Below are positions 1 to 64,000 of a stretch of DNA of 64,000 bases, one piece after another. Location of the stretch: IMG/VR virus record IMGVR_UViG_3300033068_001655; one strand, written 5' to 3'. The stretch's first letter is position 1. Each line of letters starts with the position of its first letter. The position numbers and the translations under genes are program-made. Source of the stretch: a virus (lineage: Duplodnaviria; Heunggongvirae; Uroviricota; Caudoviricetes). The notes under the pieces were generated by a model, which was given only the letters and a program-made list of their open reading frames with translations, was not told the DNA's origin and made no database searches.

Positions 1-114
1 GCAACCAATTCTGGTGAGATTGTAAGAGTAATCGGATATTGTGTTGATGAGCCAGTATCCACCGCAGGTACATTATATTTCTGTCCAGACACAACTTGGA
101 TTGAAATTACATAA
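1..114 (+). CDS. 3' end of a hypothetical protein (5' partial, enters from upstream of window)
   Basis: Frame 1 is open from base 1 to TAA at 112-114 (...GEIVRVIGYCVDEPVSTAGTLYFCPDTTWIEIT*). No recognisable family. Confidence 0.3.
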   Translation, partial: ATNSGEIVRVIGYCVDEPVSTAGTLYFCPDTTWIEIT

Positions 115-149
115 AAAATAAAATAATAGATGGCTTTAATTAACTTTGG

Positions 150-262
150 ATATAGAGTAGATATGGCAACACTGGAAAATCCAGTACTCTCCATATTAGC
201 AGTGAGCAAGGGAATCGAACCCTATACATTTAAACGTACGTGCTGCTTTCCAGGCAGACCCA
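150..262 (-). pseudogene. Degenerate tRNA fragments (tRNA-Ser-like 3' T-arm/acceptor piece joined to a tRNA 5'-flank/start piece)
   Basis: The minus strand reads agggttcgattccc ttgctcact (T-arm + 3' acceptor strand) with no matching 5' acceptor. It is followed by aatatggagag, which copies the 5' flank and first 6 nt of tRNA-Ser at 1263-1275. The 206-228 segment resembles the 3' end of that tRNA-Ser. Confidence 0.35.
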
Positions 263-276
263 ATCACCATCATGGC

Positions 277-1113
277 TTACTCACTATTTTTTATAATATA
301 ATTTATTGTACTTCTTGAGACATTAAAATGTTTTGCAATATCAATTTGTTTTTTACCTTCACTATACATTTTAATAACATCTTCTTTATTAACTCTATTG
401 TATTTTATACCTAATTCATTTTTATATTTTTTTATTATATCACTTATTGTACCATTTGAGGCACTAAAATGTTTTGCAATATCAATTTGTTTTTTACCTT
501 CACTATACATTTTAATAACTAAATCTCTATCAATTTTATGTTGTTTTTCTTTATAATTTATTACTTTAGAATAGATTTCATGTTTATACTTATTATAAAA
601 ACTTATATCAGAGTGTTCTAATACATGACAGTTTGCACACAAAACATCACACTTATTAATTTCATCCTTTATTAGTTTAGAAAGATCATATATAGAGTTG
701 AATCTTTCACTAATACTACCTATTGAAAATTCCTTTTCGTTAGGATCTCTATGATGAAATGTTAAACTAGCAGGACATTTATTGTAACCACATTTTATAC
801 ATTCACTTCCACCATATTCTAAGTATATTAATTTAGATCTACTTCTTTCATTATTATCCTCATTGTAATGATGTTCTCTATGACAATTTTGACACAGTAT
901 AATACATTTATCTAATTCATTTTTTATTTTTGATAATCTATAATTTTTTGATTCTCCAAACTCAAAATCTTTATTATTTTTATCAATATGATGAAATGTT
1001 AACTGAAATATATTATTGTTTTGACAATTTTGGCATACACCATCTTTATTGTTTAATAATATAATTTTTTTTGCATATTTTAGTATTTTCTGTAATTTTA
1101 ATTTTTTTTCCAT
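277..1113 (-). CDS. HNH homing endonuclease with two tandem HNH motifs and two tandem C-terminal HTH repeats
   Basis: Two copies of the C-x2-C...FHH(I/R)D...N...LC-x-NCH-x-x-H pattern (HNH fold). The C-terminus carries a duplicated DVIKMYSEGKKQIDIAKHF helix-turn-helix. Sits next to the tRNA cluster. Confidence 0.7.
   Translation of the reverse strand: MEKKLKLQKILKYAKKIILLNNKDGVCQNCQNNNIFQLTFHHIDKNNKDFEFGESKNYRLSKIKNELDKCIILCQNCHREHHYNEDNNERSRSKLIYLEYGGSECIKCGYNKCPASLTFHHRDPNEKEFSIGSISERFNSIYDLSKLIKDEINKCDVLCANCHVLEHSDISFYNKYKHEIYSKVINYKEKQHKIDRDLVIKMYSEGKKQIDIAKHFSASNGTISDIIKKYKNELGIKYNRVNKEDVIKMYSEGKKQIDIAKHFNVSRSTINYIIKNSE
323..521. repeat. Perfect 56-bp direct repeat (323-378 and 466-521) inside the HNH gene, encoding the duplicated HTH
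   Basis: aaaatgttttgcaatatcaatttgttttttaccttcactatacattttaataac occurs twice, 143 bp apart. Confidence 0.85.
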
Positions 1114-1181
1114 TATTTCGATTATTTTATTTATATATTAAATAAACTAATCGAACTTTTCCAAATATGGATTTTTTATAG

Positions 1182-1269
1182 AAGAGAGCGAGGGATTCGA
1201 ACCCTCAACCCAGATTCCTCCGAGCTACCACTTTTCAAGAGTGGCTCTTCATCCAACCAGATGCTCTCC
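1182..1269 (-). tRNA. tRNA-Ser (anticodon UGA), type II with long variable arm
   Basis: Minus strand: ggagagc-at-ctgg..., anticodon arm ccact/cttgaaa/agtgg, long variable arm, T arm gaggg ttcgaat ccctc, acceptor gctctct. No encoded CCA. Confidence 0.85.
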
Positions 1270-1275
1270 ATATTG

Positions 1276-1347
1276 TGATTCCAGAGGGATTCGAACCCCC
1301 ATCTGATCGTTCGTAGCGACCTGTCCTATCCATTGAACGATGGAACC
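1276..1347 (-). tRNA. tRNA-Arg (anticodon ACG)
   Basis: Minus strand: ggttcca..., anticodon arm ggtcg/ctacgaa/cgatc, T arm tgggg gttcgaat ccctc, acceptor tggaatc. Confidence 0.85.
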
Positions 1348-1391
1348 AATTAAAAACAAAAAACCCTTGAACTTTTTTGGTTCAAGGGTTT
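1348..1391 (-). terminator. Rho-independent terminator / strong hairpin (12-bp stem aaacccttgaac/gttcaagggttt, then T-run on minus strand)
   Basis: Perfect 12-bp inverted repeat with a 7-nt loop. The minus strand continues tttgtttttaatt. Lies between the embedded protein gene and tRNA-Arg/Ser. Confidence 0.5.
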
Positions 1392-1565
1392 CAAATAACT
1401 TTTTACTGAAAAATTATGAATACACAAGAACCTCCCTCAATTTACTTGAGCGACTAGACGAACTTGACGATGTACTGATAATTGTTTTCATATTATTTAT
1501 ATATTATATTTTATTTCTTTGTTTATACAAAATTACAAACTTTTTTTAATTTAACCTAATTTTTT

Positions 1566-2756
1566 TTAACTTCTTAATTGAAATGTACCATTTGTCTCAT
1601 TTAACAAGAAGTGTCTTTTATCTGGTTGTTGAGTATATAAAGTTGCTGTATTTCCTTTATCCTCAACATTAAACACCATAAATCTAAAACTATCTAAATA
1701 TGGAAATGGTTTATTCATATCCACTTTAATTTTAGTTGTCATTTGTTGATTATTATTACCATTATAGTGAGATAATTTATACTCATTACTCTCTGCCCAT
1801 TTCTTAAATAAGTTTTGAATATGATCATTAGCATAAACACGATCCATATATTTACCTTTATCAGTTTCCCAAAGTAAACAACGTCCTATCAATTTATCCT
1901 CTGCATTAGTAAGAATTAGCATCTTAACATTATTATCTATATTCGTATAGATGTCAAAGAAATCTTGACATTGATTTAATCTCATACAAGAATTGTTTAA
2001 TGTACCACAACCTTTTGCATAATTTGCTTCCAAATACCATTTCTTAACTTCTTCACCTTCAACAACTTTGAAGTATTCAAAAGCATTTCTATCAAATGCA
2101 TTGTTTGATTTATATAAATTGACAAAAGTTTCAATGTCTTTCGCGTTAAATTTAACGTGTTTGTTGTTTTTTTGAATTTCAGTTAAAACTTTATTAAGAA
2201 ATCTACCGAACTTAATCTCAGTTGATTTTGTAGTACTATCATCAATTGATGGTCTTAATGCACTTATTTGTCTAAGACTGTCTGCATGAAGAATAGAAAA
2301 TTCTTTCTCTTGACCAACAGAAGTTAAATGTATGATTTTATAATCACCTTCATATCTACTCCAAGCAGGATATTCTGCAACAATTTTAAATTTAACACCT
2401 TGTGTACTATCTCCTTGGTTAAACCTTCCGTTAAAAAATACGTTTTTTGAATAACGGTTTTCGTCATTTGCTTCAATTCCTTCTGCTTGTAACATTTGTT
2501 TTAATGCCACTCTATAGATTTCATGATTTAAACCAACTACGGTTGGATTAGGAAGTGTGTATAAAAAGTTATCTTTAGAGACTTTACTACTATAAAATTT
2601 TACAGTATCATCATCTTTACCTTTGTCTACTGATAAAAAATCAGTTATTTTATAAGAATCACTTAAAAAATAACTTAGAATGTCCATCTGTTCACCAGTT
2701 GTACATTGATTCTGAATTGTTCTGATTATACTATGAAGTTGTTCTCCTATTAACAT
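1566..2756 (-). CDS. Hypothetical protein embedded in the tRNA cluster; paralog of the 29036-30226 protein
   Basis: Long ORF. Track start 2861 overlaps the tRNA 3' end, so start was moved to internal ATG at 2756 (396 aa, same length as its paralog). Shared C-terminal block IGRCLLWETDKGKYMDRVY versus IGRALLWTLDDGRQLMDTIY. Function unknown. Confidence 0.6.
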   Translation of the reverse strand: MLIGEQLHSIIRTIQNQCTTGEQMDILSYFLSDSYKITDFLSVDKGKDDDTVKFYSSKVSKDNFLYTLPNPTVVGLNHEIYRVALKQMLQAEGIEANDENRYSKNVFFNGRFNQGDSTQGVKFKIVAEYPAWSRYEGDYKIIHLTSVGQEKEFSILHADSLRQISALRPSIDDSTTKSTEIKFGRFLNKVLTEIQKNNKHVKFNAKDIETFVNLYKSNNAFDRNAFEYFKVVEGEEVKKWYLEANYAKGCGTLNNSCMRLNQCQDFFDIYTNIDNNVKMLILTNAEDKLIGRCLLWETDKGKYMDRVYANDHIQNLFKKWAESNEYKLSHYNGNNNQQMTTKIKVDMNKPFPYLDSFRFMVFNVEDKGNTATLYTQQPDKRHFLLNETNGTFQLRS

Positions 2757-2830
2757 ATTTGCTTGGTTTTTATTACTCGACAAAAGTAATAATAAGTTAT
2801 GAGTTATACAAATAAAATTTGATTTTTTTG

Positions 2831-2963
2831 GTAGAAAGGTGGGACTCGAACCCACAACCACGGCTTTAAAAGAGCGAAGTAACTTATTTCATTGCTACTA
2901 AATTTCTTTAGAGAAAGACTGATTAAGTATGATTACGTGCTCTACCAATTGAGCTACTTTCTA
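2831..2963 (-). tRNA. tRNA gene with ~60-nt internal insertion (putative intron or disrupted tRNA); isotype undetermined
   Basis: The 5' half tagaaag-ta-gctc aattggta gagc and the 3' half gtggg ttcgagt cccac ctttcta are perfectly complementary acceptor halves. They are separated by ~60 extra nt, and no intact anticodon arm exists in either half. Confidence 0.5.
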
Positions 2964-2969
2964 CATTTG

Positions 2970-3044
2970 TGGAGACTCCAGTTATCGAAGCTGGGTCGCA
3001 AGGGCCCTTCCGCCCTCCGCTCTACCATTCTGAGCTAAATCTCC
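2970..3044 (-). tRNA. tRNA-like gene with non-canonical anticodon loop (6-nt ggaagg loop, or 8-nt if the closing pair is open)
   Basis: Acceptor ggagatt/agtctcc and D arm gctc agaatggta gagc are canonical, with a T arm. The anticodon region agggc ggaagg gccct lacks U33. Possible pseudogene. Confidence 0.45.
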
Positions 3045-3049
3045 ATTTG

Positions 3050-3122
3050 TGGAGCCGACGGGTTACGATCCCGTTCCTCTGGATTTTCAGTCCAGCGCAA
3101 TGACCACATCTGCCACAGCTCC
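3050..3122 (-). tRNA. tRNA-Phe (anticodon GAA)
   Basis: Acceptor ggagctg/cggctcc, anticodon arm ctgga/ctgaaaa/tccag, T arm acggg..cccgt. Confidence 0.8.
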
Positions 3123-3129
3123 AATTTTG

Positions 3130-3202
3130 GGTGTAAGACGGGACTCGAACCCGCAATACCTTGGTTCACAACCAAGTGCTTTGACCATTAAGCTACCTAC
3201 AC
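3130..3202 (-). tRNA. tRNA-His (anticodon GUG), no encoded G-1
   Basis: Acceptor gtgtagg/cttacac, discriminator C, anticodon arm cttgg/ttgtgaa/ccaag, T arm gcggg ttcgagt cccgt. Confidence 0.75.
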
Positions 3203-3204
3203 AG

Positions 3205-3279
3205 TGACCCCGGTGGGGCTCGAACCCACGACCCCCTGATTAAAAGTCAGGTGCTCTAAACCAACTGAGCTACGAAGTC
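3205..3279 (-). tRNA. tRNA-Lys (anticodon UUU)
   Basis: Acceptor gacttcg/cggggtc, D arm gctc agttggttta gagc, anticodon arm cctga/cttttaa/tcagg, T arm gtggg ttcgagc cccac. Confidence 0.85.
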
Positions 3280-3288
3280 AAATTTTTG

Positions 3289-3361
3289 TTCTCCCGGTAG
3301 GGCTCGAACCTACGATCCATGCATTAAGAGTGCGTTGCTTTACCAACTCAGCTACAAGAGA
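3289..3361 (-). tRNA. tRNA-Lys (anticodon CUU), one C·A mismatch in the anticodon stem
   Basis: Acceptor tctcttg/cgggaga, anticodon arm acgca/ctcttaa/tgcat, T arm gtagg ttcgagc cctac. Confidence 0.6.
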
Positions 3362-3370
3362 ATTTTCTTG

Positions 3371-3456
3371 TTCCCCCTACAGGACTCGAACCTGTGACCC
3401 ATCGTTTAAAAGACGATTGCTCTAAGCTTAACGCAAACCAACTGAGCTAAGAGGGA
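3371..3456 (-). tRNA. tRNA-Lys (UUU)-like with ~11-nt insertion in the D-loop
   Basis: Acceptor tccctct/aggggga; anticodon arm atcgt/cttttaa/acgat and T arm acagg ttcgagt cctgt are perfect. The D region gctc agttggtt-tgcgttaagct-ta gagc is ~11 nt too long (86 nt total). Confidence 0.55.
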
Positions 3457-3464
3457 ATATATTG

Positions 3465-3535
3465 CACGCCCAAAAGGATTCGAACCTTTATCAACGGTTT
3501 TGGAGACCGTCATGCTACCGTTGCACCATAGGCGT
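3465..3535 (-). tRNA. tRNA-Trp (anticodon CCA)
   Basis: Acceptor acgccta/tgggcgt, anticodon arm acggt/ctccaaa/accgt, T arm aaagg ttcgaat ccttt. Confidence 0.85.
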
Positions 3536-3541
3536 ATGTTG

Positions 3542-3613
3542 TGCGGACTATCGGAATCGAACCGATCTCTTAGGTGCTTCAAACCTACGCTAAACCGTCT
3601 CAGCTAAATCCGC
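3542..3613 (-). tRNA. tRNA-Phe-like (anticodon GAA; loop ttgaagc)
   Basis: Acceptor gcggatt/agtccgc, anticodon arm taggt/ttgaagc/accta, T arm atcgg ttcgatt ccgat. Confidence 0.6.
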
Positions 3614-3624
3614 ATTATATTTTG

Positions 3625-3697
3625 TGGACCCTCAGGGAATCGAGCCCTGTCCTTTGGATTTTCAGTCCAACGTACGCACCAGCTATACGAAAGGTCC
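3625..3697 (-). tRNA. tRNA-Phe (anticodon GAA), paralog of the 3050-3122 gene
   Basis: Acceptor ggacctt/agggtcc, anticodon arm ttgga/ctgaaaa/tccaa, T arm caggg ctcgatt ccctg. Confidence 0.75.
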
Positions 3698-3777
3698 ATT
3701 ATTATTTTGGGTGCCCCTTATCTAGTATTTCTACCACAGGTAATCTTATCATATTCGGATTAAACCGAACCCCCTTG

Positions 3778-3850
3778 GGTGAAAGACGGGGATCGAACCC
3801 GCGACATCCAGAACCACAATCTAGCGCTCTACCACTGAGCTACAATCACC
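3778..3850 (-). tRNA. tRNA-His (anticodon GUG) with genomically encoded G-1 opposite C73; two U·U mismatches in the acceptor stem
   Basis: g-gtgattg-ta-gctc agtggta gagc, anticodon arm ctaga/ttgtggt/tctgg, T arm gcggg ttcgatc cccgt, acceptor 3' ctttcac + C. Confidence 0.65.
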
Positions 3851-3859
3851 ATATATTCG

Positions 3860-3932
3860 CACAAGCCAAGGGAGTCGAACCCTTTCCATCCGAGGTTTTG
3901 GAGACCTGGTGCATACCATTATGCTGACCTGT
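3860..3932 (-). tRNA. Degenerate tRNA-Trp-like (anticodon CCA) gene
   Basis: Acceptor acaggtc/ggcttgt and T arm aaggg ttcgact ccctt are sound, with anticodon loop ctccaaa. However position 8 is A, the D-loop is 4 nt, there is a C·C mismatch in the anticodon stem and the variable loop is 7 nt. Likely pseudogene. Confidence 0.4.
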
Positions 3933-3941
3933 ATTTTTTTG

Positions 3942-4014
3942 TTCCCCCGATGGGCCTCGAACCCACTACTCCTTGGTTAAAAGCCAAGTGCCCGTCCACA
4001 TGAGCTTCGAAGGA
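3942..4014 (-). tRNA. tRNA-Lys (anticodon UUU), third copy
   Basis: Acceptor tccttcg/cggggga, anticodon arm cttgg/cttttaa/ccaag, T arm gtggg ttcgagg cccat. Position 8 is A. Confidence 0.65.
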
Positions 4015-4017
4015 TTA

Positions 4018-4428
4018 TTAGTATTTCATAATTTCTCTTATAAATTCATCAATTGTATTGAATTTATTTTTTTTATATAATTTTAATATTTTTATTTTAG
4101 ATATATTACCATTTTTACTTTTTCTTCTATTGATAGAATGTTTTAAATTTTCTTGTTGTGTCAGACATTCTAAATTATTAACATTATTATTTTGTCGGTC
4201 ACCATCTATATGATTAACTTGTAAATCTTCACTATAATTATTAACAAATGTCATTGCTACAATTCTGTGTACAAGAAGCGTCTTTGACTTTTTATTATTT
4301 GTTAGACTCACATCCATATATCCTCTATTATTTAATCTTACTCTCATTATTCTATTTGTCTTTGTATTTATTATGACACCATCCTCATTTATAGAATAAT
4401 TTTCAAATCCTTTAATTTTTTTAAACAT
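4018..4428 (-). CDS. HNH homing endonuclease (NUMOD4 + HNH_3 type)
   Basis: N-terminal GFENYSINEDGVI (NUMOD4-like) and LVHRIVAMTF...VNHIDGDRQNNNVNNLECLTQQENLKH (HNH_3). Bounds the 5' side of the tRNA island. Confidence 0.75.
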   Translation of the reverse strand: MFKKIKGFENYSINEDGVIINTKTNRIMRVRLNNRGYMDVSLTNNKKSKTLLVHRIVAMTFVNNYSEDLQVNHIDGDRQNNNVNNLECLTQQENLKHSINRRKSKNGNISKIKILKLYKKNKFNTIDEFIREIMKY

Positions 4429-4453
4429 AACAATTTATTTTTATTGTATATAT

Positions 4454-4480
4454 AAAAAAACCCGAACGCTTTTGTTCGGG
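4454..4480 (-). terminator. Rho-independent terminator (cccgaac/gttcggg stem, T7 run on minus strand)
   Basis: aaaaaaa cccgaac gctttt gttcggg. Downstream of the minus-strand run of small genes 5520-4727. Confidence 0.5.
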
Positions 4481-4726
4481 TTATATGTTATGTTTTTAAT
4501 CTCTATAATACTAATTTGGAGTTATACTCCATCAAAGTCTGAGAACGACATACTCATACATCCGAACTTGTGGCTAAACCACTTGAACGATTTACTAAAG
4601 CTTGTATGTTTAAAATTTGTTCTCATTATTGTATATATTAAAAGTTTATTCTTCCTTTTTGTTATTTTGTTATTTTTATAGTACAAAAGTAATAAAAGTT
4701 TACTTATCTACCAAATTTATTTTAAT

Positions 4727-4978
4727 TTATTTTAAAATTTCGTTTAATTTATCATTTCGGAGTGTACTAACACTTCTTTTTACATTAGCATATACTTTCA
4801 TGTCATTCTTAATAACTAATTCATAATCAAATTCATCATCTTCTTTAATAGGTAATAATGTTTTAATTTGACTCAAATCTAAAAATATATGAGTTAGTAA
4901 ACTATACATAGTAGTTGCAAAAACTCCATCATCATCTATGAGTGAGTAGTTATCGTTACCGTCTGTTATTAGTTTCAT
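4727..4978 (-). CDS. Hypothetical small protein
   Basis: 83-aa ORF in a minus-strand operon. TATATTTG motif lies directly upstream of the ATG. Confidence 0.4.
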   Translation of the reverse strand: MKLITDGNDNYSLIDDDGVFATTMYSLLTHIFLDLSQIKTLLPIKEDDEFDYELVIKNDMKVYANVKRSVSTLRNDKLNEILK

Positions 4979-5005
4979 ATCTTATACAAATATACAAAAT
5001 TATTT

Positions 5006-5251
5006 TTACAAACCAAGAATTTGTTCAAGTTTTTTATCTCTGTATTCTTCTAAAGTTAGAAAATCTCTTGCGTAGTATTGTCCAAGTTTATTCTTCTTAT
5101 CGTCATAAACATCATATATAGGACAGATACCATAATCACCTAGAAGTTTCTCTTCTATATAAGTACCCCAATAAGTTTCGTTTACAACTAATTTTTTATT
5201 TCTTGTATAGGAAATATCTGGTTCCTCTATACATATTATTTTTAAAACCAT
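5006..5251 (-). CDS. Hypothetical small protein
   Basis: 81-aa ORF, tightly packed with its neighbours. Confidence 0.4.
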   Translation of the reverse strand: MVLKIICIEEPDISYTRNKKLVVNETYWGTYIEEKLLGDYGICPIYDVYDDKKNKLGQYYARDFLTLEEYRDKKLEQILGL

Positions 5252-5253
5252 AT

Positions 5254-5520
5254 TTAAAGTCTTTTAATGTCAGGTAAAGTTTCACTTGAGTTTATTAAGT
5301 TACGAATAACTGCTTTTTTTAAAGGAGTAAGTTTTTTATTCTTTAAAGTTTCTTCTACAATAGTGTGATAAGTTAGTACAGACATATTGTGACTTTTGAA
5401 GTTAGTTGACTCATTTTTAATGAGTTCATCATAATCTGCACTTGGCATTGATTCTTTAAATAATTGACGATGTATATCGAGAATTATCTTTTCCTCTTTA
5501 CTAATTTTGGTCATTTCCAT
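5254..5520 (-). CDS. Hypothetical small protein
   Basis: 88-aa ORF. Confidence 0.4.
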   Translation of the reverse strand: MEMTKISKEEKIILDIHRQLFKESMPSADYDELIKNESTNFKSHNMSVLTYHTIVEETLKNKKLTPLKKAVIRNLINSSETLPDIKRL

Positions 5521-5566
5521 AATTATATTTTGTGTTTTTTATATATAAAAGAAAAAATCTGTTAAA

Positions 5567-5770
5567 ATGCCTGCTAAATCGAGACAGCAATTAAAATACA
5601 TATTTGCGATGCGTCGTAAATATAAAAATAAAAAAAGTGCTCCTAAACATATGAAGTGGGTATTTAACAAAGATTGGACCCACAATGTCAAAGCATCGGG
5701 GTTACCAACCAAAGTTAAAAATTTTCAAACCTATATATCCGAGAATTATGATGCTACTACTAAAAAGTAG
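5567..5770 (+). CDS. Small basic protein, DUF3008-like (MPAKS...KxxGLPxKV)
   Basis: MPAKSRQQLKYIF...KASGLPTKVK resembles the phage DUF3008 family from memory. Converges on and overlaps the tyrS 3' end by ~25 nt. Confidence 0.4.
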   Translation: MPAKSRQQLKYIFAMRRKYKNKKSAPKHMKWVFNKDWTHNVKASGLPTKVKNFQTYISENYDATTKK

Positions 5771-6999
5771 TTTTTCTTACCTCTCTGAACTATAATAAAT
5801 TTGTCATTTATCAAATCACCATCAGTTACGATGTAGTTATCTTCTCTTTTTATTTTATTTATTGCAACAGAGTTTTCTTTTAAGGCTCTTCTTGCTTCAC
5901 TAACAGATTTTAAGAACCCAGTTTTAAATAAAATATCAGTCATTGATATACCATTTACAATATCTTTCATTGGAATATTTGCCATTGGTAATCCACTAAA
6001 TATATCTAAAATTGTTTCATTATCAAGTGAATTTAAGTTACCGTTATTGAATAGAATGTTTGATGCTTCTACTGCTTTGTTAAACTCTTCTTCACCATGA
6101 ACCATTATAGTGATTTCTTTAGCCAATGTTTTTTGTAATAAAAACAAATGTTTGGCTTTATTGTGTTCTTCTATTAAATTATCAATAGTTTCTTTATCTA
6201 AAAATGTAAAGATTTTAATAAATCTTTCTGCATCTGCATCATCAGTACTTACCCAAAATTGGAAAAACTTGTAAACAGATGTTTTATCTTTATCTAACCA
6301 TATATTCCCACCTTCTGATTTACCAAATTTTGTACCATCAGCTTTTGTTAAAAGAGGACAAGTCATTGCAAATGCTTCTCTACCTGGGAACATCTTATGT
6401 ATCAATTCAGTACCGGTTGTTATATTACCCCATTGATCAGAACCACCCATTTGTAATAAACAGTTATGTTCTTTATTAAGGTGTAAGAAATCGTACCCTT
6501 GAATCAATTGGTAAGTAAACTCTGTGAAAGACATACCTTCACCTTCAATACGGTTTTTTACAGACTGTTTTGATAACATGTAATTTACGGTAATTCTTTT
6601 ACCAATGTCTCTTACAAAGTCTATAAAACTAAACTTTGACATCCAATCGTAGTTGTTAAGAACTGGTGTATCACCTAAAAATCTGGTTAAAGTATTTTTT
6701 ATACCTTCTACATTTTTATTAAGTATTTCTTCATCTAAAAGATTTCTTTCAGAAGATTTACCAGAAGGGTCACCGATCATACCAGTAGCACCACCGACAA
6801 CTGCGATTGGATTATGTCCAAAGTTCTTCATGTGTTTTAACAGAATTATTGGAACTAAACTACCTATATGTAGAGAATCTGACGTTGGGTCAAATCCAAT
6901 ATAAGCGGTGGTGGCTTCTTTTAAAAGTTGAGCCTCCGTTCCGGGTATCATATCATGTACTAACCCACGCCATTTTAATTCTTCTACTATATTTTTCAT
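5746..6999 (-). CDS. tyrS: Tyrosyl-tRNA synthetase, bacterial type with C-terminal S4 domain
   Basis: HIGH-class motif DPTSDSLHIGSLVP, GGSDQWGNI, KMSKS-equivalent KFGKS, C-terminal S4-like region. Confidence 0.9.
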   Translation of the reverse strand: MKNIVEELKWRGLVHDMIPGTEAQLLKEATTAYIGFDPTSDSLHIGSLVPIILLKHMKNFGHNPIAVVGGATGMIGDPSGKSSERNLLDEEILNKNVEGIKNTLTRFLGDTPVLNNYDWMSKFSFIDFVRDIGKRITVNYMLSKQSVKNRIEGEGMSFTEFTYQLIQGYDFLHLNKEHNCLLQMGGSDQWGNITTGTELIHKMFPGREAFAMTCPLLTKADGTKFGKSEGGNIWLDKDKTSVYKFFQFWVSTDDADAERFIKIFTFLDKETIDNLIEEHNKAKHLFLLQKTLAKEITIMVHGEEEFNKAVEASNILFNNGNLNSLDNETILDIFSGLPMANIPMKDIVNGISMTDILFKTGFLKSVSEARRALKENSVAINKIKREDNYIVTDGDLINDKFIIVQRGKKNYFLVVAS

Positions 7000-7403
7000 T
7001 ATGCTAATACTTCTTTAATTACTTCTGATACAACTTTTCTATCCACTTGTGCAGTAGCAAACTCTTTCATAATTCCACCAACATTGGTAATCCCTGATGC
7101 TACAAGTGCATTAACTTTTACAACAACATCTTCTCTTGTCATAGCAGCTGGAAGTAAAGCTTCAACCATTTCTAATTGAACTACAGACTCAGCATCACCA
7201 GAAGTTGCAATAACTTCTTTAAGAGATTTCGCAGTTTTATTAAGAATTTTAATTACTTCTGCATCAGAAAGACAATCTACTCCTGTATTTTTCTCAATAG
7301 TTTGGATCTCTCCTTTTACCACAGAAAGTAAGTTTTTTGCTACAGCATTTTTCTCTTTGAAAGCTGTCATGTAGTCTTTGCTAATTTGCTCTTTTAAATT
7401 CAT
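6999..7403 (-). CDS. yqeY: GatB/YqeY domain protein
   Basis: MNLKEQISKDYMTAFKEKN...LLSVVKGEI matches the YqeY family. Its stop overlaps the tyrS start (operon). Confidence 0.7.
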   Translation of the reverse strand: MNLKEQISKDYMTAFKEKNAVAKNLLSVVKGEIQTIEKNTGVDCLSDAEVIKILNKTAKSLKEVIATSGDAESVVQLEMVEALLPAAMTREDVVVKVNALVASGITNVGGIMKEFATAQVDRKVVSEVIKEVLA

Positions 7404-7660
7404 AATATTTAATTTTTAATAATTTTCTAAAAAAAATACCTTTTACATCTATTTTCTATATTTAATATCAAGGTAGTTCACTGTTTTTCATAAAAGGTAT
7501 TGAAAATTCATTTACCAGCTACTTACTACCATAAACACTAACTAAAACTATTTTGACCAAACTTTATTCTAACACGGTCGAGTTATAGTAGCTCATTATT
7601 TATTACTGCAAATATACTATAAAGTTTCAAATTAAAAAAATAAATTTAATATATAGTTGT

Positions 7661-9256
7661 ATGAAATACTTAAAATTATTTGAAGGCTTTGAATCTAATA
7701 GGATTAGTGCCATACTATCATTCTTAAATAAAAAACTAAATAAAACTAATGCTGATAGATTCTTAGGGGATCTAATTAGATTGGCAAAGAAATATGATTT
7801 TCCATTAAGTACGTTAACTGATAACGAAATACAATACCTATCTGTAAATAAAGCTTTAGAAATCAAGGAAGAAGCTATGAATCCTAGTGGTATTTATGCC
7901 ATCAAGTATTGGTTTTCATTAGAAAAAGGTTATTTATGTCAAACTGGGGTTGGTAATCAAGAAATGAATTTTGGTAACTATGAACAGTTTATGGAAACTG
8001 GTAAATCGGATTTGACTAAAGGGCATTTAGATTATTTGGTAGATACTTATAATTTAAAAGGTTTAATTGTACCTTGTAGTTTTGATACGTTGCAAAGTGG
8101 TGATAAGGTAGTAATGGCTTGTAATGATACCTTTTATGGTAATGCTAATGAATTAGCGTACGGTGTAATATATGTTGATAATAATGACGGTGAATATTAC
8201 TTTTTTAATAATAAATTTGAGGGTACAACACCTGATGATGGATATACAGAACCAGGATATAGATACTCTTGGATTTTAGGATCTCAAGAGTATGAAAGTG
8301 AGGATCACTGTATGATTCATAAAATTATTGAGGATGACAAACCATTAAGATTTAATGGTATTTCTAAGGAAGAAGAGACTTTAAAATCTGTTTGGGATTT
8401 CAATCTACCATTGAAAAATAATCCACCAATTGAATTAGAAACATGGCAAGGTAAATATAATGAAACTTTAAAGCTTGTAAAAGAAGCTAACTTTGCAATT
8501 GTTCTTTATTTAGATTATGTATTGGTTAAAGATATGAGTAAAGAAGAAATTTCTAAAGAAAGAAAGGATAGTAGAAAAGATGCCTTATTCTTAATGAAAA
8601 ATGAAGATATTAAAAAGGCAAATATTAAAAGATACTTAGAAAAACTATTTGATAAACTAGGAATTGAGAAGGATAAACAGGAATTGAAAAATCTTAACAG
8701 TGTAATTAAATCAACTATTCTTGGTGAGTATTTTCTTATTACAAGTTATAATTCTGGCTTCATGGATAGATTGACTAATTTTACAACATCTTTATATAGA
8801 GTTATGTCAAAAAATGATGAGGAATACTACTTCAATGTATTACTTGAAGTTTTTAAAAAAATTAAGAAATATCGTTTAGAAGTATCATCGAAATATATTA
8901 CTAATATTAAATATATTAAATCTTTAAAATCTGATAACAGTGATAAGGCGAATGAGGTACTTAAAATAGTTCTTAGAATAGGTAAAACTATTTCTGATTA
9001 TTTTAGTAATAAGGAGATTACTACAATTGAAGATCTTAAATATACTCAAATGAAATTAAAAATGATTTCTGGGTTATATCAAGATGATATTTTTTATTTG
9101 TCAGGATTTATGTCAAGTTTATTAGATTCAATGGATACTGATACAGTTGAAATAGAAAAAAGTTTAAAAAGAACTTATTCTGATAAAGAATATGGAAAGG
9201 ATATTAAAAAATTAGAAAAGTTAGAAAGAATTATCAATAATGATTATTTAAAATAA
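7661..9256 (+). CDS. Hypothetical 531-aa protein with CTS-like N-terminus (MKYLKLFEGFE)
   Basis: Long ORF. TAATATATAGTT motif 3 nt upstream of the ATG. Confidence 0.5.
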   Translation: MKYLKLFEGFESNRISAILSFLNKKLNKTNADRFLGDLIRLAKKYDFPLSTLTDNEIQYLSVNKALEIKEEAMNPSGIYAIKYWFSLEKGYLCQTGVGNQEMNFGNYEQFMETGKSDLTKGHLDYLVDTYNLKGLIVPCSFDTLQSGDKVVMACNDTFYGNANELAYGVIYVDNNDGEYYFFNNKFEGTTPDDGYTEPGYRYSWILGSQEYESEDHCMIHKIIEDDKPLRFNGISKEEETLKSVWDFNLPLKNNPPIELETWQGKYNETLKLVKEANFAIVLYLDYVLVKDMSKEEISKERKDSRKDALFLMKNEDIKKANIKRYLEKLFDKLGIEKDKQELKNLNSVIKSTILGEYFLITSYNSGFMDRLTNFTTSLYRVMSKNDEEYYFNVLLEVFKKIKKYRLEVSSKYITNIKYIKSLKSDNSDKANEVLKIVLRIGKTISDYFSNKEITTIEDLKYTQMKLKMISGLYQDDIFYLSGFMSSLLDSMDTDTVEIEKSLKRTYSDKEYGKDIKKLEKLERIINNDYLK

Positions 9257-9601
9257 TAAGTATAAATCATTTTGTCTAGCTTCTAATTCTGTTAAAAGAA
9301 AAACACATTCTCTTCTTAAATCTTTAAGTTTTAAAAAATCTGAGGTATTACTTACTTTAGATAATTGATCGTTAAGATTATCAATCTCAATTTTTATCAT
9401 ATCTATCATTAAGCTCATTTCTTTGATTATATCACCTTTTAAATCAAGTACTAAGGATTTAAAATAAGGATTTATCATAATAATTCCTTTATAATCACTA
9501 GAAGTAAAATTCTTCATGATTCTTTTAAGTATTTCTATGACTTCATCCTCAGTACCTGAAAGGTGTAGTTTATCGAGATATTCTAATAAGCTTAACTTCA
9601 T
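9248..9601 (-). CDS. Hypothetical protein
   Basis: 117-aa ORF. Confidence 0.4.
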   Translation of the reverse strand: MKLSLLEYLDKLHLSGTEDEVIEILKRIMKNFTSSDYKGIIMINPYFKSLVLDLKGDIIKEMSLMIDMIKIEIDNLNDQLSKVSNTSDFLKLKDLRRECVFLLTELEARQNDLYLLF

Positions 9602-10452
9602 ATCATCTTTTTACATTTATATATAAGACTGCTACTAAATCCTTTTTTTAATATATCCTTGATTGAGTAACCATCTTTTAACAAACCTTTTACCAATTCT
9701 TTTTTATCAGATTTTAATAACTTATCTTCTATTCTATCCCACTTTCTAGACATTATTGGTAGATTTAAACGAACACATTGTTCTTTAATATCTTTAAGTA
9801 TATTATACTTTGATATAAAGATAATTGAACAATTTTCATATATTTTTGCATCTTTAGTTTCCTTAGTTAAATGAGTATAGAAATATTCTAATATAGAAGA
9901 CCAAGATTCATGACATTTAATTATCAATCTACCTTTTTTATTAATAGAGCCATCACCGTCAATAAACCCTATTATTAAACTAAATAATTGTTCATCATTT
10001 AACCAATTAGGTAGTATAGGAGGTATTTTAGTTTTATTGGATTTCCAATTAAAATCTCTAGTAATTTTATCTATAGTTATTTTATCAGATAAAACTACAC
10101 TAATTCTACTTTCATTTTCATATACTTTTACATGACCCAAATGATCTGTTATTTTTAATATATGTAATCTATCCTTAGTTGATATATTTATTTGTATTCT
10201 TTTATCTTTTGTAATATGTCCATCTGCTAACATAAACCCCAACCAATAACAAGAAATATTATCATATTCTATTAATTTGGAATATTTAAAACTATTATTG
10301 TTTTCATTAAAACTTCTTTTTATTTTAAAAAAATGTGCTTTCTTTTGTATATAGTTCCAAGATAATCCTAAATCAGTAATAATAGTTTCTTTACTTGAAG
10401 ATGGATAATTTTCTTTTAAATAGTTCTCTAACTTTGTTTTAGTGTGTCTCAT
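9598..10452 (-). CDS. LAGLIDADG homing endonuclease (double-motif, free-standing)
   Basis: YWLGFMLADGHI and LIIGFIDGDGSI motifs. TAATATATAGT motif ~20 nt upstream of the ATG. Confidence 0.8.
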   Translation of the reverse strand: MRHTKTKLENYLKENYPSSSKETIITDLGLSWNYIQKKAHFFKIKRSFNENNNSFKYSKLIEYDNISCYWLGFMLADGHITKDKRIQINISTKDRLHILKITDHLGHVKVYENESRISVVLSDKITIDKITRDFNWKSNKTKIPPILPNWLNDEQLFSLIIGFIDGDGSINKKGRLIIKCHESWSSILEYFYTHLTKETKDAKIYENCSIIFISKYNILKDIKEQCVRLNLPIMSRKWDRIEDKLLKSDKKELVKGLLKDGYSIKDILKKGFSSSLIYKCKKMI

Positions 10453-10470
10453 ATTACATATAGTTTTTTA

Positions 10471-10914
10471 CTATATATTAATATTTAGATTTCTCTTTAG
10501 ATCTAATTTAATATCTCTTGCTTTAATATCTTCTTTTTTATCCCAAGTTTTCTTACCTTTAGCAACTGCTATTTTTATTTTTATACGGTTATGTTTAATA
10601 AACATACCCAGTGGAATTGCGGTCGTACCTTTATCTTCCAATTTTCTTTTGATTCGAGTAATTTCTTTTTTATTTAAAAGAAGTTTCTTATCACGATTTT
10701 CTTCGTGTTTATCTAAAGTGTGTGCTGACTTATAAGGAGCGACTTTTAGATTTTTAATCCAAACTTCATTATCCTTTATATAAATGAAAGCATCCACCAG
10801 AGTCACATTACCCATTCTAACTGACTTTACTTCACTACCAACCAATACAATACCACAATCAATCTCTTCTAAAAAGATATAATCGTATCTGGCTCTTCTA
10901 TTTAATGCTATCAT
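10471..10914 (-). CDS. smpB: SsrA-binding protein SmpB (trans-translation factor)
   Basis: ALNRRARYDY...GSEVKSVRMGNV...KKLLLNKKEI...GMFIKHNRIKIKIAVAKGKKTWDKKEDIKARD aligns along its full length to bacterial SmpB. Confidence 0.85.
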   Translation of the reverse strand: MIALNRRARYDYIFLEEIDCGIVLVGSEVKSVRMGNVTLVDAFIYIKDNEVWIKNLKVAPYKSAHTLDKHEENRDKKLLLNKKEITRIKRKLEDKGTTAIPLGMFIKHNRIKIKIAVAKGKKTWDKKEDIKARDIKLDLKRNLNINI

Positions 10915-11452
10915 ATTTTATAATTTTATAAGAATCTCCTTCCCTGTTCTTAATTACTTTTATTATATTATCTTTGTTTTGTTGAGTTATAATCACTGCT
11001 AAATCTGAGGAATATAGTGTAGATGAACCACCCATAAATGAACCATTACCAGTTGTATTTAGTGGACAAGTAAGTATCAACTTAATATCACAAATTGATT
11101 TATTATTTCTATTGTCTCTTAAATAATCTCTTACATCATAAATAGTTGACTGTATTGCTCTAGAAGCTTCCATATCACGATTAGTGAAGTTATTTCTTTC
11201 TCTAAATAAAGTTCTTATATCATTTATATCTAATACAATGTAATCAATTTTATGTTCGTTATTTAAAACTTGGTCAATCTTCATATCTCTAAAAATAGAC
11301 TTCATAGAAAAAGATGAACTTAAATCTATTTTCTTGGTTGAACCAAGATTAGAAATAATTTCATCTTTAACTCTTTCATCTAAAAATCGATAACCAATTA
11401 AGGTTGTCTCATTTTTACTAATTAGATCATATAAATAATCTATAGTTTCCAT
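10898..11452 (-). CDS. Hypothetical protein (possible degenerate RecA/KaiC-like fold)
   Basis: 184 aa; no Walker A motif seen. Confidence 0.35.
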   Translation of the reverse strand: METIDYLYDLISKNETTLIGYRFLDERVKDEIISNLGSTKKIDLSSSFSMKSIFRDMKIDQVLNNEHKIDYIVLDINDIRTLFRERNNFTNRDMEASRAIQSTIYDVRDYLRDNRNNKSICDIKLILTCPLNTTGNGSFMGGSSTLYSSDLAVIITQQNKDNIIKVIKNREGDSYKIIKYDSIK

Positions 11453-11769
11453 TATAGATATTGCTCTACAAGTTCAGACAATTTTTCTTTAGTAGTCATA
11501 CCAACACTTCTATCTACAATTTCTCCATCTTTATAGATTAAGATTGTAGGAATGTTTCTAATACCTAACTCCGCGACTTTTTCACCATTTGGGGTTGCGT
11601 CTAATTTACCAACACTAACCTTTCCTTGAAAGTCAATTGAAATTTGGTCTACAATTGGTGCTATTTGACGACATGGTCCACACCAAGTTGCCCATATATC
11701 TACTAATACTACTCCACTTTCTACAAACCCATCATAGTTTGTTTCATTTAATTCTGTTATAAATGCCAT
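11452..11769 (-). CDS. trxA: Thioredoxin
   Basis: WATWCGPCRQIAP active site, 105 aa. Confidence 0.9.
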   Translation of the reverse strand: MAFITELNETNYDGFVESGVVLVDIWATWCGPCRQIAPIVDQISIDFQGKVSVGKLDATPNGEKVAELGIRNIPTILIYKDGEIVDRSVGMTTKEKLSELVEQYL

Positions 11770-11816
11770 AATTTATTATTTAAAGTTTTTTATTATATTA
11801 TTTTTTTGTTAAAAGT

Positions 11817-13055
11817 TTAAAATTCACAAGCAACACACTCACTAACCTCTGTTTTAGATAAAATATTATCAACCATTGCATTATGTCTATCATCTACTAT
11901 TTCTTTTCTTACTGTAAGTTCATAAAGTAAAGCAGTCGCATCATCAATTTCTTGATCAGGTTCAATCATATGTTTTTCCAATACAGAAAAAGCAATTGAC
12001 TTATCGTGTTTGTACCTTTCTAATAGTGATTTTATTATTTTAATTTGTTCAGTTAGTTTATATCCTCTTAGATTAAGAATTGTCCTTGGTAAAAACTTAA
12101 TTGTATTTGATAATAGCTTCATATCTTCTATATCAACTCCACCATCTACATAATCTTCATTTATAAATAAAGGTCTCAATTGATTCCATATATTTTTCAA
12201 TTCTTGATTATTATAAATGTTTCTTAAATAAAATAGTAAATCTTCACCTTTATGAATTGCTAGAAGATTGTTATCAATGAATACTTGTTCTTTTTTAGTT
12301 TTTAAAGTCCATAGATTCACATCTTTGTTGTATGTCTTTTTGACGTGTTCTATACAATCTAAATCTTGTTCTATTGTAAAATAGTTATTAAGTATTTTAT
12401 AATTGTTAAACATATTGAAATATCTATCTTGAAATCTAACTTTATAAACGTCTTGAAGCTGACGTACTAAAACATATTGAATAATATCTAATTCAAATAA
12501 GTTTAAATCAACTTTAAGTTCTTCTGATTTTTTTACAATTCTAATTGCTGTATGACAAGGTGTTTTTAAATTAGTTATTTTAAGCTTACCAGTCTTTAGA
12601 AATTTTTCAAATTCTGGTGTCCAATAAAACCTATCTTCTTCAATTGAATAACCAACTGCAGTACAGTTTATATCAAATGATTTGATAATAATTTCTGGAT
12701 TATGAGTATTTGATTTATAACTAACGTAGTTGAACATACCGTCGGTGGTTGACTCACAAATAGAGTAATAATTTTTAGCTCTGTCAATAAATCTAAGACC
12801 AGAGTAATCATCATACCAAACGTTTTCTTCATCTTCTTTAAATGAAAAGAAATACTCTTTTCTATCTTCGTTATAATTTTCTAAAAGTCCATCAAACAAA
12901 AAAACATCAATATCATTGATGATTGCTTTTGTACCGGAGACTTCCTCCCATATAAGATTTGATATAGAACCACCTGCAATAAACCCTCTTTTGGGTAGAC
13001 CCCATTGTGATTTTATTTTATTGATAGCATTCCTTGCTAATTGTTCAACATTCAT
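11817..13055 (-). CDS. Putative nucleotidyltransferase (Pol-beta superfamily fold)
   Basis: N-terminal GFIAGGSISNLIWEEVSGTKAIINDIDVFLF carries GS...DxD. Confidence 0.4.
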   Translation of the reverse strand: MNVEQLARNAINKIKSQWGLPKRGFIAGGSISNLIWEEVSGTKAIINDIDVFLFDGLLENYNEDRKEYFFSFKEDEENVWYDDYSGLRFIDRAKNYYSICESTTDGMFNYVSYKSNTHNPEIIIKSFDINCTAVGYSIEEDRFYWTPEFEKFLKTGKLKITNLKTPCHTAIRIVKKSEELKVDLNLFELDIIQYVLVRQLQDVYKVRFQDRYFNMFNNYKILNNYFTIEQDLDCIEHVKKTYNKDVNLWTLKTKKEQVFIDNNLLAIHKGEDLLFYLRNIYNNQELKNIWNQLRPLFINEDYVDGGVDIEDMKLLSNTIKFLPRTILNLRGYKLTEQIKIIKSLLERYKHDKSIAFSVLEKHMIEPDQEIDDATALLYELTVRKEIVDDRHNAMVDNILSKTEVSECVACEF

Positions 13056-13195
13056 TATTTTTTCTTTTTGATGTTTAAAACTTGTGCTACGTGGTCATTT
13101 ATTACTCTAACAGGAGTATCAGAAGAAGTCTGATTTACATCCTTTACTTCTTCTGATTGTTCTTCTGTTGTTTTTGTTTCTTTGTCTTTATTCAT
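13055..13195 (-). CDS. Small 46-aa ORF translationally coupled on both sides (TAATG overlaps)
   Basis: MNKDKETKTTEEQSEEVKDVNQTSSDTPVRVINDHVAQVLNIKKKK. Its ATG overlaps the sigma-factor stop and its stop overlaps the next ATG. Not in the track (under 60 aa). Confidence 0.35.
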   Translation of the reverse strand: MNKDKETKTTEEQSEEVKDVNQTSSDTPVRVINDHVAQVLNIKKKK

Positions 13196-13797
13196 TAGTC
13201 TAAATACATTTCATCTATTTGATCAAACTCTTTCTTAGATTGTTCCATCAAAATCTGACGACCGTTTCTAATTTGAGATTTTATTGTAGATAAATTTTTT
13301 CCTAACTTATCCGCAATGTCTTTATATTGCATTCTTTCAATCTCTCTCATTATAATAACTGTCTTATACGGTTCTTTTAATTCAGAGATATGTTTTTTCA
13401 TTACGTCTGCTTTTTGTGAGAAAACATCATAAACTGCTTCATTACTTTCTGTTTCTTGTATAAAGTCTTTTAAAGTAGTTCCTTCATCATCAAACTCAAT
13501 GTCTAATGATATGTTTCTGTTTTCAAGTTTTTTATCTTGTAAAGATAAGTTTTTTGCGATTGTGAATAACCACGTTGAAAATTGTGATTTTTCTTTTTGA
13601 TACATTTCTATTTTTTCCAGTGCTATCATAAATGAGTCTGTTGAAATGTCTTCAGCTTTTTGTACATCATTACAAATTCTTGATGTAAAGTAGATTAGTT
13701 TTGGGTAATACTTTTGATAAAGTGTTGCGAAATCTTTACCAGTTCTTTCTTTAAAAATTTTCTCTTGTTCAGAGAATGGGGTTGTGCTTAATTCCAT
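13195..13797 (-). CDS. RNA polymerase sigma factor, sigma-70 family (ECF-like, regions 2 and 4)
   Basis: Region 2 FATLYQKYYPKLIYFTSR...AEDISTDSFMIALEKI...FSTWLFTIAKN and region 4 YKTVIIMREIERMQYKDIADKLGKNLSTIKSQIRNGRQIL. Confidence 0.8.
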   Translation of the reverse strand: MELSTTPFSEQEKIFKERTGKDFATLYQKYYPKLIYFTSRICNDVQKAEDISTDSFMIALEKIEMYQKEKSQFSTWLFTIAKNLSLQDKKLENRNISLDIEFDDEGTTLKDFIQETESNEAVYDVFSQKADVMKKHISELKEPYKTVIIMREIERMQYKDIADKLGKNLSTIKSQIRNGRQILMEQSKKEFDQIDEMYLD

Positions 13798-13907
13798 AGA
13801 TTGCTTTTGATTTTTCTAGTTGACTTGCCGTCAATTGCTTTTGATTGTGTGCTCGTAATTTTCTAATTGCCTTAATAATATTATATTATTTATATATTAA
13901 AAAGTTG

Positions 13908-14477
13908 TTATTTCCCTAGTTTTTTTATCCAATCTATAAAAGTATTTTTTACTGGTTTATCAAACTTTTTCATCCACCCAATAAAAGTATTTTTTTCTGG
14001 GTTATCAAATTTCTCAAAGTCATAACCACTCCAAATATTTATTATTGGCTTAACTGCAGGTTCTGTAGCAAAATTTTTTAATTTTATATCTCTAATATAA
14101 GATTTATCATGATATAATCTATCAATATATTCATTTAATTCAGTGCTATTACAAATACTTTCATCAAACTTTTCATATGTCCACCCTAAATTATTTACAA
14201 GATATTCAAGACACATCGGTGCCAATTCTTCTTCTGGAAGTAGATAAGACCTACCACCACTTAAATCTAAATTATACTCACATTCACCTGTTATAAGGTA
14301 TAAAAAATCTTTATCATTATCAAAATTCTCCCAAAAATTTATAATTTTTAGATACGCATTTCTACTACAATGACCATCATAATCATAGTGACTATCATTA
14401 TCCATTTCTGCAAATTCCTTTATGTTACTCTTTGGTAGTTGAGTAAGCATAAACTCTCTAATTTCTTTTAATGTCAT
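13908..14477 (-). CDS. Hypothetical protein
   Basis: 189-aa ORF. Confidence 0.4.
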   Translation of the reverse strand: MTLKEIREFMLTQLPKSNIKEFAEMDNDSHYDYDGHCSRNAYLKIINFWENFDNDKDFLYLITGECEYNLDLSGGRSYLLPEEELAPMCLEYLVNNLGWTYEKFDESICNSTELNEYIDRLYHDKSYIRDIKLKNFATEPAVKPIINIWSGYDFEKFDNPEKNTFIGWMKKFDKPVKNTFIDWIKKLGK

Positions 14478-14855
14478 TTAATTAAGTATTTGTTCAATTT
14501 TATCATTACGTCTTTTTGACAAATCATCTTCAATCCATTCAATTTTATCTGAATGTATCCAGGTATTATTAAGCATACCCTTAATTCGATCTCTAGTTAA
14601 ATCCGTATTAAATTCTGATTGATCTGCTACTAAAGAAACAACTTCTACCTTAGATCTTGCTGACGTTTTTTCTAATTCACCTAATTCAAATTGAACCTCA
14701 AATGACTTACCACCAACAGTGGTATAAGTATTTGTAAAAATACCTCTTCTTAAAAATTTCTCTTTAACATTCTTATCTTTTTTGTTAGATAGAAAATATA
14801 GAGAGGTAGAACCCACACCTAGTATGAGTCCTATAATTATCCCTAACCAAATCAT
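14478..14855 (-). CDS. Hypothetical membrane protein (N-terminal TM helix)
   Basis: MIWLGIIIGLILGVGSTSLYFL hydrophobic N-terminus. Confidence 0.4.
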   Translation of the reverse strand: MIWLGIIIGLILGVGSTSLYFLSNKKDKNVKEKFLRRGIFTNTYTTVGGKSFEVQFELGELEKTSARSKVEVVSLVADQSEFNTDLTRDRIKGMLNNTWIHSDKIEWIEDDLSKRRNDKIEQILN

Positions 14856-15457
14856 TATTTTTTATTTTTACGTTTATCCTTTTTCAATTCTAACTTTGCT
14901 TGTTTAAATGCAGAACTTAATTCAGCACTAGCTTCTTTCTTAATATATTTCCTTTGTGTTCGATCATAATATTGACCTAAATTACAATCTCTAAAATTAT
15001 GAATAGTTAAAATTGCTTTAATCCACTCTAAATCATTTGATCTTGCAAAAAAGTAATTCTTATTGTTTATAATATACTTTTTAAAATCATCAATATCAAA
15101 TTTTGCATTATTAAGATTACGTGAGTGATTTGCTCTATATCTTTCGTTATCCTCAAATTGAGGGTACATATTGATAATAGTCAATACCGCATTATCCATT
15201 GGATCTAATTGGTCCAATAAAGTTTTTAATTGTAAATCTCTCTCATTACTAACCTTAGCATGATCTGCTGCTACTTTATAATCAGCAACTGTACCAGATT
15301 CACTAATAGTATAAATCTGATAACTTAGTCTAGATGCGTAACTGTTTTCAAAATCTGCTCTTGAAATCAATCGTTTCATGTTATTCAAAAAGGTCGTCTC
15401 TGATCTATATACAGAATCTCCCAGTACATAAATCTTATCTCTTTTAATCTTCGCCAT
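14855..15457 (-). CDS. Hypothetical protein with basic C-terminus
   Basis: 200-aa ORF. Confidence 0.4.
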   Translation of the reverse strand: MAKIKRDKIYVLGDSVYRSETTFLNNMKRLISRADFENSYASRLSYQIYTISESGTVADYKVAADHAKVSNERDLQLKTLLDQLDPMDNAVLTIINMYPQFEDNERYRANHSRNLNNAKFDIDDFKKYIINNKNYFFARSNDLEWIKAILTIHNFRDCNLGQYYDRTQRKYIKKEASAELSSAFKQAKLELKKDKRKNKK

Positions 15458-15458
15458 T

Positions 15459-15620
15459 TTAATATAATTTTATAATTTTATTTTCTGGTATTGGTTCGCC
15501 ACATACCGCACATTCTGTATTATATTTCCAATCTTCTTCATTGTCAAAACCTTCACCACAATTATCACAACATCCTCTTGATACTTTTGTATCACTTAAT
15601 ATTTTTTGATTATCCTTCAT
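15459..15620 (-). CDS. Small zinc-ribbon-like protein (53 aa, CCDNCG...CAVCG)
   Basis: ATG at 15618-15620 and stop at 15459-15461 fill the gap between two genes. Two CxxC pairs. Not in the track (under 60 aa). Confidence 0.35.
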   Translation of the reverse strand: MKDNQKILSDTKVSRGCCDNCGEGFDNEEDWKYNTECAVCGEPIPENKIIKLY

Positions 15621-15636
15621 ATTTCTATTTTTATTA

Positions 15637-15930
15637 CTAAGTAAGTAGTTCTTTTAATCTGTTTTCTCTCAATTCCTTTACAATCAAATTTTTATCTTTG
15701 TTAAATTTGTGATAATAACGAAATTTATAAGCATTTAAAATCGTATGTAGTTGATGTCTATTCGCTTTATGAAGGTTATTTATAATACCTTCTTCTATAT
15801 TTTTAAATGTGGCTGCTTCTATATTAGAACTAAAATTCTTAGCTCTAATTGCAAAGTCTTGTAATTCTAAAATATCTTTCTGTAACTTTTCTAATCTATT
15901 GATTATTGCCTCTGTTATATCACCTTTCAT
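15637..15930 (-). CDS. Hypothetical protein
   Basis: 97-aa ORF whose stop overlaps the ligA start. Confidence 0.4.
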   Translation of the reverse strand: MKGDITEAIINRLEKLQKDILELQDFAIRAKNFSSNIEAATFKNIEEGIINNLHKANRHQLHTILNAYKFRYYHKFNKDKNLIVKELRENRLKELLT

Positions 15931-17762
15931 TATTTTAATAAATTTTCTAATTCTTCAACTGTTAAAATAGTTACACCTAATCCAATTGCTTTTGTTTCTT
16001 TAGATGAACCAGAACCTTTAGCTTTCATTACTAAGTAAGTAGTGTTTTTAGATACAGAACCAGCAACTTTACCACCACGTGATTCAATTACTTCTTCTAA
16101 GTCCGCTCTACGAACACCAGTAAATACAAATGATTTACCTTCTAAGTCAGAACCAACTTTTACTGCTTCTACTTTCTCAGCAATTGTTATTGGAAGACCT
16201 TTTACAAATGTAAAGAAATTATCATAGTTATCAACAAAAACTTTTGCAGAAATTTCAGCAAATCCTTCAATCTCCATAACTTGGTCAACTGTAGGTTTAG
16301 TTGTAAAGTGTTCTAACAAAGCTAACTTCTTACTACCTAATCCTCTGAACAAACCTGTAGCGTGTTGAAGTTTAGATAATTGTACATCTTTAGTAGACTT
16401 TTGAATTGAGTTGTAAACAATTTGAGCTTTACGTTTACCAAATCTATCAATTTTTTCTAATTGAGATTGAGTAACATTTAAAATATCTTCTATTGTTTTA
16501 TAACCAGCATCCCATAATTGAGTAATAATACCTTCTGACACATTGTCAGCTTCTAAGATTTCAAAGAAAGCAATGTTTTGCTTTAACTTTTGATCGTCAG
16601 TTTCGGTTAAAGTAACTAACTCAATACCATTCTCATTCCAACCAATTTCAGTACCTTCAACAGTTGGCATAACAAAGTCAACAGTTTCTAATACTTCAAC
16701 AATCAATGGAATAACCATACCACTTCTTTTAACAACAACTTTCGCACCAATTCCTAAACCCATATCTTTTACGAATTTAGCATTGTTACCAGTTACGTTA
16801 GAAACAGTTACACCGTCTAATTTAATAGGAGTTATATGTAAAACAGGTTTTAAAAGCCCGTGTTTAGAGATGTTCCAAGAAATACCTAAGACTTCAGCTT
16901 CAGCTCTTTGTTCAAAGGAGTCGTGTTTAAATGCTCTTGCATAACAAGGATTGTTAGAAGAGGTTTCACGTCCTAAACTTTTTTGTAAACCTAAATCATT
17001 TACCTCAATGATAAGTCCATCAATTTCATAATCAACTGACCATTCTTTGAATAAAGATATAAGTAATTCTTCACTAATACTTTCTATATTAGTTAAGTGA
17101 TATTTAACTTTGATTTCCTGACCTTTATTTAATTCATCTAAGATTTGACTTTTAAATTCAAATGATGCTCCTTTTGTAGGAATTGCACCATATTTAATAA
17201 ACTCACAATCTTTTAATGACTCTCTTGCATCTGGTGAATTTAATAAACCAGCCACTAAGTTACGTGGATTTGCAAAGTCAGAATATTTTTCTGTGAAATT
17301 TTTCTTTGACATCATTACTTCACCATAGGTAAAGTCAAATATGTTAGTTTTAGATGTAAAGTGATTTTTTATTAGTTTGTAGTGTTCGTCAGATTTTTGA
17401 CCATACTCACCATCGCCTCTTGTAAAGGCTTCTTTGGTTGACTCATTAACACATAATGATAAACCATCAAATTTAGGTGTAATAACAAGTTCGGCACATT
17501 TAACAATGTTTTTCAATCTAAACCAGTCAAGAATGTCTTGCATAGTTTTGATTTTATTCATTGATGCCATATCAATTGGAAGTTTAGCTTTTCTAGTTTC
17601 ATCGATAACTTCTAATCCTACTTTAGAGAAAAACTCATTCTCTGGATCATATGAGTAAAGTAAATCAACCATTTCATCATACTCTTTGTCTGACATGATT
17701 GCATTACCAGTTCTATAAGCGATATTTGCTTCTTCTAATTTAGTTACTATTTTATCTATCAT
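15930..17762 (-). CDS. ligA: NAD-dependent DNA ligase (LigA)
   Basis: N-terminal Ia domain YRTGNAIMSDKEYD, adenylation motif VITPKFDGLSL (KxDG), OB/Zn/HhH regions. C-terminal BRCT-like FVFTGVRRADLEEVIESRGGKVAGSVSKNTTYLVMK. Confidence 0.92.
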   Translation of the reverse strand: MIDKIVTKLEEANIAYRTGNAIMSDKEYDEMVDLLYSYDPENEFFSKVGLEVIDETRKAKLPIDMASMNKIKTMQDILDWFRLKNIVKCAELVITPKFDGLSLCVNESTKEAFTRGDGEYGQKSDEHYKLIKNHFTSKTNIFDFTYGEVMMSKKNFTEKYSDFANPRNLVAGLLNSPDARESLKDCEFIKYGAIPTKGASFEFKSQILDELNKGQEIKVKYHLTNIESISEELLISLFKEWSVDYEIDGLIIEVNDLGLQKSLGRETSSNNPCYARAFKHDSFEQRAEAEVLGISWNISKHGLLKPVLHITPIKLDGVTVSNVTGNNAKFVKDMGLGIGAKVVVKRSGMVIPLIVEVLETVDFVMPTVEGTEIGWNENGIELVTLTETDDQKLKQNIAFFEILEADNVSEGIITQLWDAGYKTIEDILNVTQSQLEKIDRFGKRKAQIVYNSIQKSTKDVQLSKLQHATGLFRGLGSKKLALLEHFTTKPTVDQVMEIEGFAEISAKVFVDNYDNFFTFVKGLPITIAEKVEAVKVGSDLEGKSFVFTGVRRADLEEVIESRGGKVAGSVSKNTTYLVMKAKGSGSSKETKAIGLGVTILTVEELENLLK

Positions 17763-17791
17763 AATTATTTTATTTCTACAAATATACGAAT

Positions 17792-18028
17792 TTATATTAG
17801 TTTTTCCAAATTTTTATCACGGTTGTATGATTTTTCATCATAAACTTCAATAATATATCCTTCTATTTTGAACTCAGTTGCCCAAACATCATATCCTGTT
17901 TTATAACTAGGACGTTTTTCCAATACTTTATCAATTGCTTCTTGTTTGTTTTCAGCTACTACTTGAAAACTCGGTAGCGGACCACTATGCCAACCACCAT
18001 CATTAAATGTTACATCATATATTTTCAT
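17792..18028 (-). CDS. Hypothetical protein (start moved to internal ATG; track start 18043 is TTG)
   Basis: MKIYDVTFNDGGWHSGPLP... TTGTATATTTGTG motif directly upstream. Confidence 0.35.
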   Translation of the reverse strand: MKIYDVTFNDGGWHSGPLPSFQVVAENKQEAIDKVLEKRPSYKTGYDVWATEFKIEGYIIEVYDEKSYNRDKNLEKLI

Positions 18029-18101
18029 AACACAAATATACAAAATAAAAGTTAAAGAATAAACAAAATTTAATATATACTAAAAAATCAAAAATCATAA
18101 A

Positions 18102-21100
18102 ATGGTTCAAAGTTCATTTCCAAAAGTAGCGGATCAAATAATAACGTATAATAAAAATATAGTTGAGATTTTATCAAAAATCAATTCTTTACAAACTACT
18201 CAAAATCCATCTGTAACTTTACAAGTATATGATGAGAATGGTGTGTTAAGAAATTATACACTACCATCTTTTTCATCTTTAAAAGCAGATATTGATAGAT
18301 TGAATAATAATATCAATTCTCTTTATAGTATTGATGCAGCAGGTGCTTTAATTCAAACATCAACTCAAAATAAATACAAAAAAATCATTACTGTTGATTT
18401 GAATAGAGACCCTACTCCTGTAGGAAGTTTAGGTTCTTTGACTACTTTTAAATCTGCACCTAACTGGTTCTTTGACTCTCTTATGGACCCTATGGTTTCA
18501 GTAGAGATTGATTTATCAGGTAAGATTGAGGATAATGTTAGAAAATGTTTAGTTAGAAGATATATTGTAGAGTTTGCAAAAAATGCAGACGGTACATTTA
18601 CTACACTTGGACAATCAGCGTTAAATAGTTATAACCAATTATTTAGAGGAAATGGAAATATAGTTCTATCAGAATTTGAGAACTGGTATACAACAACTAC
18701 TGGTTTAGTAAACCCTAGTAATCCTAAATATGATGAACAAATGTTTGATTTAGAACCTAATAACTTATTATATGATGGTCAGTTTAGTGTTTTAAGAATA
18801 CAAGAAGATAGATTAAATAGAAAACTTTGGTATGTTTTAGATACACTTGATTATTTAGTAGTTGATACAAACTCAACTAAAAAATTATCTATTGGTGATG
18901 AAGTTATTATAAACTCTGATAAAACATCGACAAGATATAAAATATTAGAAGTTTCTACTGCAGAGTCTAATCCAAAAATTAGAGTTGAGAGAGTTGAAGG
19001 TATTGAACCAATTCCAGTTGGAATTGGAACTTTGAAAGTTTATTCATCGGTTATTTATACTAAAAAAGTTAGAGTAAGTGTTGGTTATAATGAGAGAAAT
19101 ATTCTTTTTATCAAACCAGTAAATGCTGATAATAATTTAGTTGCAAAAAAATGGAGTTTAGGTACAGGTTACTATACAAATGATTTGAGATTGGATTCTA
19201 CATCTAGTGCAAATGGTTTATCAATGGAACAATTTTACATCGATTATGTTTATGATTATGGGGTTGTTTTACAAGATTTAGTTGCAAAGAAAACTCCTAA
19301 TTCATTGGCCGGTACACCATTATCACCAACATTGACAACTGATAACTTTAAGGTTGTTCAAATTAATAAACACCTTACAGATACACCTGATTCTAACTTA
19401 ATTAAACAAAAACATAACTATCAATTATCTTTAAAATCTGAGATACAACAAATACAAGAAGCTATATTAGCGAGAAATAAAGCTGGTAAGTTTACTAAGT
19501 TTAAGTCAGATTCTGCCAAAAAACAAGCAGACTTAGAAATACAAGATTTAACTACTAAGAAAGATAGTAAAAGTAAACTATTGGCATCCGTAACTCAAGA
19601 AATTATTGACTTATCAAAAGATCCAAAGAATAAAGTGGCTCCTAAGTTTAGTGTAAGAGGTTTCTGGACTATACCAAGTGCAGTTGTTACTACTGGTACT
19701 AAACCACAAGAGATCGTTCAATTTAGAGTACAGTATAGATATACAAGTAAAGATGGTAAAGAAGCTCCAGTAGATACATTTACTATTACTGATTCTCAAA
19801 GTAAAGCTTCCTATTCTAACTGGAATGAGTATAAGACAGATGCTAGAAAAAGAGAATATAATAGTACAACTGGTGAGTACACTTGGGCAATAGAAGATAT
19901 TACTAATGCAGATACTCCGAATATTAATCAAATAGATATTCCAGTTCAGTCTAATGAAAGAGTTGATATTAGAATTAAATCTATTTCTGAAGTTGGTTGG
20001 CCAGAATCTCCAGTTGAATCTGATTGGTCAGAAATTATCACAATTGACTTCCCAGATGATTTAAACACTATCGCAAATGAAAATGATTTCATTTTGGCTG
20101 CCGCAACTAAAGAAGATTTAAAAGTAAGTGTTAATTCAGAATTATCCGCAAAAGGATTAGATAGTCACTTAGCAGATACGGTAACTGTAAATAATGTTAC
20201 ATTTCATCATGAGGCTAAAAAGATTTTATCCGGTTTCCAAGATGAGAATGGTGTATCATTAGATTTGTATGCTTACATTCAAAAGTTGACTGATAGAATT
20301 ACTTCACTAGAAGAAAAAATCACAAGAGCTAAAGGTGAACTTCAAATTATTATTCTTAGAAATAATCAAGAGTTTATTGTTAATAATGGTTCAGAGACAA
20401 CATTCAACGTTGAATGTGAAGATTATTTAACCACATTTACTGGACAAGGTGCTCCAACAGGAAGAGTTTATGAGAATAACATTTATGTTATTAAAGACTT
20501 TGTTATAAAAGTTAAAAATAATGCAAAAGAGTCATCATTAGGTTTATTATCAAATAGAACTTACTTGGGTAATTCTGATACTGTTTATAACCCAATAACA
20601 CCACAAGTATTCTGGGTTAATAATCAGGATGAGTTGAAAACAATTGATGTGATTAGTGGTCAAACAAGAACTCAAATGGATAATCAATTTATTTGGTCAG
20701 TAAACTATGACTCGATTACTCAAACTACAGTTGCAAAACTATCTGAAAACATTGGTAATAACTTTACTAATTCAGGAGTAAACTCAAACTCTATTACAAA
20801 TGTACTTTCAACAAACGATTATAATGTTGGATATAACGAAAATACATTGTTATCATTTATTGGTAAAAATAATTCATTGTTAGATCCTTCAAAATGGATT
20901 GATACTGCAGTTTCTGTTTCTTCAACAACTAAATTCTTAACTACTATACATCCAGTTGTAAAAGACTTGGAAAATATTCAAGAGTTAAATAGTGATAAAG
21001 TTAAAACAATTGCACCAGGTGATAAAAATTCAGTTATAATACCATTAAATATTTATTTCAAATTAAACTCACTTGATACAAGCTTAACAGGTTTAAACTA

Positions 21101-21308
21101 TCAATATGTTGATTTTAATAATGCAACGAAAACTGTTAAACACGTTAAGAAGTTAAAGTTCTTCTTAGAGAATGAATCTGAAAACAGACCATTTGTATTT
21201 ACTCTTAAATTTAACTTAAATAGAAATAAAGTTATTGTTAGAAAGTTTAATTCAACTGGTGGCGGACCTGCTTATATTGATGATTGGTCAACATCAAGTA
21301 AAAAATAA
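18102..21308 (+). CDS. Large Asn/Thr-rich putative virion structural protein (1068 aa)
   Basis: Long ORF with TAATATATACT motif 22 nt upstream. No recognisable enzyme motifs. First gene of a plus-strand block of large proteins. Confidence 0.5.
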   Translation: MVQSSFPKVADQIITYNKNIVEILSKINSLQTTQNPSVTLQVYDENGVLRNYTLPSFSSLKADIDRLNNNINSLYSIDAAGALIQTSTQNKYKKIITVDLNRDPTPVGSLGSLTTFKSAPNWFFDSLMDPMVSVEIDLSGKIEDNVRKCLVRRYIVEFAKNADGTFTTLGQSALNSYNQLFRGNGNIVLSEFENWYTTTTGLVNPSNPKYDEQMFDLEPNNLLYDGQFSVLRIQEDRLNRKLWYVLDTLDYLVVDTNSTKKLSIGDEVIINSDKTSTRYKILEVSTAESNPKIRVERVEGIEPIPVGIGTLKVYSSVIYTKKVRVSVGYNERNILFIKPVNADNNLVAKKWSLGTGYYTNDLRLDSTSSANGLSMEQFYIDYVYDYGVVLQDLVAKKTPNSLAGTPLSPTLTTDNFKVVQINKHLTDTPDSNLIKQKHNYQLSLKSEIQQIQEAILARNKAGKFTKFKSDSAKKQADLEIQDLTTKKDSKSKLLASVTQEIIDLSKDPKNKVAPKFSVRGFWTIPSAVVTTGTKPQEIVQFRVQYRYTSKDGKEAPVDTFTITDSQSKASYSNWNEYKTDARKREYNSTTGEYTWAIEDITNADTPNINQIDIPVQSNERVDIRIKSISEVGWPESPVESDWSEIITIDFPDDLNTIANENDFILAAATKEDLKVSVNSELSAKGLDSHLADTVTVNNVTFHHEAKKILSGFQDENGVSLDLYAYIQKLTDRITSLEEKITRAKGELQIIILRNNQEFIVNNGSETTFNVECEDYLTTFTGQGAPTGRVYENNIYVIKDFVIKVKNNAKESSLGLLSNRTYLGNSDTVYNPITPQVFWVNNQDELKTIDVISGQTRTQMDNQFIWSVNYDSITQTTVAKLSENIGNNFTNSGVNSNSITNVLSTNDYNVGYNENTLLSFIGKNNSLLDPSKWIDTAVSVSSTTKFLTTIHPVVKDLENIQELNSDKVKTIAPGDKNSVIIPLNIYFKLNSLDTSLTGLNYQYVDFNNATKTVKHVKKLKFFLENESENRPFVFTLKFNLNRNKVIVRKFNSTGGGPAYIDDWSTSSKK

Positions 21309-21318
21309 TATTTAAAAA

Positions 21319-24300
21319 TTGAGAAGCTTTGGTTTATTAAGAACAAATGTTGGATTGACAACAAATATAAAAGTTATGGTTGATACTAATTATAAACTTA
21401 GTTTAGATAGTATTGATTCTGATGTTAATTTATCATTTGATAAATTTAAAAAAGTTTCCTTTACAAAAGATAATTACTATGATGAGTTGATTCCTTATTT
21501 CTATAAGGATTTACCAGCAGATACTGCATTCTCTATTAAATATGAGAATGATTCTGAAAGTATGTCTGATGACTTTAAAAATCAATACGATGAGTTATAT
21601 AACTATGGTGCTCGTAATATTGTTGATAATAAAAACTATTCTGAGGAATATGAGTACTTTGCACCTTTATACATTACTAAGAATGGGTTACCTAAGAAAT
21701 TTATAATTTTTAGAGTTGATGGTTCTGGTATTGGTAATCTAAGAAAAGATAACTTTAAAAGTGAGATACTTAAAAAGTTAAAAACAGTTAAGTTATTTGA
21801 CTTAACTAAGGAATCTGCATTAGGAGAATGGATTGGTAAAAACTTTACCGATAATAAATACTTTCCAGACTCACCATTGGATATTGATTTTAGAAACTTA
21901 GAGTTTTGTAGATGGAATGGTATTGATTATCAGAATGGTGGTTATACGTATAAATCATTATTCATAGATGATATATTAGACGAAGAGAAAGAAATATATG
22001 AACTTGAAAAGTTTGTATTTGACTCATATAAGAATAATAAAGTTGTTTTCCCAAACATACTAAACCTTTCATTCTTATTTGATGATACACCTTCTACACC
22101 AGAGATTAAAAGAAAATGGTCGATAAACAGGTATTATGGGTTCTATTTAGAAGATTTAGAATTTGTTACATCAATATCACCATATCTTCCGGTTGGATTA
22201 CAGTCTGATATACAAGTACTACCAGGAAATATCTTATATTCCGCAACTAGTTCTAATCCATTTCTTCAAGATTGGAGCGATAAAAAACCATTTTATGTTG
22301 AATATAATGGTACTTATTATAAAGTAGAACAGTTTACAGAAACAGTAACTAATCAATTGATTAAGATGAATAATCCATTAAGTACTGTTGAAAGTAGAAC
22401 TAAAAAAGATTTGGGATTTAGAACCTCTAAAGGTTCTTCTAGTAATGATGTAATTAAGAAGTCTGTAACTACAAATGCTAAGTCTGCAGTAGAAGAATTT
22501 GGAGATATTATTATTACTAAATATAGAATTATATCAGACTTGGATCTAAGTGGTTTAACAGCATCTAGTTTAAATCAAAATTTTGGTCAAATTGATTCTA
22601 CAAATAGATTGATTCGAGACAATAATGCTAATTTTGAAATTAGTAGTTTTGATGATCAGGATGGTAATATTGGTGCTTGGCTAATAGAGATCGATGGTGT
22701 TTATCATAATTTAATTAAAGATGGTACTGTATTAAAACTTAGTACTGATTATTCATTTACATTTAATCAAAATGACTTTTCTTATAAAGTTGCAGGAAAA
22801 TCAACAAAGGTTAGTACAGTTGTTGATTTTAATAACGTACCTAAAAAGTTTCCTATTTATAGAGTAAAGTTTACTGATATTAAAGATTTTGATACCAGAA
22901 TTGTTGATACTGAGTTTTCAAAATACGAGTATGAAGAATATGATAAGATAACTAAAACTGATGAGACAAAGATGTATTTAGAAAATATTCTAAGTAATTC
23001 TAGTCCTATAGATTTAGATGACTTTATTTATAAAGATGAGGTTGTCAATATCCCAGTTTCATCAGAATATACTGCAAATTATGAAACTTTTAAAATAGAT
23101 ACAGATTTATCAGAGATATGGAGAAAGAATTCTGTTTATTGTAGATGGGGATTTCAAAAATCTTTATCTGCAAATGATATGCCATATCTATTAAATAACT
23201 CTTTAATATTTGAAGATTTTAATAGAACTGCTAATATTATGGATCCGTTCCCTAAAAGAATGGAGAGAAATTTAGATTATTTCTATACTATAAACTCTGC
23301 AAGTGCTTCTTATTTACATCACACCTTACACGTAGAAAATGTAGATAATGGTAACATTGATAGTACTTTTAGATTTAATTTAGAGAAGTATTTAAACTTT
23401 GGAACTTTCTCACATGATTATTTCTCATATTTATTTGGTAAGAAATCAAGTTTTTTAAATGATAAGATTCAAAAAAATACTACAAAGTATTCTTACTTTA
23501 ATGTAGGAGATGAGTCGGTTCCGAATCATACCTTATTTAGAGGATTAAGATTTGATCTTTATGAGGTAAATGGAATTAGTTTAAATTCTAATAATCAAAT
23601 AGATAAAATAAATATTAAGTCTTCTAATAAGTTTGATGATTATAAATTTTCTATTTTACTATCCGATAATGATTATCAACCAATATTTGCAACTAATTCT
23701 AATCAAATCATTGGAATAACTCAGTCTATAAATGATCTTCAATGGAAGGTATTAAAAGAGTGGAGAATGGACACACAATATAGTATTGATGATATTGTTA
23801 TTTTTCATGATATGTTATTTGTTTTAAGTGGTTCACAATCTAAAAATAGTCCAGTTGCTAAAATTGGAAATACTTCAGTTTCATCAAATCCTATTACGCA
23901 AGGTTTTCAATTCTATGAAGAGCAATTGGCAAGAACTATATTTTGGAGTCCTAACTATAATAAACAATATGTTTATAATTCAGGTGAGTACTACTTTCAG
24001 AAGAATGGTGATGTAGACTTCTGGAATCCAAGTATTTCTTATGATTTGGGTAGTATAGTTTTATTTAAGAATAGTTATTATAAATCAATTATAAGTGATA
24101 ATAGATATAACCCTTTAGAGTCTAATGGTTGGGAGAAAACAGAATTGACAGAACAAACTTCTAAATGGGGTTTAATAGAAGTTTGGAATCCAAAAAAAAT
24201 ATATGTCTCAGATACTTATGTTATATTTAATGATGAGTTATATTATATTCAACCGAGTTTAACACCGGTATTAAATGAAGCAAAGAAAAAGGTTAACGAT

Positions 24301-25413
24301 GTGTTTTCTACATCACCTTTAGAAACCAACTATTGGGTAAAAAAACCATCATTGTATGCTGATACAACATCAAAATTTAATCTAAATAATGTAGTTGAAA
24401 TGAACGATTCATATTATTTATGTACTGCAAAGAGTCCTGATTCTACATTAGATAATAATATTATTATTTATATCAACAAAAAATGGAAAAACGTTTTAGT
24501 CAATATAAATATTGCAGATAATACCTATATAAATATATCAGAGACAAATAGAGATAATTTATATGATATTCTTTATAAAAAATTGACTGCACTTAATTTT
24601 ACAAATGTAGTAAATGATATTACTAATAAATATGGATTCTCTGACTATATCTCATATATAATTACTGAAGAGGATGGAACGACTAAGAAGTATGGATATC
24701 AATTCTATGATTCGATTCATAATAGAAAAATAGAGAATATTAAGGATCTACCTTATTTACTTAGATGTGAAGAAGCTGATAAATTAGATGTTAAGGTTGA
24801 TTCCTTGATAAAAAGAGCGGTTCAACTACCAAATACATTAAACCCATTCAGAAAATTGAATAATGGTAAAATAGTTGACTTAACACAATTAAACTATTAT
24901 AACAACATTCCAGTTGCTGCAAATATTATTGAGAGTCAATTTGAACCAAAGGTATTTGAAAATTATCATGGTAATAAAAATATAGTTACTAATGACATTT
25001 ATAGATATAGTGGTTACTATTCACCTATCTTCTATGATATTCAGTTATTTGAAAGAAATGAATTTGATTTAGGTAATTATAAGTTTGATCTTAGTTTAAC
25101 TGATTTTGGTTTAATGAAAGAAAGAAAAGTTAGAAAAATAAATAGAAAAGGTAGTCAGTTGAGATTAGTAAATGTAAATGATGAAAAGTCAATATATCCG
25201 ATGTTGGATGAGTTTGGTTATTCAGTTTATGATTTCTTTATATTCTCATCAACTTGGGATTTAAAGTATTATTTAGAAACAAGTCAATTAAGTAAAACAT
25301 CTAATTATTTAGAGAGATATACTATTGATGAAAATGTAGTTAATAATTTACAGGATGTTACTATACCTACTTTAATACCTACTGATATAGGACAAATACA
25401 AAATAATAATTAA
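21319..25413 (+). CDS. Large putative virion structural protein (1364 aa; apparent TTG start)
   Basis: Long ORF starting ~10 nt after the previous stop, in a different frame. Confidence 0.5.
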   Translation: MRSFGLLRTNVGLTTNIKVMVDTNYKLSLDSIDSDVNLSFDKFKKVSFTKDNYYDELIPYFYKDLPADTAFSIKYENDSESMSDDFKNQYDELYNYGARNIVDNKNYSEEYEYFAPLYITKNGLPKKFIIFRVDGSGIGNLRKDNFKSEILKKLKTVKLFDLTKESALGEWIGKNFTDNKYFPDSPLDIDFRNLEFCRWNGIDYQNGGYTYKSLFIDDILDEEKEIYELEKFVFDSYKNNKVVFPNILNLSFLFDDTPSTPEIKRKWSINRYYGFYLEDLEFVTSISPYLPVGLQSDIQVLPGNILYSATSSNPFLQDWSDKKPFYVEYNGTYYKVEQFTETVTNQLIKMNNPLSTVESRTKKDLGFRTSKGSSSNDVIKKSVTTNAKSAVEEFGDIIITKYRIISDLDLSGLTASSLNQNFGQIDSTNRLIRDNNANFEISSFDDQDGNIGAWLIEIDGVYHNLIKDGTVLKLSTDYSFTFNQNDFSYKVAGKSTKVSTVVDFNNVPKKFPIYRVKFTDIKDFDTRIVDTEFSKYEYEEYDKITKTDETKMYLENILSNSSPIDLDDFIYKDEVVNIPVSSEYTANYETFKIDTDLSEIWRKNSVYCRWGFQKSLSANDMPYLLNNSLIFEDFNRTANIMDPFPKRMERNLDYFYTINSASASYLHHTLHVENVDNGNIDSTFRFNLEKYLNFGTFSHDYFSYLFGKKSSFLNDKIQKNTTKYSYFNVGDESVPNHTLFRGLRFDLYEVNGISLNSNNQIDKINIKSSNKFDDYKFSILLSDNDYQPIFATNSNQIIGITQSINDLQWKVLKEWRMDTQYSIDDIVIFHDMLFVLSGSQSKNSPVAKIGNTSVSSNPITQGFQFYEEQLARTIFWSPNYNKQYVYNSGEYYFQKNGDVDFWNPSISYDLGSIVLFKNSYYKSIISDNRYNPLESNGWEKTELTEQTSKWGLIEVWNPKKIYVSDTYVIFNDELYYIQPSLTPVLNEAKKKVNDVFSTSPLETNYWVKKPSLYADTTSKFNLNNVVEMNDSYYLCTAKSPDSTLDNNIIIYINKKWKNVLVNINIADNTYINISETNRDNLYDILYKKLTALNFTNVVNDITNKYGFSDYISYIITEEDGTTKKYGYQFYDSIHNRKIENIKDLPYLLRCEEADKLDVKVDSLIKRAVQLPNTLNPFRKLNNGKIVDLTQLNYYNNIPVAANIIESQFEPKVFENYHGNKNIVTNDIYRYSGYYSPIFYDIQLFERNEFDLGNYKFDLSLTDFGLMKERKVRKINRKGSQLRLVNVNDEKSIYPMLDEFGYSVYDFFIFSSTWDLKYYLETSQLSKTSNYLERYTIDENVVNNLQDVTIPTLIPTDIGQIQNNN

Positions 25414-25415
25414 AC

Positions 25416-26105
25416 ATGAGAAGAACTTATATATCACCAGAGTATCAGAATAGAGCTGTATATGGTACATTAAATATGGTTGAGGAAAGTACATTTTTTG
25501 GTGCAAAGATGTTGGAGGTCGAAGATACTATTTCTATTGATAATCAAGATATTATTTATTATCAAAAGTTGAATGGTGAACAATTAGACTTTTCGGTTGA
25601 GTCTTCACTATCTTCCACTGTTTACTCATCTTCTACTAATAAATTGGATAATCATACACTAATTATTGATACAACTCAACCAAAATATCAATTAGATAAT
25701 AATACTAGATGGATACTAACAATTGATTTAAAAACAATACTTACTGAGTATCTTTATGCGACTCTTAAAAAATATAGAACTTTCGAGGGTGTTAAAAACG
25801 AGATGACCATGTTTAATGATATTAATGTTGGTATTAGAAACTATATACAGTTTAATGTTTTAAACCGATATAAGCTTAAAAATGTAGAAATTTATGTGAG
25901 ATACCAAGATTTAAGAGATCAAAGTTTACTGAGATATAAGAATAAATGGGATAATACTATTATAAACCCAACCTACAATTTGACTAAATTTCAAACTGAA
26001 ACAGAGTTTGATGATTCATCTATTAAAATTACCTTCAATCAAGAAAAGCCGAGTAATACATATAGTATGGATTATTACTTCAATATTTTATTTGAAAAAA
26101 TCTAA
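25416..26105 (+). CDS. Hypothetical structural-module protein (229 aa)
   Basis: ATG 2 nt after the previous stop. Confidence 0.45.
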   Translation: MRRTYISPEYQNRAVYGTLNMVEESTFFGAKMLEVEDTISIDNQDIIYYQKLNGEQLDFSVESSLSSTVYSSSTNKLDNHTLIIDTTQPKYQLDNNTRWILTIDLKTILTEYLYATLKKYRTFEGVKNEMTMFNDINVGIRNYIQFNVLNRYKLKNVEIYVRYQDLRDQSLLRYKNKWDNTIINPTYNLTKFQTETEFDDSSIKITFNQEKPSNTYSMDYYFNILFEKI

Positions 26106-26135
26106 ACTTATTATTTACTTATTCATAAAAATGAT

Positions 26136-26498
26136 ATGAATAATGAAGAATTGAACGAACACTTGGCTAACTTTTTAAAGATGTTTAAAAACAGACCTTA
26201 TCATCTGGCTAAATATTTAATTGATAATTCTGCACTGAATAAATCATTCATTAATAAAATTATAAAAAGTGGTAAACTAGAAGAACAAAAACCGGAAGTT
26301 TACCTAACTGATATTTCTGAAATGGAAGATTATTATAGTTCTATTTTAGACCCTATTAAAATGGGTAATAAAACTGTAGAAGAAATCACCAAGGAGATCA
26401 ATGATAAGATGGATGAACTTATCAAAAACGAGAAATTTGAAGAAGCTGCGAAACTTAGAGATTATATGAATAAAAAATCTATAAAAAGAATCAAATAA
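26136..26498 (+). CDS. UVR-domain protein
   Basis: C-terminal KNEKFEEAAKLRDYMNKK matches the UvrB/UvrC UVR motif. Confidence 0.45.
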   Translation: MNNEELNEHLANFLKMFKNRPYHLAKYLIDNSALNKSFINKIIKSGKLEEQKPEVYLTDISEMEDYYSSILDPIKMGNKTVEEITKEINDKMDELIKNEKFEEAAKLRDYMNKKSIKRIK

Positions 26499-26548
26499 AA
26501 ACAACTTTTTTAAAAATCGAACTAAAACATAAACACTAAAATAATTAT

Positions 26549-27637
26549 ATGACAAACGAAATTTTAAACCCAGAATTAGGAAACCCAGATTTCGAGCTTT
26601 TATTCGAGGAAAAAAGCTATAGAAAGGGTAAAAATATGAGTGATAAAGATCTTGATGCTCTTTATAGCTCTATTAAATTAGAAGTGCCACAAGTAGGTAA
26701 TGTGGTTAGATCTAAATACCAAGGTATTATGGCAAATCAGTTTGTATTTAGCGTTGACGGATTCAAAGATGATGTTAGAGTTGAAGACAAACCAGGTGAA
26801 GCTAAATACCTTAAAAATTGCAACACTGGAGATGAGGTTGATGTTTTAATTACCGAGATAAATCACGGTCAATATTTCATCAAAGGAAGTATAGCTTCTT
26901 TATATGAGTCAAGAGCTCACGAAAACCTTAAATCTCTAGAGGAAGGAGAATCAGTAACTGCCTACGTTAGAGCACTTAACCCAGCTGGTTATGATGTTGA
27001 GATTACAAATGGAGGAGTAACTCTTCCAGGATTTATGCCAAATACCTTAGCAGGTATCAACAAACTTTACGACCCAACTTCAATTGTTGGAGATACGTTC
27101 CAAGTTATGATTGAGTCTTTCTCAGAACATGAAGGAACTTATATCGTAAGTCGTAGAAAATACTTACAAACTTTAATTCCAGAAGAAATTAGTAATCTTG
27201 AGTTTAATGTGTTGTATAGTGGTAGAGTAACTGGAACAACACCATTTGGTATCTTTGTCGAGTTCAACGAGTGTTTAACTGGTATGATTCACAAAGCAAA
27301 TGTGACTGAAGAGTGGCAAAACAGAATCTCCGAAATTAAACCAGGACAAGAGATTGAGTTCTTTATTAAAGAAATCATTAAGGAGAAAATTATCCTTACT
27401 CAAGTTCTGAGAGAAACACTTTGGGACACCATCAAAAACGGTCAATTGATCGATGGTAAAGTAAAAGATGTTAAGCAATTTGGAGCTTTAGTTATCTTAG
27501 ATGATGAAACAGTTGGATTAGTCCACACATCAGAAATGGAGAAACTTGGTAGAAAGCTTACATCTGGACAGGACATCAAAGTAAAAGTTTTATCAGTTGA
27601 TAGACAAAGTCGTAAAATTTTTCTTACAATTGGATAA
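26549..27637 (+). CDS. Multi-S1-domain RNA-binding protein (ribosomal protein S1-like)
   Basis: Three S1 repeats recognised, including C-terminal GKVKDVKQFGALVILDDETVGLVHTSEM...GQDIKVKVLSVDRQSRKIFLT. Confidence 0.7.
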   Translation: MTNEILNPELGNPDFELLFEEKSYRKGKNMSDKDLDALYSSIKLEVPQVGNVVRSKYQGIMANQFVFSVDGFKDDVRVEDKPGEAKYLKNCNTGDEVDVLITEINHGQYFIKGSIASLYESRAHENLKSLEEGESVTAYVRALNPAGYDVEITNGGVTLPGFMPNTLAGINKLYDPTSIVGDTFQVMIESFSEHEGTYIVSRRKYLQTLIPEEISNLEFNVLYSGRVTGTTPFGIFVEFNECLTGMIHKANVTEEWQNRISEIKPGQEIEFFIKEIIKEKIILTQVLRETLWDTIKNGQLIDGKVKDVKQFGALVILDDETVGLVHTSEMEKLGRKLTSGQDIKVKVLSVDRQSRKIFLTIG

Positions 27638-27674
27638 AAATAAAAAGACCCATTTTTAAATGATAAAACAAAAG

Positions 27675-27701
27675 ACCCTAGAGAAATCTGGGGTTTTTTA
27701 T
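27675..27701 (+). terminator. Rho-independent terminator after the S1-like gene
   Basis: accctaga-gaaa-tctggggt stem-loop followed by tttttt. Confidence 0.55.
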
Positions 27702-27715
27702 TTAATATATACTTT

Positions 27716-28180
27716 ATGATTAAAAATTGGGAAACTTTTTTAGAAGCGGCTAGGTTAAGTGATATTGCAAATCTAAAGGGATTTGATTCTAAGACAAAAT
27801 CAGATTGGGGATTTGATAAGAAATTTGATTTAAGTGGTAATTTAGTTAAAATTATTTCTACCAATAAAAGAATAGGTGGTAGAAAACTTCAACTTAGAAT
27901 AACTTATTTTGATGATACTCACCATAGTATTGCTGAGAGGATAAGAGATAGAACTAATTTAAAAAGTGTTGAAGAATTTAATGTGATTTTAAAAGAAACT
28001 TTAAATAAATTAGTCGAGGAAAAAGAAGAATTTATTTTTGATAAAAAGTATGCGGTTTATTTAAAAGAGTATCGTTTTGTTATTGTATTTACATTAGATT
28101 ATGATTTAAAAGAGCTTAATATTTATACAATTTTACCAGGTTCTAACGTAAATAATGTTGGAAAAATTTTTGTATATTAG
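27716..28180 (+). CDS. Hypothetical protein
   Basis: 154-aa ORF; TAATATATACTTT directly upstream of the ATG. Confidence 0.45.
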   Translation: MIKNWETFLEAARLSDIANLKGFDSKTKSDWGFDKKFDLSGNLVKIISTNKRIGGRKLQLRITYFDDTHHSIAERIRDRTNLKSVEEFNVILKETLNKLVEEKEEFIFDKKYAVYLKEYRFVIVFTLDYDLKELNIYTILPGSNVNNVGKIFVY

Positions 28181-28202
28181 AAAAAAGTTGTATCTTTGAA
28201 GT

Positions 28203-28430
28203 ATGAAAAATATGATAGACAAGTTTGCTGGTATGTGTGAGTTAATTAGTTTTAACTCTAATAATGGTCAATTCTTTTTTGACTCTGTTGATGTAGAATT
28301 TACTGATATATATACTGATAAAGATTATCCTGTTTTAAAAGAAAAAATGGATAAACTTATCAACTTAATCAATGAAGATAATTCATTGATTGAAAAAGAT
28401 CTTCAAGATGAACTTTGGGTAATGTTATAA
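28203..28430 (+). CDS. Hypothetical small protein
   Basis: 75-aa ORF. Confidence 0.35.
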   Translation: MKNMIDKFAGMCELISFNSNNGQFFFDSVDVEFTDIYTDKDYPVLKEKMDKLINLINEDNSLIEKDLQDELWVML

Positions 28431-28431
28431 T

Positions 28432-28466
28432 AAAAAAGCTATCGATTTGATAGCTTTTCTTTTTTA
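28432..28466. terminator. Bidirectional rho-independent terminator between convergent genes
   Basis: aaaaa agctatc gattt gatagct tttctttttt. Confidence 0.55.
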
Positions 28467-28847
28467 TATAAATTCCCATTGTTTAACCTCTGATAATTTC
28501 CATTCACGTTTTTCTTTACCTAACGTTTTTCTAAATGAATTCACATATTCAACCCAAAGATATTTATCTTCATCATCATTGTATCGATATGGTGGTCTAT
28601 TACTTTCTAAATAAGCAGTATATTTATCACCATTATTTAATGTAATTTTACAAGGTATAACAAGTGGTGGTAATTTTAAATTCTCTATTTCAACACCAGC
28701 AAGTTGTGCAATGTTTAGAACTTTTTTATGAAAGCTTAGTGTATTATTTTTCATTAAGTCAACTATTCTACCAACAGTTCCACTTGAATCCGAAGATTCA
28801 AATGTTTTAAATCCTTCTATTTTCTTTTTCATTAGTATGTATTCCAA
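28464..28847 (-). CDS. Hypothetical protein
   Basis: 127-aa ORF. Confidence 0.4.
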   Translation of the reverse strand: MEYILMKKKIEGFKTFESSDSSGTVGRIVDLMKNNTLSFHKKVLNIAQLAGVEIENLKLPPLVIPCKITLNNGDKYTAYLESNRPPYRYNDDEDKYLWVEYVNSFRKTLGKEKREWKLSEVKQWEFI

Positions 28848-29017
28848 TTTTTTATATGTATAACACCATTAGAGTCTATTGTAGAACCTTTATCCTCAAC
28901 CTCTTCATCTTCTTCTTCATCATCAAAAAAACCAGGTTTAAGTACATCATCAATTGTTTTGTCTGATAACTCAGGCATTGTTTCAACAAATTGTTCAAAA
29001 AGTTTTAAATATCTCAC
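28832..29017 (-). CDS. Small acidic protein with CTS-like N-terminus (MRYLKLFEQFVE)
   Basis: 61 aa with a poly-acidic stretch DDEEEDEEVED. Confidence 0.4.
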   Translation of the reverse strand: MRYLKLFEQFVETMPELSDKTIDDVLKPGFFDDEEEDEEVEDKGSTIDSNGVIHIKNWNTY

Positions 29018-29035
29018 TTAGTATATATTATTTTT

Positions 29036-30226
29036 TTACCAATCATTATCTTGATCATCATCCCATTCTTCATCACCATCATCTTGTGACCATATAATTC
29101 TTTGTGAACCTGGGAAAGGTTTATTACTAATCTGACCAGTTTCTGGGTTCCAGTTATTCATATTATCTACTGATGGATATTGATCAAATGTACCAGGATT
29201 TATATGTGTAGTAAATGTTTGTCCATAACTCATTTGTATATATCCTTTTGAATTACCATATTCAATAAATACATTTCTATCAGAATCTTTACTTGTATAG
29301 ATGGTGTCCATTAGTTGTCTTCCATCATCTAATGTCCAAAGAAGAGCTCTACCAATTATTTTATCATCATAATTTTCAGATCTTAACATCAATAATTTTA
29401 CAGTTTGTGGATTATCAATATAAATTTGTAACCATCTAAGATTACCAACTGCTTGACAAGAACCACCTAAAGTTCCTTGATGTGGAAATTCATAGTTTCT
29501 TCTGTTATACCAGAATCCTAAGTCGTCACCTTCAACGATCTCAAATCTTGAGAACACATCATTCATAATTGCTAAAACTGCTCTAAATTCGTTTACAAAC
29601 GTTTCTATCTTAGCATCTGTAACTGGATAGTTATAAGCTTGTAATAAAACTCTAACTGCTCTACCTGTTCTTACTTCTTGACGACTTCTAGTGAAGACAA
29701 CTTTTTGTTTATCTTCTACAATAGGTCTTAGTTTTTCAATGTTATATACACCTTCACCAGTTGGAAACTTAACATAACACCAAGTTTTACCAGTTTTCTC
29801 AGATGTTACTCTACTAATAACTTCTCCAGCATCATTATTATTTGGATGGAAAACTTCTTCTGTTGTAGGTGTAAATCCTAATCTTGCAAAAATAGCACCG
29901 TTAGTTCTAAGGTTATTAGTAAGCCAACCACCTCTACGACCAACATATTTAACAAATTCTCTAGTATCACCAAGTATTTCTTGTGCAACTCTATCTGGAG
30001 TGAAAGTCAAGATATTATCATTGTCAATTTTTACATCAAAAAAGTTAGAAACAACTTCTAAATCCTTATTTTCAATCTCTAATAATTTCTGAGCAATTTC
30101 GTTGTCAGGTAATTTACTAAGTGCTCTTTTAAACTTAGCAGAATAAACTACATTAGATTCTAATAAAAGTTGTTCTAATATAAGTTTTTCTACAATAAAT
30201 TCTTCATACTTGTTTAAGCTTCTCAT
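29036..30226 (-). CDS. Hypothetical 396-aa protein, paralog of the tRNA-island gene 1566-2756; CTS-like N-terminus
   Basis: Shared conserved block with 1566-2756. N-terminal MRSLNKYEEFIVEKLILE. Confidence 0.55.
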   Translation of the reverse strand: MRSLNKYEEFIVEKLILEQLLLESNVVYSAKFKRALSKLPDNEIAQKLLEIENKDLEVVSNFFDVKIDNDNILTFTPDRVAQEILGDTREFVKYVGRRGGWLTNNLRTNGAIFARLGFTPTTEEVFHPNNNDAGEVISRVTSEKTGKTWCYVKFPTGEGVYNIEKLRPIVEDKQKVVFTRSRQEVRTGRAVRVLLQAYNYPVTDAKIETFVNEFRAVLAIMNDVFSRFEIVEGDDLGFWYNRRNYEFPHQGTLGGSCQAVGNLRWLQIYIDNPQTVKLLMLRSENYDDKIIGRALLWTLDDGRQLMDTIYTSKDSDRNVFIEYGNSKGYIQMSYGQTFTTHINPGTFDQYPSVDNMNNWNPETGQISNKPFPGSQRIIWSQDDGDEEWDDDQDNDW

Positions 30227-30973
30227 TTAATATGTTAATATTTTTAATACAACATCCTCAACAAATTCTTTCATATCTGCTGGATCAATTGTTGCAACCG
30301 TGTCTTTAGTAGAGTGACAATGAAATAACATTGAATAATCTAAATAAGTTTCATCATCCCACTTAACATTTGTTTTACCTTCTAAAACTGGAGGTAATGG
30401 ATTTATTACTACTGAATCAATTCCATTTCTTCTAAATGTCACTGAGTCGTTAAAAGGTGTTCTAACTATTGGACAATCAAATAATGTCTTTATATGATTT
30501 GTTAAAGGTCCTGGGTAATCACCAATGAAAAAGTGTCTACCACCTTTACCGCTTAATTCTAAATTAAGTACCCATTCTATATCACCAAACTTACCTTCAT
30601 TGATTTGTTCAGATGCTCTATTAGAACCAATTCCACCCACTTCTTCACCATCTAATAAGATTACATTCATCGTTGGTAATAGTTTCTTAATCATTATTGC
30701 ATTGATTACTGATGCACTATTATCATTTGCATTATCTATATTAGGGTTATTTATATCGTGATGTGCAACAACCATTCTATTTGAAGTTCCTTTTAAGATA
30801 ATGTTATATCCGGTTACATCTTTAGTAAAGAATTTATCTAATTCATACTTAATTCCCTCTGATTCTAGTAATTCCATTAAAAATTGAACTCTAGGTGGTG
30901 GAGTTTGTGAATTATTATCATAAATAGTTCCTTCGTTTCTAACTTTACAAAAGTCATATATTTTATTGTACAT
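30227..30973 (-). CDS. Putative M28/M42-family metallopeptidase-like protein
   Basis: VVAHHDI...DNSASV...LDGEEVGGIGS...HCHS matches the spacing of the M28 zinc-ligand signature H-x-D / D / EE / D / H. Confidence 0.45.
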   Translation of the reverse strand: MYNKIYDFCKVRNEGTIYDNNSQTPPPRVQFLMELLESEGIKYELDKFFTKDVTGYNIILKGTSNRMVVAHHDINNPNIDNANDNSASVINAIMIKKLLPTMNVILLDGEEVGGIGSNRASEQINEGKFGDIEWVLNLELSGKGGRHFFIGDYPGPLTNHIKTLFDCPIVRTPFNDSVTFRRNGIDSVVINPLPPVLEGKTNVKWDDETYLDYSMLFHCHSTKDTVATIDPADMKEFVEDVVLKILTY

Positions 30974-31000
30974 AAATGTATATATTAAATTTTTAAAATA

Positions 31001-31038
31001 AAAACACCCCTATTTAAAAATAGGGGTGAATTTTCTAA
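31001..31038 (-). terminator. Rho-independent terminator downstream of the flotillin gene
   Basis: cacccctat/ataggggtg 8-bp stem; the minus strand continues tttttatttt. Confidence 0.6.
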
Positions 31039-31051
31039 TCAAAAGTCTCTA

Positions 31052-32944
31052 TTATTTTTTAGAGTCTTTTTTATCTGTTGTAGTTTCAACTACTGCATCA
31101 GTATCTACTACATTTCCGGTTTTCATACCTTTACCCATCATTTCCATGATTTGCATTCCAAGTAATCCATCTAATGAACCGTTACCTTGTCCACTACCAT
31201 TGATTAGTAAATCTGGCATAATTTTCACTTTACCTTTACCAATCTCTTCTGTTACTTTGAATGTCGTAAAGTTGTCTTTACCCATTGCATCAACAGCCAA
31301 TCTATACGCTTCTGCAGTTGATTTACCCACTGATAAGATTGCATTCGCTTCTGCTTCACCAATAACGGTTTTTCTTGTAGCTTCTGCTTTAGCATTCAAT
31401 GTTGTAGCTTCTGCGTTAGCTTCTGCTGCAATTTTTACTGAACGAGCTTTACCAGTTGCGTCTTTAACCGCGGAGTCAGCTAATCTTTCAGAGATTTGAA
31501 CACCTTGGTCAGCTTTTACTAACTCACCTTGCATATCAGCAATAGCAGTTTCTTTTTCAAGAGTTTGACGTTGTACTTGAGCTTTTTTCTGAGTCTCAAA
31601 TGTTACTTGTTGCTCTTCTGCAATTTTACGGTCAGTTAATGTTTTCATCAATGACTCTGGTGGAGTAATATCTCCGATAAGTGTATCTACAGCGTGTACG
31701 TTATATTCGTCCAATACTTTAGAGATCTCTTTCTTAGCAGCATCTTGTCTTGATTGACGAGTAGATAAGAACGCGATAACGTCTGAATCTTGAGCAGAGT
31801 TACGGAAGTAGTTACCAATTGTTGGTTCTAATACTTGAGATACAAGTGCTTGTGTAGAACCGAAACGAGCAATTACTTTAGGTGCTTCATTCATTGGAAT
31901 GTGGATAATCTGTGATACATCCAAATTGAATGGGAAACCGTCTTTAGAACGTACTGTAATTGTACTTAAACCTTTATCTAAGTTGTGAGACTCTGTACGA
32001 GCATTTGCCCAGTTAAGTACAAGATTTGTTGTAGGTACAATCTCAATCTTAGTTGTATAAGGGTTGATTGCATATTTACCTGGACCCTTAGGTTCAGCCC
32101 AAACACCTTTTTGTCCTTTAGATACTAAGTTACCGTGTTTAAACCCAGCACCAGTTACGTCAACTCCTTCTTCACCAACATATGAAATAACAACACCACA
32201 ATTACCAATTGGAATATTAGTCATTTGTACTTCTTCAACTTGAACAGCCCAAGGGTTTAAGTTGTAAGAACCTGCTTGAATAACTTGACCTTGTAATCCA
32301 CGATTACCACCTGCTGCTAAGAAAGCATCAAAATCTTGGAAGTTATTGTGTCCTTCAACAGATTCTCCTGCAATTTGACCTGAACTAAGTGGTTCACCAT
32401 CTAATGTAGTAACAATACCCACCATATTTTCTTGAACGCTAACTTGTTTAACTGCAGATACTTCAAATAAGAATGTATTGATTTTATAGCTACCGTTAGT
32501 AATATAAGCGGCTTGACGACCTTTTTGACCACCATTTTGAAGGAAAGCTGTAGCATCTTGATAATTATCACATTCAACTTTACGTCCTAAGATACGTCCT
32601 GTTGGTGGAACTTTACCATCTTTAGAAGAAATTAAACCAATGTGTCCCTCAGGAATAACTATAAATCCTTGCATATCAACTGAATACTGCCATGGCCACA
32701 TAAACCAATGTAAACCAGTTTCTAACATTTTTGCTTGTAAACCTGCTTCACCATTTACTGCGATGATTCTATCACCACTTAATTGTTTGTTCTCACCAAA
32801 AAGAACGAATTTTTTCGTTACTAAACCAATCTTGTTCTCAGGAACAATAACTAGTCCAAAAAATACACGAAAAATGAACTTGTACATAAGAATACATACT
32901 AGTCCGAGAATTGCTGGCCAATAGGCCAAAATCTGTGTTACCAT
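31052..32944 (-). CDS. SPFH/band-7 (flotillin-like) membrane protein, 630 aa
   Basis: N-terminal TM helices, an SPFH core, and a long Ala/Glu/Gln-rich flotillin-type coiled coil (AEEQQVTFETQKKAQVQRQTLEKE...AEANAEATTLNAKAEATRK). GC ~40% against a ~27% background. Confidence 0.8.
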   Translation of the reverse strand: MVTQILAYWPAILGLVCILMYKFIFRVFFGLVIVPENKIGLVTKKFVLFGENKQLSGDRIIAVNGEAGLQAKMLETGLHWFMWPWQYSVDMQGFIVIPEGHIGLISSKDGKVPPTGRILGRKVECDNYQDATAFLQNGGQKGRQAAYITNGSYKINTFLFEVSAVKQVSVQENMVGIVTTLDGEPLSSGQIAGESVEGHNNFQDFDAFLAAGGNRGLQGQVIQAGSYNLNPWAVQVEEVQMTNIPIGNCGVVISYVGEEGVDVTGAGFKHGNLVSKGQKGVWAEPKGPGKYAINPYTTKIEIVPTTNLVLNWANARTESHNLDKGLSTITVRSKDGFPFNLDVSQIIHIPMNEAPKVIARFGSTQALVSQVLEPTIGNYFRNSAQDSDVIAFLSTRQSRQDAAKKEISKVLDEYNVHAVDTLIGDITPPESLMKTLTDRKIAEEQQVTFETQKKAQVQRQTLEKETAIADMQGELVKADQGVQISERLADSAVKDATGKARSVKIAAEANAEATTLNAKAEATRKTVIGEAEANAILSVGKSTAEAYRLAVDAMGKDNFTTFKVTEEIGKGKVKIMPDLLINGSGQGNGSLDGLLGMQIMEMMGKGMKTGNVVDTDAVVETTTDKKDSKK

Positions 32945-32984
32945 AATTTAATTGTTTTAATTGTTTTAGTTCTATTTTTAATTT

Positions 32985-33713
32985 TTAATTTGTTTCGATT
33001 AAATCTAAAATATCTTTTAGAGGCATTTCTAATAGGTCTTTATAATCATCAACCTTTACTTCTGTTTTTTTAGACACTTGTTGAATACCCCAATCAAGTA
33101 TTTTTAATCCATGTCTATTAGGATCTAAAATCGATTTTGAAATGATCTTTAACAATTCTAAGTTTTTGTTTTTAACTAAATCAATTTTTCTTGTATCATT
33201 AGTAGTAATCAAACCCGTTGCTTCATCAAAAAGTAACTGACTTAATGCAAGTTCTCTAGACTCTGCGGTTGTTAGTTTTCTAAAAGTCCAACCATTAAAC
33301 TTTAGTTTTCTTTTAACTCCTTGAAAATTAATGAAGTATTCTACATAAGGTGGTAACGCAATACCGTTTCTAGTTGTTCTAGGTGTTTCCTTACGAATAA
33401 TATTCTCAACACGATACATACCATCTTTAACTAAACACTTGTATCTATCTTGTGTACATACAATTATATCACCATTTGATACATCCTCACCTTTTAGTAA
33501 TTCAAATCTTTGGTAGAAATTTTGTGGTAATGGAATGTCAATCTCTGGAAGAGGTTTGCCATACATTGTAGTAAAATTCTTTACAGTGTATCTTCCGAAA
33601 TCTTTTAATTGTACTGACTTCCAATTTTGTGTAGTAGAGTTCCATAAAGCAACAACTTCATATGAATGTCCTTTTACTAACTTTGTAGTACCTTTTTTAC
33701 ATATTACATTCAT
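32985..33713 (-). CDS. Hypothetical protein
   Basis: 242-aa ORF. Confidence 0.4.
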   Translation of the reverse strand: MNVICKKGTTKLVKGHSYEVVALWNSTTQNWKSVQLKDFGRYTVKNFTTMYGKPLPEIDIPLPQNFYQRFELLKGEDVSNGDIIVCTQDRYKCLVKDGMYRVENIIRKETPRTTRNGIALPPYVEYFINFQGVKRKLKFNGWTFRKLTTAESRELALSQLLFDEATGLITTNDTRKIDLVKNKNLELLKIISKSILDPNRHGLKILDWGIQQVSKKTEVKVDDYKDLLEMPLKDILDLIETN

Positions 33714-33714
33714 A

Positions 33715-34131
33715 TTAGTCTAGTATTGCGTTAGTTGGGTCAGGTAATTTGCCAGAACTATCTCTTTGAGTTATTCTTTTAGCAGATGATGGATTATCAG
33801 CTAGTCCATTTTGCATCCACTCTTTAAAATCTAAATGTTCTAAGTAATCTTGTGCAGTTGGAATAAATCTCATTCCAAAATCTTCTAATATATGTTGTTC
33901 ACATATATCTTTTACAGATACGGTTCTATCAGCAGAGTTTGTGATAGTGTATCCAAATATAGGTATCATCACCTCGTGGATCCAAAATCCATGGTGAGTC
34001 AACGCTCGGTGTCTATTGTCAGACAGGTAAGCTTTAGAACAATCCATCTTCATGTGTATTGCTAGATAATCTTGTGGTTCTCCACCAAATTTACGAGCCG
34101 AAGAAACTGAATGTATGTGTGCGTTTGCCAT
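33715..34131 (-). CDS. Hypothetical His-rich protein with anomalously high GC (~45-48%)
   Basis: 138-aa ORF; compositional outlier. Confidence 0.4.
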   Translation of the reverse strand: MANAHIHSVSSARKFGGEPQDYLAIHMKMDCSKAYLSDNRHRALTHHGFWIHEVMIPIFGYTITNSADRTVSVKDICEQHILEDFGMRFIPTAQDYLEHLDFKEWMQNGLADNPSSAKRITQRDSSGKLPDPTNAILD

Positions 34132-34577
34132 TAATATTTTATTTTATCGATTGTTTCTTGTAATTGTTCTTGTGTTAGTTTATCGAGTACAAATGTAAGC
34201 ATTTCATCTGAATTACCAAAATTTGTTTGAATATGTTGTTTAAGAAAATCTAAATAATCTTGTCTTTCACCAACACCTAACTGTAACATTTTAATTTCTC
34301 TTTGCCATTGAGTCCCACCATTGATTTCAAAATCAGTATCATAATCACCAGAGAATGATAAATTGTATTTCATTTTGTCTTGAAATTCCTTAGTGGACAT
34401 ACCTATAGGTATTTCAAACTCAACTGGTTTATAGGGTCTCTGACAGATTCGATCCGCTATATCTTTAGAGTCTCTTAAACCCAGATCACAGGCTTCTTTT
34501 ATATTTTTAACAAGTTGTAACATATTTTGACAATCATTGTTAAATTTTACTTTTACAATATTTTTCATTATACACAA
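34131..34577 (-). CDS. Hypothetical protein
   Basis: 148-aa ORF. Confidence 0.4.
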   Translation of the reverse strand: MCIMKNIVKVKFNNDCQNMLQLVKNIKEACDLGLRDSKDIADRICQRPYKPVEFEIPIGMSTKEFQDKMKYNLSFSGDYDTDFEINGGTQWQREIKMLQLGVGERQDYLDFLKQHIQTNFGNSDEMLTFVLDKLTQEQLQETIDKIKY

Positions 34578-35218
34578 AGTATTAAACTTTCTTTATATAA
34601 GTATTCATCAATGACTTTTTGATCAATTTGATTTACTTGTTTTAATAAGTTTGGTAGTTTTGCAGGTTGTAAACCAATACTACCTACTACCTCACTACCA
34701 TTATTAAAATTGTTGATAATAAAGTCTGCCATTTCATTTTTCTCTAATGGGTCCATTTCAGTCTTTAATCTATCACGGATATTAAGTAATCCCTCATTTG
34801 TCATATAACGAGCTCTTTTTAATCTGTCTCCTTCTGGGGCAAATACACTAATAGTCATATCAACTTTTTTATCCCACTCTCTTTCAAATAAAATAGAAGA
34901 ATGAAAGATAGTATAGATTGCACCTTTTCTTTCCATTCTATCATTAAATTTTGCAAATGCATTGAAAAGGTCGTCTTGTACGATGTCAAGAATTTTATCA
35001 AATGCAGATTTCTTCAATCTACGGAAATCTAATTGATGATTGATAAAGATGTCAGAACCTAACTCTCTACGCACTTCACCTAATAATTCGTGATTGTGAT
35101 TTAAAATAAACTTTAAAATAAGATCTGCTTCAAAAACAGGAATACCTATTCTTTTGAATACTTGAATTGTAGTGTCTTTTCCTGAGTATCTGCTACCTGA
35201 TAATCCTAATGTAATCAT
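34568..35218 (-). CDS. Dephospho-CoA kinase-like P-loop kinase
   Basis: ITLGLSGSRYSGKDT...GIPVFEADLI parallels CoaE (IGLTGGIGSGKST...G.PVIDADxIA). Confidence 0.5.
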   Translation of the reverse strand: MITLGLSGSRYSGKDTTIQVFKRIGIPVFEADLILKFILNHNHELLGEVRRELGSDIFINHQLDFRRLKKSAFDKILDIVQDDLFNAFAKFNDRMERKGAIYTIFHSSILFEREWDKKVDMTISVFAPEGDRLKRARYMTNEGLLNIRDRLKTEMDPLEKNEMADFIINNFNNGSEVVGSIGLQPAKLPNLLKQVNQIDQKVIDEYLYKESLILCV

Positions 35219-35322
35219 ATATCGTTTTTATATTTTGAAATACAAATGTACGACATTATTTGATAAAAACAAAACTAAACTAATAAATTTTTATTGATAT
35301 AAATAACTAAAACAATTAAGAT

Positions 35323-36432
35323 ATGATAATAAATTTAAAAAGTCAAACAGACCTTTCGGGGTTTTATGTAGTTTATGAAGGTTCAACAAACTTAGAAAAA
35401 CCAGGATGGTATGGAATATCACACTTAATGGAACATCTTGTTTGTAAATCATTTGATCACTTACAAGAAGATTTTGATAGAGATGGTATTGATTGGAATG
35501 CTTATACTTCTTCTAATGAAATCGTATTCTATTTAACTGGATTGGATGAAAAAGTAAACAAATATAAGAATCAATTTGTAGAATTACTAACTTCTTTTAA
35601 TGTAACTAAAGAAGAATTTGAAAATGAAAGAAAAATTGTTCTTGAAGAGTATATGGATTGTTTCAACGATCAGACTCAATCACACATGTTAAACCTTTCA
35701 AGAAAGTTATTCAATGATTATGATCCAATTGGGTTGAAAAAAGATTTAGAGAATTTGAAATTTATGGATTGTCTTAACTTTTTTGAATTACAATATGCTA
35801 AACCAACTAAAATTATCAATGTTTCTAAAAACAAGGATTATAAAAATAAATCAATTGAATTTCAAGAAAGAAAAATTGTAACTAATTTGAGTTTTGGTAA
35901 TCACGATGTTGATTTGGAATTAAATAATGATTTTAAAGATAAAACCTCTATTGTAATTTTATCTCCAGTGATTGAAGAAGATTTTGCTTACGTACACTTT
36001 ATAAATGCAATGTTATCATTAGGTTTAAAATCACCTTTATATCAAGAGATTAGAGAAAAGAAAGGATTAGTTTATTACGTTCATTGTTATCAATCAAGAG
36101 TAAATGATAAAGGATTGAATTCTATTTCGACTTTAACTTCAAATAGAAACTTTAATGAGGTTGTTGACGCTGTTAAAAAAGTGATTACAAACCCAGATAA
36201 GTTTTTAACTAAAGAAAGATTTAACATTGTTAAAGATTACTATGAGGTAAGAAAACAAAAAGACGAAATCAATAGATATGGTGCAGTAAATCAATGGATA
36301 AACCCTGCAGGTTGGTCTGTGTATGACATATTAGAAGAGGTTACTTTGAAAAAGATTAGAGAAGTTTATGATAAGTATTATGACTTTGATAAGTTTTATA
36401 TTTCATCAGACAAGAAAGAATTTAAAAAATAA
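35323..36432 (+). CDS. M16-family (insulinase/pitrilysin-like) zinc peptidase
   Basis: Inverted zinc motif HLMEH near the N-terminus (ISHLMEHLVCKS); 369 aa. Confidence 0.55.
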   Translation: MIINLKSQTDLSGFYVVYEGSTNLEKPGWYGISHLMEHLVCKSFDHLQEDFDRDGIDWNAYTSSNEIVFYLTGLDEKVNKYKNQFVELLTSFNVTKEEFENERKIVLEEYMDCFNDQTQSHMLNLSRKLFNDYDPIGLKKDLENLKFMDCLNFFELQYAKPTKIINVSKNKDYKNKSIEFQERKIVTNLSFGNHDVDLELNNDFKDKTSIVILSPVIEEDFAYVHFINAMLSLGLKSPLYQEIREKKGLVYYVHCYQSRVNDKGLNSISTLTSNRNFNEVVDAVKKVITNPDKFLTKERFNIVKDYYEVRKQKDEINRYGAVNQWINPAGWSVYDILEEVTLKKIREVYDKYYDFDKFYISSDKKEFKK

Positions 36433-36462
36433 ACCCACATTACAAAATTTAATAGATTTTAA

Positions 36463-36493
36463 TAAAAAACCACTCAAATGAGTGGTTTTTTTA
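36463..36493. terminator. Bidirectional rho-independent terminator (accactc aaat gagtggt ttttttt)
   Basis: Between convergent genes; A-run before and T-run after the hairpin. Confidence 0.6.
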
Positions 36494-36494
36494 T

Positions 36495-37052
36495 TTAGTA
36501 GTTTTCTTTTACCCAGTCAACTAATTTTAATAGATTTTCTGTGTTATTTGGATATTTATCCAATAAAGATTCTAGGAATTTTAATCTTCCGTCTTTATAT
36601 AAATCACCATATGCTTTATATTCATTGAAAATTCCATTTTCCCATTCTAATAATTGTTCAAAATCTCTTTCGACAATATTCATATCGTAGTAATTAAAAG
36701 ATTCTGAAAGATTTGTAGTAGCTTGGTGAGTTTTAGTATCTAAAATCATTTTACTAATATCAATCATATCAGGATTATTTTTATCTAGACAACAGCTTTC
36801 AAAAAACTCTGCCGATTTTTCTTCATTATCTTGTTTCATAGGATCATAAACACAATCATGAAATAAAGCAGTAATCAATAACTTTTCATATTCTTTTTGA
36901 GAGTATTTTGATTTACTTTCATTGATTTGCTCGATTAAATCATTTAAGTGATTTAAAGTATGATAAGAACGATGTGATTCATTCCACATTGCTAGTAATG
37001 TATTAACATCACATTTTATATTCCATTTGTTTAATAGTTCTTGTAAGTCCAT
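36495..37052 (-). CDS. HD-domain phosphohydrolase-like protein
   Basis: H...HD motif (YHTLNHLNDL...ALFHDCVYDP). Confidence 0.45.
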   Translation of the reverse strand: MDLQELLNKWNIKCDVNTLLAMWNESHRSYHTLNHLNDLIEQINESKSKYSQKEYEKLLITALFHDCVYDPMKQDNEEKSAEFFESCCLDKNNPDMIDISKMILDTKTHQATTNLSESFNYYDMNIVERDFEQLLEWENGIFNEYKAYGDLYKDGRLKFLESLLDKYPNNTENLLKLVDWVKENY

Positions 37053-37056
37053 TTAT

Positions 37057-37461
37057 TTAATTATTTTTATAAAAATCGACTTTATATCGATTTGCAATTT
37101 CTTCTGCTTTATTTAAGAAAGGTTCAGTTACAAAAAATACCCATTTGAATCCAGGATAGTTTTTATTTATATCAATTACTGACATGAAACTACCAAATCT
37201 TTCTGTATCACCTACTTTTTCTTTTGTACCAATTAGTTCTCCATTTTTATCGACAAACTTTGGTATACTAGCAAAACCTTGTTTCCACATTAGATCATCC
37301 ATTTCTTTACGAATTTTATCTCTTGTTTGCCACCCAGTTTTTATGAAATCAACTACTACACTTGGGTAGATAATTTTTTCTTCACCTTTACTATTATTAA
37401 ATCTTATCGGTGCAACGATAAAATCATCATCTAAACTTTCATTAAATTTCTTTATACGCAT
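37057..37461 (-). CDS. Hypothetical protein (CTS-like N-terminus MRIKKFNESLDD)
   Basis: 134-aa ORF. Confidence 0.4.
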   Translation of the reverse strand: MRIKKFNESLDDDFIVAPIRFNNSKGEEKIIYPSVVVDFIKTGWQTRDKIRKEMDDLMWKQGFASIPKFVDKNGELIGTKEKVGDTERFGSFMSVIDINKNYPGFKWVFFVTEPFLNKAEEIANRYKVDFYKNN

Positions 37462-37676
37462 AAACTATATATTAAAAATCTTTTTTATACTTTCCTTTCT
37501 AAAGTGTTTTCTATGCCATTTTGACATAATTTCCATGTGTGTTTTCACATATGTACTTCCCATTCTTCTTGGTTTCCCGACTAAAAACATTTTTTATAAT
37601 TTTTTTTCTTTTTCTAGGTCGCATTGTTGAATTTATAGCGTTGTAGAAGTTTTCTAAAAGATCGTCACCTTTCATA

Positions 37677-37925
37677 TTATTTTTTTAAAATTTCATCAAT
37701 TTTTGCCTCTCGTTTTGCTGCTTTCTCTCTTAGTAAACGTTCAGCTTTCTCTTGTTCAGTTTCTTCACGTTTTGCAGACTTATCGGCTTTATAAGCCCAA
37801 AGATTATCTAATAGTTCATCAACATATCCATATTTATCTACTTTGGTATAGCTACCTAAATCGTAGTATTTATCATAACTACTTTTATAAGAGTTAAAGT
37901 CGTCAAAAATATATTTCTTTTTCAT
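37677..37925 (-). CDS. Hypothetical small protein
   Basis: 82-aa ORF whose stop abuts the Sir2 start. Confidence 0.35.
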   Translation of the reverse strand: MKKKYIFDDFNSYKSSYDKYYDLGSYTKVDKYGYVDELLDNLWAYKADKSAKREETEQEKAERLLREKAAKREAKIDEILKK

Positions 37926-37926
37926 A

Positions 37927-38670
37927 TTATTTATTTAGTTGGTTAAAAATTGTTTGCATTCCGTTTGTAGCAACATCTTCAATGTGATGAAAATACGGTA
38001 ATTTATAATCTGGTATATCATACATCAACATATCTATTTTAGAAGGTTCGATGTAATATACAGGAGTTTTAAAATCTGTTAAAAATGGAATTTCATTTGC
38101 AGGAGATACTTGTAATGATGTACCAACAATTATACAGAAGTCACATTCTTCTGCAGCTTTTACTGCAGTATTTACATCAGAACTATCTAATTCTTCACCA
38201 AACCATACAATGTGTGGTCGTAGTTGAGAACCAGTTTTCTGACATTTATCACCTATTTTTATTTCTCCGTATCCTATATCAATAATTGTATCTAATGGAC
38301 TTGTTTTATGTGTGTACATACAACCTCTTGCTTTAGTTAGTTCACCGTGTAAGTGAATAACATTGGTAGAACCTGCTCTTTCATGTAGGTCGTCAACATT
38401 CTGAGTAACTACTGTTACATCAAAATTTTCTTCTAGTTTGGCAATTAGTTCGTGTGCTAAGTTTGGCACAACATCTTTTAACTGTGCTCTTCTTTGATTA
38501 TAAAAATCTAAAACTAACTCTCGGTCTTTTCGCCATGCACCTGGTGTGGCGACATCTTCAATCCTATGGTTATTCCATAAGCTCTCGGTAGAATCTCTAA
38601 ATGTTTCGATTCCACTTTCTTTTGAAACTCCTGCTCCAGTAAATACTAATATTTTTTTTCTTTCATTCAT
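37927..38670 (-). CDS. Sir2-family NAD-dependent protein deacylase (CobB-like)
   Basis: FTGAGVSKESGIETFRD, QNVDDLHERAG, Cys zinc ribbon. Confidence 0.8.
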   Translation of the reverse strand: MNERKKILVFTGAGVSKESGIETFRDSTESLWNNHRIEDVATPGAWRKDRELVLDFYNQRRAQLKDVVPNLAHELIAKLEENFDVTVVTQNVDDLHERAGSTNVIHLHGELTKARGCMYTHKTSPLDTIIDIGYGEIKIGDKCQKTGSQLRPHIVWFGEELDSSDVNTAVKAAEECDFCIIVGTSLQVSPANEIPFLTDFKTPVYYIEPSKIDMLMYDIPDYKLPYFHHIEDVATNGMQTIFNQLNK

Positions 38671-38750
38671 ATTTAATTATATTAAAACAAGTAAAATTAG
38701 TTTAGATACTTATAAATTATTTATATATAGTTAAAAACTAAACCATCTTA

Positions 38751-41700
38751 ATGAGTTCAACAAATTTAGTGAAAAAAAATTTATTTACAAAACCATACCT
38801 ATTAACTTTAGATGAGATAAGTCAGATTGGACAGAATATGAATTTAGTAGGATATGATCCTCAATTAAATATAACTAGTGATGATACTAATATTGTATTA
38901 AAATATGGTGTTCCAAGTAGTCCAAAGATTTTAAATTGGGTTGAACCTTATAAGATTAGTGGTATTGACTATACTTTATTTTATACAGAGGTAAATTCAG
39001 GGTTAAGTATTGGTGATAGAGTTTTTATTATCAATGGTACTTATGATAGTAATTTATTGATACAAGCAGATAAATATAAAAAAGGTCATGATGGTTATAA
39101 AGTTCTTTTTATTGATAAGTGTAAAGTAGTTTTAGACATAGAATTTACTGGTTCCTTACCAAGTAATGAAACAACTGAAAATAATGATGACTTTGATGAC
39201 TTTATAAAAGTTTATTATTTAAAAGATGCAAATGATTTCTTACACGTAAATAGACAAATTACTACACGTGTTAGTGGTAATACAGTTGATTTTAAATTTA
39301 ACAACTATCAAAATAATATAGTATTTACAGATAGTAATTTTGGTCCAGTAAATGATACTTGGGGATTAAATTCTGGATTATCAGGTGCACCAGGTTTTTT
39401 TATTAAAGATGGAACTGCTGGTTGGATCGATATAAGTTCTGATTTTATGATCGGTTCTTATTCGATTGCAGCAACTAATTCAAATAATAAGATACTTATA
39501 CTAAATAATGGATTTACATATAATGGTGTTGATTTTAAAGAAAATTCAGTTTATGCGTGGGAATATGATCCTATAAAAGCAACATTTAGCTGGGTAGTTA
39601 ATGTTAAACATGAAAACAATAATGTTCCTATTCTTACTAAGTCTAATTTTAGAGACGGTACCTTTAATGGTACTTTTAATGGTGGCTTATATGGTTCAAA
39701 TGAGAAAAGAATTACGTGGGGTTCAACCACCTCTTTCTGGAATCACGGAACTTTATTAAATACTATCTGGGAAAAGGGTATAATGGAGTCAAGATATAGT
39801 CAAGTTGAAAGTTATATTGCGGAGTTTGACTCATATGGTATGCCTTATCAAAAGTCAACAAATCCTGATAATGATGGATATGGATATAATTTTGTTATAA
39901 ATTCTGAAATACGTAATGCTGTTATCAATAATGCAAATGTTAGTAATTCTACATTAGGTACATCATCAAATTTCTCAATTATTGAAGAGCATGTAAGAGG
40001 TAATTTAACAGATCAATTTATTCAAGATAATTTTAACACTACTCTTATCAATAAAGCTTATTTTGAAAGTTGTGGTATTAGTAATACTAATATAGAAAAT
40101 GCAATAATAAAAAACTCAAGAGTTAGTAACTCAAGATTATATAGTGTTAAGTCGATCAATACACATTATAAGTCATCTTTATTTAAAAACTCAAACTATA
40201 TAAGTGATAATATAATTAAAGTATTAGATTTTGATGAATTTGAATATACAACTGGTAATAGTACAACACATTTAGTTTATAAATTCTATATAAATAAAAG
40301 AAGTTATGAAAAGTTTAAATTTAAAGATAACTTCTACATTAAGGGTATTAAATTAAATACAACCAATATAGTATTTTCTGATACTGAACCGGTTGGAAAT
40401 ACTATATTAAACTTCTTTGATAAGAAATTTAAGTTAGGACCTTGGACGGAATATGTTGATAATTATGATGATAGCAGTAATACTTTTTATAAACGACCTA
40501 TAAGATTCAATTCCTTTGTATCAACCCCTAAAGAAAATCAATATGAATTTGATAGTAATGGTAATACTAATGTAACAGGTCAAGTTACTAATACTAAGGG
40601 TTATTCATTAGATATTTTTGTTGAATTGGATAGTACTAATATACCTAATTTAACAGACCAAACCATCAGTTATAAAGATATTATAGACTTTTCTAATGCT
40701 TATATTCAAAACTCAGATTTTGAAAGTGGTATTGTTGAAAATTCAAACTGGAATAGTGGTCATCACATCAATTATAGTTATTCCAATAACTTAGTTGGTA
40801 CTTCAAGTCAAAATGGTATCTATGATATAAGTTTAACACAGTCTTCACTGATTTTAAACTCAATTATATCAAATGAGGAAGTTGAGTCAGATTATTACAA
40901 AAATGGTGATATTATTTTCCTAAATGCGGTTGATTATGATTCCAGAGGTACGGTTGATGGAATTTCGATAAGTGTACCGGGTTCTGGATATGTTACATCT
41001 AACAATATATCAACTAACTATGGTGGCACTGGTTTTGGTTTACAAATTAGTATTAGTGCAAGTGTAGTAGGTGGTGTGTCATCACTAACTCATAATGGGG
41101 ATGGGGATGGATTTACTAATGATGGTATTTATAGTGTAACTGGTGGTTCTGGAACTGGTCTGACATTAAATATAACACACGATATTAGTGGTCTTATCGA
41201 TACTTACTCAATTAATAATCCAGGATCTGGATATTTAGTAAATGATATAATCAGTATTGTTGATGCAGGTTTTCCTGCTACATTTAATATAAATAGTATA
41301 ACAAATGGTGAAGTAATAAGTGCATCAGTGAGTACAAGTGGATTATTCTATGAGGTTGGTGATATTATCAATATAGGTACAGGTAATGCTAAAATTGTAA
41401 TTACTAGTGTAACTGGTTCTTTAACAAGATTACCAGATACTTATAGGATTTCGGATTTAAACACATTTACAATTGATGAAGTAGTGGCAACTGGATCAAC
41501 TAGTGTCTTAATAGATCTTTTACCAGTTGGTGTATTTAGTTCTTATGGTGCTAATAATAGATATGGATATTTACATAAAACAAAGTTCTACAAATCAAAA
41601 ATATTATCTGGATTATTCAGAAGAGCTTATTTAAAAGGTTCCTTAATTAAAAATGATACAATTGATATTAGTGATAAAGATTTTACTAATATTGCAAAAC

Positions 41701-44162
41701 TTAAAAATTTAATAATCGCAGATACAATATTTTCTAAAAATGATAATATTTTATCTAATGCTTTTTATATATTCTCATCATTTGTTGGGGGTACTGATAT
41801 ATGGGATAATGGTATTTTATTTAGATCTATTTGGAACGGAATGATATTTAATAATGGTTTAGTAAGAGAATCTACTTGGTTAGATGGTACTTTCGTAAAT
41901 GGTCTATTCTATCTTTCTACAAAACCACCTTTATATAATATATTAGGTACTGGTTTAAATTTAACAATTGATTTACCATATTACAATTCAAATAATATAT
42001 TATCATATTATAGAAGCGGTGATACTACAATTGGTAACAATGATAGATTATCTTGGCAAAATGGTACATTTATCAATGGTGAATTTTATCAAAGTAGATG
42101 GGAATCTGGAGATTTCAATGGTGGTAAATTTTACTATTCTGATTTCTATGATGGTGTAATTAATGGTGGTATAATTGGTGATAAAACACTTTCAACAACA
42201 GATACTATAGTTTATAATGGTACTATCAATTATACAACTGTTGAAAATGCACTTTTTGAAGCTAATTATACTGATTATAATAAATCCGTACAAACTAATA
42301 TAAATTGGTATGATGGTGTATTTAATGGAGGTAAGTTTAGTACTTTTGATAATAATACGGCAACTTGGTACGGTGGTGTATTTAACGGTGGTGAATTCGG
42401 AGATTTGAATATACTAAATAGTTTTGGTAAACCAAAATGGAAAAATGGTACATTTAATGGAGGTAAATTTACATCAATATATGGTGTTGCTTCGAGTACA
42501 TATTCAACTACATCAATATTAAATGATATTAGTAACTATGCTTGGGAAGATGGTGTATTCAACGGCGGTGAGTTTGGATTTGGTGATTTTATAAGTTCTA
42601 GTTCATGGGCTAACAACTCAAGTTGGTTTAATGGAACATTTAATGGAGGTAAGTTTAAAGGAAAAGTTTGGAATAATGGAATATTTACGTTCGGTGAATT
42701 TTCTGGTAGTGGAGTTTCGGCAATTGGAGGAACTGCTTCAGATATTACAAATTCAAATCCAAATAATTTTGTAAAATCATTTATTGATAATGGTAATCAA
42801 TATTATGGATTATGGAGAAATGGATTTGTAACAGATACTAAGAGTAAATACTTAGATGAGGAAATTTTTACAGAATTAAAAAGAAATGACTTTAGTAAAA
42901 ATCAACAATTTGCATTATTGAAAAATATTCTTTGGTTAAATGGTACATTTAGTCATCCTAGTGCAACTATTCAAAATTCAGTTTGGTTAGATGGAGAATT
43001 TGGAAATGGTAGATTTGAAACTAGTTCTTTTAATCCATATGCAATAAGAGCAACTGGTTCCAGTGCGACATTTAACTTTAGTGATACTTGTAAATGGAGT
43101 AATGGTATTTTTGATTCAGGTGAATTTTCTATATCAAATTGGGAGAATGGTAGATTTATTATGGGTACTTCAACTGGTATGATTTGGAAAAATGGTATCG
43201 TAAATTATATGAATGCTTATAATGTATTCTGGGAAGATGGACTATGGAGAAATGGAAACTGGCAAGGTTCTTTCTATAATATAAATTCAGATGGAACTGT
43301 TACGGATCCTTATGTTCAACAAGTTTTAGATAGAGGTATGTCTTGGAGTGGAACTTCTTCTTGTCACATTTGGAGTTTGTTTTATAAAGAAAGTTTAACA
43401 GAATTTAGTGTACCACCAGTAAATGAAATGGCAACAACTGTTACTCAACAATTAGATTCAAGTGAGCCACTACCACCACTACCACCTACTCAATTTGGAT
43501 TGGTAAATTCTAGTACAAGTCCTGTACTGCCTAATCCATCTAATAAACAGTTAGGTTCAATTACTTGGACTGTTGATGGTGGTTCTACTAGTAAAGTAGG
43601 TACGGATTCAACCATTAGTGTTACTTTCACGGGAATTGATCAATTCAATCAAGTTAAGTGGGGAGTGGGTGGCCAAGATATAATTTTAATCAGTGGAATA
43701 TCTGATATAAGAACATTTACTCTACAACCTGGTGAAAATTATTTTGTAGTTAAGGCGACAAACCCGGATAATAATCAGGTTACTTATACTAATACTTTAA
43801 TTTATACTAAAATAGTACCATCATATGTTATAAATGATCCAATTAATCAAACAATAACACCTACTTTTAACAATAAAACAGGAACAATTGTTGTAAATAC
43901 AGCACCTGTGACATTAACACTTACTGCAAACGCGGCCGGTTCAAGTAGTACATTTGGTCTTTGTACAACAAAAGGTATTGCAACAATAAGTCTTTTTGGT
44001 AATCCTATTAACGGAAGTCCATTTAATACATCACTTGCATTAAATACTGGTACATCAGTAAGAACCACAACTATAACATTGACATCAGCAGGTACTTATA
44101 ATGTTACTTTATCAGGTACATTTAATGGATCTTCAGGTCTTGGAACTGTTACACTAACATAA
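38751..44162 (+). CDS. Giant (1803 aa) fibre/adhesin-like protein with W-x-N-G-x-F-x-G-G-x-F solenoid repeats and C-terminal Ig/FN3-like region
   Basis: Dozens of ~20-aa repeats (WYDGVFNGGKF, WKNGTFNGGKF, WEDGVFNGGEFG...). Pro-rich linker (PLPPLPPTQ) precedes Ig-like C-terminal domains. TTATATATAGTT motif upstream. Confidence 0.6.
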   Translation: MSSTNLVKKNLFTKPYLLTLDEISQIGQNMNLVGYDPQLNITSDDTNIVLKYGVPSSPKILNWVEPYKISGIDYTLFYTEVNSGLSIGDRVFIINGTYDSNLLIQADKYKKGHDGYKVLFIDKCKVVLDIEFTGSLPSNETTENNDDFDDFIKVYYLKDANDFLHVNRQITTRVSGNTVDFKFNNYQNNIVFTDSNFGPVNDTWGLNSGLSGAPGFFIKDGTAGWIDISSDFMIGSYSIAATNSNNKILILNNGFTYNGVDFKENSVYAWEYDPIKATFSWVVNVKHENNNVPILTKSNFRDGTFNGTFNGGLYGSNEKRITWGSTTSFWNHGTLLNTIWEKGIMESRYSQVESYIAEFDSYGMPYQKSTNPDNDGYGYNFVINSEIRNAVINNANVSNSTLGTSSNFSIIEEHVRGNLTDQFIQDNFNTTLINKAYFESCGISNTNIENAIIKNSRVSNSRLYSVKSINTHYKSSLFKNSNYISDNIIKVLDFDEFEYTTGNSTTHLVYKFYINKRSYEKFKFKDNFYIKGIKLNTTNIVFSDTEPVGNTILNFFDKKFKLGPWTEYVDNYDDSSNTFYKRPIRFNSFVSTPKENQYEFDSNGNTNVTGQVTNTKGYSLDIFVELDSTNIPNLTDQTISYKDIIDFSNAYIQNSDFESGIVENSNWNSGHHINYSYSNNLVGTSSQNGIYDISLTQSSLILNSIISNEEVESDYYKNGDIIFLNAVDYDSRGTVDGISISVPGSGYVTSNNISTNYGGTGFGLQISISASVVGGVSSLTHNGDGDGFTNDGIYSVTGGSGTGLTLNITHDISGLIDTYSINNPGSGYLVNDIISIVDAGFPATFNINSITNGEVISASVSTSGLFYEVGDIINIGTGNAKIVITSVTGSLTRLPDTYRISDLNTFTIDEVVATGSTSVLIDLLPVGVFSSYGANNRYGYLHKTKFYKSKILSGLFRRAYLKGSLIKNDTIDISDKDFTNIAKLKNLIIADTIFSKNDNILSNAFYIFSSFVGGTDIWDNGILFRSIWNGMIFNNGLVRESTWLDGTFVNGLFYLSTKPPLYNILGTGLNLTIDLPYYNSNNILSYYRSGDTTIGNNDRLSWQNGTFINGEFYQSRWESGDFNGGKFYYSDFYDGVINGGIIGDKTLSTTDTIVYNGTINYTTVENALFEANYTDYNKSVQTNINWYDGVFNGGKFSTFDNNTATWYGGVFNGGEFGDLNILNSFGKPKWKNGTFNGGKFTSIYGVASSTYSTTSILNDISNYAWEDGVFNGGEFGFGDFISSSSWANNSSWFNGTFNGGKFKGKVWNNGIFTFGEFSGSGVSAIGGTASDITNSNPNNFVKSFIDNGNQYYGLWRNGFVTDTKSKYLDEEIFTELKRNDFSKNQQFALLKNILWLNGTFSHPSATIQNSVWLDGEFGNGRFETSSFNPYAIRATGSSATFNFSDTCKWSNGIFDSGEFSISNWENGRFIMGTSTGMIWKNGIVNYMNAYNVFWEDGLWRNGNWQGSFYNINSDGTVTDPYVQQVLDRGMSWSGTSSCHIWSLFYKESLTEFSVPPVNEMATTVTQQLDSSEPLPPLPPTQFGLVNSSTSPVLPNPSNKQLGSITWTVDGGSTSKVGTDSTISVTFTGIDQFNQVKWGVGGQDIILISGISDIRTFTLQPGENYFVVKATNPDNNQVTYTNTLIYTKIVPSYVINDPINQTITPTFNNKTGTIVVNTAPVTLTLTANAAGSSSTFGLCTTKGIATISLFGNPINGSPFNTSLALNTGTSVRTTTITLTSAGTYNVTLSGTFNGSSGLGTVTLT

Positions 44163-44177
44163 AAATAAAATATAAAA

Positions 44178-45842
44178 ATGGGTAAGAAAGCAACAATACA
44201 ATTTACAAGTATACCACAATCATCGGACTTTTTTGGAATAACTATGTCAGGTGCTAGTGCATCATTTGAACTAAGTGAGATTCCTTGGGATGGTAGTGTT
44301 CTTCAACCAGGTGCAACTAAAGAATATTCTGCAACTAGTCTATATAACTATATAAACTCAGTTTTACCTATTGGTACTGATATTACTACAACAATAAATA
44401 GTAATACGATTAACTTATTTAGTGAGAGTGCAACAAGTGTTAAGTTTTTTTCTGACCCTGCAATACTTATTACTAGTGGTATTTTGGATGGTTATTCAAA
44501 TGTGTCTTCACAATCCTGGTCTGCAAATTATAATGTTGGAAGTAATATCTTAAACTTAACCTGGAGTGGAGCATCAGATCCAGAAGAATCTATCAGAGGG
44601 TATCACCTATCATATAAAAAAGGAAATAGTAATTCTTGGATTTCTTTAGGTTTAATTGAGACAAGTGATGGTGGTGCAAGTTATGATTTTACTATACAAC
44701 AACAAGTAACTCATGTTTTTAGAGTAATCACAGTAGATACAACAAATTTAACTAGTGAACCTGCTTATTTTACTTATTCTATAACTCCAATATATCAAAT
44801 AACATCAACTTCTAATTTACAATCTCAGTCAGCTTGTTCATTAGGGATTCCAAATAATGTTATTTATTTAACAACTACAATACCTACCATAAATGAATAT
44901 GTTTATACTGATGCTGCGTGTACTATTGGTTTTAATGGTACTAGAACAACAATATTGGGTAGTCCTGGGCCACAACCTAGAAACTGGAAAATTGGAACTC
45001 CAACAAATGTATATTATAGTTGTACTATAAATTCTGTTGGTATGATCACTACTAATCCTATTTTATGTGAAGGTGGGCCTAACAGTGGACTCATATCTAA
45101 TAATGCATCCACTGAAACGGGTGCTTGTAATTATTTAGTTAATGTAAATAATACTATATATTGGACTGGTACTTTGGCAGTGGGTACTATTCTATACCGA
45201 ACTAATACAAATGGTACTTTAACTAACACTGTTGTATTAGGTTATTATCATATTCTATCAACAGATTCAAATGGTTTAGAATTAGAGTATATTATTAAAG
45301 TAAGTAGTACGGGTGTAATACTTACTATGAAGTTATATTCACAATTTTGTAATATTAGTGGTGGTGGTAGCACTGGCGGTGGCGGTGGTGGTTGTGTTGA
45401 TCCTTTTGTATCAATATTATTACCAAATGGTGTTACTAAATTTGCAGGGGAATTAAAATCAAATGATATTATTCTAACTATACATGAAAAAACTAAAGAA
45501 TTAGGTGAGTTTAAAATACTTAATGCAGAAAAAATTATTCAAGAAAAAGTAATTGTTAAATTTACTGATGATACTGAAATTAAAGTTTCTGACACACACA
45601 AGTTTTTAATGAGTGATGATACTTGGAAACAAATATTTATGTTAAAAGGTAATGAAACTATTAAAGGTCTTGAAGTGGATAAAACTATAAAAGAAATTAT
45701 AAAAATCGGTACTGGTGAAGTAGTTGTACTTGAAGTAGAAGATGCACATACTTATATTAGTGATGGTTTAATATCACATAATGTTAAATTGGCAATCTTC
45801 GAAGACAATTCATTTTCAAATTTTGATGGATTATTTCCATAA
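44178..45842 (+). CDS. FN3-containing protein with C-terminal Hint (Hedgehog/intein-like) autoprocessing domain
   Basis: FN3-like segment (GYHLSYKKGNSNSW...VFRVITVD), then poly-Gly GGGSTGGGGGG|CVDPF (Hint block A Cys), SDTHKFL (block B), EVVVLEVEDAHTYISDGLISHN (terminal HN), then a 19-aa tail. Confidence 0.7.
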   Translation: MGKKATIQFTSIPQSSDFFGITMSGASASFELSEIPWDGSVLQPGATKEYSATSLYNYINSVLPIGTDITTTINSNTINLFSESATSVKFFSDPAILITSGILDGYSNVSSQSWSANYNVGSNILNLTWSGASDPEESIRGYHLSYKKGNSNSWISLGLIETSDGGASYDFTIQQQVTHVFRVITVDTTNLTSEPAYFTYSITPIYQITSTSNLQSQSACSLGIPNNVIYLTTTIPTINEYVYTDAACTIGFNGTRTTILGSPGPQPRNWKIGTPTNVYYSCTINSVGMITTNPILCEGGPNSGLISNNASTETGACNYLVNVNNTIYWTGTLAVGTILYRTNTNGTLTNTVVLGYYHILSTDSNGLELEYIIKVSSTGVILTMKLYSQFCNISGGGSTGGGGGGCVDPFVSILLPNGVTKFAGELKSNDIILTIHEKTKELGEFKILNAEKIIQEKVIVKFTDDTEIKVSDTHKFLMSDDTWKQIFMLKGNETIKGLEVDKTIKEIIKIGTGEVVVLEVEDAHTYISDGLISHNVKLAIFEDNSFSNFDGLFP

Positions 45843-45870
45843 GTAGTATTGAAAAAGTAATATATAGTTT

Positions 45871-48800
45871 ATGCCATTTATAGATACAAACATAGCACCA
45901 TCTTGGACATATGATGCCAATTTAGGAGGAATTAAAAGAATAGTTCTTAATGATACAAATATTAAATTTATTAAGAATACTGTCAATTCTACTTATAATT
46001 TTACTCAATTAAAAAACTATCAATTTGTTACAGGTATTACAGGTTCTGTTGCATTAGGAACGTTCTCTGTTAGATTTAGACCACCATTTACTACAAATAC
46101 TATTAATTTAAGAAGTAGTGTTTTAACTAATGGGGGAGTAGAATTCTATACATACAATAGTCCTAATAATACTCTAGCATCCAATACACTATTATCATAT
46201 GGCTCTGATAATTCTTTTACACAGTCAGTTATAAAATCTACTAAAGTAAATGAACTTAGTTTTCTTATAAATGGATTTAGAGAGTTTAGTTATTTAGATA
46301 GAGATATTGCAACATCATCTCAACCTAGTGGTTGGTTTTATGGTATTGCACCTGGTGATTTTGATCCTTCCTATAATTTCTTTTTATCTTCATCTACGAG
46401 TTCTATATCACCATCTTACTCTACATTGGGTTCAGGTTTAAACACAGTATCAAATAAGAACTTTATAGCAAAATATATTGAATATGATACATTTAACTTA
46501 GAATATAGTTTTTACACATCAACACCAGTGAATATGAGTATGTATTTACTGACTTTAGATAATTTAGGTACACCAGCAAATTGGGCATCACATATAGTAG
46601 CAACATTTTCAACAACTGGGACTTATAGTAATTTAGGATTAGTGGGTACTAACTATGATGGTACTAAAAATTATTTAGTTTTCTCTTGTGAAGCAGTTTT
46701 TAACACAGGTGTAAATTATACTTTAAATAGTAATGGTGATTCAGTACTAACTGATATTTACTCAAAATTATCTAATATAGAAATCTATGGTACTTATCAT
46801 CCAACTTCTAATAATAGATTGTCATTGACTGATACTACTACAAGTCCAATAGGTCTAAGTATTTCTAATGCTGCTTATTCATATACTTTATTAAACAATG
46901 GTGGAACATTCTCAATTCCATCTAGAATTGGTAACGGCGCATTTAGATCGGGTATATGGGAAAATGGAGTTTGGAATAATGGATGGAGAGATGATACCAA
47001 TACAAAGGATTTTGACGATGTTTATATTTCAGTTTTAACTGCATCTGATGTTTCTTGGAAAATAGAGATTAGAGGGGCAACCACTGCAATTGATGGATTT
47101 GCGACTGGTTCAAATGTTTCAATAGGAAATATCGTTGCAATTGATATAAATGATAATAGAAAACTTTTAAAAGATTATTATCAAATCGAATCACTTGGAG
47201 TTGATGCAGGTGATCCACAAAATGGTGTTGCACCGTATGGTTGGATTAGAGTTAATTTAGATACTTCATTTCCTTATAGAAGAATTGAAAAAGATTCACC
47301 TAATCATAAAATCAAAGTAACTAAGAATATTTGGTTATCAGGTGGTTTCTTTAATGGATATTTCTCTGGTGTTTGGAATAATGGTTTGTTTAAAGGCTAT
47401 CCATTATTGACAGAGATGTTTGATTCACATTGGATTGATGGATTATTTGATGGTGGACATTTTAATTCTACCTATTCTAATAACTATGATTTTATAGGAA
47501 TTGGTCCTAAAGTTGCTTGTAGTAATAATTTTATGGACTTAATTTTTGCATCATCATCCACAACACCTTTTTTACAAGGAGATTATATATTCCTTACCTT
47601 ATATGATATTGGTGAAGTATTTTTAACAGGTTCAGATCTTTATTCAGGGGTATGTCAAATTGTTGATGTTAAAGTAGATACGGAACCTTTAATGTCTGAT
47701 AATAACGGAGGGTTTATTCCAAATCCAAACTTTATGTATCAAACAATAACTATTAATAAAAGATCAATTGGTTTACCAAAATATTTTGATACTAATGCAC
47801 CCGCTGGTTATGCATATAGATATACTGCAACTTCTGTTATTCAAAATTTTAAATTTTATGATAATAATAGATCTAAAATAAAGTCATCTGATAGTCAATT
47901 ATCCAATGCAGTATTTAGTTTTAACTCTTGGATAGATGTAAATTATGATGATACAAGATCAGTAACATTAGGAAGAGATTTTAGAGTATATGAACCACTG
48001 ACAAAAAAGTCTGTTAGTAGAAATAATTTATTTGGTTATCCTACTTATGATATTTTATCAAGTGCTTCTCGTTTCAGAGATAGTAACTCACTAGATACTA
48101 AATTATATAAATTGGGGACAAAATATAAGGTGTTTAATGATTTTATTGGAGATTACTCAAAATTCAATGAACCATTTAGTGATTTAGACTTTGGTAGTTT
48201 TATCAGTGCAGGATGGACATATTCGTATGCAAACACATCTGACTTTAAAATTAAAAGAACTGAAAGTTTAATAACATTAAATGATAGTCAATCAACTGCA
48301 CTTTTAAACTCTGGTGTTACTGGTGACGAATTATATATCACTGCAAGTAATACTGGAATTATTTTAAATAATAGTAATGTAAATATAGAGAAATCTAGAT
48401 ATTCAGTAGTAGAGTTTGATGTAGTAACATATAGTGTTCCCAATACAATTTATACTTATGATAATCCAGATATTTATCAAAAAAGAAGTATTAGTAATGT
48501 AGGACTTTCTTTTAGTGAAACAACTAATACTGTAGATGCTTACATAACAAGTAGTTATAACTTAGTTGGTTCTCCAACATTCTCAGTAGGTGACATTGTA
48601 GTAATGGTTGATATATATGGTGATGTACCAGGAACTACAATTAATTTAAAGGCACCTAATGGTAAAATTGTGAATCTTAAAAAAGTAGGTACTGGTTTAG
48701 GTAGTAGAATGAATCAAACTAGATTTAGTTTTAGAGATATTTATGATAGATTTTCTTATATTACTACTCCATATAGTTTAAATAACACAACAATAGCATA

Positions 48801-51096
48801 TTCTGATACTTATCAAATGGATAAAGAAATCGGACAGGGAAATATAGCACCATTTTTATCTAATACTACTTTATTATCAGACTTAGTTTATACTAATGGA
48901 GTTCCTACTATTTATGGTACATGGACTTTATTTATAAAGTATAATCCACTTGCAGTAAATGTTTGTGATTTAGTTAATTGGTCTATTGATATACAATATA
49001 AACACTTAATTATTGAGGATAATGAACCAACTGTGTCATTCCCTATATTGAATTTTAACAATCTTAATTATGATATAACAACTCAATTGTCATGGTATGA
49101 TGATGTACAAATTTATAAAAGAATGAACTATCTACCTATACAAAATAATGTTAATCATTTATTGACACAAAATACATTTAGATTAGACTCTGTTGAATTA
49201 GCAACTCCTGCTAGATGGGGTGGCTTTGGTAAAAATCAAAAAACTAAAAAGTATGAGTATTTCTATAATAAAACTGATATGATGTTAAGTATCAATGGAA
49301 ATGGTGCAACTGGTGGTAGTACATCAATGGTTATATTAGATAATCTTAATATGTATGAGGTTGATATGATTCCATTCTTTAAATACTTTGATACACCTAA
49401 TATTTATAAAGGTGTTGTATTTCCTTATATTGGAATATCACCTGAAATAGATTACACAAATTCAGACTTTGTATTTATTGACAATATTACAATTGGTTTA
49501 GATAGTATTAACCCAGTGGCAGTTGATACTACATTTATTGATTGTGGGACTGCATCATCTGCAACTCTACAACTTAGTGCAAGTATAAATGGATTAGTCA
49601 CACCACCACTTTCTTGGACTACATCATCATACCAGTTTGTAAATATGTCAAATAGTAATACACCTGGTTCAGTAACTTGTTCTACAACATTTGATTCGAT
49701 CAGTTGGACTATTACCCCGTTATTATCTGGATTACCTCCAGTTACAATTTCTAATGCAAATAGTTTATATCCATCAGTATTAGGGTTGACTGCAAGTGGT
49801 GAATATAGTGTAGAGATTACAAGTCTAATTAAAAATGGACCACCATCTCAAGCAATTGGTTTACTTAATAATGGTGTATCAATTAAAGCAACTATTAAAG
49901 TGAATCCTAAACCGACTACAATAATTAATATTCAACCATTGGCACTACAATTTGATTTTGTACCTGGTGATGCAGTATCTCATATTATAGATGAGACTAA
50001 CTTATTGAATAATTACTCAAATAGTAATAATAATAATCCAAGTGCATTTGTTATAGAAAGTTTACCAATTGGAAGTTTATTTTATAATGGTGTGTCAATC
50101 ACATCAGTTCCTTTTGGACCTATCGCAATTGTAAGTGGTTCTATACCTGGTTTATTGTATTACCCAGAGGGTAATCCGCCATTAGTTCCACAAGCAGCTT
50201 CTTTTAGTACATCATTCGACTATACAATTATTGATAATGAGAATAATCCTTATACTACAACAATGCTAATTGTTGCTACAATACTACCTTCTACTATAAT
50301 AGTAGATACACCATTATCTAAATCGATAAATTATAGTTTTAATGAAAGTAATTTACAAGCAACAAAATACTTTAATGAGGTTGATTTAGTTCAAAATTAC
50401 ATTAATACTCCTAATGGTACACCTGCGAATCATATTAAAATTTATAGTGTACCATCAACAGGTGAGTTATCATATAATGGTACCCTAGTGTCTGTAAATG
50501 ATGTAATACCTTATATTGATCTAATTAGTGGTGCTCACTTTGCTTATCATCCACAAGGAATAAACCGTTTAGATACTACAGGTGGTAATTTTAATACAAC
50601 ATTCACATATACTGTATTAGATCCTCAGTCTAATGAAAGTAACTTAGTTACTTTTACTTTAAACTGTACTCAAATTTTAGTAATAAATGGATTTACATTA
50701 GGTCCATATGGTACTATGTATAATCCAGGAGGATTATCAGGAGGTAATACAAGTCATGACTTACTTTTAGGATATCCTTCAAATACGGCAATACTAAAAT
50801 GGAAGGCAACATATACATTAGTTGCTGAAACATATACAGATGCAAGAGTTGCATTTTCTACAAATGATTCTACACCTGCAGTGGTAACGTTGTGGTATGA
50901 TTTTAATGAGGTTAATGGACAAACACCAGGTATTCATTATACAGCTTGGAGAACACTAATACCTTCTTCTGCGGTATATGGTAATCCTATTTCTTGTTTA
51001 TTAAGAAGTAACAATGGACATACTATAACAATTACTGTACAAGCATTAGATTCAAGTAATAATATCCTAGGAACTTATACATTTACATCACCATAA
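45871..51096 (+). CDS. Giant (1741 aa) fibre/adhesin-like protein sharing the W-x-N-G repeats
   Basis: IWENGVWNNGW, WLSGGFFNGYFSGVWNNGLFKG, WIDGLFDGGHF repeats; TAATATATAGTTT directly upstream of the ATG. Confidence 0.6.
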   Translation: MPFIDTNIAPSWTYDANLGGIKRIVLNDTNIKFIKNTVNSTYNFTQLKNYQFVTGITGSVALGTFSVRFRPPFTTNTINLRSSVLTNGGVEFYTYNSPNNTLASNTLLSYGSDNSFTQSVIKSTKVNELSFLINGFREFSYLDRDIATSSQPSGWFYGIAPGDFDPSYNFFLSSSTSSISPSYSTLGSGLNTVSNKNFIAKYIEYDTFNLEYSFYTSTPVNMSMYLLTLDNLGTPANWASHIVATFSTTGTYSNLGLVGTNYDGTKNYLVFSCEAVFNTGVNYTLNSNGDSVLTDIYSKLSNIEIYGTYHPTSNNRLSLTDTTTSPIGLSISNAAYSYTLLNNGGTFSIPSRIGNGAFRSGIWENGVWNNGWRDDTNTKDFDDVYISVLTASDVSWKIEIRGATTAIDGFATGSNVSIGNIVAIDINDNRKLLKDYYQIESLGVDAGDPQNGVAPYGWIRVNLDTSFPYRRIEKDSPNHKIKVTKNIWLSGGFFNGYFSGVWNNGLFKGYPLLTEMFDSHWIDGLFDGGHFNSTYSNNYDFIGIGPKVACSNNFMDLIFASSSTTPFLQGDYIFLTLYDIGEVFLTGSDLYSGVCQIVDVKVDTEPLMSDNNGGFIPNPNFMYQTITINKRSIGLPKYFDTNAPAGYAYRYTATSVIQNFKFYDNNRSKIKSSDSQLSNAVFSFNSWIDVNYDDTRSVTLGRDFRVYEPLTKKSVSRNNLFGYPTYDILSSASRFRDSNSLDTKLYKLGTKYKVFNDFIGDYSKFNEPFSDLDFGSFISAGWTYSYANTSDFKIKRTESLITLNDSQSTALLNSGVTGDELYITASNTGIILNNSNVNIEKSRYSVVEFDVVTYSVPNTIYTYDNPDIYQKRSISNVGLSFSETTNTVDAYITSSYNLVGSPTFSVGDIVVMVDIYGDVPGTTINLKAPNGKIVNLKKVGTGLGSRMNQTRFSFRDIYDRFSYITTPYSLNNTTIAYSDTYQMDKEIGQGNIAPFLSNTTLLSDLVYTNGVPTIYGTWTLFIKYNPLAVNVCDLVNWSIDIQYKHLIIEDNEPTVSFPILNFNNLNYDITTQLSWYDDVQIYKRMNYLPIQNNVNHLLTQNTFRLDSVELATPARWGGFGKNQKTKKYEYFYNKTDMMLSINGNGATGGSTSMVILDNLNMYEVDMIPFFKYFDTPNIYKGVVFPYIGISPEIDYTNSDFVFIDNITIGLDSINPVAVDTTFIDCGTASSATLQLSASINGLVTPPLSWTTSSYQFVNMSNSNTPGSVTCSTTFDSISWTITPLLSGLPPVTISNANSLYPSVLGLTASGEYSVEITSLIKNGPPSQAIGLLNNGVSIKATIKVNPKPTTIINIQPLALQFDFVPGDAVSHIIDETNLLNNYSNSNNNNPSAFVIESLPIGSLFYNGVSITSVPFGPIAIVSGSIPGLLYYPEGNPPLVPQAASFSTSFDYTIIDNENNPYTTTMLIVATILPSTIIVDTPLSKSINYSFNESNLQATKYFNEVDLVQNYINTPNGTPANHIKIYSVPSTGELSYNGTLVSVNDVIPYIDLISGAHFAYHPQGINRLDTTGGNFNTTFTYTVLDPQSNESNLVTFTLNCTQILVINGFTLGPYGTMYNPGGLSGGNTSHDLLLGYPSNTAILKWKATYTLVAETYTDARVAFSTNDSTPAVVTLWYDFNEVNGQTPGIHYTAWRTLIPSSAVYGNPISCLLRSNNGHTITITVQALDSSNNILGTYTFTSP

Positions 51097-51809
51097 TCTC
51101 TAATTAGAAGTAGATATCCAACTTTACCTGGCTCTGTTTTAGAACAGTGACCCATTGCATCAATCTTGGTTTCATCACCAGTTAGTTTGATCTTAGTAAG
51201 TTTTTGTTTCCCTAAAATACGTCTTTCTCCTTTACAAGTTGTACAAGGGTTTAAGCCTACTTTTCCTTTACCAAAACAGAATGGACAATCTTGATCTCTA
51301 TATTTTCCAGTACCTTCACATAAATCACATCCATCTTCTGAATCAAATATCTTTAATATGTTACCATCATTATCTTTAATTAAGATTTTAGAAGAAAGAT
51401 CTTTTCCAGTACCATCACAAGGTTTACAACGAACCCATCTTTCATACTCTACTGTTCCATCAAAAGTATCATCTACCTTTAGATAGATATTATAGATTTC
51501 GTTTTTCTTAAATTGTTCATATTTATCTTTAGTATCATCATGTGAATAATCAAAGTTTGTTTCAAAAAGTTCATAGTATTCGTTATAACAATTACCAAAT
51601 TTACTTTTTTTATCATAATCTTCTCTTTCTTCTCCACAAAGGACATCATATGCTTCTGTCATTTCACCAAAAATAACTGCATCAGACTCTTTATTATTTT
51701 TATCAGGATGTAGTATCTTGGCATTGTTATAGTATGCTTTTTTAATTTCTTTTAATGTTGAATCTTTTGAAATTCCAAGTATTAGGTAATAATTTTTATT
51801 TAGGTTCAT
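51075..51809 (-). CDS. DnaJ-like co-chaperone (J domain + CxxCxGxG zinc finger)
   Basis: YYLILGISKDSTLKEIKKAY...LHPDKN (HPD motif); CKPCDGTGK, CDLCEGTGK, CPFCFGKGK, CTTCKGE repeats. Confidence 0.7.
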   Translation of the reverse strand: MNLNKNYYLILGISKDSTLKEIKKAYYNNAKILHPDKNNKESDAVIFGEMTEAYDVLCGEEREDYDKKSKFGNCYNEYYELFETNFDYSHDDTKDKYEQFKKNEIYNIYLKVDDTFDGTVEYERWVRCKPCDGTGKDLSSKILIKDNDGNILKIFDSEDGCDLCEGTGKYRDQDCPFCFGKGKVGLNPCTTCKGERRILGKQKLTKIKLTGDETKIDAMGHCSKTEPGKVGYLLLIRDYGDVNV

Positions 51810-52440
51810 ATTTTATATATTTTTTTAGATTATCTAGAGCCCATAATGCTTGAAAATTGGTGTAGTGATTTAACTCAATTGCCTCTTCATAAGTTTTTGC
51901 CATAGATATTGGTTTTATATGATCGAAATGCCATTCTCCATGGTTTTCTAATGTCATACCTTCAGTAAAAGTTGATTTAATATGAATTATAAATTCTTCT
52001 ATTGAACATCCTATTATAATTGAAGTTTTTGTTTTCTTTTTATAATTTAGACTTTTTATAGATGATCTTATAGTGTTTCTAATTAGTCTAGTCATTCTAT
52101 AAACCTCATCTTTTGATCTTTTTTTCTCTGACTTTCTTTTTATTTCATTAGACCTCTCTCTATTATTAGAGACCCATTCTTTCAAATAATTAGGATTTTC
52201 TTCAAAGAATTTATCTCTTGCTCTTTTTGTTATTTCTGGATTTTGTAATTTATAAATTTTACTTTTTTCTCTTAAAATATCTCTATTTTTTTCTCTATAT
52301 TTCCTAGAAGATTCTTTTTTTCTACATTTTTTACAAATAAATCCATTCTTTGTAAAAAATTCTTCATCTAATTCAACGATACAAGTAATGCAGGTTTTCA
52401 TAAAGCTAATATTTTTATAATATATATTAATATATGGCAA
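51796..52440 (-). CDS. HNH-family nuclease with N-terminal zinc ribbon
   Basis: CITC...CKKC N-terminus; C-terminal EWHFDHIKPIS...NFQALWALDNLKK HNH-like motif. Confidence 0.45.
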   Translation of the reverse strand: MPYINIYYKNISFMKTCITCIVELDEEFFTKNGFICKKCRKKESSRKYREKNRDILREKSKIYKLQNPEITKRARDKFFEENPNYLKEWVSNNRERSNEIKRKSEKKRSKDEVYRMTRLIRNTIRSSIKSLNYKKKTKTSIIIGCSIEEFIIHIKSTFTEGMTLENHGEWHFDHIKPISMAKTYEEAIELNHYTNFQALWALDNLKKYIKYEPK

Positions 52441-52456
52441 CCACCTTTATCATATT

Positions 52457-52663
52457 TTATTTAGATTCATCTATTAGTTCATTTATTTTTTCTTGTAGAA
52501 TTGGAAAATCATAATTTAAAACTATATCTGATATTTCTTCTGAAAAATCATCCTCAAATACTAAGCAATCTGTGTTTTCAATAAATTGAATTAAGCTTGG
52601 TAATCCTTTTTGATATACGTTTAAAATTTTTTCCTTACTTAAATAACGTTTATTACTTCCCAT
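52457..52663 (-). CDS. Hypothetical small protein
   Basis: 68-aa ORF. Confidence 0.35.
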   Translation of the reverse strand: MGSNKRYLSKEKILNVYQKGLPSLIQFIENTDCLVFEDDFSEEISDIVLNYDFPILQEKINELIDESK

Positions 52664-52809
52664 ATTTTTTCTAATTTATTTATTTTTTTAATTCTTCTAA
52701 GTTTTCTATACTCTATATTATTCATTCCTCTTGGACCTGGCCAGCCTTGTGGTCCGGTTACACCTATTGGACCAACCAAGCCAGTTGGTCCAGATATACT
52801 ATTATTCAT
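52639..52809 (-). CDS. Small ORF (56 aa) with a collagen-like (G-X-Y)7 run
   Basis: MNNSISGPTGLVGPIGVTGPQGWPGPRGMNNIEY... Hand-translated; overlaps the previous ORF by ~23 nt in another frame; not in the track. Confidence 0.3.
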   Translation of the reverse strand: MNNSISGPTGLVGPIGVTGPQGWPGPRGMNNIEYRKLRRIKKINKLEKIWEVINVI

Positions 52810-52823
52810 ATTTTTAAAAAAGT

Positions 52824-54521
52824 TTAGTGTTCATATTGTACTTCTTCGATAGAAGAAAATACTTCTTTATTTATCTTGATAATTCTATCAAACATCTCTT
52901 GATTCAAAATAGCATGATGTACAACAAATATATTGATGTTATAATCATTTGCAAACGATTTAAGAAGTAATAATATAGAATCTATACCTTCGATGTCAAT
53001 AGAGGAAAATACCTCGTCTAAGAACAATATATTGATATGTTTCTTAGTTCTAATCAATTTTAAGTAAGCAATTAAAATAGCAATGTTTACTTTTTTAGAT
53101 TCACCAGTACTTAATGAATCATGTTCAACTACTGAACCTAATGATCTAATCTCTGAACTAAATGTTTCATCTAATTTTACTTCAAATGGTAACCCCATTT
53201 TCTTAATATTTTCTGAAATAAAGTGATTGATAGGTTTAATAATACCTGCAATAATAGACTTCTTGGCACCATCTTCACTGAATACTCTAGTAAGCTCTTT
53301 ATAGTAAAGTTCTTTTTCTTTACAAATAGTTACATTATCATGACTCACTGTTTTTTTAGAACTTAAATCGTCAATAGTTTTTTGAAACTCTTGAATATTT
53401 ACTGACTCACCAGTCTCTTTTGATTTCTTAATATTAAGATTATCAATTTGTGTTTTGTAACTTCTAAGTAAATAGTTTAAATCATTAAAAGAATTATTTG
53501 TACTTTCTGCAATCGTTTTTAATTTGGTTTGTTTTTCTTTAATAGATTTAATATTATCTTCAATTTCTTTTTGAACCGCTTCAAAACCTTCTTTTTTCTC
53601 TACTAAACTAGCTCTTAATGAAATAAAGTGATCAGAATTAAAGTCAGTACTGCATGTTGGACATTTTCCAGAGTCGTATAATCTAATTTCTCTTTGAACA
53701 TTTGTAACCTCATTTTGTGTACTACTTAGTTGTCTTCTCTCAACATCAAGTTCGTCTGTAAGTATTTTCTCTTTTTCTTTAATCTTATCTACTTTTTCTT
53801 TAAGAAGTTTATAATCTTCTTTTTTAGAGTTCATTTCTTCGGTAAGTGAATCAATTTCTTGTTGAATATTCTCTTTTTCTTTCTCAATCGCTTTTTCAAT
53901 TGACTTTTGAATAGAACTAATAGAGTCTTCTAATGTTCTTATTTCAGAATCTAATGAGGTCATTCTTAATTTATTATTCTTATTTATATCTTTAAGAATT
54001 CCATTTAAAATATTGATAACTTCTAAATTAAATAACTTATCTAATAACAATTGTTTTTCCTCGTTTGTCAAGGAAATAAAGTTTTTAAAGTCATTGATTG
54101 ACATTGAGATAAATGATTTAAAAGTTTCTATATCTAACCCGATATACTTTTCGATTTTATCATCAATATTGGCTTTACCTGCTCTTTCATTTGGAATACC
54201 ATTTTCAATCAATTCTAATACTGCTGGAGAAATTCCTCTTTTGATTTCTACATCTGTTCCATTTGAGATAAATTTTATACGATTTAATAGTTCACCGTTG
54301 ATTCGGTTAGGCAACGAAGATAGTTTGTGCCATTTTTTTGCTTTCCCAGATTTTACTTTTCCGTAAATAGCATATTCAAAGGATTCAAGTAATGAAGACT
54401 TACCATTACCGTTGTTTCCTACAAGAAGTACTAATTCTCCTTTTTCTGTGTTTAATTTTAATACTTGTTCATTGTTTCCAAAAGATTTATAACCTCTGAT
54501 TCCTATTTCACTAATTAACAT
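52824..54521 (-). CDS. SbcC/Rad50-like recombination ATPase (T4 gp46-like), 565 aa
   Basis: Walker A LLVGNNGNGKSSLLE, long coiled coil with CPTC zinc hook, Walker B/D-loop ILFLDEVFSSID. Confidence 0.7.
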   Translation of the reverse strand: MLISEIGIRGYKSFGNNEQVLKLNTEKGELVLLVGNNGNGKSSLLESFEYAIYGKVKSGKAKKWHKLSSLPNRINGELLNRIKFISNGTDVEIKRGISPAVLELIENGIPNERAGKANIDDKIEKYIGLDIETFKSFISMSINDFKNFISLTNEEKQLLLDKLFNLEVINILNGILKDINKNNKLRMTSLDSEIRTLEDSISSIQKSIEKAIEKEKENIQQEIDSLTEEMNSKKEDYKLLKEKVDKIKEKEKILTDELDVERRQLSSTQNEVTNVQREIRLYDSGKCPTCSTDFNSDHFISLRASLVEKKEGFEAVQKEIEDNIKSIKEKQTKLKTIAESTNNSFNDLNYLLRSYKTQIDNLNIKKSKETGESVNIQEFQKTIDDLSSKKTVSHDNVTICKEKELYYKELTRVFSEDGAKKSIIAGIIKPINHFISENIKKMGLPFEVKLDETFSSEIRSLGSVVEHDSLSTGESKKVNIAILIAYLKLIRTKKHINILFLDEVFSSIDIEGIDSILLLLKSFANDYNINIFVVHHAILNQEMFDRIIKINKEVFSSIEEVQYEH

Positions 54522-54653
54522 TTAATAAATAATATTTCTTATTTATATGAAAAAAGACTATATTGTTTATATAGTCTTTTTAAATAATCTTTGTATTTTA
54601 ATAATACGTTTGTATTTTTTTTGGAAATTTACATAATGTGGCAGTGGCATAGT

Positions 54654-54941
54654 TTATTCTTCATTTTTTAAATATTCAGATACATCTACTGGATCTAACC
54701 TTGTTATCATTTCATCGTAAGGTACAACTTTGTTCATTAGTTCTAAAACTAAATTGTTATATCCAAACCATTCTTCTATTTCTCCGATTATCTCTTCAAG
54801 TTTTTCGTCAATAGTTAAAGTGACAAAATTTTCTTTATAGAAAAAAGTGGCATCGTAATACTCATCTTCATAATTCAATGAAATAAGTACTAAAACACCA
54901 TCTTCAAATTTTCCTAAATATTCAATTATATCAAAGGTCAT
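54654..54941 (-). CDS. Hypothetical small protein
   Basis: 95-aa ORF. Confidence 0.35.
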   Translation of the reverse strand: MTFDIIEYLGKFEDGVLVLISLNYEDEYYDATFFYKENFVTLTIDEKLEEIIGEIEEWFGYNNLVLELMNKVVPYDEMITRLDPVDVSEYLKNEE

Positions 54942-55237
54942 TATCCTAATATACTCACAATTTTTTCTTCTCTTTCTTCTTGAGTCACATGTTTTAAGAA
55001 GTCACCTTTAATTAAAGTATTCATAAGTGATTGTGCTTCTTTTTTATTATTCAACGAAACAGCAGTAACAAGATCTCTATAGTATTTATGTATGTTTTGT
55101 CTTTCATCTTCATTTATTAAAAATGATACCTTTTTAAGGTCTAAGTAATAATCTTCTATATTCATAATTCTATTATAATTTTTGTCCAACAACAAATTCA
55201 ATTTTTTTGAATTTATCATCAGTATCGGTAAAAACAA
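54941..55237 (-). CDS. Hypothetical small protein
   Basis: 98-aa ORF. Confidence 0.35.
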   Translation of the reverse strand: MFLPILMINSKKLNLLLDKNYNRIMNIEDYYLDLKKVSFLINEDERQNIHKYYRDLVTAVSLNNKKEAQSLMNTLIKGDFLKHVTQEEREEKIVSILG

Positions 55238-55445
55238 TTTGTATTTTTTCTACATCAACAAACTCTTTTGCTTCTCCAGAAAATTCATTTACCATTACAT
55301 CTTTTTTGTAGATTACATCAATTCCAGGCTCTTCTCCTAAAAATCTACGCATATCTTCTTTAATTTGTGAGATTTTCCAATCATCATTCACAAAATCAAT
55401 CTTTGAAATATATTCTCTAATTGAAAATTCTTTAAGTGAACTCAT
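55173..55445 (-). CDS. Hypothetical small protein
   Basis: 90-aa ORF that overlaps its neighbour; true start uncertain. Confidence 0.3.
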   Translation of the reverse strand: MSSLKEFSIREYISKIDFVNDDWKISQIKEDMRRFLGEEPGIDVIYKKDVMVNEFSGEAKEFVDVEKIQIVFTDTDDKFKKIEFVVGQKL

Positions 55446-55477
55446 ATATTCTTTTTTATTTTATATCTTATTTAACC

Positions 55478-55810
55478 TTAAAAGTTTGGATTATCTAGGT
55501 AATAAGTATTATGTTCTGTAATGAACTCGAAGTTATCGTGTAAAGTCTTACAATAACCTTTAAAAGCATGTACATCTTCTTCGTTTAGTTTAAACCATTC
55601 ACCTCTTACTTTTTTAGTTTTAAAAATTCGGTGTAAACTACTTTCTATTTTAGTCCCCCATTTTGATTTAAACGAGTCAACTAAGTAAAGGTCCGCGGCA
55701 TTTCCAGTTCTAAATTCTTTCAGCCTTGTTTCAATTTTTCTTTTAGTGAAGCCTATCTTATGTAGTTTTTCACCATCTATATCAGCACAAATTAAGTAAA
55801 TGTTCGTCAT
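55478..55810 (-). CDS. T5orf172-domain (GIY-YIG-like) protein
   Basis: IYLICADIDGEKLHKIGFTKRKIETRLKEF...GEWFKL matches the T5orf172/MUG113 pattern. Confidence 0.5.
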   Translation of the reverse strand: MTNIYLICADIDGEKLHKIGFTKRKIETRLKEFRTGNAADLYLVDSFKSKWGTKIESSLHRIFKTKKVRGEWFKLNEEDVHAFKGYCKTLHDNFEFITEHNTYYLDNPNF

Positions 55811-55821
55811 AGAAGTATATA

Positions 55822-56244
55822 TTACTTCTTCTTGACTCTCTTTTTTACTTTTTTAATAGGTTTAACGACTGGTTTTTTATAGATCTCAACTAAAGTATCA
55901 CCATAATTGACTTTTTCATAGTAATATTTAACAGATACAAAATTATTTTTTCTGTCTATTTCTAATCTACCGGTTACTTTAATATTTCTTATATCTACTA
56001 TATAAGGTCCATTTTTAAGTTTTTTATAGTTTTTTAGAATAAAGTCACAAACCTCTGCTCTTATAAGAGGTCTTGATTTATAGTTAGAGTAGACAATCAT
56101 TGAATCACCAATTCTACTTACGTATTCCATACCATCATAACCATAGTTATAGTATTCTATCTTTTGTTGTGAATAGGTAAAAGTGGTAATAAATAATAGT
56201 AATAATATTTTAATTTTTTCTAACATAGTATCAATCATTTTCAA
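55822..56244 (-). CDS. Hypothetical secreted/membrane-anchored protein
   Basis: N-terminal hydrophobic signal-like segment ILLLLFITTFTYSQQ and a basic C-terminal tail. Confidence 0.4.
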   Translation of the reverse strand: MKMIDTMLEKIKILLLLFITTFTYSQQKIEYYNYGYDGMEYVSRIGDSMIVYSNYKSRPLIRAEVCDFILKNYKKLKNGPYIVDIRNIKVTGRLEIDRKNNFVSVKYYYEKVNYGDTLVEIYKKPVVKPIKKVKKRVKKK

Positions 56245-56381
56245 ATAAATAAACTCCAGGGCTAATATACTTATTCTTTTCGGGAAGACCTAATAATCTT
56301 CTTAGTTTTTTTAAACGAAGATACTTTCGAGTTCTATCTTTTTCATATAAATTTACACCAGGTGGTGTAAATCGATTCATT

Positions 56382-56693
56382 CTATTCATTGACCTTAAAT
56401 ATGTTATTGATTTTTTTCTTTCTTGTTATGTGTTTTGTATCACCATATTGATAATCAACATAATTTAATATACCTTTAGGTGCTGACATTGGTTTAACTG
56501 ATACTAAATCTAAACCAATTGTTTGTGCAGCAATTTTCATTGCAATTGGAAACATATTAAGGTTTGATTGTGTATTTGTTTGTGATTGTTGTAGACCGGC
56601 ATATTGAGACATCCAATCTGATTTAGAACCGGTTAGTCCTATATTACCGATTATATTTTTCCATTTATCCTCGGTTTTTTTTCTTTGATCCAT
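56382..56693 (-). CDS. Hypothetical protein
   Basis: 103-aa ORF. Confidence 0.35.
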   Translation of the reverse strand: MDQRKKTEDKWKNIIGNIGLTGSKSDWMSQYAGLQQSQTNTQSNLNMFPIAMKIAAQTIGLDLVSVKPMSAPKGILNYVDYQYGDTKHITRKKKINNIFKVNE

Positions 56694-56709
56694 AAAAAAA
56701 CTTTTATTT

Positions 56710-56994
56710 TTATAGAAAAGTTTTGTATATTTGTTTGATTTCTTTTTCCAACTCTTTTTGTTGTTGTTCGTTTAGTTTTTTAAACTCTTTTTCATACCAG
56801 GAAATCAATTGATAGATAACCATTTCTTCTGCTTCACCATTACTAACAGATTTATAGTTGTCTTCATCTGACCACTCTTTAATTTCATCTGCTAACATTT
56901 CTGATACAATTTCTTCTGTAAAGTGTTCTTTAATCTTTACAATAGCATGATGTATATCTGAATTATTTTCGTTATATCTTTTTAAGTATTTCAT
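56710..56994 (-). CDS. Hypothetical protein (CTS-like N-terminus MKYLKRYNE)
   Basis: 94-aa ORF. Confidence 0.4.
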   Translation of the reverse strand: MKYLKRYNENNSDIHHAIVKIKEHFTEEIVSEMLADEIKEWSDEDNYKSVSNGEAEEMVIYQLISWYEKEFKKLNEQQQKELEKEIKQIYKTFL

Positions 56995-57947
56995 TATTTC
57001 AATTTAATCTGTATGTATAACCAAAATGAGTGTGGTTTAACACTTATAAGGACTTTTTCACCCCATTTCTTAGTGATGATCCAATTATTAAAGTTTATCT
57101 TAATGTTTGATAATTCTCCTTCATCTAATTTACCATTATCCCATTTACCAACACCATAATAAGCAAATGTTATTACTTTGTCAGTAATAGTTGGTTTCAT
57201 TTCTTTTTCAAAATAACCTGGTTTAAACTCTTTCATATCATTCTTAATCTTACCTAGCATAAGTATATCTGAATATGATAAGTTTACAATTTCCTTTTTC
57301 AAAGAAGTTGCTGATTTAGACTCAATAGTTACTAACCATCTTACTATTGAAGGAGTTAGTTTAAATTGTCCAATAGGATTTAATTTATCATATGCAATTC
57401 CATATTCAAATGTACCATCACATTTAATACCAAAATATAATGCACAATCATTTTTACCATAATCAATCATTTCAATATATCTAGTCAATGATTTGAATCT
57501 ACTAAATACTGATTTTACATCAGTTGTAGATAAGTCTGTGTAATGCCAAAGTAATAAGAAATGTGAAGGACATTTTTCACTGTTTGGTCCTTTTTCTTTT
57601 TGACCTAATGCAGTTAAAACTTTTAAGAATGAATTAAAAATAGATTTTCCAGCAACTGTAATATCAGTTGATTCGTTTATCTCTGTTGATACAATAACTT
57701 CGGCATCTTTATCTTCTATACCATTTTGAAGGTAAGTATCAATTTGTGCTTTGATGTCATCTTGTTCAGATTTTTCTAATGTATTGATTGCATTAGATAA
57801 TCTAATATCCGGTGAGACATCTTCTAAGAAACGGTTTACTATGTTTTTAACATATTCATCATCATACAAAGACTCAACCCACTCTCCAAGTGAATTGAAG
57901 TCTTGTAATTCAGATTCTTTAATAAACTCTAAATACTTTTTTATCAT
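56994..57947 (-). CDS. Hypothetical protein (MIKKYLEFIKESE N-terminus)
   Basis: 317-aa ORF; TAATATATACTC directly upstream of the ATG. Confidence 0.45.
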   Translation of the reverse strand: MIKKYLEFIKESELQDFNSLGEWVESLYDDEYVKNIVNRFLEDVSPDIRLSNAINTLEKSEQDDIKAQIDTYLQNGIEDKDAEVIVSTEINESTDITVAGKSIFNSFLKVLTALGQKEKGPNSEKCPSHFLLLWHYTDLSTTDVKSVFSRFKSLTRYIEMIDYGKNDCALYFGIKCDGTFEYGIAYDKLNPIGQFKLTPSIVRWLVTIESKSATSLKKEIVNLSYSDILMLGKIKNDMKEFKPGYFEKEMKPTITDKVITFAYYGVGKWDNGKLDEGELSNIKINFNNWIITKKWGEKVLISVKPHSFWLYIQIKLK

Positions 57948-57975
57948 AGAGTATATATTAAATTTTATTTTACTT

Positions 57976-60900
57976 TTATTTAATTTTTCTATTTACTAAT
58001 ATACCTAATCCATATGATTCCTTATAATTGTAAAATTCTAATTCAAAATTATTTGCAAGTTCTTGACAAGCTCTTTTTACCTCAGAGAAAGATTCAGTAT
58101 CATGGAAAATAGTAACTTTTGAGTGTTGTACTGCCCATTCACCACATTCATAAGTGTGTTCAAAATCGTGTACTATATCAATATGTGTTAGACCATAATA
58201 ATCAGAATTATCTTTAATAAAGTCTTTATAGTCAGATTTTATTAAATTTATATTCTTATATGATTCTAAGTAACCTTTAGTTTGTTCTAAATGTTCATCT
58301 TTTAAGGTACTATGTATATCACCAGTGAAGGTATCTACCCCAATTACATTAGTAAAATAGTTTGCTAATGCTGAAGTTGAATAACCATATTCTACACCAA
58401 ATTCTAATGCGTTAGTTGTATCAACTTCAAATCTTTCGATAATATCTTTTAAGATAGTTGGTATATTTCCCCAAGCTGAAGGATGTGGTTGTTCGGCTAA
58501 TCTAGGAAAATCTCTACAATTTGGAATAAATTCTACTTCATTGTTACTTCTATAATATGGAGTTTTTCCTGAATCTATCGTAGATATAACTTGTTTTGAC
58601 GTAATTGACTTACTACATTCAAATTGCTTATCAGTTCCTTTATTTATTGGACACCAATTCCAATCTCCTGGATCTAATTTGTGAGAGTTAAAACACCCAT
58701 TACAAACTGATTCATTGAATATTCTAATAACATTATCATCTAATGGTTCTGTTACTGGTTTACTAAATCCCGATATGATTACAGTCTTTTTGTTTAATGC
58801 CCAGGATAACCAACTGATACCAGAACTTATACCAATAAACATTTCACAGTTATATAAATAAGTCATCAAAGTATCCATAGAACTATCCGTCATATAAATA
58901 ACACCATTTGGATTCTTATTACCCATATAGCCATCTTCTTCTGAACTTACAATAACAACTTCATAACCATTTAATTTATAATGATCTACAATCTCTTGCC
59001 ATCCGGTTGGATTATTCCAATATTTTGCTTGTGCCGTTGAGTGTATTGCAATACAAATATATTTAGTATCTAATGGTGATTCGGTATTTTTAACTTTAAT
59101 AAACGGTTTTATTGAACTTTCTTTTAATCCTAAAATATCTGATGTTGTTGATTGTAAAGGAATATTTTTGAAGTCTCTAGGATTTGTAAAAAGATTTACC
59201 TTATTATTATCATAGAACCATCCTATCGAATAATTACAATAAGTATTTTGATAGGTTGTTCCTGGATTTACAAAATTTAACCTAGGGTATTTTTCAATGT
59301 CAAATAAAAAGTTTTTAAATGTACTAAGTATTACAGTACAGTTATTTTTCTCTGCAAACTCATTTACATGTGGCATCCACGCTAGTGTATCTCCTAAAGA
59401 TGATGATTCTAAACTAACTCTAACAATTTTATTATCTAGGTTAAATTTATCAATAGTTATCTCTTTGGTAGATAGATTTTCAATTTCAATTCTCCAGTTC
59501 ACAAAATATTTAATAGAGCATTTAGTCCATTGATTTGCAGATATAGCACATTCATATAATGTTTTATTCTTATCTGAGTCAATAAATTTAACAAAATAAT
59601 TATAATCTGACTCACCAAGTATTTCAACAAATGGTCCATCTAAATAATTTATTGTTATTTTATCTTCTTTCTTATTGATAAACGGTATATTATCTAGTAT
59701 ACCAGGTGTTTTAATAATAATATTGGCATTTGCGTCGTCGATAGTAAATAAATCATCATTTACATTTATTCCTTTTACTAAGTCGGATTTATTGACTTTT
59801 ATAAATTTACAATAAGTGTCTGCAATAACATTATATTGTTTATTATCTATCTTTAAGTGATATTTCTCATTGTTATTTTGTAGAAAAATGATATAATAGT
59901 TATTATCATGTTCAGAAATCATACATCCTGAACTATATACCCAACGAATATTAACTGAAACTGCATTTACAATATTATTATCTTTTATTGAATCAATATC
60001 TATTAAATGATATTTAATATTATTTTTAAGTACTGCGGAACCAATAACATTCTCTAGTATTACAGAACCCGGATATTTAAAGTAATTTTTCTTTGAATTT
60101 AGATCTTTTACAATATTATTAAAAACTGAGATATTAGTAGAGAAAAATCCAGTATTTAAAGCAAATTTATCATTATAAGTTTCCCATTTATAACTAACTA
60201 TATCATTACTATTTAATAACAGTGAGTTATTTTCTAATGTATTATCATTTATAATATAATCATAGTTTACAAAGTGAACCTTCTCAAAACCATTAAGTTC
60301 TGCTAATATGGCACCATTTTTTATTAGTTTAAGTGCGGCATAACTATGATTAAATTTGAATGGTTGTGTAATATCAAAATCTTTAAAACTCCAAAATGAA
60401 AATATTTTATCATTAGTATATTCATTTGACTCTTTAAGTGTTATTATAGGATTATCTCTGTCAATTATAATATAATCCACCAAACTAGAAATGTGTTGAG
60501 GTACATCTATATGTGATGATAAGATTACCGTATATCCGTTTCTCTTGTTTGCCAATACACACTTTTCTAGTAAATCTTGTTTATGTTCATCGTCTGCATG
60601 TGACATTACAACAACAGCATCTTTTTTATTTACTTCAAATTTTATGTTCATATCAATAATATTTTTTAAGGTTTTATAACCATCAATACCTATTTTAGTC
60701 CAATTGAACCTCTCCTTAATTATTTCAGCGTCTTTTAAAGCACATTCTTTCTTTGTTTGATAATTATCATAACAATCAATTAAAACTCTCTGTAAGTCAT
60801 TATAATCAGGTTCTGCATATAGTCCTGGTGTATCACCTGCAAAACCTAAGTCTTTACCAATATTTGCAGGTAGTTCGGTTCTAATTTCAACTGGATTACC

Positions 60901-61803
60901 TAATCCTTTTGCAAATTCCAATTGAGCACCCCAGTTAGAATATATGGTCGGTGTCCCTGCAGCCATTGCTTCTATTAGAGGAATATTCCATCCTTCACTA
61001 CGAGCACAAGTAATTAAAACATTACCTGTTTTAATATAGTTTACATACTCTTCGTATTTTGGAAAGTGAAGAACTTTTATTCTATCATCATTAAAGTTAT
61101 AGTGTTTTAATCTTTCTTCGGTAGAATTAAACCCATCAATTGAATATGGATTATCTGCACTTAGTATAAGTTCAACATTGTCATTATTAGGAAATGATTT
61201 TAAGAATGTATCAATAATCTCAGGTACTGCTTTTCTATAGTCCCATCTACCAAAAAACATAAATTTGAATTTATCATTATTAGTTTCGGTATGATGTTCA
61301 AAGAATATAGAATTTACTCCTTCATTTACAATGAAAACTTTATCTGCTGGATATCCTTGTTTAATGATCATATCTTTATGCCATTGAGTAACAACCCAAA
61401 GATAATCAAACTTTAGAAGTTGATTAAAAAAACCTTGTTCGAGTTCAGTACTTTCCCAAACCGTGTAAGCAATTTTAATGGGTGCAGTATATTCTTGGTA
61501 GAAATATAAATGATGCATATCCATAAGTACAATATCAACATCTTGTTTAAAATCTTCTTTATTTTTCCAAGGTAAATTTGGAAATGAATATGATATAGGA
61601 TAATCAGAGTATGTATTATCGGAATTACTTAATGTGATTCTATCTAAAATTGAATAATCAATTTCATCTAATTGTGGATTGGACTCCCAGGTATAATTTC
61701 GTACTCTTAGATCGACGTGTTTAGATAGTTCTCTAAAGAAGTTTCTTGCGTGTGCTGCAAATCCGGTATGACCTAGATAGCAGGTATGTGCTCTTACATT
61801 CAT
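57976..61803 (-). CDS. Multi-domain glycosyltransferase (GT4-like N-terminal domain, GT9/heptosyltransferase-like domain, C-terminal methyltransferase-like domain), 1275 aa
   Basis: GT4 motif EGWNIPLIEAMAAGTPTIYSNWGAQLEF; GT9-like motif CEMFIGISSGISWLSWALNKKTVIISGFS; C-terminal LEFGVEYGYSTSALANYFTNVIGVDTF (Rossmann/SAM-MTase-like). Confidence 0.7.
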   Translation of the reverse strand: MNVRAHTCYLGHTGFAAHARNFFRELSKHVDLRVRNYTWESNPQLDEIDYSILDRITLSNSDNTYSDYPISYSFPNLPWKNKEDFKQDVDIVLMDMHHLYFYQEYTAPIKIAYTVWESTELEQGFFNQLLKFDYLWVVTQWHKDMIIKQGYPADKVFIVNEGVNSIFFEHHTETNNDKFKFMFFGRWDYRKAVPEIIDTFLKSFPNNDNVELILSADNPYSIDGFNSTEERLKHYNFNDDRIKVLHFPKYEEYVNYIKTGNVLITCARSEGWNIPLIEAMAAGTPTIYSNWGAQLEFAKGLGNPVEIRTELPANIGKDLGFAGDTPGLYAEPDYNDLQRVLIDCYDNYQTKKECALKDAEIIKERFNWTKIGIDGYKTLKNIIDMNIKFEVNKKDAVVVMSHADDEHKQDLLEKCVLANKRNGYTVILSSHIDVPQHISSLVDYIIIDRDNPIITLKESNEYTNDKIFSFWSFKDFDITQPFKFNHSYAALKLIKNGAILAELNGFEKVHFVNYDYIINDNTLENNSLLLNSNDIVSYKWETYNDKFALNTGFFSTNISVFNNIVKDLNSKKNYFKYPGSVILENVIGSAVLKNNIKYHLIDIDSIKDNNIVNAVSVNIRWVYSSGCMISEHDNNYYIIFLQNNNEKYHLKIDNKQYNVIADTYCKFIKVNKSDLVKGINVNDDLFTIDDANANIIIKTPGILDNIPFINKKEDKITINYLDGPFVEILGESDYNYFVKFIDSDKNKTLYECAISANQWTKCSIKYFVNWRIEIENLSTKEITIDKFNLDNKIVRVSLESSSLGDTLAWMPHVNEFAEKNNCTVILSTFKNFLFDIEKYPRLNFVNPGTTYQNTYCNYSIGWFYDNNKVNLFTNPRDFKNIPLQSTTSDILGLKESSIKPFIKVKNTESPLDTKYICIAIHSTAQAKYWNNPTGWQEIVDHYKLNGYEVVIVSSEEDGYMGNKNPNGVIYMTDSSMDTLMTYLYNCEMFIGISSGISWLSWALNKKTVIISGFSKPVTEPLDDNVIRIFNESVCNGCFNSHKLDPGDWNWCPINKGTDKQFECSKSITSKQVISTIDSGKTPYYRSNNEVEFIPNCRDFPRLAEQPHPSAWGNIPTILKDIIERFEVDTTNALEFGVEYGYSTSALANYFTNVIGVDTFTGDIHSTLKDEHLEQTKGYLESYKNINLIKSDYKDFIKDNSDYYGLTHIDIVHDFEHTYECGEWAVQHSKVTIFHDTESFSEVKRACQELANNFELEFYNYKESYGLGILVNRKIK

Positions 61804-61843
61804 TAAAATATTTTATTATTTATATGTAAATAAAATATTTTGT

Positions 61844-64000
61844 TTATATTAGATAATCATATGGACGTATTAGTGGAAATTCTTCAAATAGACCATACCC
61901 TGATACGGATAAATCTGGAGCTGAAACTGCAGGACCACTAAGCTCAGTAAAAGAACCATCATATGGGTTACCACCACCAACATCATAATTATGTACATTT
62001 CTTGAAACATACCATATTGGTATGCCAGTACTAAGATTCTTTAATGGAGTTCCTTTTCTTATAATAGGATCAGGAGCTACTTCTATTGCCATATTTCCTC
62101 TAAAAATAACACAGTTATCTATCCACATACCTATTGCACCATTATCTATAACTGATAAGTGATAATCACCATCTAAACTATTATTGGTATCCGCATTTAC
62201 AAAACGACTATTTCTAAATCTAAGTTCTGTGGATATTCCATGTCCTTCTCTTTGTGTTGCATATGTATAAGTATGTGTATAGATTGCACCAAGATTATCA
62301 TCATAATTTAGTAATGTAATTTGACTATTATATATTTCTACAATAGCCCCTATACCATCTGCTTCTTTATCTTTTAGAAATCCCATTGCTATATTTGATA
62401 ATATTTCTGGTGGGGCACCCTTATCTACACTAAATTTATCATTTGTCATAAGATTACAATTTCTTAGGGTAAGTCTTGAATAAGAATCCATTAAAAATGA
62501 TGAGTATTGTGTTGTCACAGTGTTAAATGGTGAGTCAAAAATACTAACATTTTCAAAAAGCATCTCTACATTTTGATCAATATAAGCAATATATCCAGAG
62601 ATTGGACTATCATAACCGTTAACATTACCAATATTTTCTATTGAATTTGTACTATCTTCAGATGTTACCGTTACGGTGAACTTTTTGCCACTCTCTATAA
62701 GACTAGCATGTGTTTGAAAAATTGGTGAATCATATAATCCTAAATCATCTTTGTTATATGTGTATAAAATACGTACACCTGGTTTCAAATGTAATTTCCA
62801 ACTTTTCTTTGCGATCAGTGGTGAATTGATAAAATGATCATATGAACTACTTGGAAGTGTATTATAAATACCACCTACTGTTATTGCATTTGTGTTCATA
62901 CTTCCATTTTCACCTGGCCAAACTTCAATAACTCCATTTTCAAATGGACCTGATCCATTACCATCCATGTCAAGACCGTTTACCTCATAGAATGCACCAT
63001 TTATAGTTGCAAATGGTTTATTAAAGTCACCACGCATACCAGTTGAATCATCACCATTAGGATGAACAAAACAAACATTTGTATATGGAAAACTGGAACC
63101 TCCACCACCTGGAATATCTACCGTTACAGCACCAGATCCAGATGCAACAACACCAGCACCGGTAAAGTCAATTGATACAACATTTGTTGTAACTAAACTT
63201 CCTTCATCATATATTGTTATAGGACTACCTGTACCTGAAGTACCAGATGATCCAGAACTTCCAGATGAACCACTTGAACCGGATGAACCAGATGTACCTC
63301 TTGTACCAGAACTTCCGGATGAGCCACTAGAACCAGATGTTCCGCTACTACCAGATGAACCACTTGAACCGGAACTTCCAGATGAACCACTTGAACCAGC
63401 CGTTCCACTACTACCAGACGTTCCACTACTACCAGACGTTCCACTACTACCAGATGAACCACTTGAACCGGATGTACCGGAACTTCCAGATGTACCTCTT
63501 GTACCAGAAGAACCGGATGTACCAGAAGAACCGGATGTACCAGAAGAACCGGATGAACCACTTGAACCGGATGTACCAGATGAACCACTTGAACCGGATG
63601 TACCAGATGAACCACTTGAACCGGATGTACCAGATGAACCGGATGAACCACTTGAACCGGATGTACCAGATGAACCAGAAGAACCACTACTACCGGATGA
63701 TCCACTTGAGCCTGATGAACCACTAGTTCCACTAGAACCTGAGTTTCCACTAATACCAGAAGTACCCGAAGAACCTGAAGTTCCGGTACTTACACTTAAA
63801 TTATATTCTATATCATCAGAATTTATTAAAAATGGATTTGTAATAGATAATACAAAAGTACTATTTATATTAGTTGAACCAGATGTTATGTAAACTAATG
63901 TTCCGTTAATAAAGTCATCTGATGTTGATGCATCTAAAGATCTTACCCAAGTAGATGAACTAACAACATATATCCCATTTTCTGATAATGTTGATTGGTC
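61844..64000 (-). CDS. Collagen-like (Gly-Ser/Thr-Ser)n stalk fused to a C-terminal beta-helix (pectate-lyase-fold, tailspike/depolymerase-like) domain; 5' partial
   Basis: Hand translation shows the frame of the listed 61844-63037 ORF stays open upstream through 64000. Residues encoded by 63230-63790 are ~62 consecutive G-X-Y triplets (GSSGSSGTSG...). The C-terminal 397 aa show beta-solenoid periodicity. Confidence 0.7.
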   Translation of the reverse strand, partial: DQSTLSENGIYVVSSSTWVRSLDASTSDDFINGTLVYITSGSTNINSTFVLSITNPFLINSDDIEYNLSVSTGTSGSSGTSGISGNSGSSGTSGSSGSSGSSGSSGSSGSSGTSGSSGSSGSSGTSGSSGSSGTSGSSGSSGTSGSSGSSGSSGTSGSSGTSGSSGTRGTSGSSGTSGSSGSSGSSGTSGSSGTSGSSGTAGSSGSSGSSGSSGSSGSSGTSGSSGSSGSSGTRGTSGSSGSSGSSGSSGSSGTSGTGSPITIYDEGSLVTTNVVSIDFTGAGVVASGSGAVTVDIPGGGGSSFPYTNVCFVHPNGDDSTGMRGDFNKPFATINGAFYEVNGLDMDGNGSGPFENGVIEVWPGENGSMNTNAITVGGIYNTLPSSSYDHFINSPLIAKKSWKLHLKPGVRILYTYNKDDLGLYDSPIFQTHASLIESGKKFTVTVTSEDSTNSIENIGNVNGYDSPISGYIAYIDQNVEMLFENVSIFDSPFNTVTTQYSSFLMDSYSRLTLRNCNLMTNDKFSVDKGAPPEILSNIAMGFLKDKEADGIGAIVEIYNSQITLLNYDDNLGAIYTHTYTYATQREGHGISTELRFRNSRFVNADTNNSLDGDYHLSVIDNGAIGMWIDNCVIFRGNMAIEVAPDPIIRKGTPLKNLSTGIPIWYVSRNVHNYDVGGGNPYDGSFTELSGPAVSAPDLSVSGYGLFEEFPLIRPYDYLI
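63230..63790. repeat. Coding tandem repeat array (9-bp GXY units; higher-order 27-bp units gaaccacttgaaccggatgtaccagat) inside the collagen-like gene
   Basis: Near-perfect tandem repeats visible directly in the sequence. The track's ORFs 63217-63750(-) and 63337-63726(+) are wrong-frame artefacts of this array. Confidence 0.85.

Follow-up and report, generated by a model that had tools for sequence, protein, structure and literature searches.

Huge phages have been reported to carry genes for aminoacyl-tRNA synthetases, S1, SmpB, tmRNA, and CCA-adding enzymes, and the redirection of host translation is a published hypothesis for these phages (Al-Shayeb et al., 2020; PMC7162821). For the Lak phages, published features are TAG recoding, a TTA suppressor tRNA, and tRNAs with introns, and the framework into which the segment described here falls is likewise in print (PMC7162821; 10.1101/356790). 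Two further systems bear on individual genes: the tyrosyl-tRNA synthetases (TyrRS) of the jumbo phages Yersinia phage fHe-Yen9-04, Serratia phage BF, Cronobacter phage GAP32, and Xanthomonas phage XbC2; and Gad2 (Gabija anti-defence 2) of the Bacillus phage SPbetaL7, from a counter-defence family directed against Gabija (Yirmiya et al., 10.1101/2023.05.01.538930).

We analysed a 64,000-nt stretch of viral DNA (IMGVR_UViG_3300033068_001655; hereafter the window) and found that its source is a Lak/‘Mahaphage’-type megaphage of the gut with a Bacteroidota host. This identity follows from the relatives of its proteins, which lie on contigs of 587–656 kb, and from the matches of its proteins to those of LR756502 (642 kb) and LR745206 (635 kb); from the presence of SmpB in all named Prevotella Lak phages together with the Bacteroidota-like TyrRS; and from an intron-containing TTA suppressor tRNA, a feature published for Lak. 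The window falls in the same clade as the huge and Lak phages (PMC7162821; Devoto 2019; Crisci 2021, PMC8346664), and has in common with them tRNA arrays, aminoacyl-tRNA synthetases, sigma factors, SmpB, an S1-domain ‘rpS1’, and, in its relative LR756502, a CCA-adding enzyme, as well as, with Lak, the intron-containing tRNAs and TTA suppressor tRNA; what its lineage has in addition is a Bacteroidota-type TyrRS in a yqeY-tyrS unit, absent from the deposited Lak and Mahaphage genomes searched. The window reads in the standard genetic code (ORFs of at least 100 aa span 90.6%, and TAA is the stop in 51 of 64), with no sign of TAG recoding inside it. All genes named in the earlier note proved to be ORFs at exactly the coordinates it gave (Table 1). 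From the predicted products and their relatives, we favour, as the probable reading, a conserved Lak/Mahaphage megaphage segment beside a tRNA island, in which independent auxiliary translation genes are mixed with unrelated genes.

Table 1. Features of the window, in order of position (length in residues for proteins).
Feature	Position	Strand	Length	Basis or content
tRNA island, window part	202..4014	-		~16 tRNA genes; ARAGORN and Rfam, ARAGORN intron mode
TyrRS, bacterial-type	5746..6999	-	417 aa	TIGR00234, PF00579, C-terminal S4-like domain
YqeY (GatB_Yqey-type)	6999..7403	-	134 aa	PF09424
Free-standing LAGLIDADG-type homing endonuclease	9598..10452	-		phrog_4645, LAGLIDADG_3
SmpB, full-length	10471..10914	-	147 aa	PF01668, NF003843, TIGR00086
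Conserved protein (orf184)	10898..11452	-	184 aa	RecA-like fold, without Walker A
Thioredoxin	11452..11769	-	105 aa	PF00085, 90.5 bits
Gad2-family Pol-beta-type nucleotidyltransferase	11817..13055	-	412 aa	PF26128; motif AGGS...NDIDV
ECF-type sigma-70 factor	13195..13797	-	200 aa	TIGR02937; Sigma70_r2, r4_2
NAD-dependent DNA ligase LigA	15930..17762	-	610 aa	Adenylation, OB, HhH, and BRCT domains
S1-like protein, four domains	26549..27637	+	362 aa	PF00575; alignment to E. coli S1

The same arrangement is found in three relatives (L001, L002, and LR756502), which makes it genuine synteny, as opposed to an accident of a single genome. In LR756502 the order is S1 (348 kb), SmpB (367.6 kb), YqeY (372 kb), and then the tRNAs (44 of 46 at 373–435 kb), so that the adjacency of translation genes and tRNA island is kept outside the window as well. 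The translation genes are separated by trxA, ligA, and genes for a sigma factor and a RecA-like protein, as well as by homing endonucleases and a pair of giant ORFs; given these interleaved, unrelated genes, the ‘cluster’ of the earlier note amounts to loose synteny, conserved beside the tRNA island, and not to a single operon.

Of the interleaved genes, trxA, ligA, and the ECF sigma factor had been named in the earlier note; thioredoxin, the domains of LigA, and the sigma factor passed their Pfam cut-offs. The only Pfam matches of the sigma factor are Sigma70_r2 (48.8 bits), r4_2 (42.5 bits), and r4 (below cut-off), with no region 3 detected by Pfam; it scores 67.8 bits against TIGR02937 (cut-off 42.9), has Sig70_bacteroi1 as its best subfamily, and is 68% identical to the copy in LR756502. 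LigA, a replication or repair gene and not one of translation, reaches 240 bits with NF005932, under the cut-off of 369, and holds the only nucleotide-level match of the window to the phage collection (15924–16934 vs. LR756502.1, 74.6%). The orf184 gene lies between trx and smpB, its stop region overlapping the smpB start by 17 nt. Downstream of smpB, a LAGLIDADG endonuclease gene is inserted (phrog_4645 ‘endonuclease’, 55 bits; LAGLIDADG_3, 26.8 bits), for which no counterpart was found in LR756502; near this spot the relatives have a DUF723 or GIY-YIG gene.

These interruptions bear on the best-surviving alternative, namely that the genes are functionally unconnected, having been acquired independently as auxiliaries in a variable, endonuclease-rich region, with marginal or redundant effects. 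It fits with the differing presence of TyrRS between close relatives, with the three types of homing endonuclease that occupy the region in different genomes, with the ligase, sigma factor, giant ORFs, and RecA-like protein interleaved on both strands, and with a canonical CCA-adding enzyme ~230 kb off in a relative. Against this, the order of S1, SmpB, and YqeY beside the tRNA island is kept though the proteins are only ~55–60% identical, and S1 is 68–97% identical over many contigs, which points to purifying selection; we consider this alternative unlikely.

Within the conserved segment, TyrRS and YqeY behave differently from one another. The bacterial-type TyrRS and YqeY proposed in the earlier note were both borne out by profile searches: TyrRS scores 389.3 bits against TIGR00234 over residues 1–415 (equivalog cut-off 113.8) and 258 bits against PF00579 (tRNA-synt_1b), with a C-terminal S4-like tRNA-binding domain at residues 332–414 (PF22421, 53.9 bits; S4, 24.3 bits), and YqeY scores 43 bits against PF09424 (cut-off 27), full-length, with residues 4–133 on profile positions 1–143. 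The top PDB match of TyrRS is 6n0w_A (522 bits). Its class I motifs are the ‘HIGS’ variant (SLHIGSL) of HIGH and KFGKS in place of KMSKS, both common to the solved 6n0w_A, in which HIGS aligns identically; from these motifs, we infer that the enzyme is catalytically plausible. The yqeY gene lies upstream of tyrS, its stop overlapping the tyrS start by one base, and its place beside the tRNA island is kept in L001, L002, LR756502, and LR745206, whether TyrRS is present or not. The tyrS gene was found in L001, and not in L002, LR756502, or any deposited Lak genome; it is therefore a lineage-specific insertion, outside the conserved block.

Judged by its closest relatives, this TyrRS is derived from Bacteroidota: the best 80 cellular relatives are all Bacteroidota (80/80, 56–66% identity). 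The jumbo-phage enzymes are likewise full-length, bacterial-type, and phage-encoded, but are only ~38–41% identical to it, and since it is nearer to cellular Bacteroidota than to them, an independent acquisition is indicated. TyrRS would charge tRNA-Tyr, of which a relative has two phage genes, and tyrosine decoding would thereby go on during infection.

The S1-like protein at the far end of the segment, described in the earlier note as a multi-S1-domain protein, was upheld as such (PF00575, 78 bits, with only the last two domains above the Pfam threshold), and lies under the equivalog cut-offs for rpsA (TIGR00717, 99.7 vs. 577; NF005208, 99.1 vs. 368). It is colinear with E. coli S1 residues 41–344, and in a Lak-family profile positions 46–360 correspond to E. 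coli S1 residues 17–345; by this alignment, it is the equivalent of D1–D4 of bacterial S1, with D1–D2 divergent and D3–D4 canonical S1 domains. It has four domains, as does the S1 of low-GC Gram-positive bacteria (NF005208), vs. six in E. coli rpsA; six S1 domains are expected in Bacteroidota hosts. The N-terminal 45 residues did not align to the bS1 N-terminus, whose helix docks on ribosomal protein S2, either in the PDB search or in the family profile, and a conserved motif at the N-terminus, GNP[DE][FL][DE]xL[FY], resembles the F-x-x-L-F-E-E of the E. coli S1 N-terminus. The protein, annotated by JGI as ribosomal protein S1 on the Lak-type contigs, also occurs in huge phages of 634–735 kb and 462 kb. 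Such a short S1 may dock on the host 30S via D1–D2, while D3–D4 may capture phage mRNAs.

We found that the nucleotidyltransferase (NTase) has a motif A of the GGxVRD...DxD type and a head-neck fold like that of class II tRNA nucleotidyltransferases, to which ~180 of its 412 residues align, the body and tail being unmatched. Of the earlier suggestion of a Pol-beta-fold protein that might be a CCA-adding or tailing enzyme, the fold thus stood; the candidate function, in its canonical form, did not. PF26128.2 is precomputed on P0001, which is 100% identical to the NTase, and on ~115 relatives, and the ‘Gad2’ label of PF26128 is found at E≤1e-5 in L001 and as ‘weak’ in L002; by these matches, the NTase is a distant member of the Gad2 family. 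There was no match to PF01743 (PolyA_pol) at E≤0.01. Class II enzymes use motif B (RRD) for ribose recognition and motif D (EDxxR) for CTP/ATP templating, and both are absent from the family: in 26 of 26 aligned members, the positions, placed by inspection, read IKSFDIN and TPCHTAIR. A true CCA-adding enzyme is encoded in LR756502 ~230 kb from the NTase region (PolyA_pol, 101.5 bits; motifs ERRDLTWNA and EDPLR). We therefore rejected the view that the NTase is a canonical enzyme for CCA or poly(A) addition; as read from its sequence, it most likely serves in counter-defence as a member of the Gad2 family whose catalytic head is CCA-adding-like.

The comparison with the founding Gad2 qualifies how much function can be carried over. 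Both proteins are ~400 aa, phage-borne, and have an N-terminal Pol-beta nucleotidyltransferase domain with three colinear motifs (AGG..NDxDI, FDxxxC, and P..s..R..K), whereas their C-terminal halves are unrelated. When the NTase was compared with SPbetaL7 Gad2 by BLASTP, only the NTase motif aligned (E 0.06), and hhalign gave a probability of 3.7%, while an HMM of the N-terminal family scored SPbetaL7 Gad2 at 20.5 bits, the highest score among 500 shuffles being 8.6. The hosts also differ (Bacteroidota vs. Bacillota), as does the setting, the NTase gene lying between the sigma factor and trx-smpB, and Gad2 in the anti-Gabija locus of SPbeta. With a similarity that is weak and limited to the N-terminal ~190 residues, anti-Gabija activity is not confidently transferable to the NTase.

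That the NTase may instead be an RNA 3′-end enzyme, tailing or repairing tRNA or tmRNA-like ends as a partner of SmpB, we regard as rather doubtful, slightly more so than the absence of any functional connection. Among its BFVD matches are viral proteins named ‘tRNA nucleotidyltransferase/poly(A) polymerase’; the order NTase-trx-orf184-smpB-orf117, thioredoxin gene included, is syntenic in the window and in L001, L002, and LR756502; and the phage tRNAs lack an encoded CCA, as the earlier note had stated and as we confirmed by reading the 3′ ends of all window tRNAs directly. The missing PolyA_pol match, the KSFDIN and TPCHTAIR at the RRD and EDxxR positions in every aligned member, and the canonical CCA-adding enzyme elsewhere in a relative all argue against such a role, and 540–550 kb Lak-A/B/C genomes have SmpB but no NTase, so the link is not obligatory. 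The Gad2-family reading remains the one we prefer.

The full-length SmpB of the earlier note held up under HMM searches (PF01668, 169 bits), passing its equivalog cut-offs (NF003843, 173.4 bits vs. 130; TIGR00086, 162.2 vs. 119.1) and aligning through residue 143 of 147 to residues 9–150 of the 156 of A. aeolicus SmpB. Its basic C-terminal tail GKKTWDKKEDIKARDIKLDLKRNL is present, with the tail motif GKKxxDK...K/R; in SmpB, the C-terminal tail occupies the mRNA channel. Of the named Prevotella phage Lak genomes, 15 of 15 have SmpB by tblastn, as do LR745206, LR756502, and LR756504, three of the uncultured phages of ~635–642 kb. The tmRNA for which the earlier note had suggested looking did not turn up beside SmpB: none was detected in the window by ARAGORN, at Rfam gathering thresholds, or at Rfam E≤1, nor in the complete 642 kb genome of LR756502 (ARAGORN, Rfam), methods that could miss a very divergent tmRNA. 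The huge-phage study, in contrast, describes tmRNAs together with SmpB (PMC7162821).

With no tmRNA in the window or LR756502, the host tmRNA is presumed to be the partner of SmpB, and phage SmpB with host tmRNA would recycle ribosomes. Stop-codon suppressor tRNAs, such as the intron-containing UAA suppressor at 2830–2963 (ARAGORN intron mode), would increase the need for ribosome rescue. That SmpB is instead a decoy, sequestering host tmRNA or blocking trans-translation, for instance to keep phage proteins untagged or to weaken a host response that depends on tmRNA, would accord with the absence of a detected phage tmRNA in these two sequences and with reported interactions of phages with the tmRNA system (PMC7162821), but its full length, its equivalog scores, its conserved tail, which is needed on the ribosome, and the lack of any visible degeneration in the protein make this very improbable.

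Translation genes in this huge phage are real, and the concept is not new, since gene kinds of this sort had been reported by Al-Shayeb et al., 2020; the ‘takeover of host translation’ proposed in the earlier note accordingly agrees with a published hypothesis (PMC7162821) and is not a new inference. A more specific reading, to which we give a low probability, is that NTase, thioredoxin, RecA-like protein, SmpB, and orf117 form one module, in which the Gad2-type NTase, built on the head and neck of a CCA-adding enzyme, would act on tRNA-like RNAs by modifying or repairing their 3′ ends; its targets would be the phage tRNAs without encoded CCA, or the host tmRNA borrowed by phage SmpB. If this were true, translation and ribosome rescue would be maintained under nuclease-based host defence, and an RNA-directed mechanism would be suggested for the Gad2 anti-Gabija family.

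Profile searches recovered, each where it had been placed, the genes that an earlier note had listed from the sequence alone, and ORF calling with code 11 gave ~21 substantial ORFs within 5746-27637 (see table). The standard genetic code suits the window; stop-codon recoding was rejected, as reassigning TAG or TGA brought no gain in long-ORF length and TAA is the dominant stop. G+C content is ~28%, and the megablast match to LR756502.1, from a complete 642 kb relative, lies at 15924-16934, on ligA. The source is a Lak/Mahaphage-type megaphage with a Bacteroidota host, because relatives of the nucleotidyltransferase and the S1-like protein lie on 587-656 kb contigs, the uncultured phages LR745206 and LR756502 (635-642 kb) carry matches to window proteins, SmpB is matched in 15 of the 15 named Prevotella phage Lak genomes (GenBank phage collection in both cases), the 80 nearest cellular relatives of the TyrRS are all from Bacteroidota (56-66% identity), and the window carries an intron-containing TTA tRNA. 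A TTA suppressor tRNA is present in all Lak genomes, and introns occur in Lak tRNAs (Crisci et al., PMC8346664).

Features of the window and their order in LR756502 (rows from the S1-like gene to the tRNA island follow LR756502; ORFs are named by length in amino acids)
Feature	Window position	Strand	Evidence or remark	LR756502 (kb)
S1-domain protein, 362 aa	26549-27637	+	Pfam S1 profile	348.3
UvrB/UvrC (UVR) motif protein, 120 aa	26136-26498	+	motif	
orf229				
orf1364				
orf1068				
NAD-dependent ligase LigA	15930-17762	-	profile domains	358.3
ECF sigma factor	13195-13797	-	profile matches	363.7
Nucleotidyltransferase, 412 aa	11817-13055	-	Pol-beta NTase motif	365.3
Thioredoxin	11452-11769	-	profile match	366.7
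orf184				367.1
SmpB	10471-10914	-	PF01668, 169 bits; both NCBIfam equivalogs passed	367.6
orf117				
orf531			opposite strand in LR756502	
YqeY	6999-7403	-	PF09424, 43 bits (cut-off 27)	372.1
tRNA island	202-4014	-	44 of 46 tRNAs in LR756502	373-435
TyrRS	5746-6999	-	TIGR00234, 389 bits (cut-off 114); C-terminal S4-like domain	
Suppressor tRNA, anticodon TTA	2830-2963	-	ARAGORN intron mode	
tRNA with four-base anticodon	2969-3044	-	ARAGORN	
Two further tRNA-like genes	3370-3456, 202-284	-		
Free-standing homing-endonuclease-type gene	277-1113	-	HNH+HTH	
Free-standing homing-endonuclease-type gene	4018-4428	-	HNH_3/NUMOD4	
Free-standing homing-endonuclease-type gene	9598-10452	-	LAGLIDADG	
Hairpin terminator	4459-4482	both	strong, bidirectional	
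Promoter match	15519-15547	-	TTGACA-17-TATAAT	
Ranges with giant ORFs and 1275-aa protein	18102-25413, 38751-51096, 57976-61803	+, +, -		

The gene order of LR756502 is identical in two further relatives (contigs of 635 kb and 587 kb), and the block adjoining the tRNA island is therefore conserved synteny rather than coincidence. To this extent the translation cluster proposed in the earlier note stands; however, the segment is not one functional unit, because both strands are used, the translation genes alternate with unrelated ones (for the ligase, the sigma factor, a protein of RecA fold and two giant proteins of no assigned family), the endonucleases differ and most relatives lack the TyrRS. 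Near smpB, where the window has a LAGLIDADG gene, the 635 kb contig has a DUF723 gene and the 587 kb contig a GIY-YIG gene, and this difference in type indicates that mobile endonucleases are in active turnover around the tRNA/translation segment. The UVR-motif gene directly precedes the S1-like gene in the same orientation, an arrangement also kept in LR756502. The giant ORFs of 1068, 1364, 1803 and 1741 aa are essentially without family matches, the first two being kept in LR756502 at 54-68% identity, and two glycosyltransferase domains occur together with a methyltransferase domain in one protein of 1275 aa. A perfect, intergenic promoter match stands upstream of a minus-strand gene run headed by orf200 (15457 to 9248: orf200, orf125, orf189, the sigma factor, nucleotidyltransferase and trx genes, orf184, smpB, the LAGLIDADG gene and orf117); the sigma-70 scan as a whole, with no excess of sites over shuffled sequence (102 vs. 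96.9), is uninformative for AT-rich DNA and a Bacteroidota host. The hairpin terminator separates the small ORFs on the tyrS side from the HNH/tRNA array, and no other minus-strand terminator-like site was found between it and that promoter match.

Within the tRNA island, the TTA tRNA, which reads UAA, has a 62-nt intron after position 30 and is called by neither default ARAGORN nor Rfam. That it is a disrupted tRNA-His was ruled out, since in intron mode it folds cleanly with the anticodon TTA. A mechanically called ORF (1566-2861) overlaps it at the GTG-start end, and the true start of this ORF is probably a later ATG. The neighboring tRNA with an 8-nt anticodon loop and the four-base anticodon 'gaag' may be a tRNA of frameshift type, Phe-like, or else a pseudo-tRNA. 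Of the two further tRNA-like genes, the first, tRNA-Leu(tag), contains a 9-nt intron and is called in intron mode only; the second, with its long variable arm, is Ser(GGA) by its fold, and its sole match is a sub-threshold one to the tRNA-Sec model. LR756502.1 also carries a full-length GOLLD RNA (~434.7-435.1 kb; RF02032, 275 bits) at the far end of its tRNA island with a tRNA directly after it, and GOLLD has no match in the window.

The TyrRS gene is very probably co-translated with yqeY, as its start shares one base with the stop codon of yqeY. Its product aligns to the solved TyrRS 6n0w_A at 522 bits and has in common with it 'HIGS' instead of HIGH as well as KFGKS, and we see in its sequence no sign of inactivation. 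No TyrRS was found in the 587 kb contig, LR756502 or any of the deposited Lak genomes searched; the sub-lineage of the window acquired the gene by insertion between yqeY and the tRNA array, a recent, lineage-specific gain from Bacteroidota that helps host assignment. There are two tRNA-Tyr(GTA) genes in LR756502 and none in the window.

SmpB is full-length, as the earlier note had it: of its 147 residues, the alignment to A. aeolicus SmpB extends as far as residue 143 and thereby takes in the functional C-terminal tail. No tmRNA was detected in the window (ARAGORN; Rfam, even at E<=1) or anywhere in the 642 kb of LR756502 (ARAGORN, Rfam), and use of host tmRNA by the phage SmpB is the simplest model. 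As suppressor tRNAs would push ribosomes past stop codons and on to the ends of mRNAs, a recoding phage may plausibly have a greater need for ribosome rescue; a link of SmpB to stop-codon suppression is plausible here because the UAA-suppressor tRNA lies 8 kb from its gene.

The multi-S1-domain protein likewise held up: it is colinear with E. coli S1 residues 41-344 (17-345, or D1-D4, with a family profile), and the Pfam S1 model matches its distal domains only, as in true S1. It is strongly conserved among relatives (68-97% identity) and scores far under the rpsA equivalog cut-offs. Its conserved N-terminal motif, GNP[DE][FL][DE]xL[FY], is reminiscent of the helix by which E. coli S1 docks on S2, a role that is putative here; a PDB search with the N-terminal 129 residues returned no matches, and the family profile did not align this part either.

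The nucleotidyltransferase is most likely a counter-defence enzyme. In searches of Pfam (a set without PF26128), NCBIfam and PHROGs, PolyA_pol went unmatched and NTP_transf_6 matched below threshold only, and a sequence search against the PDB gave only noise; precomputed Pfam annotation, however, places PF26128 ('Gad2') on an identical database protein (P0001) and its relatives. The identical nucleotidyltransferase is also encoded on a 175.8 kb contig. Gad2, the second Gabija anti-defence protein, is a 400-aa product of Bacillus phage SPbetaL7; a nucleotidyltransferase domain is predicted in it, and the phage needs it to escape Gabija (10.1101/2023.05.01.538930). A 2026 source still gives its mechanism as unknown (PMC12904381). 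In the phage collection, tblastn matched two uncultured 635-642 kb phages only and did not reach SPbeta phages. Compared directly with SPbetaL7 Gad2 (from OQ921347), the window protein showed pairwise similarity in the nucleotidyltransferase motif only; an HMM of 235 N-terminal residues from 101 family representatives scored Gad2 at 20.5 bits (best of 500 shuffles, 8.6), and three motifs align in the same order. Together these results point to a distant Gad2 member that would have only the catalytic half in common.

A minority possibility is that this enzyme acts on RNA 3' ends. The earlier note had proposed a CCA-adding or tailing enzyme, having observed that no tRNA here encodes CCA, and direct reading of each 3' end bore out that observation (none of the tRNAs of the window). 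As to fold, viral predicted structures named tRNA nucleotidyltransferase are among the structural matches, and the structural intuition of the note was right. However, PolyA_pol is lacking, and so are the nucleotide-selecting motifs: the positions of motifs B (RRD) and D (EDxxR), placed by eye in the alignment, read KSFDIN and TPCHTAIR in 26 of 26 aligned homologues. Moreover, LR756502 has a canonical CCA-adding enzyme ~230 kb from its nucleotidyltransferase gene, with GGSVRD...DFDL, ERRDLTWNA and EDPLR, PolyA_pol at 101.5 bits and an RNA-binding domain, and 'CCA addition' is among the reported Lak functions (Devoto et al., 10.1101/356790). In addition, Lak genomes of 540-550 kb lack the nucleotidyltransferase while having SmpB. 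A second protein of LR756502.1 with a motif like CCA motif A (~524.0-524.7 kb, plus strand, ~220 aa; GGAIRD...HDVDI) matches PolyA_pol below threshold (17.4 bits).

The observation is thus confirmed, and the interpretation that it suggests extensive takeover of host translation is partly supported: the genes and the S1, SmpB and TyrRS assignments stand, while the CCA-adding role of the nucleotidyltransferase does not and the idea itself had been published. Huge phages were reported to carry tRNA synthetases, S1, SmpB, tmRNA and CCA-adding enzymes, those with S1 rarely having Shine-Dalgarno sites, and interception of host translation was proposed (Al-Shayeb et al. 2020, PMC7162821); several jumbo phages in the phage collection also have annotated TyrRS genes. 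The finding on translation genes is hence a re-discovery, and a correct one, made in a new genome; it is one more case of the largest phages carrying parts of the translation apparatus, and current views are not overturned. Modestly new are the lineage-specific Bacteroidota TyrRS, the SmpB unaccompanied by a tmRNA, and the assignment of the nucleotidyltransferase, with its CCA-adding-like fold, to Gad2. SmpB, which is universal in Lak-type phages and has no detectable tmRNA beside it in the window or in LR756502, offers a clean test of the co-option of host trans-translation RNA. Through the nucleotidyltransferase, a megaphage of the gut would be linked with the counter-defence family Gad2, and a Gad2-family catalytic half that is CCA-adding-like but without nucleotide-selecting motifs would leave fewer hypotheses for the mechanism of Gad2.

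Follow-up and report, generated by a model that had tools for sequence, protein, structure and literature searches.

The Locus and Its Question

Why should several genes of one virus, encoding proteins that otherwise have little in common, open with nearly the same ten residues? The question is raised by the window, by which we mean the whole 64,000-nucleotide stretch of viral DNA analysed here, in which a sequence-only reading had picked out six such N-termini and likened them to the capsid targeting sequence of T4. All six were recovered where it had placed them, and its description of the carriers as otherwise unrelated was borne out: past residue 14 there is no significant similarity among the window carriers, and no Pfam or PHROG family was found for any of them. 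The literal pattern that it had proposed, M-[KR]-Y-L-K-[LR]-[FY]-[EN]-x-F, did not hold for the set, being matched by the ORFs at 7661 and 28832 only; the ORF at 56710 follows it up to residue 8, and those at 56994, 29036 and 37057 have a related variant.

The window is colinear with LR745206, a 634-kb Mahaphage-clade genome, and three classes of leader were described: class A, MK[YH][LI]K.[FY][EN].[FY]; class B, M(I)KK[YFW]..F[ILV].E; and class C, MKYLK.YK[IL]FES. To calibrate the models, 2,828 internal windows of LR745206 that begin with Met were scored, giving a false-positive rate of about 0.1% or less at thresholds of 12.5 bits (class A) and 9.4 bits (class B). The leader genes of the window are:

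7661–9256, + strand: leader gene, 531 aa; class A MKYLKLFEGF, codons 7661–7690; 23.3 bits
27716–28180, + strand: additional candidate, missed by the sequence-only reading, 154 aa; MIKNWETFLEAARL; TATATA box 27704–27712
28832–29017, − strand: small leader gene, 61 aa; GTG start, M/VRYLKLFEQFVE, codons 28982–29017
29036–30226, − strand: leader gene, 396 aa; class B MRSLNKYEEFIVEK, codons 30185–30226; 12.4 bits
37057–37461, − strand: borderline leader gene, 134 aa; MRIKKFNESLDD; TATATA box 37465–37473
56710–56994, − strand: leader gene, 94 aa; class A variant MKYLKRYNEN, codons 56965–56994; 20.3 bits
56994–57947, − strand: leader gene, 317 aa; class B MIKKYLEFIKESE, codons 57909–57947; 19.2 bits

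By the calibrated models, five of the six listed ORFs have a statistically supported leader, and the sixth, at 37057, is borderline, its scores (10.1 for class A, 7.1 for class B) lying under both thresholds and its start being similar to the MKHLKRFNES-type leaders of LR745206. In all, 5 of 67 window N-termini are over threshold, against about 0.1 expected; the additional candidate at 27716, with 9.0 bits in class B, is slightly short of its threshold. The 61-aa ORF, whose GTG start makes its first residue the initiator Met, scores 19.2 bits in class A and 11.1 in class B, and is also predicted by an independent gene call on a Logan contig. A look-alike at 4018 (MFKKIKGFENYSINEDG) has what we take, by eye, to be a NUMOD4-type homing-endonuclease start.

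A Leader Conserved as Protein

In LR745206 the leader stands at the start of 107 of 924 genes (11.6%), and the class A model alone passes 67 of those 924 N-termini but only 1 of the 2,828 internal Met windows. A T4-derived pattern, [FYW].[EQ]F[ILV].E, behaves likewise, with two occurrences in the window's 19,550 residues, both within the first 8 residues of a protein, and 11 N-terminal and 1 internal in LR745206, where 0.04 would be expected at N-termini. The information content of the leader is confined to residues 1–10 and then falls to background; a Glu at positions 8–13 with hydrophobic-x ahead of it is nearly universal. Of the class A leaders, however, only about half have Leu or Ile three residues ahead of the conserved Glu, the others having T, K, R or F, so that strict T4-type cleavage at L/I-x-E would not suit every leader.

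Substitutions in the leader are conservative at the amino-acid and not the nucleotide level (F/Y/W, L/I/V, K/R). Among matches to MKYLKLFE, Tyr is written as TAT 67 times and TAC 51 times and Leu with all six of its codons, and position 10, which lies outside the searched peptide, holds one of the aromatic residues F, Y and W in 90 of the 118; codon usage within the leader is about that of the genome. Because its synonymous codons vary, selection acts at the protein level. A Sec or lipoprotein signal peptide, which would have a hydrophobic core of some 10–15 residues behind a basic N-region, was considered and rejected, the leader being amphipathic and charged (K2, K5, E8) and without a hydrophobic stretch; signal-peptide-like starts such as MKKILTFLFLVLLIPS are found on other genes and are distinct from it.

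Orthologs at 30–45% identity retain the leader. That of the 7661 protein (LR_333761, 31% identity) starts MRYISLYEAFES, that of the 56710 protein (LR_291084, 35%) starts MKYLRKYNESN, and that of the 56994 protein (LR_290120) starts MIIKKYIKFIKEN. Homologs of the 29036 protein (120 listed of 171) keep the core [YF]..F[ILV].E with variable first residues, one of those listed starting MKYLKLFESFILES, and class A and class B leaders swap within one family. In several carriers, the 7661 protein among them, conserved sequence continues from the leader without a linker. The AlphaFold2 model of the 29036 protein has the leader as a low-confidence helix, residues 4–19, preceding a confident body, with pLDDT below 50 at residues 1–5 and 13–22.

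Distribution and Carriers

The back-translated peptide MKYLKLFE was found at more than 120 IMG/VR loci among the matches listed, nearly all at ORF starts, and, as a control, its codons in permuted order at 1 locus, about 100 times rarer. In 596 Gb of cellular genomes there were 47 matches, mainly junk (tiny or internal ORFs). That the motif might appear equally often in any AT-rich genome was a concern raised from the start, and the AT-rich controls speak against it: no match came from the phages pT24, immuto and HTVC008M or from a chunk of Lak-A1 (24.7% GC), and with the calibrated models AT-rich control phages gave 0 of 263. A literature search on the leader motif found nothing. The leader is real, under protein-level selection and present on many unrelated families; it is virus-specific, and within the Mahaphage clade of Bacteroidetes-infecting huge phages it belongs to one sub-lineage from the environment.

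The 224 leader ORFs fall into at least 142 families, mostly ORFan and unrelated. Pfam domains on leader-pattern ORFs include lysozyme, AAA_33/zeta kinase, ATP-grasp, NUDIX, SET and GNAT, each matched by one member that the search does not name; a ClpP match was discarded as a false leader. HAD-like and isochorismatase-like carriers were noted by eye only, and some single-contig carriers are clear paralogs, e.g., the MKYLKLFENFNQSEID family.

Promoter-Like Boxes and Neighbouring Genes

Three further kinds of feature in the window bear on how leader genes might be expressed or their products handled:

45859–45873, + strand: promoter-like box TAATATATA[CG]-N3-ATG, ahead of a gene without leader (1741-aa protein)
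55815–55823 (−), 30978–30986 (−), 18072–18080 (+), 10471–10479 (−), 4631–4639 (−): other sites of the TAATATATA box
13195–13797, − strand: sigma-70/ECF-type phage factor (Pfam Sigma70_r2 6e-13, r4_2 5e-11)
35323–36432, + strand: M16 (insulinase/mitochondrial processing peptidase family) peptidase (Pfam Peptidase_M16 6e-11, M16_C 3e-12)

Strict matches to the TAATATATA box number 5, against 0.31 expected, and in LR745206 the genes for capsid, protease, portal, terminase, sheath and tail tube each have the box 26–52 nt upstream. Leader genes show an enrichment of about 3-fold for it (p = 6e-5), though only about half of them have one within 40 nt. In the window, a TATATA box stands 3–8 nt from the start codon in five of seven carriers, including 7661 (7648–7656, 4 nt ahead of the ATG), 28832 (29021–29029) and 56994 (57951–57959). 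An abutting box is found in LR745206 at 18 of 65 leader genes and at 97 of 859 others, about one third of the 97 being, by eye, leader variants outside the pattern. The sigma factor, 78% identical to its LR745206 ortholog, is a candidate for reading phage promoters, a matter of context that is separate from the leader; the phage also encodes an S1-domain protein.

The M16 gene is the sole megablast match of positions 18000–42000 of the window to the phage collection (LR745206, 76.5% nucleotide identity), and the two proteins are 78% identical; an M28 peptidase and DnaJ are also common to the window and LR745206. Those M16 enzymes that are of the mitochondrial processing peptidase type cleave off N-terminal amphipathic presequences, and by context the phage enzyme is a candidate for processing the leader, as an alternative to a prohead protease.

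The Head Module of Related Phages

The locating of a prohead protease gene, which the sequence-only reading had called for, succeeded in relatives and not in the window, within which no prohead protease, scaffold, capsid or other head gene was found. Relatives, the colinear LR745206 among them, have a T4-type head module (TerL, 4e-50; Portal_T4, 2.7e-57; Gp23, 1.8e-26). Its portal is of the gp20 and its capsid protein of the gp23 kind, and its gp21-type protease is joined to a scaffold in one fusion protein. The protease domain aligns with T4 gp21 at GELNHP and VSSRG, the motifs that we take to hold the catalytic His and Ser. Against annotated head maturation proteases of T4-like phages it has 31–38% identity by tblastn (E 1e-13 to 1e-17); its match to Pfam S77 is sub-threshold (16.8 bits, curated cut-off 27), and phmmer against the PDB gave no match. 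The assignment is made on the tblastn matches, the motifs and gene order. The fusion is present in 273 IMG/VR contigs, 7 of which also have leader matches; one of the 7 carries L059, the locus nearest to the window among those fetched from IMG/VR (two neighbouring proteins are 82% and 65% identical).

The scaffold has 10–11 repeats of YSEY[LI]AE, a heptad common to the leader and to the T4 signal (YQEFIAE), and the repeats contain [LI]-A-E-N. Across the whole proteome, N-termini account for 15 occurrences of the heptad [FYW].[EQ][FY][ILV].E and the scaffold for 10, with only 5 elsewhere. The proposed likeness to T4's capsid targeting sequence was upheld when a class-B-only model built on the huge phages was run over 237 T4 ORF N-termini and placed IPIII, IPII and IPI, in that order, at the top, a test that is partly circular because the class B pattern was picked with the T4 signal in mind. 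Besides its match to the T4 signal, then, the leader is found together with a T4-type head module and with the promoter box of head and tail genes.

Alternative Explanations

That the leader arose by chance from AT-rich codons after a Met-Lys start, or reflects hidden paralogy of its carriers, would fit a genome of 29% GC in which K, Y, L, F, E and N all belong to AT-rich codon families, and the paralogs noted above would fit as well. Against this stand the single locus of the permuted control beside the more than 120 among the matches listed, the near absence of class A from internal Met windows, the empty AT-rich control phages, and carriers from 142 unrelated families with different folds, by which this reading is effectively refuted and left with next to no probability. 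It is distinctly unlikely, in our estimation, that the leader is an expression device, in which the first ten or so codons or the nascent peptide are optimal for late mRNAs that lack a Shine–Dalgarno sequence and are often leaderless in a Bacteroidetes host, the mature peptide having no role and the promoter-plus-start cassette spreading by recombination. The TATATA box adjoining the start in the window carriers and in a part of the LR745206 leader genes, the use of the AT-richest codons, and the phage's own S1-domain protein and sigma factor all speak for it. However, substitutions conserve amino acids and not nucleotides, synonymous sites vary with the codon usage of the genome, and the same codons permuted are far rarer; moreover, Lak phage DNA, which is richer still in AT, lacks the leader. 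An ordinary 5′ untranslated region precedes most leader genes, and many genes with an abutting box begin with signal peptides or other sequences, from which it follows that the peptide is neither needed for leaderless expression nor tied to it.

Protein-level selection and modularity would suit any protein–protein docking tag, and an unlikely but credible alternative is that the leader serves recognition or sorting in a phage process other than capsid assembly, e.g., by the M16 or M28 peptidase, a chaperone (DnaJ, for instance) or degradation machinery that sets how long a protein lasts, or docking at an intracellular assembly site. The highly conserved M16 enzyme shared by the window and LR745206, with M28 and DnaJ, favours such a tag, as do the ordinary-looking enzymes among the carriers. 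It would leave unexplained, however, both the specific match to the T4 signal and the near restriction of the leader heptad, elsewhere, to the prohead scaffold. Mitochondrial presequences are, furthermore, Arg-rich, and the leader, acidic and aromatic after its two lysines, is unlike them.

A Proposed Route into the Head

The best explanation, on which our own belief and doubt are evenly balanced, is that the leader is a modular N-terminal peptide of about 10 residues and represents a greatly expanded capsid-targeting signal of the T4 type. It would form a short amphipathic helix with basic residues, an aromatic-x-x-Phe and usually a hydrophobic-x-Glu, the helix being taken from the low-confidence AlphaFold2 model of one carrier and the amphipathic pattern from the consensus. 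This helix may mimic the YSEY[LI]AE repeat of the scaffold domain fused to the gp21-type protease, and we propose that a tagged protein would therefore join the scaffolding core as the gp23-type shell builds around it. The prohead protease would then clip the leader at hydrophobic-x-Glu, and the cargo would stay in the head with the DNA, ready for ejection into the next host. Core binding, leader cleavage, presence in the virion and injection are steps that we infer; packaging of leader proteins in heads is a hypothesis that the sequence comparisons support, and they suggest that the lineage packages, and perhaps injects, about 100 different proteins. Counting against the capsid-targeting explanation are that very number, about 11% of the genes and far above T4's few, and the likeness of some carriers to everyday enzymes of the cytoplasm (by Pfam, a zeta-like kinase; ATP-grasp; by eye only, the HAD-like and isochorismatase-like proteins). 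So do the conserved sequence that adjoins the leader directly in several carriers, the class A leaders that depart from L/I-x-E, the promoter box being close to only about half of the leader genes, the sub-threshold S77 match of the protease, and the location of the head genes outside the window.

Comparison with Known Systems

Encapsulin cargo-loading peptides are short terminal peptides that dock diverse cargo enzymes within an HK97-fold shell; they are usually C-terminal, have another consensus and bind the shell directly, with no protease or DNA packaging, and their likeness to the leader is conceptual, an analogy only. Giant phages of the ϕKZ/SPN3US type also load many proteins, with more than 50 head proteins and, in SPN3US, more than 40 MDa of ejection proteins (PMC5694885; PMC7411985). 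Their N-terminal propeptides are cut by a T4-related prohead protease at S/A/G-x-E, but are mostly 80–160 residues or longer and have no short common consensus (PMC5694885), whereas a single 10-residue consensus is common to more than 100 proteins here. A long propeptide of the ϕKZ type was accordingly rejected for the leader, the conservation of which stops at residue 10.

It is T4 that offers the closest parallel. Its internal proteins are diverse and conserve the targeting sequence alone (PMC3012670), and these sequences, of 10–20 residues, are cut off by gp21, and foreign proteins can be loaded by means of them (PMC5694885); the function of the T4 signal is proven by experiment (PMC5694885, PMC3012670), that of the huge-phage leader predicted from sequence. 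There are differences: the dominant leader, MKYLKLFE.F, is about 3 residues longer N-terminally and often lacks the [ILV]-x-E tail, some 107 genes per huge-phage genome have a leader against a handful in T4, and the huge-phage protease is fused to a long repeat scaffold. The signal of IPI, IPII and IPIII (MKTYQEFIAE/MKTFKEF...) likewise occupies about 10 residues at the extreme N-terminus of unrelated small proteins, and it has in common with the leader the core K-x-aromatic-x-x-F-[ILV]-x-E; class A leaders match the T4 signal in their core only. Both T4 and this lineage have a T4-type portal, a capsid protein and a gp21-type protease, and in both the N-terminal motif resembles a scaffold sequence, that of T4 gp22 starting MLKEQLIAEA beside the MKTYQEFIAEA of the T4 signal.

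Leader carriers in the window

The sequence-only reading had listed six ORFs, named here by their start coordinates in the window (7661, 28832, 56710, 56994, 29036 and 37057), as otherwise unrelated proteins sharing a ~10-residue N-terminal leader, and all six N-termini were found as described, that of 28832 beginning at a GTG codon. The literal pattern proposed for them, M-[KR]-Y-L-K-[LR]-[FY]-[EN]-x-F, held in full for two ORFs and through residue 8 for a third, but the other three carry a related variant. The carriers had no significant mutual similarity past residue 14, and neither Pfam nor PHROG placed any of them in a family. Two profile models, for leader variants termed classes A and B, were calibrated on LR745206, the uncultured phage genome (634,780 bp) related to the window, with 2,828 of its internal Met-started windows as controls; the class A threshold was 12.5 bits, which one control window passes, and that of class B was 9.4 bits, which two control windows exceed. 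ORFs 7661, 56710 and 28832 scored over the class A threshold and ORFs 56994, 29036 and 28832 over that of class B, so that five of the six proposed carriers were retained, but 37057 fell under both thresholds. ORF 27716 (MIKNWETFLEAARL) was an additional near-threshold candidate.

AlphaFold2 (71 sequences, mean pLDDT 83.9) predicts the leader of the 29036 protein as a helix at residues 4-19, with pLDDT below 50 at residues 1-5 and 13-22 and a confident body thereafter. A fold search with this model returned no match at E 0.001 or lower; its weak matches were GNAT- and SH3-like and reached E 0.011 at best.

Gene content and the nearest relative

GC content of the window is 26-34% (4-kb windows). 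A megablast of 24 kb of it (18000-42000) against a phage collection produced a single match, that of the M16 peptidase gene to LR745206, and protein comparison showed that the window is colinear with 290-336 kb of that genome, in inverted order, with an LR745206 homolog at 30-80% identity for 35 of the 67 window ORFs. In the curated set of Al-Shayeb et al. 2020, LR745206 is one of the four largest genomes; it is a member of the Mahaphage clade, with a predicted Bacteroidetes host (PMC7162821). Window genes that lack the leader include those for tyrosyl-tRNA synthetase, YqeY, SmpB, thioredoxin, NAD-dependent ligase, Sir2, DnaJ, a CoaE-like kinase, a sigma-70/ECF-type factor, an S1-domain protein, HNH and LAGLIDADG endonucleases, M16 and M28 peptidases, an SPFH protein, and a 1275-aa protein with glycosyltransferase and methyltransferase domains. 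Six of these genes are discussed further:

13195-13797 (-), sigma-70/ECF-type factor
26549-27637 (+), S1-domain protein
5746-6999 (-), tyrosyl-tRNA synthetase
10471-10914 (-), SmpB
35323-36432 (+), M16 peptidase (insulinase / processing-peptidase family)
30227-30973 (-), M28 peptidase, abutted by a TATATA box and adjoining leader gene 29036

An expanded translation and transcription repertoire has been described for huge phages, and possession of its own sigma factor (78% identical to the LR745206 ortholog), S1 protein, tyrosyl-tRNA synthetase and SmpB fits the window to that description. No window gene is better conserved in LR745206 at the nucleotide level than the M16 gene (76.5%), and either the M16 or the M28 peptidase could be a candidate for an N-terminal processing role.

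The window also has an array of 13 tRNAs at 1181-4014 (-), with Ser, Arg, Phe (three), His (two), Lys (three) and Trp (two), and Rfam added a further tRNA at 3371-3436. The tRNA at 2969-3044 has a predicted 8-nt anticodon loop ('gaag') and may be frameshift-suppressor-like, a degenerate Phe tRNA copy or an ARAGORN artefact. A putative 431-aa GTG-start ORF (1566-2861, -), for which Pfam gave no match, is set between tRNA genes where the window is richest in GC. Homing-endonuclease-like genes, with HNH plus HTH, NUMOD4-like and LAGLIDADG among their types, occur at 277-1113, 4018-4428, 9598-10452 and 55478-55810 (all -); the last has PHROG matches that include endonuclease families and is GIY-YIG-like by eye. 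ORF 4018 was rejected as a leader carrier, its start (MFKKIKGFENYSINEDG) being superficially leader-like but, by eye, that of a NUMOD4-type homing endonuclease. A short ORF at 52639-52809 (-) has collagen-like G-x-y repeats (…GPTGLVGPIGVTGPQGWPGPRG…), and a repetitive GTG-start ORF lies in a GGT/TCT-rich repeat region at the window end (63217-63750, -).

Extent and specificity of the leader

The complete LR745206 genome, with 924 called ORFs, allowed the profile search for the full complement of leaders that had been suggested from the sequence. Class A (MK[YH][LI]K.[FY][EN].[FYS]) was found in 67 genes, class B (M(I)KK[YFW]..F[ILV].[ED]) in 30 by model, and class C (MKYLK.YK[IL]FES) at 12 N-termini and no internal position; by pattern, class B had 16 N-terminal and 4 internal occurrences, against 0.16 expected. 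The union of the three was 107 of 924 genes (11.6%). Across ~1 Mb of IMG/VR loci, the class A pattern starts 192 of 1,524 ORFs. We read the three classes as one element, because starts of different classes occur within the single orthologous family of 29036 (MKHLNKYGNFIVEK, MIYKYTEFILEK, MKIVLEYKEFLSEK and MKYLKLFESFILES among the 120 listed of its 171 homologs). The leader is kept in window and LR745206 orthologs that are 31-66% identical.

The 224 leader ORFs in IMG/VR loci group into 142 families. A Pfam scan of 149 leader-pattern ORFs matched 30 families, each of the 25 listed represented by a single protein, with domains that include lysozyme, M15 peptidase, AAA_33/zeta kinase, ATP-grasp, NUDIX, SET and GNAT, the scan giving the domain for the set and not the member that carries it. 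ClpP was rejected as a carrier, its apparent leader being a false match from a loose pattern. Direct sequence inspection showed the leader as an add-on before the first strand in recognisable folds, e.g., MKYLKLFERFKNKPK-FILLVGPPASGKS. Two leader genes lie inside the structural module of LR745206, between TerL and portal, at 182319-183587 (32319-33587 of the fetched locus L174); one product (MKHIRTYENY...) has 195 aa and a long Q/P/E-rich tail, the other has 205 aa and is isochorismatase-like by eye only. Leader-bearing counterparts of both are present in many IMG/VR contigs.

Back-translated MKYLKLFE was found at more than 120 IMG/VR loci among the matches listed, nearly all at the first ATG of real ORFs and followed by unrelated sequences, and the same codons permuted (MKLYKFLE) at one locus. 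A scan of 596 Gb of cellular genomes, bacterial and archaeal, with the MKYLKLFE pattern gave 47 loci, mostly chance ORFs of 8-20 residues or internal ones. The synonymous codons of the leader vary (TAT 67, TAC 51, and six different Leu codons) and its codon usage is close to that of the rest of the genes. At position 10, outside the search pattern, 90 of 118 sequences have F, Y or W. Information content is high at residues 2-8, ~1.2-1.3 bits at 9 and 10, and at background from 11, and a mildly acidic, polar stretch comes after the leader. That the motif might be equally frequent in other AT-rich genomes, a concern raised at the outset, was not borne out by the AT-rich control phages: it was absent from Flavobacterium phage immuto and Tenacibaculum phage pT24, and from 50-kb chunks of Pelagibacter phage HTVC008M and of Lak-A1 (24.7% GC). 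A chunk of the 735-kb phage LR756501 contained it. No cultured relative with the leader was found, immuto, pT24 and HTVC008M having homologs of some of the genes but no leader. Because of the codon variation and the permutation, cellular-genome and AT-rich phage controls, the leader is a protein-level element that is both virus-specific and lineage-specific.

T4-type head genes and the scaffold repeat

With proteins from the T4 record as phmmer queries, LR745206 yielded TerL (4e-50), portal (5e-23), tail sheath, tail tube and major capsid protein, and Pfam matched Portal_T4 (2.7e-57) and Gp23 (1.8e-26). The portal gene occupies 193127-194860 and that for the capsid protein 200752-202434. The prohead protease gene, whose location had been named as a check on the capsid-targeting idea, has a candidate in LR745206 and other relatives; the head genes identified all come from relatives, none from the window itself. 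It is a fusion to a scaffold:

LR745206 198546-200669 (fetched loci L174/L175), gp21-type protease-scaffold fusion, 707 residues, directly upstream of the capsid gene
Fetched locus L243 10001-12163, gp21-type protease-scaffold fusion

The first ~190 residues of the fusion align with the T4 prohead protease gp21 (GEFDHP versus GELNHP, VSSRAAG versus VSSRGLG), including the motifs of the GELNHP and VSSRG types that we take to hold the catalytic His and Ser. Pfam Peptidase_S77 was sub-threshold (E 0.005) and a phmmer search of the protease domain against PDB returned noise only, so the assignment was made from tblastn matches to annotated head maturation proteases of T4-like cyanophages, HTVC008M and PA5oct (31-38% identity, E 1e-13 to 1e-17); identity to Lak phages was 44%. 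The rest of the fusion is scaffold-like, with 10-11 copies of the 14-residue repeat NIAYSEY[LI]AENLDK and then an acidic tract. The 735-kb phage has the same fusion with an essentially identical repeat, and the length is 690-740 residues in 60 of 62 IMG/VR loci with a recovered protease-scaffold ORF (the two shorter are 519 and 573 aa). The protease domain is present in 273 IMG/VR contigs, seven of which also match MKYLKLFE, among them the 476-kb contig with L059, the fetched locus most similar to the window.

The LR745206 proteome contains the heptad [FYW].[EQ][FY][ILV].E at 30 places: 15 fall in the first nine residues of proteins, 10 in the scaffold repeats and five elsewhere. In the T4 record, the internal proteins IPII and IPIII start MKTYQEFIAEA... 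and IPI starts MKTFKEFTST.... The claimed resemblance to this targeting signal was upheld when a model built from huge-phage class B leaders only, a class defined with the T4 pattern in mind, placed the three at ranks 1, 2 and 3 of 237 T4 ORF N-termini. The start of the T4 scaffold gp22, MLKEQLIAEA, likewise resembles T4's own targeting sequence. The N-terminal ~58 residues of the capsid protein are highly conserved and contain ...WMSEYAEFHSINENAY..., with a variable stretch after them.

A promoter-like box

A box, TAATATATA[CG], stands 3-4 nt before the start codon in five of the seven window carriers and several other genes, implying leaderless or near-leaderless mRNAs; strict matches in the window number 5, against 0.31 expected.

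7648-7656, 27704-27712, 45859-45867 (+), box
57951-57959, 55815-55823, 37465-37473, 30978-30986, 29021-29029, 4631-4639 (-), box

The box probably marks a promoter class driving structural genes, since in LR745206 it precedes the genes for capsid, protease-scaffold, portal, TerL, sheath and tube by 26-52 nt, and by analogy with T4 this class is presumably late; the T4 late promoter is TATAAATA. A box within 40 nt upstream was found for 32 of 65 LR745206 leader genes versus 214 of 859 others (p = 6e-5), and one abutting the ATG for 18 of 65 versus 97 of 859, about a third of these 97 being leader variants by eye.

Interpretation

The T4 internal proteins have only their targeting sequence in common (PMC3012670), and that sequence, of 10-20 residues, is removed by gp21 and is sufficient to load foreign proteins (PMC5694885). 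We put at about even the chance that the leader represents an expanded form of T4-type capsid targeting and works by mimicry of the scaffold repeat, in which case its carriers would enter the prohead core as it assembles and the leader would be clipped by the gp21-type protease. By a rough estimate, ~100 proteins at tens of copies each are physically feasible in the capsid of a 634-kb phage, and giant phages can carry ejection proteins that total over 40 MDa (PMC7411985). The fuller proposal, that a T4-derived, scaffold-mimicking 10-residue tag loads ~100 proteins (~11% of the proteome, mostly ORFans with some enzymes, e.g., lysozyme and a zeta-type kinase) into the capsids of the largest phages as an injectable, pre-made toolkit on arrival, is tentative, and we hold it somewhat short of even. 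The capsid-targeting reading has its weak points: the position three residues ahead of the conserved Glu is at times neither L nor I, some carriers have no linker after the leader, the head genes are known only from relatives, and the number and kinds of carriers are, to our knowledge, unprecedented. A literature search found no paper on the motif, nor on 'huge phage' combined with 'capsid targeting'.

It is unlikely, though worth weighing given the conservation of the M16 peptidase, that the leader is some other docking or processing tag, e.g., for that enzyme. The position of the box invites another explanation, a cassette by which leaderless mRNAs are expressed from promoters of the structural-gene class, which we consider a slimmer prospect still, as it is weakened by substitution at the amino-acid level, by synonymous sites that are free, by the permutation control and by the separability of the leader from the leaderless arrangement. 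Chance, AT-richness or paralogy as the source of the similarity is excluded by the controls, and we give it almost no weight.

Huge phages (400-735 kb) are uncultured and their genes are mostly ORFans, and a single tag on ~11% of genes, searchable in any metagenome, offers a first handle on ~100 proteins per genome. If it is a capsid-targeting signal, it would define the set of proteins that the largest phages inject, and that set, as in T4, is likely to be a reservoir of effectors for anti-defence and host takeover. It would also make the T4 loading mechanism ancient and scalable, suggest that the signal is read through mimicry of the scaffold repeat, and be a ready cargo-loading handle for giant capsids. 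If it is not, so broad a lineage-specific N-terminal sorting tag would still be unusual in a virus of bacteria. Set beside the T4 targeting signal, the leader is T4-like in form and context, but distinct in its dominant consensus, its fused repeat scaffold and its reach across ~11% of the proteome.

Follow-up and report, generated by a model that had tools for sequence, protein, structure and literature searches.

A conserved, full-length SmpB gene in a probable Mahaphage and the apparent lack of a partner tmRNA in its subclade

The window analysed here, a 64-kb stretch of phage DNA, carries an open reading frame (ORF) which runs from ATG to stop and encodes a full-length SmpB. The gene lies in a tightly packed same-strand string composed of a sigma factor, a nucleotidyltransferase-like (NTase) gene, a thioredoxin gene, an ORF with a predicted RecA fold and smpB itself (Table 1), and a scan for promoters and terminators around smpB revealed no enrichment over shuffled sequences and no clear internal signals. 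The gene order is shared with LR745206, the closest complete phage genome, where a sigma factor, a Gad2-like NTase, a thioredoxin, an ORF of 222 aa (184 aa in the window), smpB and an ORF of 123 aa (117 aa in the window) follow one another; the sigma factor orthologue is found there at L005 17023-17676. The NTase-like protein scored 23.5 bits against Pfam NTP_transf_6, just below the cutoff of 25, while an identical gene in locus L001 has a precomputed assignment to PF26128 (Gad2) and the LR745206 orthologue is 430 aa long.

On its 5' side, the start of smpB overlaps the stop of the 184-aa ORF by 17 nt (ATGATAGCATTAAATAG) and, since the overlap is present in LR745206 as well, it suggests that the two genes may be translationally coupled. 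The 184-aa ORF was considered as a partner in trans-translation and set aside, as its predicted fold is that of a RecA/RAD51 paralogue, with no evident link to the process. On the 3' side, 18 nt separate smpB from a LAGLIDADG homing endonuclease gene, which LR745206 does not have at this place; for this reason it is regarded as a recent insertion in the window. In LR745206, smpB is directly followed by the orthologue of the 117-aa ORF (L005 20437-20808), which is therefore taken as the ancestral downstream neighbour; this ORF has no match to any Pfam or PHROG family.

The region surrounding smpB is rich in translation genes, namely tRNA islands, a tyrosyl-tRNA synthetase (TyrRS), a YqeY-like protein and an S1-domain protein, with the TyrRS and YqeY-like genes located between the tRNA island and smpB. 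A "tRNA-Sec-like" match in the window proved to be a divergent type-II tRNA-Ser(GGA) and not a suppressor. The presence of SmpB in such company fits the translation-support repertoire which has been described for huge phages (PMC7162821).

Table 1. Position and annotation of smpB and of the genes considered with it in the 64-kb window
Feature	Coordinates	Strand	Evidence
smpB, SsrA-binding protein, 147 aa, intact C-terminal tail	10471..10914	-	ORF, Pfam, NCBIfam, PDB
184-aa clade-restricted ORF, predicted RecA/RAD51-paralogue fold, without GK[ST] Walker A	10898..11452	-	
Thioredoxin	11452..11769	-	Pfam Thioredoxin E 8e-26; PHROG 22; position conserved in LR745206
412-aa nucleotidyltransferase-like protein (Gad2 / NTP_transf_6-like)	11817..13055	-	
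Sigma-70 family factor, 200 aa, heads the same-strand gene string	13195..13797	-	Sigma70_r2, r4_2
LAGLIDADG homing endonuclease	9598..10452	-	Pfam LAGLIDADG_3; PHROG 4645, 11023 endonuclease
117-aa conserved ORF, function unassigned	9248..9601	-	Orthologue in LR745206
tRNA island, 11 ARAGORN tRNAs (Phe, His, Lys, Trp) and one Rfam-only tRNA (3371-3436)	2969..4014	-	
tRNA-Ser(UGA) and tRNA-Arg(ACG)	1181..1347	-	ARAGORN, Rfam
Tyrosyl-tRNA synthetase	5746-6999	-	Pfam tRNA-synt_1b 258 bits and SYY C-terminal domain
YqeY-like protein	6999-7403	-	Pfam YqeY 43 bits
S1 RNA-binding-domain protein	26549..27637	+	Pfam S1 E 6.9e-22; context only

The assignment of the protein to SmpB, made by an earlier sequence-only reading of this DNA, is right and not a false call, with Pfam, two NCBIfam equivalogs and PDB in agreement. 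The match to Pfam PF01668 reached 169.4 bits (E 5.9e-50, cutoff 27) and covered positions 1-141 of the 143 in the profile, while the equivalogs NF003843 and TIGR00086 were matched at 173.4 bits (cutoff 130) and 162.2 bits (cutoff 119), respectively. Among structures, 15 distinct SmpB sequences were matched, the best being that of Aquifex aeolicus (1P6V, E 2.7e-34, residues 2-143), and others including those of M. tuberculosis (5ZEY), E. coli (7ACJ) and T. thermophilus (4V8Q).

Functional residues were examined by aligning the window SmpB with its E. coli counterpart and with eight SmpBs from phages, and are given in E. coli numbering. N17 is kept, an aromatic residue is found at the position of H22, E31 is replaced by D, and K89, L90, L91, N93 and K124 are identical; among these, E31, L91, N93 and K124 are what we take to be the core residues implicated in binding of the tmRNA TLD in E. 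coli. The C-terminal tail (AKGKKTWDKKEDIKARD...) is full length and basic, spanning ~30 residues, and includes the KGKK motif at 131-134, a tryptophan as the aromatic residue at 136, and D137 and K138 followed by the conservative change R139K, which turns the DKR found in most clade members into DKK; I142 and K143 are also retained. The aromatic residue at 136 is known to stack on G530, leading to the activation of EF-Tu, with a change from His to Tyr being tolerated, and the KGKK and DKR motifs are required for accommodation and tagging, while proteins mutated in them retain tmRNA binding (PMC4151336).

Conservation was assessed across 17 SmpBs of the window's clade, among which column identity averaged 80%. 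The dN/dS ratio, calculated with the Nei-Gojobori method on unsaturated pairs, ranged from 0.05 to 0.15: it was 0.125, at a dS of 0.72, between the window gene and that of locus L019, 0.05 between L019 and L020, and 0.15 between L021 and L023. The gene is under strong purifying selection in this clade and, judging from its sequence, the window protein is probably a genuine working SmpB, neither a relic nor a truncated decoy. Its relatives form more than 100 protein clusters at 66-100% identity, some of them, with SmpBs 84-86% identical, on contigs of 612-649 kb. An identical protein recurs on several contigs from metagenomes, where its gene has the neighbours seen in the window, homing endonuclease included. 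The closest cellular SmpBs among those recovered, from Treponema and Firmicutes, are at most 52% identical to it; as search patterns biased the sampling, neither a donor nor a host can be read from them, and the neighbour-joining tree of SmpBs is a rough one, built without bootstrap.

With megablast, the smpB region had no match in the phage collection, as its relatives are too divergent, and tblastn with the protein was necessary. The best match was found in LR745206 (634,780 bp) at 62.6% identity, and orthologous proteins at 39-55% amino acid identity were found in LR756502 (642 kb, 54.7%), LR756504 (636 kb, 48%), 15 records of Lak Prevotella megaphages (~47%) and LR756501/3 (735 kb, 39%). 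Most of the remaining matches among named phages were to prophage records in which smpB occupies the very end of the sequence, consistent with a host flank beside an ssrA attachment site. Other remaining matches lay on short fecal or host-named contigs.

About 26.4 kb of the window are collinear, in reverse orientation and at 64-77% nucleotide identity, with the ~290-337 kb interval of LR745206, where a syntenic tRNA island is also present ~10 kb from smpB; the same genome has a T4-like portal gene. Collinearity with this curated genome, together with the shared gene order near smpB, bears out the earlier description of the gene as phage-encoded, and it probably places the window phage in the "Mahaphage" group, as a huge phage of ~0.6 Mb. 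This name was given to a single clade which unites the largest genomes with the Lak phages and for which Bacteroidetes hosts were predicted (Al-Shayeb et al. 2020, PMC7162821). The novelty which the sequence-only reading had implied for a phage SmpB was overstated, since SmpB and tmRNAs were reported in huge phages in 2020, and the orthologue in LR745206 (Ig12092_scaffold_5) is annotated as "SsrA-binding protein" in the supplementary GenBank file of that study (PMC7162821). The supplements were also inspected for tmRNA calls per genome, and the 200 files covered contain CDS annotations only, with no "tmRNA" strings.

The search for a tmRNA in the window was conducted by several methods. ARAGORN, run on both strands and with permuted forms included, reported 13 tRNAs and no tmRNA in the 64 kb, and no tmRNA appeared when its thresholds were lowered to 90%; a single "permuted" call obtained at 85% was spurious, being built on the tRNA island. 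Rfam 15 gave no tmRNA-family match in the window, either at gathering thresholds or at E<=10 with permissive filters. A custom TLD scan, which looked for a T-arm and a 7-bp acceptor stem with G3:U70, coupled to a 5' strand 150-700 nt upstream, recovered the phage tmRNA controls and returned only an artefact of the tRNA island in the window. Finally, a census of gaps showed that the flanks of smpB are fully coding, with no tmRNA within ~2 kb, and that the sole gap of suitable size outside the tRNA islands (52402-52823, 422 nt) is occupied by two small ORFs, with no more structure than shuffled sequences (z = -0.05). The earlier observation that the window has no tmRNA is confirmed by these four approaches, and the TLD scan likewise agrees with what had been noted by eye, i.e. 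that no tRNA-Ala-like 3' domain lies outside the tRNA island. The check with ARAGORN and an Infernal tmRNA model, which had been proposed for the full genome, was run on the 64 kb and on the complete relative LR745206, with no tmRNA found in either.

On a broader scale, 80 IMG/VR loci with relatives of the window SmpB were surveyed, 17 of which (L019-L035) belong to its clade, and 16 of these 17 have DNA similarity collinear with the window. In the 17 clade loci, no tmRNA was found in the 10 kb around smpB, and among the 63 other viral loci at least 20 carry a canonical one no farther than ~2 kb from the gene. The TLD scan accounts for fifteen of these tmRNAs and ARAGORN at 92% for another five; those of L090 and L091, checked by Rfam, scored 85 bits, and a good mutual alignment was obtained for ten of the 20. 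No DNA similarity to the window was seen in L071, one of the loci outside the clade. Within the Mahaphage relatives, LR756502, LR756504 and LR756501, each sampled in part over 40-80 kb, have no tmRNA within 20 kb of smpB, nor is there one beside the portal gene of LR756504. The gene which links SmpB and tmRNA loci across phages is the one encoding the T4-like portal protein, and it was dismissed as a functional partner.

Two further searches contributed little. A scan of IMG/VR for the 3'-end signature GGTTCGANTCC-N6-CTCCAC was uninformative, with none of the matches listed falling on a contig of the clade. Profiles for nhmmer were built from 3, and then from 12, phage tmRNAs (full length, 5' block and 3' block); their matches below E ~1 covered only the T-arm and acceptor end of the model and were located on or beside tRNA genes. 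In a leave-one-out control, the profile built without Lak found the Lak tmRNA only at E ~0.7 and, because of this failure, the nhmmer negatives carry no weight.

The Lak megaphages provided the calibration for such searches. In the whole genome of Lak-A1, ARAGORN at 95% reported a tmRNA at 223,028-223,421 on the reverse strand, with the tag DDEIDFRMAA, which it did not report at default thresholds. The TLD scan recovered a one-piece domain there (GGGGACA ... TCCGG-TTCGACT-CCGGA-TGTCTCC-A), and Rfam RF00023 matched 223,026-223,421 at 54 bits (gathering 47, E 4e-18). This tmRNA sits in an ORF-free gap of 1.1 kb and is kept in all 15 Lak records at 87-100% identity. It follows that Rfam at gathering, ARAGORN at 95% and the TLD scan are powerful enough for a divergent megaphage tmRNA. 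By blastn, the Lak and L090 tmRNAs matched Lak records only, or nothing, in the phage collection.

The same methods were applied to the whole of LR745206, which was processed as 13 overlapping chunks and reassembled to 634,780 bp. In circular mode, ARAGORN found 59 tRNAs and no tmRNA, and none was reported at the 95% threshold either; the calls obtained at 90% and 85% were "permuted" artefacts, of which some coincided with tRNA clusters or adjoined them and one ran into an ORF. The call at 90% (367,066-367,509) resolved into two genes, a 246-aa ORF and, ahead of it, a degenerate second tRNA-Ala(UGC) at 367,082-367,156 with G3:U70 and a weak D-arm. Rfam matched tRNAs, a DUF805b motif and a GOLLD RNA across the 13 chunks and no tmRNA family, at gathering thresholds, which a more divergent tmRNA could escape. 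Strict and relaxed TLD scans returned nothing credible. Moreover, the genes flanking the Lak tmRNA, among them the T4-like portal gene, map to 189-194.5 kb of LR745206, where ORFs are packed with no gap greater than ~130 nt and no room for a tmRNA. LR745206 has, therefore, no detectable tmRNA by three methods able to find those of other phages.

The sequence-only reading had framed the problem as a choice between a phage tmRNA encoded elsewhere and the use of, or interference with, host tmRNA. The frame was right and can now be partly narrowed. Among the relatives, the Lak megaphages encode a tmRNA far from smpB, and LR745206 has none detectable. A tmRNA gene seems to be missing from the subclade formed by the window phage, LR745206 and probably LR756502, in which case the protein would work with the RNA of the host. 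We give about an even chance to this reading, i.e. that of a functional SmpB, encoded in a translation-support region and acting with host tmRNA; the partnership and its benefit to the phage are what we infer from the genomes. In its favour are the intact motifs of the tail, the purifying selection, the lack of a tmRNA in both the window and LR745206, the count of 0/17 loci with a nearby tmRNA in the clade vs at least 20/63 elsewhere, and the translation-gene context; phages carrying one half of the trans-translation system, and Carsonella PC with a conserved smpB and no ssrA, may serve as precedents. Against it, the window covers 64 kb out of some 0.6 Mb, with ~90% of the genome lying outside; LR745206, with an SmpB only 62.6% identical, may not represent the window phage; and the Lak tmRNA, at 54 bits against a gathering threshold of 47 and below the ARAGORN default, indicates that more divergent ones could be missed.

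The smpB gene is probably expressed from the same-strand string which includes the sigma factor, NTase, thioredoxin and predicted RecA-fold genes. If host tmRNA is indeed the partner, the protein would bind the tRNA-like domain of host Ala-tmRNA. The complex, with EF-Tu, would then be delivered to ribosomes stalled on truncated mRNAs, where the placement of the SmpB tail in the empty mRNA channel would lead to ribosome release. Trans-translation would thus be kept running during infection, freeing ribosomes for the synthesis of phage proteins as host SmpB falls or non-stop mRNAs build up, and translation capacity could be sustained at a late stage of infection, once the expression of host genes is impaired.

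A tmRNA of the phage's own, located outside the 64 kb and forming with SmpB a complete phage-encoded pair, possibly with a phage-specific tag, is a possible explanation to which we assign a clearly lower probability. Its presence elsewhere is a real possibility because Lak-A1 has both partners ~284 kb apart, with the RNA conserved in 15/15 records, and because that tmRNA falls below the ARAGORN default, showing how easily those of megaphages are missed; adjacent pairs at no fewer than 20 other viral loci, and the report of both components in huge phages by Al-Shayeb et al. (PMC7162821), point in the same direction. What weighs against it is the closest complete genome, LR745206, where the three methods that find the Lak tmRNA found none and the position syntenic with it offers no room, along with the negative results within 10-20 kb of smpB in the 17 clade loci and in LR756502, LR756504 and LR756501, and by the LR756504 portal gene.

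Roles in which SmpB would not support trans-translation are unlikely. One of them is that of a decoy or inhibitor, with the phage protein binding host tmRNA or ribosomes unproductively and shutting host trans-translation down; this may stop the tagging and degradation of phage proteins, or block a tmRNA-dependent defence. Interference with host tmRNA, as the sequence-only reading had put it, would fit the absence of a phage tmRNA, and some plausibility is lent by a mycobacteriophage whose TLD-only RNAs may titrate SmpB (PMC4131195). However, the loss-of-function SmpBs which still bind tmRNA are those with truncated tails or mutations in KGKK/DKR (PMC4151336), and the tail of the window and clade proteins is full length, with KGKK, the aromatic residue 136 and DKK or DKR conserved, so that the motifs on which accommodation depends are intact. 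The whole protein is conserved, with a dN/dS of ~0.1 that matches a working factor, and the region is otherwise full of genes supporting translation; we regard this role as very improbable. Hardly any more weight is given to a tmRNA-independent function, or to an unconventional RNA partner, for example an aberrant RNA resembling tRNA-Ala, for which the degenerate tRNA-Ala(UGC) with G3:U70 in LR745206 would be a candidate. Such a role has been suspected in Carsonella PC, where smpB persists at a dN/dS of 0.14 without ssrA (PMC4131195), and SmpB is reported to have independent functions in Aeromonas veronii (PMC11722516). Yet the residues conserved in the window protein are exactly those contacting tmRNA, the decoding centre and the mRNA channel, which argues for the canonical function; a host tmRNA is to be expected in any bacterial host; and the tRNA-Ala-like gene of LR745206 keeps its anticodon arm, leaving no obvious place for SmpB.

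The comparison with known systems helps to place these findings. With bacterial SmpBs, the window protein shares the oligonucleotide-binding core and the basic tail with KGKK, an aromatic residue and DK(R/K), from which it differs in being virus-encoded, no more than 52% identical to the cellular proteins recovered and without an adjacent ssrA; in bacteria, ssrA was immediately downstream of smpB in 11 of the 40 loci sampled. Within the Mahaphages, the Lak phages additionally carry a tmRNA, which is undetectable in the window or LR745206. The phage smpB-ssrA pairs on IMG/VR (L090, and the group of L091, L063 and L074) encode SmpBs 40-48% identical to the window's and, unlike the window, L090 and the L091 group carry a canonical tmRNA less than 2 kb away from smpB; L091 also features a GOLLD RNA 1.1 kb upstream. 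For the L090 branch, a phage origin is indicated by the T4-like portal gene found next to smpB in the related loci L053 and L057.

Phages which encode a tmRNA include Bacillus phage G, cluster-C mycobacteriophages such as Bxz1, Mar_Mega_1 and Melnitz, and the articles consulted report no SmpB for them (PMC4131195, PMC12484599, PMC9723777, PMC9004378). They likewise carry one half of a two-component system, with the host supplying the other, and are a mirror image of the present case: phage RNA with host protein there, phage protein here. Carsonella ruddii PC has no detectable ssrA and keeps its smpB under purifying selection (PMC4131195), with a dN/dS (0.14) similar to that of the window's clade. 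The premise of the sequence-only reading that SmpB functions strictly with tmRNA is, in the light of this orphan, slightly overstated. As a cellular endosymbiont, Carsonella has nowhere else to draw tmRNA from, whereas a phage replicates in a cell which supplies one.

As the occurrence of SmpB in Mahaphage-type huge phages was already known (PMC7162821), the gain of this study is incremental. Two aspects are modestly new. A complete genome of the subclade appears to be without a tmRNA, unlike the Lak phages, a sister lineage, and other jumbo phages. In addition, the tmRNAs of megaphages can fall under the default threshold of ARAGORN, and inventories of SmpB and tmRNA in huge phages which are based on this software may consequently undercount tmRNAs.

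Trans-translation is the main ribosome-rescue pathway of bacteria, several phages depend on it, and phages are known to carry its RNA half, the tmRNA. We consider it doubtful, though worth stating, that a subclade of ~0.6-Mb megaphages keeps a strongly selected SmpB and no tmRNA, with the protein either taking over the host tmRNA or acting with a non-canonical RNA, or with none. If true, a lineage conserving the protein half only would mean that viruses can top up either component of this host system. Such a case would also offer an experimental handle, namely whether a viral SmpB can drive cellular tmRNA, and with what effect on tagging or ribosome availability in infection. Should a non-canonical RNA or no tmRNA be involved, this would be the first viral case of a tmRNA-independent function of SmpB; should host tmRNA be taken over, it would represent phage control of the host system for ribosome rescue and tagging.

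In the window, smpB stands in a string of genes, and its start is overlapped by 17 nt by a clade-restricted ORF encoding 184 aa. A RecA/RAD51-paralogue fold, Sak4- or RadB-like, is predicted for this 184-aa protein, but its sequence lacks a GK[ST] Walker A motif, and it may therefore be a pseudo-ATPase. The same gene string includes a 412-aa nucleotidyltransferase-like protein, which has a precomputed Pfam assignment to Gad2, scores slightly below the cutoff for NTP_transf_6 and may act in anti-defence. Two homing endonucleases were recorded in the window, one of them, of the LAGLIDADG type, being inserted directly after smpB; the curated Mahaphage genome LR745206 has no LAGLIDADG gene at the corresponding position.

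A Pfam survey of 59 ORFs additionally revealed SIR2, an NAD-dependent DNA ligase, a DnaJ-domain protein and a dephospho-CoA kinase, alongside the domains listed in the table, and this accessory repertoire is typical for a huge phage. Two ORFs lie in one apparently intergenic gap: a mini-ORF of 56 aa, in which collagen-like GXY repeats occur (GPTGLVGPIGVTGPQGWPGPRG), and another of about 68 aa.

Several tRNA genes depart from the usual form. The tRNA-Phe-like gene has an anticodon loop of 8 nt; it may be either a suppressor of +1 frameshifts or a paralogue in decay, and similar oddities occur in LR745206 at 407,364-407,437 ('gtag') and 419,836-419,923. A type-II tRNA, present in both genomes and uncalled by ARAGORN at default settings, resembles tRNA-Sec in Rfam; the corresponding reading as a stop-codon suppressor was rejected, since at a lowered ARAGORN threshold it folds as tRNA-Ser(GGA). 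A further tRNA of the window's tRNA island was recovered by Rfam and not by ARAGORN, even at lowered thresholds. In LR745206, a degenerate second tRNA-Ala(UGC), which was not found by Rfam, retains G3:U70, has a weak D-arm and ends in UGUCUCCA, identical to the 3' end of the Lak tmRNA.

Features of the window and of related phage genomes.
Sequence	Feature	Position	Strand	Remark
Window	Type-II tRNA	202-284	-	Rfam tRNA-Sec-like, 35.9 bits
Window	tRNA-Phe-like gene	2969-3044	-	ARAGORN: four-base anticodon 'gaag'
Window	tRNA	3371-3436	-	Rfam only, 35.7 bits
Window	HNH/NUMOD4 homing endonuclease	4018-4428	-	abuts tRNA island
Window	LAGLIDADG homing endonuclease	9598-10452	-	
Window	184-aa protein	10898-11452	-	
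Window	412-aa protein	11817-13055	-	Pfam Gad2 family (anti-Gabija)
Window	S1-domain protein	26549-27637	+	Pfam
Window	Band_7/SPFH	31052-32944		Pfam
Window	M16 peptidase	35323-36432		Pfam
Window	'Intergenic' gap, two ORFs	52402-52823	-	
LR745206	Type-II tRNA	344,031-344,115		Rfam tRNA-Sec-like, 47.4 bits, at gathering score 47
LR745206	Second tRNA-Ala(UGC)	367,082-367,156	+	ARAGORN only at 95%
LR745206	GOLLD RNA	~420,875-421,280		287 bits; flanked by tRNA genes
L091	GOLLD RNA	8440-8865		305 bits
L091	smpB	10001-10411		
L091	tmRNA	10897-11291	-	
L053	T4-like portal gene	8106-9893	-	directly adjoins smpB
L057	T4-like portal gene	8091-9896	-	directly adjoins smpB
Lak-A1 (MK250016.1)	tmRNA, one-piece	223,026-223,421 (L143 25026-25421)	-	Rfam RF00023

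A GOLLD RNA was detected in LR745206 and in the IMG/VR phage contig L091, and none in the window itself. In L091 it lies 1.1 kb upstream of smpB and approximately 2 kb from the tmRNA, a cluster which hints that GOLLD might have a translation-related role.

The Lak megaphage Lak-A1 carries a divergent tmRNA, which encodes the tag DDEIDFRMAA and is kept in all 15 of 15 Lak records. This tmRNA adjoins the portal gene, with smpB about 284 kb away, whereas in L053 and L057, two IMG/VR relatives of the SmpB branch of Lak and the viral locus L090, the neighbour of the portal gene is smpB. The Lak-A1 tmRNA reaches 54 bits against an Rfam gathering score of 47, and it falls below the default threshold of ARAGORN. 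Inventories based on ARAGORN may thus undercount the tmRNAs of huge phages.
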